Origin: an uncultured Enterobacteriaceae bacterium
Lineage (GTDB): Bacteria > Verrucomicrobiota > Verrucomicrobiia > Opitutales > UBA953
DNA: 32,000 nucleotides
NCBI GenBank assembly: GCA_964590115.1
Contig: CAZPYE010000012.1
Coordinates: forward strand, 1-32,000
Direction of reading: 5' to 3'
A program made the position numbers and the translations under genes. Numbering within the stretch: the first letter of the stretch is position 1; each line of letters opens with the position of its first letter. Shown here piece after piece: positions 1 through 32,000 of this stretch. The notes beneath the pieces were generated by a model. The model was not told where the DNA came from. It saw nothing but the letters and a program-made list of their open reading frames with translations, and searched no databases.

Positions 1-788
1 GAGAGAAGAGCCCGGCGATTCAGAATCGCGAGCGCTTCGTCGTGAAGTCGGGGATTGGCGGCGAGAACGGATTTGGCTCCGAGTGCGGCGTTCCCGTTCC
101 AGTCGGTAACTTTTGCTCCGGCGCCTTCGAGTATCGGCAAAAGCGGATACAAGTCCCACGGCGAAAGCACGGGATCCGCCATGATGTCCGCCCGCCCGGC
201 GGCGACCATCAGATACGCGTAGCAGTCGCCCCAGGTGCGGAAAAGGCGTGCTCGGTGCAAAAGCGCATTCCAGTCTTCGCCGGGATGCTCTGTCTCGCAA
301 TCAATGACGTCGGTGGTAAGCAGAAGAGCTTCTTTTACGGACGGCGTTTCGGAGACTTTCACGCGGCGCCCGTTGAGTTCGGCGGTTTTCCCGTCGCCGA
401 TAATGCGTTCCCGCGTAATCGGTTGGTCGATAACGCCGAGGCAGGGTTTTCCTTCGTGGAGCACGCCGAACAGGATGCCGTAAAGCGGCACACGCGAGAC
501 GAAGGACTTTGTCCCGTCAATCGGGTCGAGCGACCACACGAACTCCGCTTCGACGTTTTCGTTCCCGTATTCCTCGCCGATAATGCCGTGCCCGGGAAAT
601 TTTTCGTGAATCATCTCTCTCAGACGGCGTTCGCACTCTTTGTCTGCGACGGTTACGGGCGAGCCGTCCGGTTTGACTTCGATTGCCGTGTGTTCGAGCG
701 CGTGATAATCCGCCACAATGCGGCGCGCCGTATCGGCAAGCGTTCCCGCGAAGGCTTTTAGTTCGGTCAAATATTTTTCGGAAAGCAT
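1..788 (-). CDS. Inositol monophosphatase family protein (SuhB/HisN-like); C-terminus lies beyond the window edge
   Basis: Absent from the ORF track because it has no stop in the window. My manual translation of the minus strand from the ATG (complement of 786-788) gives MLSEKYLTELKAFAGTLADTARRIVADYH..FPGHGIIGEEYGNE..FVWSLDPIDGTKSFVSRVPLYG..WGDCYAYLMVAAGRADIMADPVLSPWDLYPLLPILEGAGAKVTDWNG. It carries the IMPase-family EE, DPIDGT and WD metal-site motifs. The listed + ORF 42-761 is its antisense shadow. Confidence 0.85.
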   Translation of the reverse strand, partial: MLSEKYLTELKAFAGTLADTARRIVADYHALEHTAIEVKPDGSPVTVADKECERRLREMIHEKFPGHGIIGEEYGNENVEAEFVWSLDPIDGTKSFVSRVPLYGILFGVLHEGKPCLGVIDQPITRERIIGDGKTAELNGRRVKVSETPSVKEALLLTTDVIDCETEHPGEDWNALLHRARLFRTWGDCYAYLMVAAGRADIMADPVLSPWDLYPLLPILEGAGAKVTDWNGNAALGAKSVLAANPRLHDEALAILNRRALL

Positions 789-863
789 AGGCAGAGCATC
801 AGGCAAAACGGGGTCGGTCGCGAACAAAAAAAATGAGATTCGGGAAAGCCGAGAGGGAGCGAA

Positions 864-1568
864 TTATTTCTTTTTCAGAATTTCCTCAAAGGAAAGTCCG
901 GACGCCTTCGTGAGCCCTTTAATCAGAATCCACAATGCGACGATGATAAAAACCATGCAGGGAAGCGTGATTACCGGCCACGATAGCGCAAGCATTGTTC
1001 CGATTTCCTCGTTAAATGCCGCACTGTCAACCTCCGGATCCGTATGCACGACGACTCGGGCGAGCCCGAAATTCAGAATCGTGCTCAAAAAGAACGAGGC
1101 GATAAGAACGCGGGAACAGCGCTTCAGCGTCGCGTCGAGCAGGGCGCCGTTCCCGAGCCGTGCGACGGCGGATTCAATCGCGGGAACGTCAAAAACCGCA
1201 TCGTTGAACAGAAACACACGAATCATTTTCCGCGAAAAAATCATAACGACAGCAATAAAGAGCGGAATCGCCGCTTCCTTGACGGCTACCCACGCCGGCG
1301 AAAGCCGGAAAAGCCCGATTCCTCCGGTAAGGAGCGTTCCCGCGAAGCCGATTACCGAAATCCAATTCGTTTTCCCCCGTTGCCGAAAATCCCGAAAAAA
1401 ATAGACAATCGGGAACGCCAGCGCGACAACGAGAATGATGCCGGGCGAAACCTGAAAATCAAAACGTTCGGCAATCTTTCCCCCCTTCGTCAGAATAAGG
1501 GCGGGAACAACGATGTTCATCAGCAGGCTGACGAACATATTTTCTTTTTTCTCTGGGCGCGAAGGCAT
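864..1568 (-). CDS. Multi-pass inner-membrane protein, function unassigned (YciB/septation-protein-A-like or VC0807-like by recollection only)
   Basis: 234-aa ORF with about six hydrophobic helices (NIVVPALIL, GIILVVALAFPIVYFF, ISVIGFAGTLLTGGIGLF, AAIPLFIAVVMIF, VLIASFFLSTILNFGL, PCMVFIIVALWILI). Its start overlaps the stop of the upstream gene by 1 nt, suggesting an operon. The start may instead be M11 at 1538. Confidence 0.7.
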   Translation of the reverse strand: MPSRPEKKENMFVSLLMNIVVPALILTKGGKIAERFDFQVSPGIILVVALAFPIVYFFRDFRQRGKTNWISVIGFAGTLLTGGIGLFRLSPAWVAVKEAAIPLFIAVVMIFSRKMIRVFLFNDAVFDVPAIESAVARLGNGALLDATLKRCSRVLIASFFLSTILNFGLARVVVHTDPEVDSAAFNEEIGTMLALSWPVITLPCMVFIIVALWILIKGLTKASGLSFEEILKKK

Positions 1569-2155
1569 CAGGCATCAAATTTTTGTGAACCGTATTTCGC
1601 CTTGTGCGCGGCGGAAACAACCAGATATTTCTCCGCCCAAACAAGCAGACCCTTACGTTCTTCCTCGGTGAGCGTTTTTTTAATTTTGGCGGGACAGCCG
1701 ACGACCATGGAGCCGGCGGGGACTTTCATGCGCGGCGGAACGACGGCACCTGCCGCAACGATACTGCCTTCTCCGATTTCCGCACCGTCAAGAATCGTTG
1801 AACTCATGCCGATTAGACAGCCGTCGCCGATTTTACAGCCGTGAAGCATCGCACGATGACCGACGGTTACGAACTTTCCGACGACCGTGGGCAAGTCGTC
1901 CGCCAAGTGAATACATACGCCGTCCTGAATGCTTGAACCTTCTCCGATAACGATTTCTTCAATGTCGGCGCGGAGAATTGCGCCGGGCCAAATGTTGGCG
2001 TTTGCGCCGATTTTGACGGCACCGAGCAATATGGCTCCGTGGGCGACGTAGGCGGAGGCGTCCACCTGCGGTGTGCGGGAAAGGAATTTGTCGAGACGCG
2101 CCTGTGCGGCACTGATTTGTGTTTCCGTCATAGTTTTGAAAAGTTCGAGTGCCAA
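1568..2155 (-). CDS. Gamma carbonic anhydrase family / left-handed beta-helix (hexapeptide repeat) protein
   Basis: 195 aa with repeated [LIV]-G-x-x-x-x hexapeptide turns (VKIGANANIWPGAILRAD, IVIGEGSSIQDGVCIH, VTVGHRAMLHGCKIGDGCLIGMSSTILDGAEIGEGSIVAAGAVV), typical of YrdA/PaaY-type gamma-CA-like proteins. The N-terminal 8-25 residues are uncertain. Confidence 0.88.
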   Translation of the reverse strand: MALELFKTMTETQISAAQARLDKFLSRTPQVDASAYVAHGAILLGAVKIGANANIWPGAILRADIEEIVIGEGSSIQDGVCIHLADDLPTVVGKFVTVGHRAMLHGCKIGDGCLIGMSSTILDGAEIGEGSIVAAGAVVPPRMKVPAGSMVVGCPAKIKKTLTEEERKGLLVWAEKYLVVSAAHKAKYGSQKFDA

Positions 2156-2281
2156 GCGTAATGTTCCCGCGGGAACGCGGGCAAACAGAAATTTCGGGAA
2201 CGCTCCGCATCTCTCCGGAAAGGAGAGCCGTCACCAAAATTGAAATTTACTTTATGCCGCTTTGTTTGAAAAATCGGAGGC

Positions 2282-2959
2282 ATGAAAAATATTTCCCAAA
2301 ATAAAAAGGGCGGATTGACCGAAAGTTTGCGCAAGGCGTTCGTAACGGGGCTTTTGTTTTGTCTTCCGGTTTCTCTGACGATTTACATTATCGTGTGGCT
2401 TGTAAACTTTCTGGCGTCTCCCGCTCGGGGCGGATTGAAATATTTTCTGCATTTTTTCGGCGTGGAGCTTCCGGCGACGCCGTTGGGTAACGCCGTCGTA
2501 ACAATTGCCGCCGCACTGATTGTCGCCGTGGCGATTGCTTTTATCGGGTTCGTTTCACGAAATCTTTTCGGACGCTTTTTCATCGGTTTGCTCGAAAAGT
2601 TGCTCAACAGGCTTCCGATGGTCCGCTCGATTTATTCGGCGATAAAACAAATTATCGATACGTTTTCCGTGGGCGGCAAGGACGAGACCTTCAGCCGTGC
2701 GGTTCTGGTGGAATTTCCCCGCCGGGAATGTTGGACCGTAGGATTTCTCACGCACGAAGGCGAAACGGAGTTTTCCCGGCTTGCGGGAACGCCGCTCGTG
2801 CACGTTTTTGTGCCGACGACGCCGAATCCGACCGGCGGCTACATGATTCTCGTTCCCGCGAATGAAATAAAGCTGCTCGACGTTTCCGTTGCCGACGCAA
2901 TGAAGATGATTGTTTCCGGCGGCGCCTTAATCCCCGAAGAACTGGCGGAGAAATCCTGA
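2282..2959 (+). CDS. DUF502 family membrane protein
   Basis: 225 aa. Two N-terminal TM helices (LLFCLPVSLTIYIIVWLV, VVTIAAALIVAVAIAFIGF) are followed by a conserved region (PMVRSIYSAIKQI..VLVEFPR..WTVGF.T..VFVPTTPNPTGGY..VP), which matches the DUF502 layout. A GGAGG Shine-Dalgarno lies 5 nt upstream of the ATG. Confidence 0.85.
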   Translation: MKNISQNKKGGLTESLRKAFVTGLLFCLPVSLTIYIIVWLVNFLASPARGGLKYFLHFFGVELPATPLGNAVVTIAAALIVAVAIAFIGFVSRNLFGRFFIGLLEKLLNRLPMVRSIYSAIKQIIDTFSVGGKDETFSRAVLVEFPRRECWTVGFLTHEGETEFSRLAGTPLVHVFVPTTPNPTGGYMILVPANEIKLLDVSVADAMKMIVSGGALIPEELAEKS

Positions 2960-3717
2960 TGAATCTCGTTGTTCTCGAAAGCTCGGAAACCGGAATTCTT
3001 CCTGCGGGAACACCTGAGGCGGAGCATCTGTTGCAAGTCTTGAAAGTCGCCCCGGGAAGCACCTTCTGGTGCGGCGTCAAAAACGGCATCCGGGGGCTGG
3101 CGACGGTTTCCGGCATTTCGGCATCCGGAGACATTTCGTTTTCCGTCGAATGGGAACGCGCACCGGCGCTTGCTCTGCCTCCCGTGCGTCTGGCGATCGG
3201 GCTTTCGCGCCCGCAGACGATGAAGAAAATTTTCGCGCTTGCGTCGGAAATCGGCTGTTCCCGAATTGATGTTTTTAAAAGCGAGAAGGGCGATCCCGCC
3301 TATGCGAAAAGCTCTCTTTGGCAGCCCGGCGACGGAACTTTTTCGGAGATTTTAAAAAAGTCCGCCGAGCAAACTTGCGTTCCCGCGATTCCGCAATATC
3401 GCCTGTATCGTTCGCTTGAAGATTTCTTAGAAGAAAATTCCCGTTGCGCAGAGAATGAAAACCGGGTTGCACTCGATGTTTATGCTTCGGAAAAGTCTCT
3501 GGGAGACATTGCCGTTTCGGGCGGGCGGGAAACGATTCTTGCAATAGGCTCCGAGCGCGGGTGGACGGATTCCGAACGCGCCTTACTCAAAGAGAACGCG
3601 TTCAAATTTGCCCATCTCGGGGAGCGCGTTCTGCGCGTGGAAACCGCCGTATCCGTTGCGCTTTCCGTGGCACTTTCAAAAATCGGTTTTTGGACACCGC
3701 ACAAACCGCTCAATTGA
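2959..3717 (+). CDS. rsmE: 16S rRNA (uracil1498-N3)-methyltransferase
   Basis: 252 aa. It has a PUA-like N-terminus and the SPOUT C-terminal signature ILAIGSERGWTDSE..LGERVLRVETAVSVAL, which is characteristic of RsmE. The start overlaps the DUF502 stop (TGATG). Confidence 0.85.
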   Translation: MNLVVLESSETGILPAGTPEAEHLLQVLKVAPGSTFWCGVKNGIRGLATVSGISASGDISFSVEWERAPALALPPVRLAIGLSRPQTMKKIFALASEIGCSRIDVFKSEKGDPAYAKSSLWQPGDGTFSEILKKSAEQTCVPAIPQYRLYRSLEDFLEENSRCAENENRVALDVYASEKSLGDIAVSGGRETILAIGSERGWTDSERALLKENAFKFAHLGERVLRVETAVSVALSVALSKIGFWTPHKPLN

Positions 3718-3736
3718 GCAGCGCAACCGCTTTTTT

Positions 3737-4699
3737 TTAGAAGCGGATTCCGCCCTGAATGAAAAACGCGAGGGACGGATCCGTCGTGAATTTTTCCTCC
3801 GTCTTATGCCCGTCCCGGTATTGCCGAAATTCCGACCATGCATGGAGCGAAACTCCCGCACTCAGAAAAAGATTTTTCGAGAGATTCCACGTTCCCGCAA
3901 CCGTTACGGGAACGCTTTCGCAACGATACGCTCCGCTTTTTCCGGAATATGGCGCAGAGGCACCGCGTTCTTCTCCGACGGCGAAACTCGACGATTCGTA
4001 AGAAACGGAAAAATCGACAAGGAATTTTTCTTCGCCGCTCGTATCCCATGTCAGAGTCAGACCGTTGAGCGCCCGCAAATTCCAATTCGGTCGGATACGC
4101 CAGTCGAAGGAAAACAACGGCACGAAATACCAGCGTTCCCGATCGATGCGATACATCGCCGCCGCACCGAGCATTACGGAAGTCGTTTCCGAAAAGTATT
4201 GCTTCCCGGCAAAGCCGATCATTCCGCTCGCGCCGTCGGAAAGCGCCGTTCCGTCTTCCGCCGCGAGCGCACCCGACAGGACGGCGACAGCCGCCGCTCC
4301 GGTCGCCGGGTTGATGAATTCCTGATAGGAGCTCATGCGAAGCGAGTCCGTGTGCGAAAACGGAGTCGCGGCACCTCCGGAGAAGCGGTAGTCCGTGCGG
4401 CGGTAGTCAAGCGACGTAAGGGCGATGCGTGTTTTTTCCGGATGGACGTAGCGCCACGAACATCCCGTTCCGTAGGTCGAATACGCCATTTTCCCGCCCG
4501 ATGAAAGACTCGCAGGCAAACTTTGCGCATAGTAGCCGTAAAAGGGCGTTATCAGGTGTTCCCGCACGCGAATCTGTTCCCGTGCCGGCGTGTAAATTTT
4601 CCCCGTTTCCGCTTCGCTTGCCGCGAATCCGGGATTTCCTGCAGACAGCATCAGCGGCGGGAACACGGCGAGGAATATTGCGAAATTAAATACCTTCAT
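3737..4699 (-). CDS. Putative outer-membrane beta-barrel protein (no family assigned)
   Basis: I trimmed the ORF track entry 3737-4885 to the internal ATG at 4699. That start gives a signal peptide (MKVFNFAIFLAVFPPLMLSAGNPGFAA), followed by alternating hydrophobic/polar strands rich in Y/G/S/T and a C-terminal aromatic residue (..GGIRF), as in OM beta-barrels. Confidence 0.65.
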   Translation of the reverse strand: MKVFNFAIFLAVFPPLMLSAGNPGFAASEAETGKIYTPAREQIRVREHLITPFYGYYAQSLPASLSSGGKMAYSTYGTGCSWRYVHPEKTRIALTSLDYRRTDYRFSGGAATPFSHTDSLRMSSYQEFINPATGAAAVAVLSGALAAEDGTALSDGASGMIGFAGKQYFSETTSVMLGAAAMYRIDRERWYFVPLFSFDWRIRPNWNLRALNGLTLTWDTSGEEKFLVDFSVSYESSSFAVGEERGASAPYSGKSGAYRCESVPVTVAGTWNLSKNLFLSAGVSLHAWSEFRQYRDGHKTEEKFTTDPSLAFFIQGGIRF

Positions 4700-4741
4700 T
4701 TTTATATATGGCGGACGATAAAAAATAAAAAAGTATAGCGG

Positions 4742-4775
4742 CGCAATAAAAATTAGAACATATGTTTTTATTGCG
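4742..4775. repeat. Perfect 11-bp inverted repeat (CGCAATAAAAA - 12 nt - TTTTTATTGCG) in the divergent OMP/tatA intergenic region
   Basis: Read directly: arms at 4742-4752 and 4765-4775. A third GCAATAAAA copy lies at about 4808-4816. It could be an operator or a hairpin, but no function is known. Confidence 0.5.
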
Positions 4776-4825
4776 TTTTCCTTTTCACGGAATCCGGGCG
4801 TGCGGGAGCAATAAAATAAAATGCG

Positions 4826-4854
4826 TTGCCGCTTATATGGGGAGAATCCATAAT
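4826..4854 (+). promoter_or_regulatory. Candidate sigma70-type promoter for tatA (TTGCCG - 17 nt - CATAAT) behind an A/T-rich tract
   Basis: Hexamers read at 4826-4831 and 4849-4854, with AATAAAATAAAAT immediately upstream. The tatA ATG is at 4876. Confidence 0.3.
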
Positions 4855-4875
4855 TCGCGGCACATTTATACGGCA

Positions 4876-5175
4876 ATGCAAACATTATCCCACACAGAAA
4901 TTTTAGCGGCGGTAACGCCGACGACCGTTATCATTGTTCTGGTTTTAATTCTGCTGATTTTCGGCGGGAAAAAGCTTCCGGAACTCGCCCGCGGGCTCGG
5001 GAAAGCCCGGCGCGAATTTAAGCGCGCGAGCGAAGAAATCGACGAAGAGGTAAAATCCGCCATCGAAGCCGACGAGCGCGCCGACGTGCGCCGCAAACTC
5101 ATCGAAGAAGAGGAGCGCAAAAAAATCCGCGAACGTATCGAAGCGGAAGAGCGGGCGAAATTGGAAAACAAATAA
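4876..5175 (+). CDS. tatA: Sec-independent (twin-arginine) translocase subunit TatA/E
   Basis: Trimmed from ORF 4762-5175 to the ATG at 4876. The product [49 protein letters not shown] has the single TM helix, the FGxxKLPE hinge and the amphipathic helix of TatA, then a charged E/R/K tail. Confidence 0.85.
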
Positions 5176-5217
5176 AACTCGACCGGCAAGGAACAGAAGT
5201 AAAAAAAGATTTTTTGC

Positions 5218-5601
5218 GTGGAAGACGAAGCGCTTTTCAAAGAAATTCTAAATGCCGCTTTTTCGGTTCATTCCGCATTGGGTCCGGGGGTGTTGGAGTC
5301 CGCTTATGCTCGATGTTTGGCAGTAGAACTTGCGGAACGCGGAATTTCTGCCGAAGCCGAGGTCATTTTGCCGATAAATTATCGTTCCCGCAAGATTGAG
5401 TCCGCTTTTCGAGTTGATTTGCTTGTAGAAAAACGAATTGTCGTCGAACTCAAGTCCGTCGCGGAATTAACGCCGCTTCACCTTGCCCAAGTATTGACTT
5501 ATTTAAAACTTCTAAATCTGCCTTCCGGCTTGCTCATCAATTTTAATACTGTACGGTTAAAAGACGGAATTCGTCGTATTTTTAATAATTTTTCCAAGTA
5601 A
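5218..5601 (+). CDS. GxxExxY protein (PD-(D/E)XK nuclease-fold family)
   Basis: 127 aa with a GTG start. It contains the name-giving motif G-V-L-E-S-A-Y (LGPGVLESAYARCL) and the conserved D-L-L-V-E..VELK core seen in this family. Confidence 0.85.
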   Translation: MEDEALFKEILNAAFSVHSALGPGVLESAYARCLAVELAERGISAEAEVILPINYRSRKIESAFRVDLLVEKRIVVELKSVAELTPLHLAQVLTYLKLLNLPSGLLINFNTVRLKDGIRRIFNNFSK

Positions 5602-5648
5602 AAATCCTTCTTTTTCTTTTGTTCCTTTCCGGTTAAATAAAAACTCCC

Positions 5649-7820
5649 ATGAAAAAAATTCTTTCTCTTCTCCTTGTTTTTGCTGCAGCGTGCGCGGGAA
5701 CGGCCGCACACGCGCAAAATTCGGATTTTTCGTTTTCGGATACGCCGTTCGCGGCGTTCGGCGCTCCCGCGCAGTCTGCGCAGACGACCGATGTCGAGGT
5801 GCTCGGCGTGACGGAAAGCGGCGGCGAGAACGATTCGGAGCGCTATTTTTCAGTGCTCCTCAAAATGACGATGCAACCCGGCTGGCATCTTTACTGGAAA
5901 AATCCGGGCGAAGCCGGAATGCCGCTCAGCGTCGGATGGACGGGCGTTCCCGCAGGCGTAACTTTTTCCGGATGGGATTGGAGCACACCGAAATATTACG
6001 AACTCCAAGGACTCGCGAGCTACGTTTACGAAAACGTCGCCTACGTCGGAATTAACTTCTTCGTTCCGAAAAATTTCCCTGCGAAAAAACTCACGCTCAC
6101 GGGAACGGCATCGTGGCTTGCTTGTGACGACAACGGCTGTTTCCCGCAGGACAAGGAAATTTCCGTCGAGATTGATTTGGCAAAAGATTTGAGCAGTGTC
6201 GGAGACTCGCCGGAGTTTCGCGAAGCGGCAAAAGCGTTCCCGTTTCCCTTGGGTTCCGAAATTCTTGCCGCAACATTTTCGGAAAAGCCCGACGCGGTTG
6301 AAATTTCTTTGAAACCGCGCGAAGGCGGCGTGCTTCCCGCCGATTCCCGTTTTTTCCCGGAAAGCGAAAAATTTGAGGCATCGGCGGCGACGGTCGTTCC
6401 CGTCGCGAAAAACGGCGCACTGATTTTTGCGCTTCCGCTTCGTAGCGGTGAAAAAATTGCCGGCGCGGAAGATCTTGCCGGCGTGCTTGTTGCTCCGGAC
6501 GGGAGCGCAATCGGCGTTCCCGCGGAAACGTTTTCTTCCGGGAACGCAGCGGCGGCTACGGCGGACGCACCTGCGGCGCCCGCTTCGGAATTTTCGTTTG
6601 ATTCGGCATTTGTCGGTTTGCTCCTGCTTGCATTCGCGGGCGGACTGATTTTGAACCTGATGCCCTGTGTTTTCCCGGTTCTCGGTCTGAAAATCATGCA
6701 CTTTGTCGGCAAAGCGGGTTCGGACAAAAAGAAAATCGCGCGCCACGGATTCGTTTTCGGAGCGGGCGTGCTGATTTCATTCTGGATTCTCGCGGGGGCA
6801 CTGGCGGTGCTGCGTAGCGGCGGAGAACAACTCGGCTGGGGCTTTCAGTTGCAGGAGCCGGGATTCGTTTACGGCATGATTTTGCTGATGCTTGTTTTCG
6901 GACTGTCGATGTCGGGCGTGTTTGAATTCGGTGTCGGAGCAACGAGTGTGGGCGGCTCGCTCACGGAAAAATCCGGTTACGCCGGCTCGTTTTTCTCCGG
7001 CGTTTTGGCGGTGATTATTGCCACGCCTTGCGCCGCGCCGTTTCTCGCGCCCGCGCTCGGAAGTGCGCTGACATTGCCGCTCGTGCCGTCGTTCGCTCTG
7101 TTTACGTCGATTGCGATCGGGCTCGCCGCACCGTATGTGATTTTGTCCTGCGTTCCCGCGTTGCTGAAATTTTTGCCGAAGCCCGGCGCGTGGATGGAAA
7201 CGTTTAAGCAGGCGATGGCGTTTTTGCTCTACGCGCCTGCGCTGTATTTCGTCTGGGTGCTGATGGGTCAAGTGGAAGATGCTTTTGCTCAGCGAGATTT
7301 GATGATATCGCTCTCCGTCGTCGCGCTCGCGTGTTGGATTTACGGGAAATGGGCAACGCCGTGGCGTTCCCGCTTTGCGCGTATCGCGGGAACGCTCGTT
7401 GCACTCGTTCTTTTCGCGGGAACGGTGTTCTACTCGATGAATTTGCTTTACGGAAAAAAATCCGAAGACTGGATCACATGGTCGCCCGAAGCTCAGGCGG
7501 AAGCGTTGGAAGACGGGAAAATCGTTTACATCGATTTTACGGCGCGCTGGTGCGCGACTTGCCAAGTCAACAAGCGCGTTTACGATGATTCCGCCCTGAA
7601 AAAAGAATTCGCTGCCGCCGACGTGGTGAAAATGCGGGCGGATTGGACGAACAAAAATGCGACCATCGCAAACGAGTTGAGTAAATACGGTCGCGCCGCC
7701 GTTCCCGTGAACGTCTTCCTCAAAGACGGAAAGGACCCCGTTATTCTCGGAGAACTCTTCGCCGGACCCGGCACCGTTTCCGCCGGATTGCAGGAAATCT
7801 CGGAGGACGACTCCGAATAA
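5649..7820 (+). CDS. dsbD: Protein-disulfide reductase DsbD family (N-terminal periplasmic domain, CcdA-like TM core, C-terminal thioredoxin)
   Basis: 723 aa. It has a signal peptide (MKKILSLLLVFAAACAGTAAHA) and an N-domain with YWKNPGEAGMP and a CDDNGC Cys pair. The TM core carries LMPCVFPVL and ATPCAAPFL, and the C-terminal thioredoxin fold carries WCATCQ. Confidence 0.9.
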   Translation: MKKILSLLLVFAAACAGTAAHAQNSDFSFSDTPFAAFGAPAQSAQTTDVEVLGVTESGGENDSERYFSVLLKMTMQPGWHLYWKNPGEAGMPLSVGWTGVPAGVTFSGWDWSTPKYYELQGLASYVYENVAYVGINFFVPKNFPAKKLTLTGTASWLACDDNGCFPQDKEISVEIDLAKDLSSVGDSPEFREAAKAFPFPLGSEILAATFSEKPDAVEISLKPREGGVLPADSRFFPESEKFEASAATVVPVAKNGALIFALPLRSGEKIAGAEDLAGVLVAPDGSAIGVPAETFSSGNAAAATADAPAAPASEFSFDSAFVGLLLLAFAGGLILNLMPCVFPVLGLKIMHFVGKAGSDKKKIARHGFVFGAGVLISFWILAGALAVLRSGGEQLGWGFQLQEPGFVYGMILLMLVFGLSMSGVFEFGVGATSVGGSLTEKSGYAGSFFSGVLAVIIATPCAAPFLAPALGSALTLPLVPSFALFTSIAIGLAAPYVILSCVPALLKFLPKPGAWMETFKQAMAFLLYAPALYFVWVLMGQVEDAFAQRDLMISLSVVALACWIYGKWATPWRSRFARIAGTLVALVLFAGTVFYSMNLLYGKKSEDWITWSPEAQAEALEDGKIVYIDFTARWCATCQVNKRVYDDSALKKEFAAADVVKMRADWTNKNATIANELSKYGRAAVPVNVFLKDGKDPVILGELFAGPGTVSAGLQEISEDDSE

Positions 7821-7834
7821 AAATTCTTTTTGCG

Positions 7835-7869
7835 AAATCCGCAAGGCGTCGGCTTTGCGGATTTTTTTT
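7835..7869 (+). terminator. Rho-independent terminator after dsbD
   Basis: AAATCCGCAA (7835-7844) pairs perfectly with TTGCGGATTT (7855-7864) across a 10-nt loop, followed by a T-run to 7869. It sits between the convergent dsbD and mntP genes. Confidence 0.7.
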
Positions 7870-7874
7870 GCCCG

Positions 7875-8468
7875 TTATTGACAAAGGGCGCGGATGCCGA
7901 GCGCAATGAGGACGAGCCCGGCGGCAGTTCCGAGAAGTTTTACGGGAAGCCTCCGGAAAACGCGCGTGGAATAAAACGCCGCAAGCACGCAAACAAACGT
8001 GATTCCCGCAATAACCGCTGCCGGCAGGAAAATTCTGTCGGTCAGTGTCGGAGACGTATTCGTTTCGTATTGCGCGCAGGCGATTCCCGCACCGACGGCG
8101 AGCGCGTCAATACTCGTCGCTATGCCGATTGCAAAAATGCTTTTCCAGCAACGTAGCGCACAGCGGATGCAACCCTGAGAAGAGTCGTCCGATGTCTCCG
8201 TCCACGCATTGTAGATAAACATTGAGCCGAGAGCCAAAAACACGGCAAAAGCGATTCCGTGAGACCACGGGCTGATATAGCTGAGAACCGTTCCCGTCGC
8301 AAAAAAGCCGATTGTCGGCATGAGTCCCTGAAATGCTCCCGTGACGGCGGCGAGCTTCAGGGGGCATTTCCACCGGTGTTCCCGCGATGTGAGTCCGCAG
8401 GAGAAAGCGACGACGGAAGCATCTACCGCCAACGCCAATCCGAGTCCGGCCGCCGAAGTAAAATCCAT
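7875..8468 (-). CDS. mntP: Manganese efflux pump MntP family
   Basis: Trimmed from 7875-8528 to the ATG at 8468 (MDFTSAAGLGLALAVDASVVAFSCG..). It is a small six-TM protein with the duplicated A-x-D-A/S-x-x-V motif (LAVDASVV, SIDALAVG) of the MntP/DUF204 family. Confidence 0.82.
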   Translation of the reverse strand: MDFTSAAGLGLALAVDASVVAFSCGLTSREHRWKCPLKLAAVTGAFQGLMPTIGFFATGTVLSYISPWSHGIAFAVFLALGSMFIYNAWTETSDDSSQGCIRCALRCWKSIFAIGIATSIDALAVGAGIACAQYETNTSPTLTDRIFLPAAVIAGITFVCVLAAFYSTRVFRRLPVKLLGTAAGLVLIALGIRALCQ

Positions 8469-8490
8469 TGTCGTTTGCGGGAAAAGAAAA

Positions 8491-9207
8491 TTAAAGTGCG
8501 TGGGAGGGAACACAGGAGCGAACGTCAATCAGACGTGCCTGAATTTCATCGGGACTCAGTGCCTGAAGCGCTTCAAGCGTAAGGGCATTTTTTACGTCGT
8601 GGTCTCCCGATGCGGTGCGACGCAGTGCGGTAAGCGAGGCTCCAGGTCCGAGCTTGCGTCCCAGGTCGTGAGCGAGCGTTCTTACGTAAGTTCCCTTGGT
8701 GCACGCTACGCGAAAGCTCACTTCCGGAAGTGCGGCATCGGTAACCTCAAACGAGGAAATACGAATGAAACGGGGTTCCCGCTCGGTTTCCTGTCCTTTT
8801 CGCGCCATTTTGTAGAGCGGTTGTCCGTTGATTTTTATCGCAGAAAACATCGGCGGCGTCTGGTATTGATCCCCGAGCATGGAACTCATGGCTTCCGAAA
8901 TCGTTTCTACGGTAAGTTCGGCGGGAACGGGATTTTCCTCGACGATTTCTCCGTCGGAATCCTGCGTATTGGTGACGCGACCGAGGCGAAACGAGCCTTC
9001 GTAAACCTTGCCTTGGCTCATCAGGTATTGAGATGCCTTGCAAGCCGTGCCCACGAGGATGACGAGCAAACCCGTTGCGAGCGGATCGAGCGTTCCCGCG
9101 TGACCCACGCGCCGCGTATGTAAAATACCGCGGAGTTTGGCGACGACATCGTGCGAGGTCCAGCCCGTAGGTTTGTCGATGAGTAGGATTCCGTTGAAAT
9201 CAGACAT
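8491..9207 (-). CDS. truB: tRNA pseudouridine(55) synthase
   Basis: Trimmed from 8491-9378 to the ATG at 9207. It has the TruB motifs MSDFNGILLIDKPTGWTSHDVV and VGHAGTLDPLATGLLVILVG (catalytic Asp), plus YQQ/TPPMFSAIK and KGTYVRTLAHDLG. Confidence 0.92.
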   Translation of the reverse strand: MSDFNGILLIDKPTGWTSHDVVAKLRGILHTRRVGHAGTLDPLATGLLVILVGTACKASQYLMSQGKVYEGSFRLGRVTNTQDSDGEIVEENPVPAELTVETISEAMSSMLGDQYQTPPMFSAIKINGQPLYKMARKGQETEREPRFIRISSFEVTDAALPEVSFRVACTKGTYVRTLAHDLGRKLGPGASLTALRRTASGDHDVKNALTLEALQALSPDEIQARLIDVRSCVPSHAL

Positions 9208-9229
9208 GGCGAAAATACGCGCGTAACGG

Positions 9230-9865
9230 TTATTGAGAGGAAGTTTCCTTTTTTGCTTTTTTTGCGGCGATAATTGCATCGCATTTTTCGAGAATCGCTT
9301 CCGAGCCCGCATATTTGTAATCGTCAATCTCCGCGCGGCAGGGACGACCTTTCTCGTTTTTATAGTGAACAATCGCAATTCCTTTGTTTTTCCACTTTCG
9401 GCGATCGATTCCGAATACGGAGTCGAAACGCACGGCGGTTTTCCCGTTAAACGGCGGGAACGCCATCGTCAGCCCGTCAAAGGTTTCGTCGTCTGCGCGA
9501 ACAACACGTTTCATTTCTCTTAAAACCCACAGCAAAAACGCGGCGGCGAGGACGGCGAGTCCGACTCCGAACTGCAGCTGCTGGGCAACGTTTTTTGCGT
9601 GCTTGGGCGGATCTTTGGGGTCGGCGGAGAATTCGGCGGCGCATTTTTCCCACCGCTTGGTGATTTCCGCTTCGGCGGCATCTTCTGCTACGCCTTCCTC
9701 CTTTACCATTTCTACAATCTGCGCATAGGCGGCAGCGCCTTCGTTGTATTTCGGATAGGCGACGAGCCCGTCGTAGAAAAACCATCCGGAGCTTCCGGCA
9801 ATCATGAGCAGAATAATGCCCATGCGGTCGCGCCATTCGCGGCTGTATTTGGCTTCAAGATTCAT
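9230..9865 (-). CDS. Hypothetical membrane protein (two TM segments, acidic linker, C-terminal soluble domain)
   Basis: 211-aa ORF packed tightly between dut and truB on the same strand. TM segments are GIILLMIAGSSGWFFYDGL and LQFGVGLAVLAAAFLLWVL. I recognise no family for it; a bacterial PH-like fold for the C-terminal 90 aa is only a guess. Confidence 0.65.
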   Translation of the reverse strand: MNLEAKYSREWRDRMGIILLMIAGSSGWFFYDGLVAYPKYNEGAAAYAQIVEMVKEEGVAEDAAEAEITKRWEKCAAEFSADPKDPPKHAKNVAQQLQFGVGLAVLAAAFLLWVLREMKRVVRADDETFDGLTMAFPPFNGKTAVRFDSVFGIDRRKWKNKGIAIVHYKNEKGRPCRAEIDDYKYAGSEAILEKCDAIIAAKKAKKETSSQ

Positions 9866-9892
9866 TGTCGCGTGTTTTTTTGAGTGGAAAAA

Positions 9893-10345
9893 CTATGCGC
9901 CGGTTGAACCGAAGCCGCCGGCACCGCGAACCGTTTCCGAGAGCTCGTCCGCTTCGACGGTTTGCACCTGAGGATAGGGCATGACAATAAGCTGCGCACA
10001 ACGGTCGCCGACGGCGTAGGGTTTTGCTCCGGCGGGAACGTAGAAAATCGAACAAACCTCTCCGCGATAACCGGAATCGATGACGCCGACGCAATTCGAC
10101 ATAATCAGACCGCTTTTGTGAACGGAGCTACGCGGGAACAGCAATCCGACGTAGCCGAAGGGGATTTCCATCGCCAATCCGAAACCGACTTTGAGTTTGC
10201 GGGTGCTTTCGTCAAATTCCACGGAGGTTGCCGTGAGGTCAAGTCCGGCGTCGCCCGGTTTTGCGTATGCGGGAACAACGGCTTCCGGAACGAGTTTTTT
10301 CATGCGGAGTTGAAGTGCGGTGTCGGTATTCATAATTCCCGCCAT
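9893..10345 (-). CDS. dut: dUTP diphosphatase
   Basis: 150 aa with dUTPase motifs AGLDL, SNCVGVIDSGYRGE, DRCAQL and the C-terminal RGAGGFGSTG. The start could be the ATG at 10345 or at 10333. Confidence 0.92.
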   Translation of the reverse strand: MAGIMNTDTALQLRMKKLVPEAVVPAYAKPGDAGLDLTATSVEFDESTRKLKVGFGLAMEIPFGYVGLLFPRSSVHKSGLIMSNCVGVIDSGYRGEVCSIFYVPAGAKPYAVGDRCAQLIVMPYPQVQTVEADELSETVRGAGGFGSTGA

Positions 10346-10604
10346 TCAAACAGAGGCGCCTGATACCCGCAAGCCGCAAAGAGCAGGCGGGCATTCGGAG
10401 TCGTCTCTTCCTCAGAACTTTGCGAAAGAACGGGGATGTGCCGCCGTGTTTTCCGGAACGAGCTTACGTGTTTTTGTCGGGCGGGAACGCGTTCCGGCGA
10501 TTTTTTTCGGATAAAAAGAGGCGGTTTCGTTGAGGATTCGAGTTTTTGGATGGAAAAAGAAGGGCATCGGGAGTATCGTTTGTGCCTCATTTTTCTTTTT
10601 AGCT

Positions 10605-12374
10605 ATGCGTTCCGATCTTAAACCGAAATTGCTCTCCGTTTTGCAGGGCGGCTACGGGAAAAAGGATTTTAAATCCGATTTGATTGCCGGCGTCATCGTC
10701 GGCGTAATTGCCTTGCCGCTGGCAATTGCGTTTGCCGTCGCGTCCGGCGTTGCTCCGGAAAAGGGGCTTTATACGGCGATTGTTGCGGGATTTGCGATTG
10801 CACTTCTGGGCGGAAGCCGAACTCAGGTTTGCGGGCCGACCGGAGCGTTTATTCCGATTATTTATGCGATTGTCGCGCAATACGGATTGAGCGGCTTGGC
10901 GTTTGCGACGGTGATGGCGGGATTTATTCTCGTCGCGATGGGATTGGCGAAAATGGGAGCTCTGCTCAAATTTATTTCGTATCCCGTCATTGTCGGGTTT
11001 ACCGCGGGGATTGCGGTAACGATTTTCTCGACACAGATTCCGGACCTGTTCGGGCTGACGATTCCCGAAAAAATTCCGGGCGATTTTATCGGGAAATGGT
11101 CTCTGTATATTCAATACTTTGACACCGCGAACTGGAAAACCTGCCTGATATCGCTTTTTGCGACCGTAGCGGTCTTTACGTGGCCGCGGCTGACGTCGAA
11201 GATTCCGGGCGCACTTTTCGTCATTGTCGCCGCGACGCTTGCGGTGCTCTTTCTCGGTTGGGGCGCGGGAACGGAAAATCCGCAGGGCGTTGTTACGATC
11301 GGCAGCAAGTTTTTTATGGAAAAACCGTTCCCGTCGGGATTTCCGATGCCGGATCTGGGGATTTTTTCCGATCTGAATTTTGAAAAAATGCGCGAACTGA
11401 TTGCTCCGGCATTTCTGATTGCGCTCCTCGGCTCCATCGAGTCTTTGCTTTCCGCCGTCGTCGCAGACGGGATGACGGGGCGTCGCCACCGCCCGAATGC
11501 GGAACTTGTAGCGCAAGGCGTGGGCAATATTCTTTCTCCGATTTTCGGCGGTATTCCCGCAACGGGTGCGATAGCGCGCACGGCGGCGAATATTAAAAAC
11601 GGCGGACGCACGCCGATTGCCGCCCTGATTCACGCCGGAGTATTGCTCGCGATATTGCTTTGTCTCGGCGAATACATTGTCTTCGTTCCGATGTGCGCGT
11701 TGGGTGCCGTGCTCGTGCTCGTTTCCTATACGATGAGCGGTTGGCGCTCGTTTTACGGCTTGCTCCGCACGTCCCCGAAGAGCGACATTCTCGTCCTGAT
11801 TCTGACGTTTTTGCTGACCGTGTTTGTCGATCTTTCCGTGGCGATTGAAGTCGGAGTGGTGCTTTCCGCTTTTCTCTTTCTCAAGCGCGAATCCGAGACG
11901 GCGGAATTCCACGTGTTTTCGCGCAAGCAACTCGGAGAAAACGAATTTGATCCCCACGGAACACTCGCCGTTTGGCGGGAAAAGCTACCCGACGATGTCG
12001 AAATTTTTGAAGTCTTCGGCTCTCTCTTTTTCGGCGCAGTCGATCAGTTCCGCGAAAACTTCAAGCGGGTGGGGCGTAAGCCGAAAGTCTTTATTCTTGA
12101 TTTGAGCAACCTCATTTCAATCGATGCCACGGGGATTCATGCGATTTCGGAAACGCATATCGATATGCGTGCGAACGGGACGGCGCTTGTCATTGCCGGA
12201 CTGCATCCTCAACCCAAAAAAGCGATTGAGCACGCGGAACTCGATAAGGAAATCGGAACCGAAAACATTTGTCCGGATATGCAGTCGGCAATTGCGCGTT
12301 CCCGCTCCCTGCTTGCCGCCCGAAAGCTCGCCTCGCTTCGTGCGCGGCGAAGCAAACCGGAAAAATCCGAATAA
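10605..12374 (+). CDS. SulP family inorganic anion transporter with C-terminal STAS domain
   Basis: Trimmed from 10530 to the ATG at 10605 (MRSDLKPKLLSVLQGGYGKKDFKSDLIAGVIVGVIALPLAIAFAVASGV, the typical SulP N-terminus). It has a long polytopic core and a STAS domain (VFILDLSNLISIDATGIHAI). Confidence 0.9.
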   Translation: MRSDLKPKLLSVLQGGYGKKDFKSDLIAGVIVGVIALPLAIAFAVASGVAPEKGLYTAIVAGFAIALLGGSRTQVCGPTGAFIPIIYAIVAQYGLSGLAFATVMAGFILVAMGLAKMGALLKFISYPVIVGFTAGIAVTIFSTQIPDLFGLTIPEKIPGDFIGKWSLYIQYFDTANWKTCLISLFATVAVFTWPRLTSKIPGALFVIVAATLAVLFLGWGAGTENPQGVVTIGSKFFMEKPFPSGFPMPDLGIFSDLNFEKMRELIAPAFLIALLGSIESLLSAVVADGMTGRRHRPNAELVAQGVGNILSPIFGGIPATGAIARTAANIKNGGRTPIAALIHAGVLLAILLCLGEYIVFVPMCALGAVLVLVSYTMSGWRSFYGLLRTSPKSDILVLILTFLLTVFVDLSVAIEVGVVLSAFLFLKRESETAEFHVFSRKQLGENEFDPHGTLAVWREKLPDDVEIFEVFGSLFFGAVDQFRENFKRVGRKPKVFILDLSNLISIDATGIHAISETHIDMRANGTALVIAGLHPQPKKAIEHAELDKEIGTENICPDMQSAIARSRSLLAARKLASLRARRSKPEKSE

Positions 12375-12406
12375 TTTTCTTTTTCGGCGGGAACGCCGGA
12401 ACATCG

Positions 12407-12437
12407 ACACCTCCGCCGCGCCGGAGGTGTTTTTTTT
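12407..12437 (+). terminator. Rho-independent terminator after the SulP gene
   Basis: ACACCTCCG (12407-12415) pairs perfectly with CGGAGGTGT (12422-12430) across a 6-nt loop, followed by T7 (12431-12437). Confidence 0.8.
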
Positions 12438-12460
12438 GTTTGTTTTTCGGAACGGAATTC

Positions 12461-12489
12461 TTGAAGCGTTTGCCTCATAAGTGTAAACT
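12461..12489 (+). promoter_or_regulatory. Candidate sigma70-type promoter for kdsB-kdsD (TTGAAG - 17 nt - TAAACT)
   Basis: Hexamers read at 12461-12466 and 12484-12489, just downstream of the SulP terminator and 27 nt upstream of the kdsB ATG. Confidence 0.35.
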
Positions 12490-12515
12490 TCACGCTAAAT
12501 CCGAATTAAAATCTC

Positions 12516-13271
12516 ATGTGCAATACCTCTGTTAAAGCTACTGTCGCCATTCCCGCGCGTCTCGGTTCGACGCGCCTTCCCGGAAAAGTCCTCCTTGATC
12601 TCGGCGGGAAACCCGTTGTCCGTCACGTTTGGGAGCGTGTTTGCAAAATGAAAAATGCGGCTCGCGTCGTTATTCTCGCCGACACCGAAGAAGTGCGTTC
12701 GGTCGCAACGGCGTTCGGCGCGGAAGTGATTATGACGTCGCCGGAATGCCGTTCGGGAACGGAGCGCCTTTCCTCGGTTCTCCCGCAGCTTCCCGGCGAG
12801 TTTTTTCTGAATGTGCAGGGCGACGAGCCTTTTGTGGACACGGACATGCTTGATGCTCTTGTCGAACGTTATGCGGAAACGCACTGCGAGTTGGTTACGG
12901 CAGTTGCAAAAATCACCGATCCGGCGAAGTTGCAGAACCCGAACGTCGTCAAAGTAGTCCGCGGAAGCGACGGACGGGCGATTTATTTTTCACGTTCCGC
13001 CGTGCCGTATCTGCGGGGCGTTCCCGCCGAGGAGTGGCTCTCGAGCGGGAAAACGACGTGGTGGTCGCACATCGGCGTTTACGGTTATGCGCGCTCTACG
13101 CTCGAAGCGCACCCGACAATGCCCGTTACCGTTCTCGAAACGGTAGAATCTCTCGAACAACTGCGTTTCATCGACCGCGGAATGAGCTTCCAGACGATTG
13201 AAACGGATTATCACCCCGTCGCTATCGACACGGCGGAAGATCTTGAAAACGCACGAAAACTCTTTGCGTAA
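12516..13271 (+). CDS. kdsB: 3-deoxy-manno-octulosonate cytidylyltransferase (CMP-Kdo synthetase)
   Basis: 251 aa with the KdsB signatures AIPARLGSTRLPGKVL and NVQGDEPF, plus overall collinearity with the family. Confidence 0.92.
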   Translation: MCNTSVKATVAIPARLGSTRLPGKVLLDLGGKPVVRHVWERVCKMKNAARVVILADTEEVRSVATAFGAEVIMTSPECRSGTERLSSVLPQLPGEFFLNVQGDEPFVDTDMLDALVERYAETHCELVTAVAKITDPAKLQNPNVVKVVRGSDGRAIYFSRSAVPYLRGVPAEEWLSSGKTTWWSHIGVYGYARSTLEAHPTMPVTVLETVESLEQLRFIDRGMSFQTIETDYHPVAIDTAEDLENARKLFA

Positions 13272-13287
13272 GCGATTTAGAAAAAAA

Positions 13288-14271
13288 ATGATGACGAAAG
13301 AACAAATTATCGAGGCGGGAAAACACGTTCTCGGCGCGGAAGCGGACGCACTTCGCGTGATGCGCGACGGCTTGGACGAAAATTTTTCCAAGGCAGTGGA
13401 TATCCTTTTTGAAGCGGACCGGAAGGTGGTTATTTCCGGAGTCGGGAAATCCGGTCTTATCGGACAAAAAATTGCCGCGACGATGTGCTCGACGGGAACG
13501 CCGGCGATTTTCCTGCACAGCGCGGACGCCGTTCACGGAGACCTCGGCATTTGCCGGCCGGGAGATCCCGTCGTTCTGATTTCCAAAAGCGGGACAACCT
13601 CTGAGGTGGTCCGCCTGCTTCCGAGTCTGAAAAAAATGGGCTCAAAAATTATTGCGATTGTCGCCAATAAAAATTCCCCGCTCGCGGAAAAAGCGGATGT
13701 CGTGCTCGATATCGGCGTAAAGACCGAGGCGGATCCGATCGGAATCGTTCCCACGACGAGCACGACCCTCCAACTCGCGATGGGCGACGCGCTTGCCGCC
13801 GCACTCATGCATAAGCGGCATTTCGGCGAGAAGGATTTCGCAAAGTTTCATCCCGCCGGGCAACTCGGAAGAAACCTGTTGCTGACCGTAAAAGACGTTA
13901 TGCACCCGCTCGGAAAAATTGCCGTCGTTCCCGCCGACGCTTCTCTGCGCGACACCGTTGTCGCAATGACGGCGTTCCCGCACGGCGCCGCACTCGTTGC
14001 GGAAGGCGAAGGCGAGTTGCTCGGTATCATTACGGACGGGGATTTGCGCCGTGCACTTCACAAATACGAAAGTATTTCGGACGTTCCCGCGAAAGACCTG
14101 ATGACGGCGAAACCCGTTTGCGCGTTTGAAACGATGTCGCTCGGCGATGCCGCCCGCGTGATGGAAGACCGCCCCTCGCAGATTTCCGTGCTTCCGGTTC
14201 TCGATACTCCCGGAGGAAAAATTGCCGGAATTATCCGTATTCACGACATTTACCAGGCAGGGTTGGTGTAG
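13288..14271 (+). CDS. kdsD: Arabinose-5-phosphate isomerase (KpsF/GutQ/KdsD family; SIS domain plus tandem CBS)
   Basis: Trimmed from 13198 to the ATG at 13288. It has a SIS domain (VVISGVGKSGLIGQKIAATMCSTGTPAIFLH..ISKSGTTSE) followed by two CBS repeats. It sits adjacent to kdsB. Confidence 0.9.
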   Translation: MMTKEQIIEAGKHVLGAEADALRVMRDGLDENFSKAVDILFEADRKVVISGVGKSGLIGQKIAATMCSTGTPAIFLHSADAVHGDLGICRPGDPVVLISKSGTTSEVVRLLPSLKKMGSKIIAIVANKNSPLAEKADVVLDIGVKTEADPIGIVPTTSTTLQLAMGDALAAALMHKRHFGEKDFAKFHPAGQLGRNLLLTVKDVMHPLGKIAVVPADASLRDTVVAMTAFPHGAALVAEGEGELLGIITDGDLRRALHKYESISDVPAKDLMTAKPVCAFETMSLGDAARVMEDRPSQISVLPVLDTPGGKIAGIIRIHDIYQAGLV

Positions 14272-14308
14272 TTGAAAAGAATTAGGAATTAGAAATAAAA
14301 AAAAAAAG

Positions 14309-14375
14309 AATTAGAAGTAAGAATTTAGGAGTTAGGAAGAATACTAATTTCTGATTTCTTACTTCTAATTTTTTT
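14309..14375 (+). terminator. Long-loop hairpin with T-tract in an AT-rich island; probable terminator after kdsD
   Basis: AATTAGAAGTAAGAA (14309-14323) is the perfect complement of TTCTTACTTCTAATT (14356-14370). An A-run lies upstream and T5 downstream (14371-14375). The 32-nt loop is unusually long. Confidence 0.5.
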
Positions 14376-14391
14376 GTTCTAATTCCCCGTC

Positions 14392-15918
14392 ATGCAATTG
14401 CAATTTCCGTCTCCAGGATGCCTTGCCGAATGGCGGGCGAATCTGCCTCCGCTACGGGAACGTATCGTCGGTGCGCTTTCCGCGGCGGCAGTGATTTCGA
14501 CGCTATGGAACGTTTCCGGCATGGCGGCATTGCCCGTTGTTATTTCCGTCGCGCTCGCGGGAACGGCGTTTTTGTCAGCCTTCGTTCCGCTTCCGTTTGA
14601 GGACGGGTCGCGCGAAATCGGGCGCGACAATCGTCGCAAGCTGTTGCGTTTCCCCGGATTTTGGTTCGGTGCGGTGCTGTTTGCCCTGATGCTGTGTCAG
14701 CACTTCAATCCGAGCCTCGAGGTTTTTTTGCCCGAAAGCGGGTGGTGGGAAATCGGTTATTTTGAGAGCTACGTAAAGTTTCTCCCGAACGGAATCACAG
14801 CTCCGTTCGGTCTGGACGGCAATCGGCTCGGAATGAACGCATTGCGGCAAATTTGCGTTTTCGGCGGCGCGTGGCTGTTGTTTTGCACCCTGTGGTGCGG
14901 ATTGCGTTCCCGCCGCGCGCGCACTTGGCTGACTTGGGCTCTCGTCATTAACTCGGTTTTGCTTGCCGTGTTTTGCCTCTTGCGGTGGTCGAACGATTTA
15001 ACAAAGGAGTTTCTCGGATATACGACCGGTGTCGGCAGCTTTTTCGGGGTTTTCTCCTACAAAAATCACGCCGGGGAATTTTTCGTAATGGGATTGGCGC
15101 TGACGACGGCGCTTTCGCTGACAACGTGGCGGCACAATGTCGAAAAATACAAAAAGAGCGGAGCGCACGTCCTGCTTGCGGTATTCGCTCTGTTTCTGTG
15201 GATTGCCGGCTTGTGCACCGCAAGTTTCGCGGTCATTGTCGAATGCGCGGCGTGGATCCTGATTGTCCCCGTGCTGATTTTAACCTCCGGGCTGATGCGG
15301 CGGACGGCTTGGATCGCGGGAACATTTGTGGGCGTAATGATTGTCGGTCTCGCCGTCGTCTGGTTCGCAACAGCGGATATGAATTCCACTTGGAAGAAAA
15401 TTGAAACCAAGTATGAATTGATGAAAAAAGAGGAAATAGACGATAGAGCTCCGCTTCGCGAACTGACGCTGAAAATGGCAGAACGCAATGACACCCGCAA
15501 ATGGTTAGGGTGGGGCGCCGGCTCCTACCGTTGGATTGCCCCGGCGTTTCAGGCGGGAATGCCCGAATTTTTGAACAAAAAAGGACAGCTGAAAACGAGA
15601 ACCGAATACGCGCATTGCGATCCTTTGCAAATGCTTGCCGAGTGGGGACGCGTCGGCGCGGGAATTTTCTTCGCGGGAACGCTGTATTTCTTCGTCTTTG
15701 TTTTAAAGAACTTCCGCCGCTGGCGCGGGGCGACCGTCGCGCTCCTGTGCGGAATACTGTTTTTTATCTCTCACGCGACGATGGATTTCGTAAGCTACAA
15801 CCCGGGGCTGTTGCAAATGCTCGCCGTGCTTGCCGTCGGCGTGAAATGGAGTTTTAAACAGCAAGGCGTCGCCAAGGATTCCGCGTCGCCGGAATTGTCT
15901 CGGAGAAAGCCCGCTTAA
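14392..15918 (+). CDS. O-antigen ligase / O-antigen polymerase (Wzy_C) family membrane protein
   Basis: 508 aa with at least 10 TM helices. A large loop contains EYAHCDPLQMLAEWG, resembling the H-x-x-[YP]-L-Q-x-L-x-E-x-G signature of WaaL/Wzy_C proteins. It lies immediately after kdsB-kdsD. Confidence 0.78.
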   Translation: MQLQFPSPGCLAEWRANLPPLRERIVGALSAAAVISTLWNVSGMAALPVVISVALAGTAFLSAFVPLPFEDGSREIGRDNRRKLLRFPGFWFGAVLFALMLCQHFNPSLEVFLPESGWWEIGYFESYVKFLPNGITAPFGLDGNRLGMNALRQICVFGGAWLLFCTLWCGLRSRRARTWLTWALVINSVLLAVFCLLRWSNDLTKEFLGYTTGVGSFFGVFSYKNHAGEFFVMGLALTTALSLTTWRHNVEKYKKSGAHVLLAVFALFLWIAGLCTASFAVIVECAAWILIVPVLILTSGLMRRTAWIAGTFVGVMIVGLAVVWFATADMNSTWKKIETKYELMKKEEIDDRAPLRELTLKMAERNDTRKWLGWGAGSYRWIAPAFQAGMPEFLNKKGQLKTRTEYAHCDPLQMLAEWGRVGAGIFFAGTLYFFVFVLKNFRRWRGATVALLCGILFFISHATMDFVSYNPGLLQMLAVLAVGVKWSFKQQGVAKDSASPELSRRKPA

Positions 15919-15997
15919 CACGAACGTTCAATTATTTAATTGTTTTCGCAGATGGCTCTCATTAGACTCCCGGCTTTCAGTTTTACTCAAAAACCTT

Positions 15998-17791
15998 ATG
16001 TCAAAGTCAACCTCACTGTATAATAAATACCTGCTCTTTATTGCAGGTCTCGGCGGTCTCCTTTACGGAATTGACGTCGGCGTTATCGCCGGGGCTCTTC
16101 CGTATTTGCAGGCAACGACGAATTACACGCCCGGTCAGCTCTCGACGGTGGTCGCGGCGGTTTTGCTCGGCTCGGTGCTTTCCTCGCTTTTTGCGGGAGC
16201 GCTTTCCGACTTGTTCGGGCGCAAAAAAGTGATGCTCCTCGCGGGTGTCTGCTTCGTGCTTTCCGTGCCGGTGATTTGCTCGCCGTTCGGATTTGAAGCA
16301 CTTGTTGTCGGTCGTATTCTCCAAGGGGCGGCTGCCGGTCTCATCGGTGTTGTCGTTCCGCTGTATCTTGCGGAATGCCTTACGGCGGACAAGCGCGGCT
16401 TCGGAACGGGAATGTTCCAATTCATGCTCACGGTCGGACTTGTTTTCGCGGCTCTCGCCGGGATTGTCTGCGCGGAATACGTGGACGGTGTCGTCGCGGC
16501 GGAATACGTTTCGATTAAGGAACAGGCGGACGCCATCTTTGATGCAAAGGATTTTGCCTGGCGCGCCATTTTCTGGATTTGCGCAATTCCGGGTGTGATT
16601 TTCACGGTCGGAGCTCTCTTCATTTCCGAATCCGCCCGCTGGCTCTACGGCAAGGGCAAAAAGGAAGCTGCTCTTAAAGCTCTCGAACGTTCCCGCGGTC
16701 CGGAACAGGCTCAGAAGGAATTCGACGAAATGGGCACCGAAGCTGCGGACGATTCCGCAAAGACGGAAGAAGCAAACAAACCGAAGGATTCTCTCGTCCA
16801 GAAGAAATACATTATTCCGTTTGTTCTCGCGGTCGTTATTCTCGCCTGTAATCAGGCAACGGGGATTAACTCCGTTCTCGCTTACATCGTTGACGTTCTT
16901 TCACAGGCGGGTCTTGACGGTTCCGTTGCCAATCGGGGAGACTTGGTCGTTAAGATTCTCAACATGGTGATGACGGTTGTCGCCATGGTGCTCGTTGACC
17001 GCAAGGGGCGCAAGTTCCTTCTCACGGTCGGCACGTCCGGTATTATCATCGGCTTGCTCGGTGTCGCCTTTCTGTTCCTCAAATCCGAACAGGGCATGGT
17101 CAATTACACGAACACGATTAATCCTGACGCTTACAACGTTACGCTGTCCGAAAACGTAATCAACGAAAAGACCGGGCTCGAAGAACGCGGAGCTGACGGC
17201 AAGGTGCTGACGAAGGATGTGAAATACGCCTTCTGCGCGGCAATGACGCCGGATGTTATTAAGGAAATCACGGGTAAACCGTTTGTTCCTTCGCAGGCGA
17301 AAATCGTTTACACGATTAACGACGAAATCAGCTTCAAGACGATTGTCGTTCGCGAAGACACGCCGTCTGCGGATCTCGAATTCAAGATTCCTGCGGAGGA
17401 AGATCAAACCTTCGAAATCAAGAGCCTCGAAGTCGGCCCGCTCCCGAGCGCGGCTAACGGTTGGTTGGTTACATTCTTCTTCGCGATCTTTATCGCGGCT
17501 TACGCGGTCGGACCGGGCGTTTGCGTTTGGCTCGCGCTCTCCGAACTCATGCCGAACCGCATTCGCGCCATGGGGATGTCGATTGCGCTCTTGATCAACC
17601 AAGGTGTTTCCACGGTCATTGCGGGAACGTTCCTTCCGGTTGTCGGCAACTTCGGCTACTCGACCATCTTCTTCTTCTGTGCGGGTTGCACGGTGATTTA
17701 CTGGATTACCGCCGTGTTCTGCCTCCCGGAAACGAAGGGCCGCACGCTCGAAGAAATCGAAGCGCACTTCGAAGGCAAAAAGAAAATCTGA
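15998..17791 (+). CDS. MFS transporter, sugar porter family, with a large insert in an extracytoplasmic loop
   Basis: 597 aa with sugar-porter signatures GALSDLFGRKKVML, PESARWL-type (ISESARWLYGKG), VDRKGRK and PETKGRTLEEIE. Residues of about 362-488 have no counterpart in typical 450-480-aa members. Confidence 0.9.
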   Translation: MSKSTSLYNKYLLFIAGLGGLLYGIDVGVIAGALPYLQATTNYTPGQLSTVVAAVLLGSVLSSLFAGALSDLFGRKKVMLLAGVCFVLSVPVICSPFGFEALVVGRILQGAAAGLIGVVVPLYLAECLTADKRGFGTGMFQFMLTVGLVFAALAGIVCAEYVDGVVAAEYVSIKEQADAIFDAKDFAWRAIFWICAIPGVIFTVGALFISESARWLYGKGKKEAALKALERSRGPEQAQKEFDEMGTEAADDSAKTEEANKPKDSLVQKKYIIPFVLAVVILACNQATGINSVLAYIVDVLSQAGLDGSVANRGDLVVKILNMVMTVVAMVLVDRKGRKFLLTVGTSGIIIGLLGVAFLFLKSEQGMVNYTNTINPDAYNVTLSENVINEKTGLEERGADGKVLTKDVKYAFCAAMTPDVIKEITGKPFVPSQAKIVYTINDEISFKTIVVREDTPSADLEFKIPAEEDQTFEIKSLEVGPLPSAANGWLVTFFFAIFIAAYAVGPGVCVWLALSELMPNRIRAMGMSIALLINQGVSTVIAGTFLPVVGNFGYSTIFFFCAGCTVIYWITAVFCLPETKGRTLEEIEAHFEGKKKI

Positions 17792-17820
17792 TTCTAACGG
17801 AGTTTCTTCCCTAAAAAAAG

Positions 17821-17853
17821 GCGTTCCCGTCTCTATGGCGGAAACGCTTTTTT
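17821..17853. terminator. Bidirectional-looking terminator between the convergent MFS gene and paralog B
   Basis: GCGTTCCCG (17821-17829) pairs with CGGAAACGC (17839-17847) at 8 of 9 positions across a 9-nt loop. An A7 run lies upstream and T6 downstream (17848-17853). The left arm is itself a copy of the abundant CGTTCCCG octamer. Confidence 0.65.
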
Positions 17854-17880
17854 GTTTATTCGTGAGATCGTGCGATTTTC

Positions 17881-19002
17881 TCAGTCGTATTTGCGTTTGA
17901 CGAAAGGCGCAAGCCCGGTCGGAAGCACGGGAACGGATTCTTTGACTTTCGTTATCAGCGACGAGGCAATGAGGCCGAAGTAATGCCAATGTTCCGGTTT
18001 GGCGGAGAAAAGCCATTCTAAAGCCGACCAGAAAAAGGCGATTTCGCTCCGCAGTGTTTCCGCCTGAATCCGGAATCGTCGGAATCCGAGCGCGTAGATT
18101 TCCGTAAGTTCCTCCCGGGAGAGAAGTCCGGCACTTGGTGCATCCGCCCCCGCGAGCACGGAAACGTCTTCGCACTTTGCCTCCGCAAGAATACGATGCC
18201 GTTCCCGCAAGGGCTCGGCGTTCCACGGGCTTAGGCGTATCTTAGCGAGTGCGGACAGGTGGCGTTCCCGCACGGGACAATTGCGAAGACAACTGTAGTT
18301 GACCGTGATTTCAAATTTTTCCGTGCCGGAGGTTTCGGCAAGTTTTTTCAAAAGGTCGAGATTGGAAATATCGTCCGGATGGAGCGCGACAACGGAAAAG
18401 CGTTTAGCCGTTTCGATGTAGTATTCGGCGTTCCCGCGTCCGTTTTCGACGACGGACTTGTTCGCGCCCGCACGCACGGAAAGAGCCGGGAATTTTTGGC
18501 GGATATAGCCGGCAAGAAGCTCCGATGCGACGGATACCGAGGCGCGCGGCATTTGCGCGGCGTAATTCAGCAACGTGTTCCCGATTGCGTCGGTGAGCAT
18601 TTCCTCCGTGATGTAGGGATTGTCGAATTGAAAAACGAATGTCGAAGTCCGGGCGGCAAGTTTTTTGAGCGTTGCCGCAATGTCGCCCGGCGGCATAAGC
18701 GGACGCGATTGAAACCACTCGAGTGTCCAGATGCAGGGCGGAGCTCCGTGAATTTCGGCAACGGCGTGCGGGCGGTCAAAATTCTCTTGAACGAAGTCGC
18801 ACAGCACACTTCTCGCCTGTTCGTAAAGAAAGACTCCGCCGATATTCCAGCGAGCTTCCGGGAAATCCGTGTCGGCGAGAACGGCGAGTTTTTTCTCCTG
18901 CGGCGCGGCGGGAGAAAGGAGCGTAAACGGCACCTGCGTTCCCGTGCCGGGCGCACTCGGAGTGAGAGAAATAAAATTGGAGGGCGTGGAAATATTGCTC
19001 AT
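17881..19002 (-). CDS. Uncharacterised protein, paralog B of a tandem pair
   Basis: 373-aa ORF with a GGAGA Shine-Dalgarno 8 nt upstream and a start 20 nt after the stop of paralog A. It shares blocks with A: IHGAP, FDNPYITEEMLTDAIGNTLLNY, VENGRGNAEYY, LHPDD, FEITVNYSCLRNCPVRERH and ALGFRRFRIQ. I recognise no family. Confidence 0.8.
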   Translation of the reverse strand: MSNISTPSNFISLTPSAPGTGTQVPFTLLSPAAPQEKKLAVLADTDFPEARWNIGGVFLYEQARSVLCDFVQENFDRPHAVAEIHGAPPCIWTLEWFQSRPLMPPGDIAATLKKLAARTSTFVFQFDNPYITEEMLTDAIGNTLLNYAAQMPRASVSVASELLAGYIRQKFPALSVRAGANKSVVENGRGNAEYYIETAKRFSVVALHPDDISNLDLLKKLAETSGTEKFEITVNYSCLRNCPVRERHLSALAKIRLSPWNAEPLRERHRILAEAKCEDVSVLAGADAPSAGLLSREELTEIYALGFRRFRIQAETLRSEIAFFWSALEWLFSAKPEHWHYFGLIASSLITKVKESVPVLPTGLAPFVKRKYD

Positions 19003-19022
19003 GAGGTTTTCTCCGAAATAAA

Positions 19023-19997
19023 TTACACGGCGGGGGAAAGCGTGGACGTGGCCTCGAGAAATTGGAGCTTGAGACGCCGGATGTAGTTTTCTCCCGGCGC
19101 ATCCGTGCGTAAGGCGAGGCGAAGCAGATCGTAAAGCACTCCGGCGCCGTTCGCCATACCGCGCCCCTGAACCTTAAACTTGCGGAAACCGAGATCGTAG
19201 AGGCGTTTGATTTCGTCTTGCGTGAGTGCGGCACAATTGCGTTCGGGGTCGCCTACGAGCACGTTCAGGTCGGAACAACCGTTGTTTTTCCAACGCTCGT
19301 CAAACTTCTGGTCAACGTGTCCGAAATAATTCAAAGCGAGACTGGAAAGATATTTGTAGTGCCACGGGCGAATTTTACAGCCGCGAATACAATATTCGTT
19401 GACGAGGATTTCGTAGCGCTCCTTGTCTTCAAGTTGTGCAAGCATTTCAAAATTGGTCGAATCGTCCGGATGCACCATTACCTTGTCAAAACGCTCGGCA
19501 AGTTTGCGGTAGTAGTCGGCGTTCCCGCGCCCGTTTTCGACGGTAACCTTGAGGATGGAAGACACGCGCTTGAGCTTCGGGTAATTTTTCCCGACATGGT
19601 CGAAAAGGGCTTCGGAGGCGCAGATGACGGCGTTGTTCCCGGTAGGATTCTGCTTTTCGAAAAAGTTCAAAAGTGCGTTCCCGGTCGGGTCGGAAACGTG
19701 TTCCTCCCTAAGGAGATGATTCGTGAAAGTGAGGTCGACGGCGATTCCCCGGCGGGCGTAGGCAAGCCCGGCATCGCGCATTTGCTCGGCGGTGCAGGCG
19801 GCGCGAGGCAAAACGCGTCCGCTGTTCCAAAGAAAAAGCGGCGAACCGTGCACGAGTTTTAAGATTTTAACGCCTGTCGTTTGCAGAAAAAAATCGTGGA
19901 ACAGTAAAAGTTCCCGGTCGTTGACGAATGCGCCGGAAACGTCCCAGAACGCGTCGGGCCAAAGCGGGTTAACAAAGGAGGAAATCGGAGATGCCAT
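19023..19997 (-). CDS. Uncharacterised protein, paralog A of a tandem pair
   Basis: 324-aa ORF with blocks VHGSP, FTNHLLREEHVSDPTGNALLNF, VENGRGNADYY, VHPDD, YEILVNEYCIRGCKIRPWH and DLGFRKFKVQG. An alternating beta/alpha pattern suggests an alpha/beta (TIM-barrel-like) fold. I recognise no family. Confidence 0.8.
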   Translation of the reverse strand: MASPISSFVNPLWPDAFWDVSGAFVNDRELLLFHDFFLQTTGVKILKLVHGSPLFLWNSGRVLPRAACTAEQMRDAGLAYARRGIAVDLTFTNHLLREEHVSDPTGNALLNFFEKQNPTGNNAVICASEALFDHVGKNYPKLKRVSSILKVTVENGRGNADYYRKLAERFDKVMVHPDDSTNFEMLAQLEDKERYEILVNEYCIRGCKIRPWHYKYLSSLALNYFGHVDQKFDERWKNNGCSDLNVLVGDPERNCAALTQDEIKRLYDLGFRKFKVQGRGMANGAGVLYDLLRLALRTDAPGENYIRRLKLQFLEATSTLSPAV

Positions 19998-20008
19998 TCT
20001 GCGGCAAA

Positions 20009-20037
20009 AGATAACGCGTTCCCGCGTTTGCCTGCAA
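20009..20037 (-). promoter_or_regulatory. Candidate sigma70-type promoter for the paralog operon (minus strand: TTGCAG - 17 nt - TTATCT)
   Basis: The -35 is the complement of 20032-20037 and the -10 is the complement of 20009-20014. AAATTTCAAT lies immediately upstream, and 11 nt separate the -10 from the ATG at 19997. Confidence 0.35.
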
Positions 20038-20041
20038 ATTG

Positions 20042-20075
20042 AAATTTAGCGCACGCGAACGCGTGCGCTAAATTT
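20042..20075. promoter_or_regulatory. Perfect 16-bp inverted repeat AAATTTAGCGCACGCG-aa-CGCGTGCGCTAAATTT; candidate operator
   Basis: All 16 pairs verified base by base (20042-20057 against 20060-20075). It abuts the -35/UP region of the candidate paralog-operon promoter and is centred roughly 55-60 bp upstream of the expected transcription start. Confidence 0.5.
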
Positions 20076-20089
20076 AGTGAACGGTGACC

Positions 20090-20167
20090 GGAGACGAGTG
20101 ACTGGTGAAGTGTTAAGGTTTTTGCTTTCAGCAAAAACTTTGAAGTGTTTGCCGGTCTCTCGTCTCT
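20090..20167 (+). other. Nested imperfect hairpin of about 78 nt (candidate structured RNA or REP/MITE-like palindromic element)
   Basis: The outer stem pairs 20091-20105 with 20152-20166 (14 of 15 positions, including one T-G). The inner stem pairs GTTTTTGCT (20118-20126) with AGCAAAAAC (20130-20138) across a 3-nt loop, and is extendable. The internal loops carry a direct repeat TGAAGTGTT (20106-20114 and 20141-20149). The non-Watson-Crick positions are G-T/T-G on the + strand, so they would be wobble pairs only in a + strand RNA. Confidence 0.4.
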
Positions 20168-20191
20168 ATTTACAGGTCTCCAAATTGAAAT

Positions 20192-20220
20192 TTGACGAAG
20201 CGAATCCGTGTTTTTACGAT
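20192..20220 (+). promoter_or_regulatory. Candidate sigma70-type promoter for comM (TTGACG - 17 nt - TACGAT)
   Basis: Hexamers at 20192-20197 and 20215-20220, with AAATTGAAAT immediately upstream. Only 7 nt separate the -10 from the ATG at 20228, which implies a leaderless transcript. Confidence 0.35.
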
Positions 20221-20227
20221 TCCGTCA

Positions 20228-21763
20228 ATGTTTGCAATCGTTCACTCAGGGGCTCTTATCGGAATTGAGGCGTTACCCGTTCACATCGAAATGAAGTCGG
20301 GCTTACACGGGGATCCCGGCTTGCGCGTGGTCGGCTTGCCCGACGCGGCGGTTAAGGAATCGACGGAGCGCGTAACGGCGGCGCTGATGAACGGAGGCTT
20401 TTCGCTCAGCGACACACGAACCGTCATCAACCTCGCTCCGGGCGATATCCGCAAAGAAGGTCCGATTTACGATTTGCCAATCGCGCTTTCAATCTTGGCG
20501 ACATCGAAGCAAATGGATTTTTCGCGCTTGGAAAATTTTGTCATCGCCGGAGAGTTGAGCCTGAACGGGAACGTTCGTCCCGTGCGCGGCGGCGTTTCCC
20601 TGGCACTTTTGGCTCGGCGGGAAGGTCGCGATTTGATTTTGCCGAGAAAATCCGCCGAAGAAGCCGCATTGGTGGAAGGCGTGCGGGTTTTTCCCGTGGA
20701 AACGCTGACGGAATGCGTGAGGTTTCTTAACGGAGACGCGGAAATCGCACCGCTTACGCCGGAGAAAAGCCCGTTCCGTTCCCGCGGGAACGCTTTTTGT
20801 GCGGATTTTTCCGAGGTTAAGGGACAATTTCAGGTGCGTCGTGCTGTCGAAGTCGCCGTCGCCGGAGGACACAATATTTTGATGATCGGCTCGCCCGGCT
20901 CCGGAAAAAGCATGATTGCCAAGCGTATCCCGACAATTCTGCCTGCGCCGACGCTCGACGAATTTTTGGAAATTCTGGGAATTCACTCTGCGGCGGGAAT
21001 TTCTCTCGCTGACGAAAACCGCTTTTTTTCGCGCCCGTTCCGCAGCCCGCATCACACCATTTCCGATGTCGGGCTCATCGGAGGAGGAAGCGTTCCCGGA
21101 CCGGGAGAAATATCGCTTGCTCACAACGGCGTGCTTTTTCTCGACGAGTTTCCGGAATTCAAGCGTTCTGCGCTCGAGGTGATGAGACAGCCGCTCGAAG
21201 ACGGCGAGGTCAGCATTTCTCGTGCAGCGGGGAAAATCACGCTTCCGAGTCGATTTATGCTCGTCGCGGCAATGAATCCCTGTCCGTGCGGCTATCTCGG
21301 AGACAAATCGAGGCAATGCCGTTGCTCTCCGGTGCAGATTCAGCGCTACCGGTCGCGGCTGTCCGGACCGCTACTCGACCGCATAGACATCCATGTGGAA
21401 GCTCCCGCACTCTCCATTGACGAATTGAGAACCGCCGCCCCGGGAGAAAGTTCGGACAAAATGCGGGAACGCATTTCCGCCGCGCGAGAGATTCAGAAAA
21501 AACGTTTTGCGGGAACGCCCCTGCGCAACAACGCGCAAATGACGTCGAAACATTTGAGAGAAGTTTGCGCGCTTACGCCGGAGCAGGGCTTGATTTTACA
21601 ACGCTCCATGGAAAAGCTCGGGCTTTCGGCGCGCGCCTACGACCGGATTCTGAAAGTTGCCCGAACGATTGCCGACCTCGCGGGAACGCCGTCAATCGAA
21701 ACGACGCAGCTTCTCGAAGCAATCAACTACCGCAGTCTCGACCGCAATACGCAGTATTTCTAA
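20228..21763 (+). CDS. comM: YifB/ComM family ATPase (Mg-chelatase-like AAA+ with Lon-like N-domain)
   Basis: Trimmed from the TTG at 20192 to the ATG at 20228 ([21 protein letters not shown], the typical family N-terminus). It has Walker A GSPGSGKS and Walker [11 protein letters not shown], plus MNPCPCGY and [10 protein letters not shown]. Confidence 0.9.
20777..20792. repeat. Perfect 16-bp palindrome CGTTCCCGCGGGAACG (two abutting inverted copies of the abundant octamer) inside comM
   Basis: Read directly. It encodes ..FRSRGNAF.. in comM. A similar 14-bp version, GTTCCCGCGGGAAC, lies at 2163-2176 in intergenic DNA. Confidence 0.9.
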
Positions 21764-21863
21764 TCCGCCGGGCACTACGCCCGATTTTCCGCTTCTCGCG
21801 TTTCGGATTCTTATTTTGCTTTCGCGAAAGCGGGAAAAAGGGCATACTCGCCCACGATTTTCT

Positions 21864-22823
21864 ATGCGTTTTTTCCCTTCAGTGCTTGTTCTCTTTTTCG
21901 GAATCGTTTTCGGCGTTCCCGCCGCAACGGCTCAAGTGGTGAATTTCGACACGGAAATTCGGGAAAAAGGTTTCGGGAAAAACGAATCGCGGGAACGCGG
22001 TGTCGGGTCATGGAAAAAAGGGGCGACTCGAGTCGAAATACAGAACCGCAAACGTTATGTGCTTATAAACGGTTCCCGCCTTTATCTCGGGCATTCTCCG
22101 AGCGTCGAACACGGAAAGTTTTTTTTGAAAAAACGAGATTGGGAAAAACGCATTGCGCCCGTCGTCGCGCCTCCGAAGACGAAGTCTCCGCGCTGTATCG
22201 TTATTGATCCCGGCCACGGCGGGCGCGATCCCGGCAAGGTAAATAAGCGCGGGATGTACGAAAAGAATTACGTCCTCGATATTTCCAAGCGCGTCGCCCG
22301 TATCCTGAAAGCCCGAGGCTATACGGTTTTACTTACGCGCGACGGTGATTCGACGCTCGAACTTCAGGAGCGCCCGGCGCGTGCAAAACGTTGGAAGGCG
22401 GATTTGTTTGTGAGTATTCACCTCAATTCCGCGTCTTTGGCATCTGCTCGCGGAATCGAAACATTTGCGCTTACGCCTGCGGGAGAATCCTCAACCGGAG
22501 ATACCGGAGGAACACTGAAGAGCGCGGCGGACGAGGGAAACGCGCTCGACCCGCTCAATACATTGCTCGCGTTTAAGGTGCATTCCGCACTCATCGCAAA
22601 GACCGATGCGGAAGATCGCGGCGTAAAATACGCTAATTTTGCCGTTTTGCGCACATTGAACTGTCCGGGAATTTTAGTCGAATGCGGATTCCTGACGAAT
22701 GCGTCGGACACGGCGTTGGTTTCGACGAAGAACGGGCGGGAACGCATCGCCGCCGGAATCGCCGACGGAATCGAATCCTATGTCGGCGCCGTCGGAACCG
22801 CTCCTGCCCGGCGCCGGAAATGA
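21864..22823 (+). CDS. N-acetylmuramoyl-L-alanine amidase (Amidase_3 family)
   Basis: Trimmed from 21657 to the ATG at 21864, giving the signal peptide MRFFPSVLVLFFGIVFGVPAATAQ. Amidase_3 motifs are present: VIDPGHGGRDPG, FVSIHLNS and GILVECGFLTN. Confidence 0.88.
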   Translation: MRFFPSVLVLFFGIVFGVPAATAQVVNFDTEIREKGFGKNESRERGVGSWKKGATRVEIQNRKRYVLINGSRLYLGHSPSVEHGKFFLKKRDWEKRIAPVVAPPKTKSPRCIVIDPGHGGRDPGKVNKRGMYEKNYVLDISKRVARILKARGYTVLLTRDGDSTLELQERPARAKRWKADLFVSIHLNSASLASARGIETFALTPAGESSTGDTGGTLKSAADEGNALDPLNTLLAFKVHSALIAKTDAEDRGVKYANFAVLRTLNCPGILVECGFLTNASDTALVSTKNGRERIAAGIADGIESYVGAVGTAPARRRK

Positions 22824-24463
22824 CAATGAAAAACGGTGCCTCGTCTTATTTTTCGATGCTGGTAACGGCGGCGGGAACGTCGGGCTCGCGCCTGCTCGGA
22901 CTCGTGCGCGACCAGCTGATAGCGGGATTTTTCGGGACGGGGAGTTTCGCGGCGGCGTTCATCATCGCATTTCAAATCCCGAATCTCTTTCGCAGGCTTT
23001 TAGGCGAGGGCGCTTTGACGTCCGCACTTATGCCGGTGATGACACAGGAGAAAAAAAACGGCGGGAACGCTCGCGCATTTTCTTTCTTTAATCTCGTCGT
23101 TTGCCGCGTCGCTCCGTGGATGCTGTTGCTGACGGCGGGGTTTTGCCTTGTCGCAATCGCAATTGCCGTTGCTCCGGAGGCTTGGATAAAGTTCGGCGCG
23201 GAAATTGCGGGTGCCGACGGCGATATTACGCGTCATCGGCTTGCCGCGTGGCTGACGGCACTTTGTATGCCGTATATGCCGATGATTTGTATCGCCGCCG
23301 TATTTACCGCCGGGCTGAACATGCTCGGGAAATTTACCGTGACTGCGCTCAGTGCGATTTGGCTGAATTTGGCGATGATTTTTTCGCTGGGCGTTTTGGG
23401 ATACCAATTCGGAGAAACGCCTACGGAACGCGTGGTGTGGCTCTGTTCGGGTGCGTTGCTCGGAGGCGCATTACAACTGTGCGTTCCCGCGTTTGCGCTT
23501 TGGCGGGAAGGCTGGCGTTTTGAATGGACCCGAGAGCGCACGGCGGCGTGGGCGGATTTAAAAGCGATGTTCTTGCCCGCCGTCGTCGGCGCGGGCATCA
23601 ATCAGATAAACATTTTTCTTACGCGTTTTCTGGCATTCGCCCTCGAAGAACAGGCTTTGTCCGTTTATTACTACGCCAACCGCATCGTGGAAATTCCGGT
23701 CGGGATTTTTACGGTAACCGTTACGACGGTGGTTTTTCCGCTTTTGGCAAAACATGCGGCGGACGGGAACACCCGGGAGCTGGGAGGAACGTTTGCGCAC
23801 GGAATGCGCCTGATTTACGCGATTAACGTTCCCGCGACGGTCGGGATTATTGCGCTCGCGTTCCCGTTAGTGAAACTGTTTTTCGAACACGGAAACTTTA
23901 CGGCGGCAGACACGGCGGCGACGGTGCCCGTGCTTTGGGTTTTCGCGCTTGCCGTTCCGTTTTATGCCGTGAGCGGTCTGGTCGGGCGCGCACTTAATTC
24001 GCTCAAAGACACGAAGACACAGACGAAGACGGCGGGGCTCGCTTTCGGATTGAATTGCGTGCTCGCACCTTCGTTGGGCTGGTTTTTCGGCGCCGTCGGA
24101 CTCGCCGCCGCGAATCTGATTTCCGCCGCCGTGCAATGCGTGGTGCTCTACGTCGTTCTGCGCAGGCGGGAACGTGCGTTTTCCGCAGAATCCGTTAGCG
24201 GCGCATTCTTTAAAACATTGGTCGCAGCGGCACTGATGGGGGCATTTACGCTGGGCGCATGGTATTGTGTCTTCGAGAAACTTTTTGACGGAGGAAACCT
24301 GTTCGGGACGAATACGGGAATTTTGGCGGCGTTGCTCGTCGTCGTGCCTGTCGCGGTCGGGGTTTATTTTGCGTTTCTCAAACTTTTCCGCTACCCGGAG
24401 TGCGACGAGATTCTCGGCTTGCTTCTGCGAAAGTTTAAGATCGGGAAACGGACCCGCTCGTAA
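22820..24463 (+). CDS. murJ: Lipid II flippase MurJ (MviN)
   Basis: Trimmed from 22682 to the ATG at 22820, which overlaps the amidase stop (ATGA). It has the MurJ N-terminal signature SRLLGLVRDQLIAGFFGTG..AFIIAFQIPNLFRRLLGEGAL and about 14 TM helices. Confidence 0.9.
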   Translation: MTMKNGASSYFSMLVTAAGTSGSRLLGLVRDQLIAGFFGTGSFAAAFIIAFQIPNLFRRLLGEGALTSALMPVMTQEKKNGGNARAFSFFNLVVCRVAPWMLLLTAGFCLVAIAIAVAPEAWIKFGAEIAGADGDITRHRLAAWLTALCMPYMPMICIAAVFTAGLNMLGKFTVTALSAIWLNLAMIFSLGVLGYQFGETPTERVVWLCSGALLGGALQLCVPAFALWREGWRFEWTRERTAAWADLKAMFLPAVVGAGINQINIFLTRFLAFALEEQALSVYYYANRIVEIPVGIFTVTVTTVVFPLLAKHAADGNTRELGGTFAHGMRLIYAINVPATVGIIALAFPLVKLFFEHGNFTAADTAATVPVLWVFALAVPFYAVSGLVGRALNSLKDTKTQTKTAGLAFGLNCVLAPSLGWFFGAVGLAAANLISAAVQCVVLYVVLRRRERAFSAESVSGAFFKTLVAAALMGAFTLGAWYCVFEKLFDGGNLFGTNTGILAALLVVVPVAVGVYFAFLKLFRYPECDEILGLLLRKFKIGKRTRS

Positions 24464-24548
24464 AGATTTCAAATCGGAGAAGTTTACTGCGGAATATGCT
24501 TCTCGGCGCATACTTCCGCGATTCCCGTTCCGGTCGGAAAATTTCAAT

Positions 24549-24576
24549 TTGCAGTGCGGTTCGGAACAGTTAGAAT
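24549..24576 (+). promoter_or_regulatory. Candidate sigma70-type promoter for yhbY (TTGCAG - 16 nt - TAGAAT)
   Basis: Hexamers at 24549-24554 and 24571-24576, with AAAATTTCAAT immediately upstream. 11 nt separate the -10 from the ATG at 24588. Confidence 0.45.
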
Positions 24577-24587
24577 TGCCGACTTTT

Positions 24588-24884
24588 ATGGACGAAAACG
24601 CAAACAGCACATCGGCGCTCAGCGGCGCGGAGAAGAAAAAACTTCGGGGACAGGCACAGTTGCTCGAAGCAAAAATTTCCGTCGGTAAAAACGGCGTTAC
24701 TCCGGAAATGCTCAAAACGCTGGCGCTTATTTTAAAAAAGGAAACCCTTGTGAAGGTGCGTTTTGCCGAAGGACGCTCCGAAATGATGGCACAGATTGCC
24801 GACCTCGAAAACGGAACGGGCGCCGTTTGCGTCGGACACGTCGGGCGAACGGCATCGTTTTTCAAACCTGCGGAAGCGGAATAA
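24588..24884 (+). CDS. yhbY: Ribosome assembly RNA-binding protein YhbY (CRM domain)
   Basis: Trimmed from ORF 24267-24884 to the ATG at 24588, giving 98 aa. The sequence LSGAEKKKLRGQAQLLEAKISVGKNGVTPEMLKTLALILKKETLVKVRF..GHVGRTASFF matches the YhbY/CRS1 layout. Confidence 0.8.
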   Translation: MDENANSTSALSGAEKKKLRGQAQLLEAKISVGKNGVTPEMLKTLALILKKETLVKVRFAEGRSEMMAQIADLENGTGAVCVGHVGRTASFFKPAEAE

Positions 24885-24933
24885 GTTCCCTCCCGAAATA
24901 CGCCGATTTTAATTCTTTATTTTTGATTTAATC

Positions 24934-26565
24934 ATGAAAGAAATCCCTATCTTTGACCTCGCAGAAAAACTCGGAATCGACGGAAACTTCGTCGAGCCTT
25001 ACGGACGTGATAAAGCGAAGATTTCGCTCGACGCGCTGAAGAATCCGCCCAAGCGGGGGAAACTGATTCTCGTTTCCGCGATTACGCCGACACCCGCCGG
25101 GGAAGGTAAAACGACAACGTCCATCGGACTTGCCCAGGGATTTAAAAAAATCGGGAAAAGTGCTGCGCTCGCATTGCGTCAACCGTCAATGGGGCCGGTT
25201 TTCGGTCGCAAGGGCGGTGCCACCGGCGGCGGAAAAAGCACCGTTCAGCCGGCAACGGAAATCAATTTACAGTTTACCGGAGACTTCCACGCCATCACTT
25301 CGGCACACAACCTTCTCGCGGATGCCATCGACAACCGCCTCTATTTCCGCAACACGCGTCTCGATGCACGCCGCGTAACGTGGAAACGCGTTCTCGACAT
25401 GAACGATCGCGCCCTGCGCAGTGTAATTGTCGGATGCGGCGGGAACGGCGTGCCGCGCGAAACGGGCTTTGACATCACCGTCGCCTCCGAAATTATGGCG
25501 ATTCTTTGCCTCGCGCAGAGCTATGACGACTTGCGCGCCCGTCTCAATAAAATGGTCGTCGGATTTGATGCGGAAAACAAACCCGTTTTCGCCGAAGAAA
25601 TCGGGGTTACGGGATCGCTTATGGCGATTTTAAAAGAGGCTCTTAAACCGAATTTGGTACAGAGTGTCGAAGGCGTTCCCGCGTTTATTCACGGCGGACC
25701 GTTTGCGAATATCGCCCAGGGATGCAACTCCGTCATCGCGACCAAAATGGCGATGAGTTACGCAGATTACGCCATTACGGAAGCGGGCTTTGCATTCGAC
25801 CTCGGCGGAGAAAAGTTCTTCGACATCAAATGTCGCACGGCGGGTTTTGCGCCGGATGCCGTCGTCATCGTCGCCACAATTCGCGCACTGAAAATGCATG
25901 GCGGACGCGGGCTTAAAGAGCTGACGGAGGCTGACGTTCCCGCCGTCGAACGCGGCTTGGAAAACCTCGCGGCACACATTGATTCCGCGAAAAAGTTTAA
26001 GCGCCCGATTGTCGTTGCCGTCAATCAGTTTCCGACGGACACGGAGGAGGAATTTTCCGCCGTCAAAAGCTTCTGCGCTTCGCAGAATGTGGCTTGCGCC
26101 GTGGCGAATGTCTTCGGGCAGGGCGGCGACGGAGCGACGGAGCTTGCCAAAGTCGTCGCGGCTGCGTGCTCGATTCCCTCTCCCGAGTTTGTTCCGATTT
26201 ATCCGCTCGACGTTCCCGTCGAAGAAAAGCTCAACGCGATAGCCCGTGAAATCTACGGGGCGGACGGCGTTTCGATTTCCGCCAAAGCGAAAAAGAAGCT
26301 TGAAATGCTTGATCACGCGGGCGCATCCCGCCTGATGATCTGCATGGCGAAAACGCAGAATTCGATTTCCGACGATCCCTCCAAACTCGGACGTCCCCGC
26401 AATTTTACGATTTCCGTGCGCGACTTTGAAATCGCTTCCGGTGCAGGCTTCCTCGTTGCCCTCACGGGCGATATCATGCGTATGCCCGCTCTCCCGAAAG
26501 TCCCTTGCGCAGAGTCCATCGACCTCGATGCCGACGGGAACATCACCGGAATGCTCGGCGTATAA
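24934..26565 (+). CDS. fhs: Formate--tetrahydrofolate ligase
   Basis: 543 aa, with full-length resemblance to Fhs. Motifs include ITPTPAGEGKTTTSIGL, GGPFANIAQGCNSV and VATIRALKMHGG. Confidence 0.95.
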   Translation: MKEIPIFDLAEKLGIDGNFVEPYGRDKAKISLDALKNPPKRGKLILVSAITPTPAGEGKTTTSIGLAQGFKKIGKSAALALRQPSMGPVFGRKGGATGGGKSTVQPATEINLQFTGDFHAITSAHNLLADAIDNRLYFRNTRLDARRVTWKRVLDMNDRALRSVIVGCGGNGVPRETGFDITVASEIMAILCLAQSYDDLRARLNKMVVGFDAENKPVFAEEIGVTGSLMAILKEALKPNLVQSVEGVPAFIHGGPFANIAQGCNSVIATKMAMSYADYAITEAGFAFDLGGEKFFDIKCRTAGFAPDAVVIVATIRALKMHGGRGLKELTEADVPAVERGLENLAAHIDSAKKFKRPIVVAVNQFPTDTEEEFSAVKSFCASQNVACAVANVFGQGGDGATELAKVVAAACSIPSPEFVPIYPLDVPVEEKLNAIAREIYGADGVSISAKAKKKLEMLDHAGASRLMICMAKTQNSISDDPSKLGRPRNFTISVRDFEIASGAGFLVALTGDIMRMPALPKVPCAESIDLDADGNITGMLGV

Positions 26566-26727
26566 TCAAAACCGCGTCGAATCACGGGCGGCGGCGGGTT
26601 TCCGGCTTGCACACCGTCGCCGTTCCCGCGGAGCCGCTCTTTTCCCGGCACGGGAATCCTCTCGGCACGCAATTTGCAAGACGTTTCCCGCAAATACTTT
26701 CCGTAATTTTTACCAAGAAAAAAAGCA

Positions 26728-27309
26728 ATGAGTTATATCATCCCCAGCGTTGTCGAACGCGACGCCCGCGGCGAACGGTCGTGGGACATTTACAGCCGCC
26801 TTCTCAAGGATCGTATTATTTTTCTCGGCTCTCCGATTTATGACGAAGTCGCAAACGCCGTTATCGCCCAGATGCTTTTCCTGCAAATGGAAGATCCCAA
26901 AAAGGATATTCACATTTACATCAATTCCCCCGGAGGGAGCGTTACGGCAGGGATGGCGATTTATGATACGATGCAGTTCCTGAAATGCGACGTCGTAACT
27001 TATTGCGTCGGAATGGCAGCTTCGATGGGCACGGTTTTGCTCGCCGGCGGAACAAAGGGCAAACGTTATGCGCTTCCCAATTCCAGCGTGATGATTCACC
27101 AGCCGAGCGGCGGGGCCGGAGGGCAGGCGTCGGACATTTCTATCGCCGCCAAGGAAATTCTGCGCTGGCGCGAAACGCTTAATCGCGTCCTCGCAAAACA
27201 TACCGGAAAATCCGTCGCGCAAATCGCCAAGGATTCCGACCGCGACCACTATATGACGGCGCAGGAAGCCCTCGAATACGGCATCGTCGATAAGGTTATC
27301 AATTCATAG
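26728..27309 (+). CDS. clpP: ATP-dependent Clp protease proteolytic subunit
   Basis: 193 aa with [31 protein letters not shown] and the catalytic-triad contexts GMAASMG (Ser), MIHQP (His) and DSDRD (Asp). Confidence 0.95.
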
Positions 27310-27327
27310 CAACGGCCGCTGATTTTC

Positions 27328-28689
27328 ATGGCAAAAGACGAACCCAAGTGTGCGTTTTGCGGGCGTTCCCGCAGCGATGTCGGCATTTTGATTATCGGAC
27401 CGGACGGCGCGAATATTTGCGACGAATGCGCAAAGCTTTGCGTCGAAATGACGGAAAATCAGTCTGTGCGGAAAAATTCCGCCGCAGAACCGATGTCTCC
27501 CGCAAAGGTCGCTTCCACCGCGTCAAAGATGCGGACGGAGAAGGCTCCTGATGCCGGGCCGCTGACACCGATCGCGCTCAAAAAGCCCTCTGAAATTCGC
27601 GCCGTCCTCGACGATTACGTCATCGGACAGGATCAGGCAAAAAAAGTTTTGTCCGTTGCGGTTTATAATCACTACAAGCGCTTGAACGACAAGCTTTTCG
27701 GGAATTCCGAAAACGGCACGGACTCCGTTCCCGCCGAGGGCACAATCGCGGACGAAGACCTCAAAAACGTCGAAGTAGAAAAAAGCAACATCCTCGTTAT
27801 CGGGCCGACGGGTTGCGGGAAAACGTTGCTTGCAAGAACTCTCGCACGCATCCTCGACGTGCCTTTTGCCATCGCCGATGCGACAACGCTGACACAGGCG
27901 GGCTACGTCGGCGAAGACGTGGAAAATATCCTCGTTCGCCTTTTGCAGGCGGCGGACGGAGACGTGAAACGTGCCGAAACGGGTATTGTTTACGTGGACG
28001 AAATTGACAAAATCGGGCGAAAAGGCGATTCCGCCTCGCTTACGCGAGACGTTTCCGGAGAGGGCGTTCAACAGGCTCTCCTGAAGATTATCGAAGGCTC
28101 CCTTTGCAATATTCCTCCGAACGGCGGACGAAAGCATCCCGACCAGAAATATGTGCAGATCGACACTTCGAATATCCTTTTCATTTGCGGAGGCGCCTTT
28201 GTCGGATTGGAACGCATTATCGGCGCACGAATCGGCAATAAATTCCTCGGTTTCGACACTTCTTCCGAATCCGGGCGCGAGCTTTCAGCCGAACAAATCA
28301 TGGCGGAGCTTCAACCGGAAGATCTTTTCGAATTCGGAATGATTCCCGAATTCATCGGACGCCTGCCTATGGTTTCCGCGCTTTCGCAGCTGCGTTCCAA
28401 GGACTTGGAACACATTCTTACCCGTCCGAAAAACGCACTCACAAAGCAGTATCGAAAACTTTTTGCGATGGAAGGCGTTGAGCTTGTTTTCGAGGATGAT
28501 GCCGTCTCCGCCGTCGCCGAAAAAGCAATTACGCTCGGAACGGGGGCCCGCGGACTGCGTTCCATTCTTGAAAAGCTCATGCTCGACACGATGTATGAAC
28601 TTCCGAATCGCGGGAACGCAAAGCGCGTTGTGATTACGGCGGATGTCGTTGCCGGGAAAACCTCCCCGCAGGTTGAAATTCAGAAATAA
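27328..28689 (+). CDS. clpX: ATP-dependent Clp protease ATP-binding subunit ClpX
   Basis: 453 aa. It has an N-terminal C4 zinc module (CAFCGRS..CDEC), Walker A GPTGCGKT, the GYVG pore loop, Walker [10 protein letters not shown] and sensor motifs. It lies immediately downstream of clpP. Confidence 0.95.
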
Positions 28690-28712
28690 GCGATTTTTTT
28701 TCGCGGAGCTTT

Positions 28713-31040
28713 TTAACCGACATCCGCAGGATCTACGTCGAGCAGGTCGATGACATCCTGCGGCCACGGGAACGCGTTGCGCAACTGCATGAGCTGTGAG
28801 CTTGCCCGGACGACGTTGTCGCAAAAATACCAAATGTGAAAACGATAGTTGTCTTGGATTTTTTCCGTCGGACACGGCGCGGGACCGCGAATCTCGCAAA
28901 GGTCCGGCGCGTTTTTTTCCAAAAATTCAGTCCAGCGGTCGGCGGTTTCCTCAACGAGCTCCGCGTTCCGTCCTCTGAAAAGATGGCGGATGACGTGGCG
29001 TAGCGGCGGATATCCGAATTCCTTTCGCCGTTCCAGTTCGTCTTCGAGAAAATCGTCGAAATCCGCCCGTTTTGCGAACTGAATCGGAGCCGCATGCGGG
29101 GTGAACGTCTGAACGAGCACTTCGCCATCGAGGTCTCCGCGCCCCGCACGTCCGGCGACTTGGACAAGGAGTTGGAAGGTGCGCTCCGCCGACCGAAAGT
29201 CGGGAACGTGCAGAGACAGGTCCGCGTCGAGAATTCCGACCAGCGTAACCCGCGGAAAGTCCAAGCCCTTAGCAATCATTTGCGTTCCGAGCAGAATGTC
29301 GATTTTCCCTGCACGGAAATCTCCGAGAATCTTTCGAAACTCATTTTTTTTCGACATGGTATCGGCATCCAGGCGAACGGCAACGGCATCGGGAAAGATG
29401 TTTTTGAGGATTTCTTCCGCACGCTGTGTGCCGAATCCCCGCCGGCGAATTTTGTCGGATCCGCATACGGGGCAACGGGAAGCGGCAGGCTCGACGTGAT
29501 CGCAAAGATGGCAACGCATCAGTTCTTCCGTGCGGTGGTAGGTGAGAGCCGAAGAACAGTGCGGGCAGGTCAGAACGTGTCCGCACTCCGGGCAAATAAG
29601 GGCTCGCGAATAACCCCGCCGGTTCAGAAACAGGATACTTTGCTCCCGACGGTCGAGTCGTTCCCGCAGTGCATCAATGAGTGTTCTGGAAAAAGTGGTT
29701 TGTCCGCTCGTGTGGAGTATTTCCCGGCGCATATCGATGATTTTCATCGGCGGGAACGCGCGGTCGTCCACGCGTTTCGTAATGCGGTTGAGGCGGTATT
29801 TCCCGTTGCGGGCGTTGAAAAAGCTTTCCAGCGAAGGCGTTGCCGAGCCGAGAACGCAAACGGCATTGCAGAGATGCGCACGAAATACGGCGACGTCGCG
29901 TCCGTGGTAAAACGGGGTTTCTCCCTGTTTAAAAGAGGGCTCGTGCTCTTCGTCGACAACGATGAGTCGAAGTTTTTTCAGCGGGGCGAAAATTGCCGAT
30001 CGGGCACCCACCAGCAGGCGCGCTTCCCCTCGCGCCATCGACATCCACGCGTCGTAGCGTTCGCCGGAAGAAAGGTTGCTGTGCCAAACCACTATCGGTG
30101 TCGCGCAGTCGGACAGGCGGGAACGCAGACGCTCGACGGTTTGCGGCGTGAGTGCCACTTCGGGGACAAGAAAAATTGCGCTTCCGCCGTCTTCGAGAAC
30201 GCGCCGAATCGCGCCGATGTAAACTTCGGTTTTTCCGGACCCGGTAACGCCGTGGAGAAGGTGCGTGCGGAATTTGTTTTCGGAAAGGCTTTTTACAACG
30301 GAGTCAAGAGCCGCCTGTTGCTCTTCGTTGAGCGTCGGGGGAAGCGCGGGGACGGCGTTCCCGCGAGCACCGCCTTCAAAATCGTCGTCGTAGGCAAGGC
30401 GTGATTTCACCGAAATTTCTTCTTTGGCGATGCCTGCCAGAATAAGCGCGTCAATTACCGCCGCAGAGTAGGGAAGTGCGTTGCGGGGCACACCGGAGCG
30501 GGCGGCGTTCCCGCCCTTTTCCGGATGTTTTTCTGCGGAATTTTTCAGAAATTCATAAAGGGCTGCCTGTTTTTTGGCACGGCGGCGCAATTTTTCAAAG
30601 GCATCGGAAGAAAGTTCCCGGGAAAGAGAAACGTATTTTTGCGTAACGGGGCGAACTCCGCGTCTTACCGTGCCCGGTAAAATCGTCAGAAGAACACTGT
30701 TGAGCGGAGCCGCATAGTAGGCGGAAAGCCATTCGCAAAGCTTAAGCGTATCCGGCGTAAGGACGGGAACGTCGCAGCAAAGCTCGGTAATATCCCGTAT
30801 TTTTTTTGCCCAAGAGGGCGCGGGAACGGCATCTGTTTTCCAGATAATTCCGAAATTGATTCGCGAACCGAGCGGGATTTTTACGAGGCTTCCCCGAAAG
30901 GCTTTTCCGGAGAAATTCTCGGGAACGCGGTAGGTATAGGTGCGTCCGCCGCCGTCGAAGGGCATGACTTCGACAAAGGCGGCGGCATTCGTATTCGCGC
31001 ATTGTTGCGCGTTTGAAACTGTTTCCGGAAACCAGTCCAT
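28713..31040 (-). CDS. priA: Primosomal protein N' (replication restart helicase PriA)
   Basis: 775 aa with Walker A GVTGSGKT and a DEEH box (VVDEEHEPSFKQ). The Cys-rich zinc region is CPECGH..CPHC..CHLC..CPVC. Confidence 0.92.
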   Translation of the reverse strand: MDWFPETVSNAQQCANTNAAAFVEVMPFDGGGRTYTYRVPENFSGKAFRGSLVKIPLGSRINFGIIWKTDAVPAPSWAKKIRDITELCCDVPVLTPDTLKLCEWLSAYYAAPLNSVLLTILPGTVRRGVRPVTQKYVSLSRELSSDAFEKLRRRAKKQAALYEFLKNSAEKHPEKGGNAARSGVPRNALPYSAAVIDALILAGIAKEEISVKSRLAYDDDFEGGARGNAVPALPPTLNEEQQAALDSVVKSLSENKFRTHLLHGVTGSGKTEVYIGAIRRVLEDGGSAIFLVPEVALTPQTVERLRSRLSDCATPIVVWHSNLSSGERYDAWMSMARGEARLLVGARSAIFAPLKKLRLIVVDEEHEPSFKQGETPFYHGRDVAVFRAHLCNAVCVLGSATPSLESFFNARNGKYRLNRITKRVDDRAFPPMKIIDMRREILHTSGQTTFSRTLIDALRERLDRREQSILFLNRRGYSRALICPECGHVLTCPHCSSALTYHRTEELMRCHLCDHVEPAASRCPVCGSDKIRRRGFGTQRAEEILKNIFPDAVAVRLDADTMSKKNEFRKILGDFRAGKIDILLGTQMIAKGLDFPRVTLVGILDADLSLHVPDFRSAERTFQLLVQVAGRAGRGDLDGEVLVQTFTPHAAPIQFAKRADFDDFLEDELERRKEFGYPPLRHVIRHLFRGRNAELVEETADRWTEFLEKNAPDLCEIRGPAPCPTEKIQDNYRFHIWYFCDNVVRASSQLMQLRNAFPWPQDVIDLLDVDPADVG

Positions 31041-31231
31041 TTCTCTGCCGAAAAATGAAAATCGCGTTTCCCTTTGCTTGCAAGGTTTTACCGTTTCGCG
31101 TGTCGTATTGCGGGAACGCTGTCGCTAAGGTTCGGATTTTCATATCGAACTTTTCGAAAAAAAATCACAAAACGCTTTGCCGGTGCGGAATCCTGCAAGT
31201 TTTCATCGCGAAACCCGTTTTTTTTTTCAAT

Positions 31232-31260
31232 TTGCGGGACGCCGAAGAGTTTGGCAATAT
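31232..31260 (+). promoter_or_regulatory. Candidate sigma70-type promoter for dnaG (TTGCGG - 17 nt - CAATAT)
   Basis: Hexamers at 31232-31237 and 31255-31260, with TTTTTTTTTTCAAT upstream. 11 nt separate the -10 from the GTG at 31272. Confidence 0.4.
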
Positions 31261-31271
31261 TCCGCGTTTCC

Positions 31272-32000
31272 GTGCCCTTAATCACCAGAAGATCCATTGA
31301 CGAGATACGTTCCCGCGCCGACATCGTGGCGTTTATCGGGGACTATACGAGTTTGCGGCGTGCCGGAACGAAGTGGAAAGGGCTCAGCCCGTTCACGAGC
31401 GAAAACACGCCGTCGTTTTTTGTCGATCCCGAAAAAGGTTTTTACTACTGCTTCAGCACCGGACAGGGCGGAGACATCTTTAAGTTTCTGATGACTCGGG
31501 AAAACCTGACCTTCGGGGAATCCGTCGAACGGGTGGCGAAGCGCTTCGGAATTACCGTGGAGTATGAAAAGGGCGGAAGCGGCATCGATCGTTCCCTGCG
31601 CGGGGAGCTTTTCGACATCCATGAATTCGCGGTCGGATACTTCGTCGAAAAATTCAGGGAAAAAACACCTCTCGGCGAGCAAGTGCGCGAGTATTGGACA
31701 CGGGAACGCGGATTCGACACGGAGACGGCGGAGGTATTTCGCGTGGGTTTTTTGCCGCCGAACGGCTCACGAGCATTTGCCGAAGCGATGAAACGCAAAG
31801 GCTTCTCCTCGCGGGCACTGGCCGTATCGGGAATTTTTGTCGGGACGGAGCGCCTGCCCGAAAATCCGGAGATGTGGCGTTCCCGCTTTGAGGCGCGACT
31901 GATTATTCCGATTGCGGATATTCAAGGGCGGGTTATCGCATTTACCGCAAGGAAAATCCCCGGAATCACGCCGGACGACGGGCGAGGCATGAACGAGGCG
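31272..32000 (+). CDS. dnaG: DNA primase DnaG (N-terminal part; continues beyond the window end)
   Basis: Not in the ORF track because it has no stop in the window. My manual translation from the GTG at 31272 gives MPLITRRSIDEIRSRADIVAFIGDYTSLRRAGTKWKGLSPFTSENTPSFFVDPEKGFYYCFSTGQGGDIFKFLMTRENLTFGESVERVAKRFGI.., collinear with the DnaG zinc-binding domain and the start of the RNA polymerase domain. The frame is open from 31128. The only in-frame starts are TTG 31251 and GTG 31272, and the latter reproduces E. coli residue numbering. Confidence 0.85.
   Translation, partial: MPLITRRSIDEIRSRADIVAFIGDYTSLRRAGTKWKGLSPFTSENTPSFFVDPEKGFYYCFSTGQGGDIFKFLMTRENLTFGESVERVAKRFGITVEYEKGGSGIDRSLRGELFDIHEFAVGYFVEKFREKTPLGEQVREYWTRERGFDTETAEVFRVGFLPPNGSRAFAEAMKRKGFSSRALAVSGIFVGTERLPENPEMWRSRFEARLIIPIADIQGRVIAFTARKIPGITPDDGRGMNEA

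Follow-up and report, generated by a model that had tools for sequence, protein, structure and literature searches.

Copies of the octamer in the window

The window, which is the whole 32-kb stretch of DNA that was analysed, carries copies of one octamer, CGGGAACG, inside genes running from a SuhB-like gene to DnaG and in the spacers between them. An exact search returned 98 copies, 45 on the plus and 53 on the minus strand, the very figures that a count by hand had given in the sequence-only reading (about 45 and about 53), and each copy was assigned to a gene, a codon phase and a peptide. Copies lying opposite the sense strand of a gene are read there as CGTTCCCG. All six classes of codon phase and orientation are occupied: sense CGGGAACG encodes RER in phase 0, AGT (also TGT or SGT) in phase 1 and xGNx in phase 2, and sense CGTTCCCG encodes RSR in phase 0, AFP (also PFP) in phase 1 and xVPx in phase 2. 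In the following, the sign in brackets is the strand of the copy, and the peptide denotes its sense word and phase.

The SuhB-like gene holds copies at 89-96 (-, NGNA), 406-413 (-, RER), 560-567 (-, YGNE) and 741-748 (-, AGT). This minus-strand gene is the actual gene at a place where ORF 42-761 (+) had been called; the latter is spurious, and the replacement leaves the conclusions on CGGGAACG as they were. Copies in unk234 are found at 1148-1155 (-, LGNG), 1181-1188 (+, DVPA), 1335-1342 (-, AGT) and 1410-1417 (+, AFP), and are followed by two intergenic copies, one at 2170-2177 (+) and one in a divergent promoter region at 2195-2202 (+). Further copies map to DUF502 at 2784-2791 (+, AGT) and 2851-2858 (-, LVPA), to RsmE at 3378-3385 (-, CVPA), to unk382 at 3890-3897 (-, AGT), 3907-3914 (+, SVPV) and 4134-4141 (-, RER), and to PDDEXK_3 at 5383-5390 (-, RSR).

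DsbD and PriA, for which about ten copies each had been estimated, carry 12 and 10, respectively. Those of DsbD are located at 5695-5702 (+, AGT), 5945-5952 (-, GVPA), 6100-6107 (+, TGT), 6235-6242 (-, AFP), 6395-6402 (-, VVPV), 6515-6522 (-, GVPA), 6539-6546 (+, SGNA), 7151-7158 (-, CVPA), 7365-7372 (-, RSR), 7387-7394 (+, AGT), 7417-7424 (+, AGT) and 7700-7707 (-, AVPV). Those of PriA are located at 28767-28774 (+, AFP), 29201-29208 (+, HVPD), 29659-29666 (-, RER), 29751-29758 (+, AFP), 30118-30125 (+, RSR), 30356-30363 (-, RGNA), 30506-30513 (-, GGNA), 30764-30771 (+, DVPV), 30821-30828 (+, AVPA) and 30920-30927 (+, RVPE).

Between DsbD and the middle of the window, copies occur in MntP at 8289-8296 (-, TGT), in TruB at 8922-8929 (+, PVPA) and 9091-9098 (-, AGT), in unk211 at 9455-9462 (+, AFP) and in Dut at 10033-10040 (+, YVPA). 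An intergenic copy at 10482-10489 (+) lies upstream of SulP, which itself contains copies at 11266-11273 (+, AGT), 11326-11333 (-, PFP) and 12297-12304 (-, RSR). KdsB has copies at 12754-12761 (+, SGT) and 13019-13026 (-, GVPA), KpsF at 13493-13500 (+, TGT), 13926-13933 (-, VVPA), 13973-13980 (-, AFP) and 14082-14089 (-, DVPA), the Wzy-like gene at 14455-14462 (+, RER), 14558-14565 (+, AGT), 14905-14912 (-, RSR) and 15674-15681 (+, AGT), and MFS at 16688-16695 (-, RSR) and 17622-17629 (+, AGT). In unk373 they are found at 17928-17935 (+, SVPV), 18200-18207 (-, RER), 18263-18270 (-, RER), 18429-18436 (-, RGNA) and 18937-18944 (-, TGT), and in unk324 at 19520-19527 (-, RGNA) and 19676-19683 (-, TGNA); the copy at 20017-20024 (-) is intergenic, between unk324 and ComM/YifB.

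In the right-hand part of the window, ComM/YifB carries copies at 20566-20573 (+, NGNV), 20777-20784 (-, RSR), 20785-20792 (+, RGNA), 21091-21098 (-, SVPG), 21464-21471 (+, RER), 21510-21517 (+, AGT) and 21681-21688 (+, AGT). AmiC follows with 21914-21921 (-, GVPA), 21990-21997 (+, RER) and 22737-22744 (+, RER), and MurJ with 22872-22879 (+, AGT), 23062-23069 (+, GGNA), 23482-23489 (-, CVPA), 23827-23834 (-, NVPA), 23859-23866 (-, AFP) and 24167-24174 (+, RER). FTHFS copies map to 25440-25447 (+, GGNG), 25674-25681 (-, GVPA), 25935-25942 (-, DVPA) and 26211-26218 (-, DVPV), the spacer between FTHFS and ClpP has one at 26621-26628 (-), and ClpX has copies at 27364-27371 (-, RSR), 27726-27733 (-, SVPA) and 28611-28618 (+, RGNA). 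Beyond PriA, an intergenic copy at 31111-31118 (+) occupies the divergent region between PriA and DnaG, and DnaG carries copies at 31308-31315 (-, RSR), 31701-31708 (+, RER) and 31878-31885 (-, RSR).

Paired copies and hairpins

Some copies are arranged in pairs. Within ComM/YifB, the copies at 20777-20784 and 20785-20792 are the left and right halves of a perfect 16-bp palindrome, CGTTCCCGCGGGAACG, at a position where an inverted pair had been pointed out. A second inverted pair, which had been placed at 2163-2176, is present in intergenic DNA (2162-2177), where the copy at 2170-2177 forms the right arm; its symmetry is imperfect, the pair reading TGTTCCCG followed by CGGGAACG.

The assignment of one copy to a terminator arm (17821-17847) also agrees with the present analysis. 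The intergenic copy at 17822-17829 (-) forms the left arm of a hairpin (17819-17849) in which it pairs with a near-copy, CGGAAACGC; a run of A and a run of T flank the two arms. The hairpin, the folding energy of which is -10.8 kcal/mol as single-stranded DNA, is located between the convergent MFS and unk373 genes, and is terminator-like, resembling a bidirectional terminator. The terminator hairpin of SulP (12406-12431) does not include CGGGAACG, and one intergenic copy is found just upstream of it, at 12388-12395 (+).

Abundance and extended form

CGGGAACG is by far the commonest 8-mer of the window, the next unrelated 8-mer being present in 26 copies. When the window was shuffled with its dinucleotides preserved, 3.7 copies were obtained on average and never more than 9, versus the 98 observed, and a second-order Markov model predicts 5.7 copies, corresponding to an observed/expected ratio of 17. 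The density is 3.06 copies per kb. Flanking positions had been described as favouring G or C. At position -1, 69% of the copies have G and 20% have A, and at position +1, 59% have C; the consensus can be extended to R-CGGGAACG-C, and the full form GCGGGAACGC is found in 42 of the 98 copies.

Codon context and orientation

An origin of the excess in codon usage, or in a favoured dipeptide, is rejected. Ninety genic copies are observed, versus 10 when synonymous codons are shuffled and 3 when codons are permuted. As the sequence-only reading had stated, the word occurs in all frames and in both gene orientations, encoding the peptides that it had listed, and genic copies are evenly divided between sense and antisense strands (45:45). 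Moreover, 8 copies are intergenic, and their density there equals the genic density. Among peptide sites able to encode CGGGAACG, 80% do encode it; the word fills nearly every position that the proteins of the lineage permit.

A polar signal of the Chi or KOPS type had been argued against from the near-equal use of the two strands (45:53), and the argument stands. GC skew is positive over the entire 32-kb window, which therefore lies within one replichore, and adjacent copies have like orientation in 49 of 97 neighbour pairs. The orientation of CGGGAACG is random within one replichore, and Chi- and KOPS-like signals are therefore excluded.

Distribution among relatives

The excess is not limited to this window. 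Six other assemblies likewise have CGGGAACG as the top octamer, at 1.8-4.7 copies per kb, and they have it in unrelated loci. According to PriA, the assemblies rich in the word form one monophyletic Opitutales lineage of relatives of Candidatus Spyradosoma, the GC content of which ranges from 51 to 64%. The word is absent (at most 0.05 per kb) from four sister lineages. In one sub-lineage the word is relaxed to a dialect, CGGGAA. With about 3 copies per kb, CGGGAACG is a genome-wide putative "self" signature of one uncultured gut Verrucomicrobia lineage.

When relatives are compared, sites are found to be kept where synonymous sites have diverged heavily. Deep branches have also acquired sites of their own, independently of one another, and such gains frequently involved an amino-acid change. 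At the PriA site 30118-30125, which encodes RSR, the ortholog in L084 carries the word in the opposite orientation (RER).

Interpretation

The best explanation is that CGGGAACG is a putative self-DNA tag of the DUS/USS/HIP1 type. The word would have spread by a fixation bias dependent on a reader, and this bias may probably be ascribed to biased uptake and recombination.

The data are compatible with a whole class of orientation-independent processes acting on duplex DNA, and do not separate the members of this class. An uptake or self-recognition signal fits, as do a target of repair or gene conversion, a methylation target and a site bound by a nucleoid protein, all functions that the sequence-only reading had listed. 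The exclusion of a polar signal, of a codon or dipeptide effect and of an excess confined to the window holds.

Comparison with known words

A literature search found no paper describing CGGGAACG, in keeping with the earlier statement that no described element is known to have this sequence. We know of no described DNA-uptake sequence that is as dense, at about 3 copies per kb. The density had been judged comparable to or above that of HIP1, and the 3.06 copies per kb of the window do exceed the range published for cyanobacterial HIP1, 0.2-2.73 per kb (PMC5861425). The confinement of CGGGAACG within a lineage boundary, the existence of a dialect, the independent gains and the conservation of sites are all traits that liken it to DUS.

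Abundance and shape of the word

An exact search of the window identified 98 copies of the octamer CGGGAACG (hereafter the word), 45 on the forward (+) and 53 on the reverse (-) strand, in agreement with the counts of about 45 and about 53 made by hand in the sequence-only reading. The copies, at 3.06 per kb, make up 2.45% of the window DNA. A second-order Markov model predicts 5.7 copies, giving an observed/expected ratio (O/E) of 17, and 100 dinucleotide-preserving shuffles yielded a mean of 3.7 copies and a maximum of 9. The word ranks first among the octamers of the window, and the next unrelated octamer occurs 26 times. The pooled DNA of six genomes of the word-positive gut Opitutales (hereafter the clade; 135 kb) contains 446 copies, and about 10^4 word sites per genome are obtained by extrapolation.

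The preference for G/C flanks that had been noticed earlier is real: the word is preceded by G in 69% and by A in 20% of the copies, and is followed by C in 59%, so that the full 10-mer GCGGGAACGC accounts for 42 of the 98 copies. Past the 10-mer the flanks are random, and the most frequent 12-mer occurs 10 times. The word is not its own reverse complement, as symmetry is confined to the outer GCG....CGC of the 10-mer. The latter can fold into a mini-hairpin with a 3-bp stem and a 4-nt loop (-3 kcal/mol). This structure was rejected as the basis of the word, since both flanks are present in only 43% of the copies and are statistically independent of each other.

Two inverted pairs had also been described. 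The pair at 20777-20792 is a perfect 16-bp palindrome. The pair near 2163-2176 is present, at 2162-2177, but imperfect, consisting of TGTTCCCG next to CGGGAACG. The window is also rich in A-runs despite its 54% GC (GAAAAA, 134 copies; AAAAAA, 128; AAAAAAA, 50), and the same abundance of A-runs is seen in two clade loci, L085 and L087.

Distribution of the word in related genomes

Comparison loci were fetched around PriA orthologues of graded identity to the window protein, and most of them are non-syntenic with the window. In six further assemblies, the GC content of which ranges from 51 to 64%, the word is the top octamer, at 1.8-4.7 copies per kb and with the two strands about equally used. 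These are L081 (PriA identity 87%, GC 54%, 2.5 copies per kb), L082 (87%, 55%, 4.0), L084 (79%, 64%, 4.2), L085 (70%, 52%, 1.8), L087 (62%, 51%, 3.7) and L154, a random 5-kb metagenome contig to which PriA identity does not apply (GC 62%, 4.7 copies per kb). The excess is therefore not confined to the window. L082 and L083 are 100% identical, and are probably the same sample assembled twice.

The word is virtually missing from L221 and L222, two 'Puniceicoccales' metagenome-assembled genomes (MAGs; PriA identity 61-62%, GC 54-59%), which carry 0.05 and 0.0 copies per kb, and from L088 and the Cerasicoccus locus L089 (0.04 copies per kb each). No other hyper-abundant octamer was found in these four loci. 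By assembly, GCA_052830425.1 and GCA_024697185.1 belong to the word-positive side, and GCA_031284845.1, GCA_041165765.1, GCA_031296915.1 and contig Ga0466722_225156 of JGI sample 3300042609 (L221) to the word-negative side. Neighbour-joining analysis of PriA placed the word-positive genomes in a single monophyletic clade. The PriA relatives identified by protein search go under the names 'Opitutales bacterium' and 'Candidatus Spyradosoma sp.' (Verrucomicrobiota, Opitutia), and a 100% identical match to the window PriA is present in the public protein collection. Candidatus Spyradosoma is a genus named from chicken faeces, and the organisms of the clade are known only as MAGs.

Wider searches were carried out with other probes. 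A ClpX-based search of genome contigs returned 80 loci, the best of which matched at 57% identity, and none carries more than 0.3 word copies per kb; as ClpX is too conserved to pick out relatives, these loci serve as negative controls. A metagenome scan with the 16-bp palindrome gave at least 120 matches, nearly all of them chance occurrences in GC-rich soil contigs, and L154 is the only clade member among the matches listed. Scans of viral contigs returned 11 matches to the palindrome, attributable to chance, and 57 matches to pairs of the 10-mer, mostly 18-bp tandem coding repeats. No viral contig matched in either way features a dispersed high density of the word. In the IMG/VR contigs L240, L248, L237, L268, L262, L229 and L244, the word runs at an exact 18-bp period; these runs are tandem six-codon repeats, the genes probably being structural or fibre-like, and have no relation to the signal in Opitutales. 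In L115 (LXNJ01002470.1), from an unrelated GC-rich organism, the palindrome ACGTTCCCGCGGGAACGT occurs at 2358, 4898 and 9763, i.e., three times in 10 kb, and looks like a REP-like intergenic repeat rather than the dispersed word. The metagenome loci L114, L148, L159 and L169 each carry the 16-mer twice, with the two copies 35-41 bp apart.

One sub-lineage of the clade deviates from the others. In L085 (1-13104) and L086 (1-4472), CGGGAA is the top hexamer, at 7.5 copies per kb, the highest density of this hexamer in the clade lineages compared. CG follows CGGGAA in only 24 of the 98 copies, and position 7, immediately after the core, is occupied by C in 42% of the copies and by A in 33%. The L085/L086 sub-lineage uses a dialect, in which the 5' core of the word is shared and the 3' CG is relaxed.

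Coding context of the word

On the corrected gene map, coding DNA (29.85 kb) contains 90 copies of the word, or 3.0 per kb, and spacers (2.15 kb) contain 8, or 3.7 per kb. The genic copies are evenly divided between sense and antisense (45:45) and occupy all three codon phases in either orientation; the word thus occurs regardless of frame and orientation, and also between genes, as had been claimed. Shuffling synonymous codons within genes, which keeps both the protein and the codon pool, left 10.2 +/- 2.9 copies (maximum 19), and codon permutation left 3.2 +/- 1.8, versus the 90 observed, so that O/E does not approach 1 under a codon-preserving null.

In the window genes, 112 peptide contexts could spell the word by some synonymous codon choice (permissive sites), and the word is indeed spelled at 90 of them (80%). 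Occupancy ranges from 69 to 93% in each of the six frame classes, and the excess is not the artefact of a single dipeptide or of one frame. Occupancy is comparably high in L081, L082, L084 and L087 (71-89%), whereas L088 and L089, both outgroups, reach no more than 0-3%. Peptides of the permissive kind are themselves about twice as common in the clade (11-14 per 1000 codons) as in the outgroups (4.9-6.4), which indicates that the proteome itself is shifted. Along with the shuffling results, the 80% occupancy reveals that the excess derives from both codon choice and amino-acid sequence.

Evolutionary dynamics of word sites

Five syntenic genes, the products of which are 90% identical, were compared at the level of coding DNA between the window and L081. 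Identity at four-fold degenerate sites is 86% inside the word and 55% outside, and 13 of 18 word sites are common to the two genomes. In coding DNA, word sites are thus kept beyond neutral expectation.

A PriA codon alignment of ten genomes features 22 distinct word positions. Half of them (11/22) are confined to a single genome, and 8 of these are in the deep-branching L087. At 14 of the 22 positions the word requires an amino acid absent from all four outgroups, 5 positions lie on peptides that were already permissive, and 3 fall within clade-specific insertions; independent gains in deep branches thus often involved amino-acid changes. At one R-x-R site, most genomes encode RSR (CGTTCCCG), while L084 encodes RER (CGGGAACG), with the word in the opposite orientation. 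A local inversion was rejected as the source of this flip, as the four outgroups read RSR, RAR, RQR and RAR, and the independent resolution of an ancestral R-x-R is the simplest reading. These patterns indicate that the force that creates and keeps the word has been active continuously since the origin of the clade, acting through base substitution, and that it overrides some protein-level preferences.

One-off variants of the word occur mostly at 1-2 times expectation in the pooled 135 kb. Variants at position 8 are enriched, CGGGAACA 8-fold. In contrast, AGGGAACG and GGGGAACG are found once each, versus 5-8 copies expected (O/E 0.1-0.2), and CGGGTACG is absent.

Distribution of the word among genes

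According to Pfam, the window encodes a partial SuhB-like (inositol-monophosphatase) protein, a hexapeptide transferase, DUF502, RsmE, PDDEXK_3, DsbD, MntP, TruB, Dut, SulP, KdsB, KpsF, a Wzy-like protein, an MFS transporter, ComM/YifB, AmiC, MurJ, YhbY, FTHFS, ClpP, ClpX, PriA and the start of DnaG, along with several unknown genes. The SuhB-like gene (3-785, (-)) runs off the left end of the window; an ORF at 42-761 (+) was discarded as spurious, the actual gene being the SuhB-like one on the opposite strand. The DnaG primase gene starts at about 31302 (+), at the right end. Scans of the window for tRNAs and Rfam families gave no matches.

Genes encoding conserved proteins are poor in the word (copies per kb: ClpP, 0; ClpX, 0.7-2.2; SecA, 1.3; MetK, 0.8; NrdB, 0; SucCD, about 1), and genes encoding variable proteins are rich in it (DsbD, 5.5; SNF2, 6.4; Ham1, 11). 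DsbD and PriA, cited in the earlier reading as carrying about ten copies each, have 12 and 10, respectively. Within PriA, conservation is not significantly lower in word-bearing columns than in the others (0.56 vs 0.60, p = 0.24).

In L087, a low-GC defence island (1-5839) adjoins core genes. The island contains GmrSD-N (39% GC), an unknown gene of 476 aa (31% GC) and a DpnII cassette with two methyltransferases. GmrSD, the unknown gene and the DpnII endonuclease (3.5 kb) are devoid of the word, each of the two methyltransferases has three copies, and the core genes flanking the island have 3-11 copies per kb. The low-GC genes have probably been acquired recently. In L082, an IS200/IS605-type Y1 transposase gene (PF01797; 4494-4949, 38% GC) carries one word copy within word-rich surroundings.

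Terminator-like structures formed by the word are restricted in the window to the palindrome at 20777-20792 and to a hairpin at about 17819-17849, located between convergent genes, where the word had been read as the arm of a terminator; together they involve about 2 of the 98 copies. The clearest terminator in the window (12406-12431) lacks the word. A scan of the window with a terminator consensus remained near chance level, with few matches involving the word, and an association of the word with terminators was rejected on these grounds.

The ComM/YifB-type gene (20192-21763, (+)), which encodes a Mg-chelatase-like AAA+ protein (Pfam ChlI, Mg_chelatase and Mg_chelatase_C), has 7 word copies, including those in the perfect palindrome. 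ComM homologues aid the integration of transforming DNA in some competent bacteria, and the family is nearly ubiquitous. Two adjacent genes with no assigned function, unk373 (17881-19002, (-)) and unk324 (19023-19997, (-)), are paralogues (29% identity over 287 aa, E = 4e-41). Their products share the motif VENGRGNA(E/D)YY...HPDD and have no Pfam match, and the RGNA of the motif is word-encoded in both genes. Small genes of the PDDEXK_3 family (PF13366), which belongs to the PD-(D/E)XK nuclease superfamily, are present both in the window (5218-5601, (+)) and in the word-negative Cerasicoccus locus L089 (5090-5518).

Possible origin of the word

The word is real, clade-wide, strand-symmetric, borne by substitutions and near saturation; it continues to be gained independently in deep branches, and one sub-lineage has undergone a drift in specificity. 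The data require a mechanism that is independent of orientation, operates on duplex DNA, is lineage-specific, can evolve in specificity and biases fixation toward the word. We propose that the word serves one clade of gut Opitutales as a lineage-specific mark of 'self'. A clade-specific protein would read it as duplex DNA in either orientation, and conspecific DNA bearing the word would be taken up preferentially. Uptake followed by homologous recombination would be the most likely source of a fixation bias in favour of word-bearing alleles, a bias that would spread the word over the whole chromosome by single base substitutions. That biased uptake and recombination, much as for the uptake sequences DUS and USS, drive the word is the explanation that we tentatively favour, although the case for it falls somewhat short of probable. 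In this reading, a reader protein is presumed to exist, DNA uptake and transformation would be the process at work, and the bacteria of the clade would be naturally competent. The supporting features are equally expected under any reader-dependent fixation bias or under in-situ selection. By analogy, the known hyper-abundant bacterial words (DUS/USS and, recently, HIP1) have been linked to transformation, and would provide a precedent. Several observations weigh against uptake. The density of the word in genes is about the same as in spacers, and about 2 of 98 copies lie in hairpin-plus-T-run structures. The word is 3-4 times denser than DUS/USS, and an occupancy of 80% could only be reached by a drive of great strength or very long duration. 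Within PriA, columns with the word are not significantly less conserved than the rest. Apart from the ubiquitous ComM/YifB-type gene, about 150 kb of clade DNA revealed neither competence genes nor pilin genes, nor any prepilin-like N-termini. We know of no verrucomicrobium that is naturally transformable, and a literature search found no paper on natural transformation in Verrucomicrobia.

Two alternatives have next to no probability. The word could be a compositional by-product of codon usage, of a favoured dipeptide or of CpG/dinucleotide bias, or else a dispersed mobile repeat of the REP or MITE type, as might be suggested by its uneven use of frames (xVPx, 27 copies; AGT, TGT or SGT, 20 copies) and by the folding potential of the 10-mer. 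However, it occurs in six of six frames and in intergenic DNA, shuffles preserving protein, codons or dinucleotides give 3-10 copies versus 90-98 observed, outgroups of similar GC lack it, and conservation stops at 10 bp, the top 12-mer having 10 copies. Orthologue alignments at word copies show no indels, which points to an origin by substitution and not by insertion, and the longer unit and mainly intergenic location of REPs and MITEs do not apply, as 92% of the copies are genic and in frame with orthologues. Shuffles and alignments have thus already refuted this reading. Equally implausible is a polar signal for recombination (Chi, with RecBCD/AddAB) or segregation (KOPS, with FtsK), even though the octamer is over-represented and frequent in genome-maintenance genes (PriA, ComM/YifB, DnaG). 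Known Chi and KOPS signals have a strong co-orientation with replication and a much lower density. All 2-kb bins of the window have a positive GC skew, which places the window within one replichore, and the 45:53 split inside it excludes a replication-polar signal. Copies of the two orientations are interleaved, with neighbours co-oriented in 49 of 97 pairs, and four other loci likewise feature interleaved, orientation-mixed copies. Such a reading is effectively refuted, and the argument from near-equal strand usage made in the sequence-only reading is reinforced.

Two further alternatives carry more weight. In one, which we consider doubtful but by no means far-fetched, the word functions in situ as a site bound or modified by a clade-specific protein of high abundance, and its copies are kept by weak selection. 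Candidates would be a protein that structures the nucleoid, an adenine methyltransferase with GGGAAC as its target (orphan or Type IIG/III/BREX-like), or Dnd-type phosphorothioation. GAAC/GTTC, the known core motif of Dnd-type phosphorothioation, lies within the word, BREX and Type III systems have six-base asymmetric m6A motifs, and orientation independence fits the recognition of duplex DNA. The density, the near-equal coding and non-coding levels, the spread by substitution and the conservation of sites all match the picture drawn for HIP1 (PMC5861425), the copies of which are kept by weak selection according to Xu et al. On the other hand, selection on about 10^4 sites, overriding codon choice at 80% of permissive sites and amino acids at 14 of 22 PriA positions, is demanding. 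The spacing of copies is Poisson-like (CV 0.83-1.17) and not regular on the scale covered (32 kb); for HIP1, a periodicity of 10-90 kb has been reported. Genomes normally avoid, rather than enrich, motifs linked to restriction, and no methyltransferase or dnd gene adjoins the word in the loci examined, except for the GATC-type DpnII cassette of L087. In the other alternative, which is improbable, a motif-directed repair or gene-conversion ratchet operates independently of uptake, a nickase or mismatch enzyme resolving near-cognate sites to the word. Near-saturation and persistent independent gains would be in keeping with conversion biased in this way throughout the resident DNA, the absence of the word from low-GC, probably recently acquired genes would fit slow amelioration, and the shortage of AGGGAACG, GGGGAACG and CGGGTACG is what directional conversion at particular positions would give. 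Yet we know of no repair system that has an asymmetric specificity of 8-10 bp and acts on all mismatch types, and Vsr-type repair causes only modest enrichment. Moreover, the levels of most one-off variants, and the strong rise at position 8, are as plain mutational decay predicts. The idea of a ratchet, possibly coupled to methylation, exists in the HIP1 literature, where it was proposed by Elhai; Xu et al. take site conservation to speak against a neutral process in which biased repair replenishes the sites, although conversion with a strong bias would look like selection. It is quite improbable that R-CGGGAACG-C, the extended form of the word, is not an uptake tag and is written by a novel conversion machinery, i.e., a clade-specific reader/nickase, maybe coupled to base or backbone modification at GAAC/GTTC. 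If true, this would be biased gene conversion toward an asymmetric 8-10-bp target, saturating 80% of permissive contexts and reshaping proteins.

Significance and comparison with known systems

To our knowledge, nothing of this kind has been described in Verrucomicrobiota. A literature search turned up neither a paper on CGGGAACG nor one on a comparable signal in this phylum, the word itself matching primers only, and searches on abundant octamers, Spyradosoma and Opitutales competence returned nothing relevant. In line with the earlier reading, to which no described element with this sequence was known, the word is apparently an undescribed, clade-wide hyper-abundant DNA word with a putative function. 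Hyper-abundant genomic words are rare, and DUS, USS and HIP1 have each been informative on the recognition of self DNA. The word would add a further independent case, from a new phylum and from uncultured gut commensals, and its imprint is the strongest known to us, with about 3 copies per kb, an 80% occupancy of permissive sites and a shift in proteins that can be measured. If the word is an uptake signal, frequent species-specific natural transformation is predicted in a gut lineage in which it was never suspected, and an exact DNA tag would become available for genetic tools in these bacteria; if it is not, a hitherto unrecognised sequence-specific system of repair, modification or chromosome organisation would be at work. 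As word-positive and word-negative sisters at about 60% PriA identity have similar GC, the putative reader gene should be traceable through phylogenetic profiling. In addition, binning and the detection of horizontal transfer in the clade gain a practical marker.

Chi (GCTGGTGG and analogues) and KOPS/AIMS share with the word the nature of an over-represented 7-8-mer read on DNA. They differ by a strong skew to the leading strand and by a roughly ten-fold lower frequency, whereas the word has no polarity within the replichore. Very-short-patch repair by Vsr/Dcm, and the ratchet of methylation and mismatch repair envisaged by Elhai, would resemble what is seen here in that conversion would enrich one word over its one-off neighbours, and some position-1 variants of the word are depleted. 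However, the known effects of very-short-patch repair are small and concern palindromes of 4-5 bp, and nothing comparable is known for an asymmetric 8-10-mer.

DUS and USS occur at about 0.8-0.9 copies per kb, and the word is 3-4 times denser. They are non-palindromic, strand-symmetric and lineage-specific, feature dialects, and are read by ComP or ComN (bioRxiv 10.1101/2025.10.24.684340). These DNA uptake enhancing sequences (collectively DUES) may account for up to about 2% of a genome, build up where the sequence is permissive, are reported as scarce in DNA of recent acquisition and reside for about half in terminators (bioRxiv 10.1101/2025.10.24.684340). The word resembles both the DUS of Neisseriaceae (AT-GCCGTCTGAA dialects) and the USS of Pasteurellaceae (AAGTGCGGT) in being a short non-palindromic sequence present in very many copies, equally on both strands, restricted to a lineage and subject to dialects (L085/L086 here). 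Further likenesses are that genic copies occupy several frames at a cost in amino-acid choice, that inverted pairs are occasionally found at gene ends, that some probably acquired genes lack the word, and that the word makes up about 2.5% of the DNA, versus up to about 2% for DUES. In contrast, its sequence and phylum are different, terminator-like hairpins hold about 2% of its copies versus about 50% of DUES, and spacers are not enriched in it.

HIP1 (GCGATCGC), the iterated palindrome of cyanobacteria, occurs at 0.2-2.73 copies per kb with a 16-317-fold enrichment, is spread by substitution and is conserved between genomes (PMC5861425). It has been reported to enhance transformation in a way that depends on methylation (bioRxiv 10.64898/2026.06.24.733823). 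The word, an octamer as well, has a density (1.8-4.7 copies per kb among genomes) and an O/E that lie above the HIP1 thresholds of 0.2 per kb and 16-fold, the 3.06 per kb of the window exceeding the whole published HIP1 range, and the view that its density equals or exceeds those of HIP1 and of DUS/USS was correct. It is similarly found in genes and spacers alike, has spread by substitution with no indels, is conserved at its sites beyond neutral expectation (in coding DNA) and has variants in some lineages. Unlike HIP1, which is palindromic and cyanobacterial, the word is asymmetric, does not coincide with a known palindromic methyltransferase site, resides in Verrucomicrobiota and has no known cognate methyltransferase. 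In its distribution over coding and spacer DNA, the word resembles HIP1 more than DUS. It thus unites an asymmetric form and dialects, as in DUS/USS, with a saturation of coding regions, as in HIP1.

Follow-up and report, generated by a model that had tools for sequence, protein, structure and literature searches.

A tandem pair of diverged paralogs from Verrucomicrobiota, a putative heterodimeric metalloenzyme of a remote U32 branch

Two adjacent genes, A and B, from an Opitutales bacterium of the gut probably (at a rough probability of 0.6) encode the subunits of a heterodimeric (beta/alpha)8-barrel metalloenzyme that belongs to a remote branch of the U32 superfamily, with a catalytic subunit (A) and a degenerate partner (B), the reaction being likely an O2-independent oxidation or hydroxylation. 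The genes are located in a stretch of DNA of 32,000 nucleotides, analysed as a whole (the window). This reading is carried by the paralogy of the two proteins, their fold, their remote relationship to U32, their strict pairing, the existence of natural fusions and an asymmetric conservation.

The preliminary description of the locus (two adjacent minus-strand genes of 324 and 373 aa, 20 nt apart, the second with its own GGAGA ribosome-binding site) is exact in coordinates and lengths (Table 1). The product of gene B is extended by about 40 aa at its N-terminus, and its C-terminal tail is conserved. No terminator-like site was found inside the A-B spacer by the terminator scan; the two genes therefore form one operon. 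The probable terminator of this operon is absent from the scan listing because its 9-nt loop exceeds the limit of the scanner. It is common to the convergent MFS transporter gene. The inverted repeat found upstream of gene A could be an operator or a 5′-UTR hairpin, and its membership in the system is uncertain; Rfam gave no family at the repeat and no riboswitch or leader match above noise upstream of gene A.

Table 1. Features of the A-B locus. Positions are those of the window; residues are numbered in the encoded protein.
Feature	Position	Strand	Description
Gene A	19023..19997	-	ORF of 324 aa, ATG start; conserved, presumed catalytic subunit; remote U32-like (beta/alpha)8 barrel
Gene B	17881..19002	-	ORF of 373 aa, ATG start; diverged paralog, presumed partner subunit
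A-B spacer (20 nt)	19003..19022	-	GGAGA ribosome-binding site at 19014-19010, 7 nt before the ATG of gene B
Probable intrinsic terminator of the A-B operon	17813..17847	-	GCGTTTCCG-loop-CGGGAACGC then T7; read directly from the sequence
Perfect 16-nt inverted repeat	20042..20075		AAATTTAGCGCACGCG nn CGCGTGCGCTAAATTT; 100% complementary; divergent intergenic region upstream of gene A
Candidate metal or Fe-S site of A	19275..19391	-	C203 (19391-19389), C207 (19379-19377), H213 (19361-19359), C241 (19277-19275)
H176-P-D-D179 motif of A	19461..19472	-	End of a barrel strand; invariant in 50/50 A-types
Q277-G-R-G280 of A	19158..19169	-	Inside 'GFRKFKVQGRG'; counterpart of the U32 hallmark 'KIEGR' strand
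Cys triad of B	18172..18291	-	C238 (18291-18289), C242 (18279-18277), C277 (18174-18172); homologous to C203, C207 and C241 of A
C-terminal tail of B	17884..17925	-	LPTGLAPFVKRKYD, residues 360-373; B-specific, conserved to the last residue

The proteins had been described as diverged paralogs, and their similarity is far beyond chance (BLASTP: 29% identity and 49% positives over 287 aa, E 4e-41). All the motif pairs listed at that stage (A/B) are found in the translations: PDAFWDVSGAF/PEARWNIGGVF, VHGSP/IHGAP, VENGRGNADYY/VENGRGNAEYY, VHPDD/LHPDD, the C-x3-C pair, the third Cys and LGFRKFKVQG/LGFRRFRIQA. Their strict conservation applies to A-types, in which the 27 residues tested are invariant in 50/50 genomes; it does not apply to B-types, in which the Cys triad, the first D of HPDD and the G-R-G loop vary. 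In the alignments of these 50 genomes, 88 of 319 columns are invariant in A and 30 of 327 in B, and the Akkermansia orthologues are 53% (A-type) and 30% (B-type) identical to the proteins of the window. Judged from the sequences, A and B result from an ancient duplication, and B evolves faster than A.

The U32 superfamily includes UbiU/UbiV (E. coli YhbU/YhbV, an O2-independent ubiquinone hydroxylase), the prephenate-dependent tRNA U34 hydroxylases TrhP (E. coli YegQ) and TrhP1/TrhP2 (B. subtilis YrrO/YrrN), and RlhA (E. coli YdcP), a 23S rRNA C2501 hydroxylase. Searches of A and B against Pfam, NCBIfam and PDB sequences gave no match (none at any Pfam or NCBIfam threshold), and neither protein matched PF01136 even at E<=1. 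Among 95 members of the family, 32 matched PF01136 below its gathering threshold of 22.4 bits (best: P0280, E 1e-4, 19.4 bits); each other Pfam family was matched by at most three members. The family profile matched only a spurious designed protein among PDB sequences. In line with the TIM-barrel-like fold suggested previously, the AF2 model of A (pLDDT 90.8, pTM 0.89) is predicted to be a beta/alpha barrel, with the alternating strand/helix pattern. The top Foldseek match is 5D88 both for this model (E 3.4e-7) and for the model of a natural A-B-type fusion (E 2.2e-6), with a probability of 1.00; 5D88 scores about 100-fold better than generic TIM barrels with these two independent models. This entry (Mk0906, a U32 peptidase-domain structure from Methanopyrus kandleri) is matched with a target-normalised TM of 0.60-0.61 at 15-16% identity, but Mk0906 is shorter (247 aa) and the query-normalised TM is only 0.48, with an rmsd of 5-6.5 Å.

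Profile comparison (hhalign) of the family with a four-sequence E. coli U32 profile gave an E value of 2.3e-5 over 269 collinear columns, with a probability of only 76%; the match to UbiU alone is weak (E 1.4e-3), and none was found to UbiV alone. Anchor motifs common to the family and U32 are 'NgVIvsSD.L..yIr..YP.L' and 'GFR.FK.QGR', equivalent to 'GV.S.KIEGR'. The block 'GFRKFKVQGRG' of A was aligned by hmmsearch to 'GVRSFKIEGR' of RlhA and 'GVHSLKIEGR' of TrhP; 'FKVQGRG' and 'NAVICASEALFDHVGKNYPKL' of A align to TrhP, RlhA and UbiU. B retains the counterpart of the 'NAVICASEALFDHVGKNYPKL' block, and 'FRIQAET' stands where A has 'FKVQGRG'. The two U32 strand features ('K-I-E-G-R' and the 'DA-l-I-v-x-D ... 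P' strand-helix) are both found in A. The JGI name of the member P0305 (PrtC-like) points to U32 as well. The family, which had not been placed at first, thus appears, from profiles and predicted structures, to be a remote and uncatalogued branch of the U32 superfamily (PF01136, IPR001539), and UbiU/UbiV, initially cited as a conceptual precedent only, would be real distant homologs. No confident match to a stand-alone characterised enzyme came from the profile and structure searches. Two other affiliations were considered. For the radical SAM superfamily, examined on account of the barrel and the C-x3-C pair, membership was rejected: the CX3CX2C motif is absent (K/P-I/V-R comes after CX3C, and position +2 from the second Cys is not a Cys), and PF04055 is matched neither by A and B nor by the 95 family members. 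A defence-system or phage origin was rejected (PADLOC negative; one weak PHROG match of unassigned function, E 0.002).

The candidate site of A (C203-x3-C207-x33-C241 and H213), HPDD and QGRG are invariant in 50/50 A-type genomes, and the residues of the candidate site are at least 90% conserved in the broad family alignment of 95 sequences. The Cys site follows the strand 'EILVNEYC', similar to the U32 signature strand. In B-types of the same 50 genomes, H, P and the second D of HPDD are retained and the first D is variable; QGRG is never present (QAET, QGSQ and similar instead), the G-R-G loop being degenerate. The Cys triad of B is all-or-none: present in 27 genomes, lost in 22 and partial in one. 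It is retained in 10/10 Opitutales and counted as lost in 23/40 Akkermansia. The invariance in A and the all-or-none pattern in B argue indirectly that the cysteines form one metal site, as had been suspected. H213 may not be a metal ligand, since it is still conserved in B-types devoid of the triad. Position 55 of A is a Cys in 43/50 orthologues and a Phe in the protein of the window.

B is intact in all genomes examined, without any sign of pseudogenisation, and is under purifying selection. It preserves a B-specific Cys90, several pocket residues and the C-terminal tail (LP[ST]GL..F....[YH][DE] in B-types of Opitutales and Akkermansia). Completion of the cluster of A by this Cys90 across the interface was considered, but the fusion proteins lack that Cys. 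The loss of QGRG and the frequent loss of the Cys triad, together with a conserved tail and maintained selection, are typical of a non-catalytic partner. The subunits are not equivalent: the invariant site is carried by A, whereas B, the presumed partner, evolves fast and in many species can do without its Cys site.

A different enzyme class is conceivable, if rather unlikely: A-B could be a non-redox TIM-barrel enzyme (e.g. a lyase, an isomerase or a hydrolase) whose substrate is a sugar or phospho-metabolite, with a structural or catalytic zinc in the Cys3(His) site, the likeness to U32 reflecting remote barrel ancestry and no common chemistry. Many of the invariant polar residues of A (D19, H50, N58, R61, N93, N107, Y163, H176, D178, D179, N200, E201, R210, R272, K275) are typical of barrels acting on sugars or phosphates, and the Foldseek matches ranking after 5D88 are MTHFR, DAH7PS, epimerases and isocitrate-lyase-like barrels. 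The U32 four-Cys motif is CX6CX15CX3/4C (CX6CX16CX38C in UbiU, CXnCX12CX3C in UbiV; PMC6747719); the family has three invariant Cys with a CX3CX33C spacing and no CX6C pair. Sugar or sialic-acid genes and MFS transporter genes adjoin the pair in several genomes, but the sugar genes are not conserved between lineages. The non-redox reading is further opposed by the roughly 100-fold advantage of the U32 structure, by PF01136 being the sole recurrent Pfam family among members and by the presence of the U32-specific 'K-x-[EQ]-G-R' strand.

Gene B is located directly downstream of gene A, on the same strand, in 83/83 loci and in 2/2 distant lineages, i.e. in each of the 85 loci covered (Opitutales, Akkermansia and others). 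Natural fusion proteins (P0300-P0303), some 660 aa long, have a Cys-bearing N-terminal half and a Cys-less C-terminal half; the fusion model has a pTM of 0.78 despite about 100 disordered residues and a C-terminal half that is only four sequences deep. This co-occurrence, the fusions and the predicted structure favour the obligate heteromer proposed in the preliminary description. That A and B are independent enzymes, or that a homodimeric A is co-transcribed with a separately acting B, is improbable. Single-copy stand-alone members do exist (P0305, P0329), and the wider family is therefore not heteromeric throughout; against independence, the A-then-B adjacency holds even in lineages where B is only about 30% identical, the recurrent fusions join one Cys-bearing and one Cys-less module with the modelled pTM given above, and B, devoid of QGRG and often of the Cys triad, remains under purifying selection with its tail. 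One stand-alone homologue adjoins the EPSP synthase gene, possibly by coincidence.

Clustering of the neighbourhoods of 81 loci (clusters of shadow ORFs from naive ORF calling set aside) gave no partner beyond A-B that is conserved in both Opitutales and Akkermansia, and no conserved gene hinting at a substrate. metK was found 3′ of the pair in Akkermansia only, in about half of the loci (31). P0156 (an A-like fragment joined to an FDX-ACB anticodon-binding domain of the PheT type and to a T9SS sorting tail) was discarded as a clue to tRNA, being a probable chimeric or misassembled gene call. Akkermansia already carries a canonical U32 gene (PMC10540074); gap-filling therefore cannot assign the function of the pair.

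Among known systems, UbiU-UbiV, like A-B, consists of adjacent diverged paralogs with U32-type barrels (heterodimeric in UbiU-UbiV, presumably so in A-B), with a Cys-rich loop after an 'E-I/V-x-V' strand and a 'K-x-E/Q-G-R' strand. The distal Cys of UbiU lies about 38 residues after an earlier one (C193...C232), comparable to C203...C241 of A, and UbiV has a C-x3-C pair and a far-upstream Cys, as in the A-B family (PMC6747719). The similarity is below every curated threshold, the motif is CX3CX33C with three invariant Cys instead of four, and A-B has neither a UbiT/SCP2 partner nor a ubiquinone pathway context; its hosts are Verrucomicrobiota, those of UbiU-UbiV Proteobacteria. UbiU and UbiV each bind one [4Fe-4S] cluster (PMC6747719), whereas the second subunit of A-B is often devoid of Cys. 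TrhP1/TrhP2 are U32 paralogs encoded in tandem; both are required, and neither is redundant (PMC6599085). Like A and B, they are housekeeping genes of one operon, outside any metabolic gene cluster, and metK (SAM synthetase) 3′ of the Akkermansia pair recalls yrrM (SAM-dependent methyltransferase), which accompanies yrrN/O. Unlike TrhP, A-B has no PF01136 match, no TrhP C-terminal domain, no adjacent methyltransferase and no detected RNA-binding domain, and Akkermansia has a canonical U32 gene in addition. RlhA, which has two U32 domains (PMC6747719), is a precedent for two modules in one chain as in P0300-P0303, and its 'GVRSFKIEGR' strand aligns to A; its domain architecture and Cys motif differ from those of the fusions, whose second module is Cys-less.

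It is very improbable that A and B act as genuine peptidases of the U32 type (PrtC-like collagenases). P0305 is named a PrtC-like protease by JGI, and a comparative-genomics paper treats Akkermansia U32 genes as 'collagenase' (PMC10540074), but the PrtC-like name is an automatic COG label, no signal peptide-like N-terminus was read on A or B, and all the biochemically defined U32 members considered here are Fe-S hydroxylases (PMC6747719, PMC11574389).

The last alternative, an artefact (a decaying pseudogene, or a motif identity produced by a hyper-abundant octamer), is effectively refuted: the octamer CGTTCCCG, located at 18429-18436 and 19520-19527 as indicated previously, codes for the R-G-N of GRGNA in A as well as in B and exceeds its expected frequency 25-fold in the window (98 copies, 4 expected), and the exact 'NGRGNA' string is limited to the closest Opitutales, but only one of the seven octamers inside genes A and B is at a homologous position, the homology extends over 287 aa, B is not decayed in any genome examined, and Akkermansia A-types retain the G-x-G core (GGKGKL) in genomes whose octamer density is about 150-fold lower (0.02 per kb). 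The GRGNA block, suspected of being partly driven by DNA, is thus only partly so.

From these data we infer a physical complex, the metal that it holds, its reaction and its substrate. The heterodimeric metalloenzyme favoured here would be made of the two products of the A-B operon. A would be the catalytic subunit, its barrel loops presenting the invariant H-P-D-D, N-E, C-x3-C-x5-H, another Cys 33 residues later and the U32-like K-x-Q-G-R-G strand. These three Cys would most likely bind an Fe-S cluster (probably [4Fe-4S]), whose fourth iron would be either open or His-ligated, or bound by Cys55 in most species; a Cys3(His) zinc site would be the alternative. B, as an ancient paralog and obligate partner, would serve as a scaffold, substrate-binding or electron-relay subunit, without a second active site. 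The chemistry would be that of an oxidation or hydroxylation without O2, with a housekeeping substrate (e.g. an RNA base, a small metabolite or a lipid), as proposed by analogy with all characterised U32 Fe-S enzymes.

A tentative extension, to be regarded as speculative, is that the pair is the first example of a new functional class of U32, widespread in gut Verrucomicrobiota (Akkermansia included), with a site-differentiated three-Cys [4Fe-4S] cluster, an open iron for the substrate or O donor, an obligate pseudo-enzyme paralog as partner and a novel O2-independent oxidation or hydroxylation, for instance in the modification of RNA or in the tailoring of a lipid or cofactor. Open-iron [4Fe-4S] clusters have precedents in IspH, aconitase and NadA.

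The sister branch is large, with 804 clusters (50% identity) at E<=1e-3. Akkermansia and other gut Verrucomicrobiota carry it, its members are labelled 'hypothetical' in databases (apart from the JGI name of P0305), and it is missed by current U32 censuses because it falls below the PF01136 threshold. Only lately have U32 'peptidases' been identified as Fe-S enzymes able to insert oxygen in the absence of O2, prephenate being the O donor; how they work and what their cluster does are open questions in the field (PMC10990095, PMC11574389). The altered three-Cys motif and the natural series of Cys-containing and Cys-less B proteins amount to a comparative experiment ready for use: together they bear on the identity of the catalytic cluster in paired U32 enzymes and on a possible open coordination site of a U32 cluster. 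Two conserved hypothetical genes of a health-relevant genus thereby gain a testable annotation.

Each of the two minus-strand open reading frames, A and B, was found at exactly the coordinates announced in the preliminary description, together with every pair of motifs quoted there. They are diverged paralogs as claimed (BLASTP: 29% identity across 287 residues, E 4e-41). The spacer is 20 nt long, no terminator-like site was found in it, and a hairpin with T7 follows B; A and B therefore form one operon. The flanking genes fit a housekeeping neighbourhood, as had been stated: SulP, KdsB, KpsF, an O-antigen-ligase-like gene and an MFS transporter on one side; YifB/ComM, AmiC, MurJ, FTHFS and ClpX on the other. 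The tandem paralogs are confirmed as a real feature; their first description was right and its interpretation largely so.

Positions of the features in the window
Feature	Position	Strand	Remarks
Gene A	19023..19997	-	ORF, 324 aa
Gene B	17881..19002	-	ORF, 373 aa
Ribosome-binding site GGAGA of B	19014-19010	-	7 nt 5′ of the ATG of B
Hairpin then T7, 3′ of B	17847-17813	-	Read from the sequence
Octamer, copies in the GRGNA blocks	18429-18436; 19520-19527		CGTTCCCG
Octamer, further copies	17822-17829; 20017-20024
Direct repeat, 16 nt, two copies	20032-20047; 20178-20193		CT[GC]CAAATTGAAATTT, 146 nt apart
Perfect inverted repeat, 16 nt	20042-20075		AAATTTAGCGCACGCG nn CGCGTGCGCTAAATTT
LPS-core cluster	12516-15918		KdsB-like cytidylyltransferase, KpsF/GutQ-like SIS+CBS isomerase, O-antigen-ligase-like membrane protein

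The LPS-core cluster is small, lies just past the MFS transporter and appears unrelated to the pair. Both repeats lie at the intergenic region that separates A from the divergent yifB/comM-like gene. The inverted repeat, which matches no Rfam family, could be an operator or a hairpin. The direct repeat copies flank this region: one is about 35 nt 5′ of the start codon of A; the other overlaps the TTG that is listed as start codon of the yifB-like ORF.

In the profile searches that had been advised, neither protein matched Pfam, NCBIfam or PDB sequences. The close A-type relatives (265 clusters at 90% identity, all unnamed or 'hypothetical') come from Opitutales (Candidatus Spyradosoma, Spyradenecus) and Akkermansia. 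Because of its faster divergence, B yielded only 32 B-type relatives in a word-based search. When A was run exhaustively with phmmer against 1.84 billion representatives, 804 clusters reached E<=1e-3, of which 398 reached E<=1e-10. The family of A is big and without annotation.

The AlphaFold2 model of A (input alignment of 36 sequences) is confident (pLDDT 90.8, pTM 0.89) and has the strand/helix alternation of a (beta/alpha)8 barrel, which bears out the TIM-barrel-like fold suggested earlier. Its best Foldseek match in the PDB is 5D88 (E 3.4e-7, TM 0.61 on target), followed by generic TIM barrels with E-values about 100-fold worse; 5D88 is again first (E 2.2e-6) for a second independent model, that of a natural fusion protein. 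To our knowledge, 5D88 is the only solved U32 'peptidase' domain. No confident match to a characterised stand-alone enzyme was found. Sub-threshold matches to PF01136 (Peptidase_U32) occur in 32 of the 95 members of a broad family alignment, each scanned individually; no other Pfam family is matched by more than three. Two anchor blocks of the family HMM are found in E. coli UbiU, TrhP and RlhA: 'NgVIvsSD.L..yIr..YP.L', common to the family and these enzymes, and 'LydlGFR.FK.QGR', equivalent to U32 'GV.S.KIEGR'. The hhalign alignment with a four-sequence E. coli U32 profile is collinear over 269 columns (E 2.3e-5, probability only 76%). The JGI pipeline names one member, P0305, 'collagenase-like PrtC family protease'. 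Taken together, structure, Pfam trend, motifs, hhalign and this name place the family as a remote sister branch of the U32 superfamily, below curated thresholds. UbiU/UbiV, cited earlier as a conceptual precedent only, are therefore real, distant homologs of the pair.

Fe-S U32 enzymes are defined by a PF01136 domain, a TIM barrel and four conserved Cys, in a CX6CX15CX3/4C motif with variants in UbiU and UbiV (Pelosi et al., PMC6747719; 2024 review, PMC11574389). The pair has the barrel and the KxE/QGR strand. It falls below the Pfam threshold and lacks the four-Cys motif, so it is not filed as a canonical member; it is a variant within the U32 kind, with an unusual three-Cys site. The family motif is C203-X3-C207-X33-C241 (three invariant Cys), beside which H213 is nearly invariant. 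A possible fourth Cys, at position 55, is present in 43/50 A-types; the A protein of the window has Phe.

The advised co-occurrence check showed, in 83/83 loci (80 reference genomes and three metagenomic loci; gaps of -6 to 149 nt), an A-type gene directly followed on its strand by a B-type gene. The same order was found in two more distant lineages, reached with B-type queries. Opitutales and Akkermansia B-types match one another better (E 8e-54) than they match A (E 8e-33); the duplication is thus older than the split of these classes. Natural fusions (about 660 aa) carry the Cys motif and QGRQ in their N-terminal half and none of these cysteines in their C-terminal half. For one fusion, AF2 predicts two barrels with a disordered linker between them; the overall pTM of 0.78 would imply a confident mutual arrangement of both modules. 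A and B, strictly paired and asymmetric, would make up a remote U32-like barrel enzyme.

Three fusions are tandem genes on one metagenomic contig (L085:8037-14288; 675, 577 and 666 aa, each with a Cys-bearing and a Cys-less module), adjoining sulfatase and phosphodiesterase genes; they are a local expansion of the fused form. The wider family also includes stand-alone members, such as P0305 (L086:8333-9619), which has no adjoining B and is followed by an EPSP synthase gene. EPSP synthase belongs to the shikimate pathway, from which prephenate, the oxygen donor of U32 hydroxylases, is made; this single instance is possibly a coincidence.

Conservation of A-types and B-types (50 genomes from which both genes were extracted cleanly)
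Feature	A-type	B-type
Invariant alignment columns	88/319	30/327
Mean identity of Akkermansia proteins to the window protein	53%	30%
Candidate site residues	27/27 tested invariant	Kept: W, N93, Y163, H, P, second D, N200, R210, H213, Q277
Invariant site residues	W18, H50, N93, N107, G156, G158, Y163, H176-P-D-D179, N200, E201, C203, C207, R210, H213, C241, R272, K275, Q277-G-R-G280
QGRG strand	Invariant	Absent from all
G-x-G loop	Invariant	Degenerate
Cys triad	Invariant	Complete (CCC) in 27, lost in 22, partial in 1

The blocks called strictly conserved are so in A-types; in B-types the triad, QGRG and G-x-G degrade. The B-type triad is kept in 10/10 Opitutales and lost in 23/40 Akkermansia. 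Its all-or-none behaviour across the 50 genomes argues that the three Cys act as one unit, a single metal or cluster site, dispensable in B and not in A. B is clearly under selection and not a pseudogene: a B-specific Cys90 is present in 49/50 B-types and the C-terminal tail LP[ST]GL..F....[YH][DE] is conserved to the last residue.

From sequence comparison, A is proposed as the catalytic subunit of a heterodimer, B being a putative structural, substrate-binding or electron-relay partner. By analogy, the most likely role of the three Cys in A is to hold an Fe-S cluster. All characterised U32 enzymes (UbiU/UbiV, TrhP, TrhP1/P2, RlhA) are Fe-S proteins catalysing O2-independent hydroxylation (PMC6747719, PMC6599085, PMC10990095, PMC11574389), so for the pair the best guess is a related reaction, an oxidation or hydroxylation. 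The main rival, a barrel enzyme of non-redox type whose Cys3(His) site would bind zinc, is unlikely.

The octamer CGTTCCCG/CGGGAACG is present at both positions claimed for the GRGNA blocks. Counting both strands, the window has 98 copies, or about one every 330 bp (about 4 copies expected), which lie in coding DNA, intergenic DNA and terminator stems. Its density is 3.1 per kb in the window, 4.0 in close Opitutales, 2.2 in Spyradenecus-like genomes and 0.02 in Akkermansia; it is a lineage-specific word, uptake-sequence-like or otherwise selected. Of the suspicion that the GRGNA block is partly DNA-driven, one part stands: the octamer may well reinforce the exact R-G-N-A identity of A and B. 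Motif core and paralogy are not DNA-driven, since only one of the seven octamers inside A and B is at a homologous position and Akkermansia A-types keep the G-x-G core, as GGKGKL, without it.

No neighbour conserved across lineages was found except metK (S-adenosylmethionine synthetase), located 3′ of the pair in the same orientation in 31 Akkermansia loci only (e.g. L001:8011-9189) and in 0 Opitutales loci; its resemblance to the yrrM-yrrN-yrrO arrangement is only a hint. Operon context is typically missing for RNA-modification enzymes, and its absence here is likewise only a hint at such a function. Gap-filling cannot assign the function, since Akkermansia already has a canonical U32 (PMC10540074). 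In one 534-aa protein, P0156, residues 4-259 are an A-type N-terminal fragment, followed by a PheT-like FDX-ACB anticodon-binding domain and a T9SS C-terminal sorting domain; the gene call is most likely chimeric or misassembled, and the protein, if real, would hint at a tRNA substrate. The pair should be of moderate to high interest to specialists in U32 and Fe-S enzymes and in research on Akkermansia.
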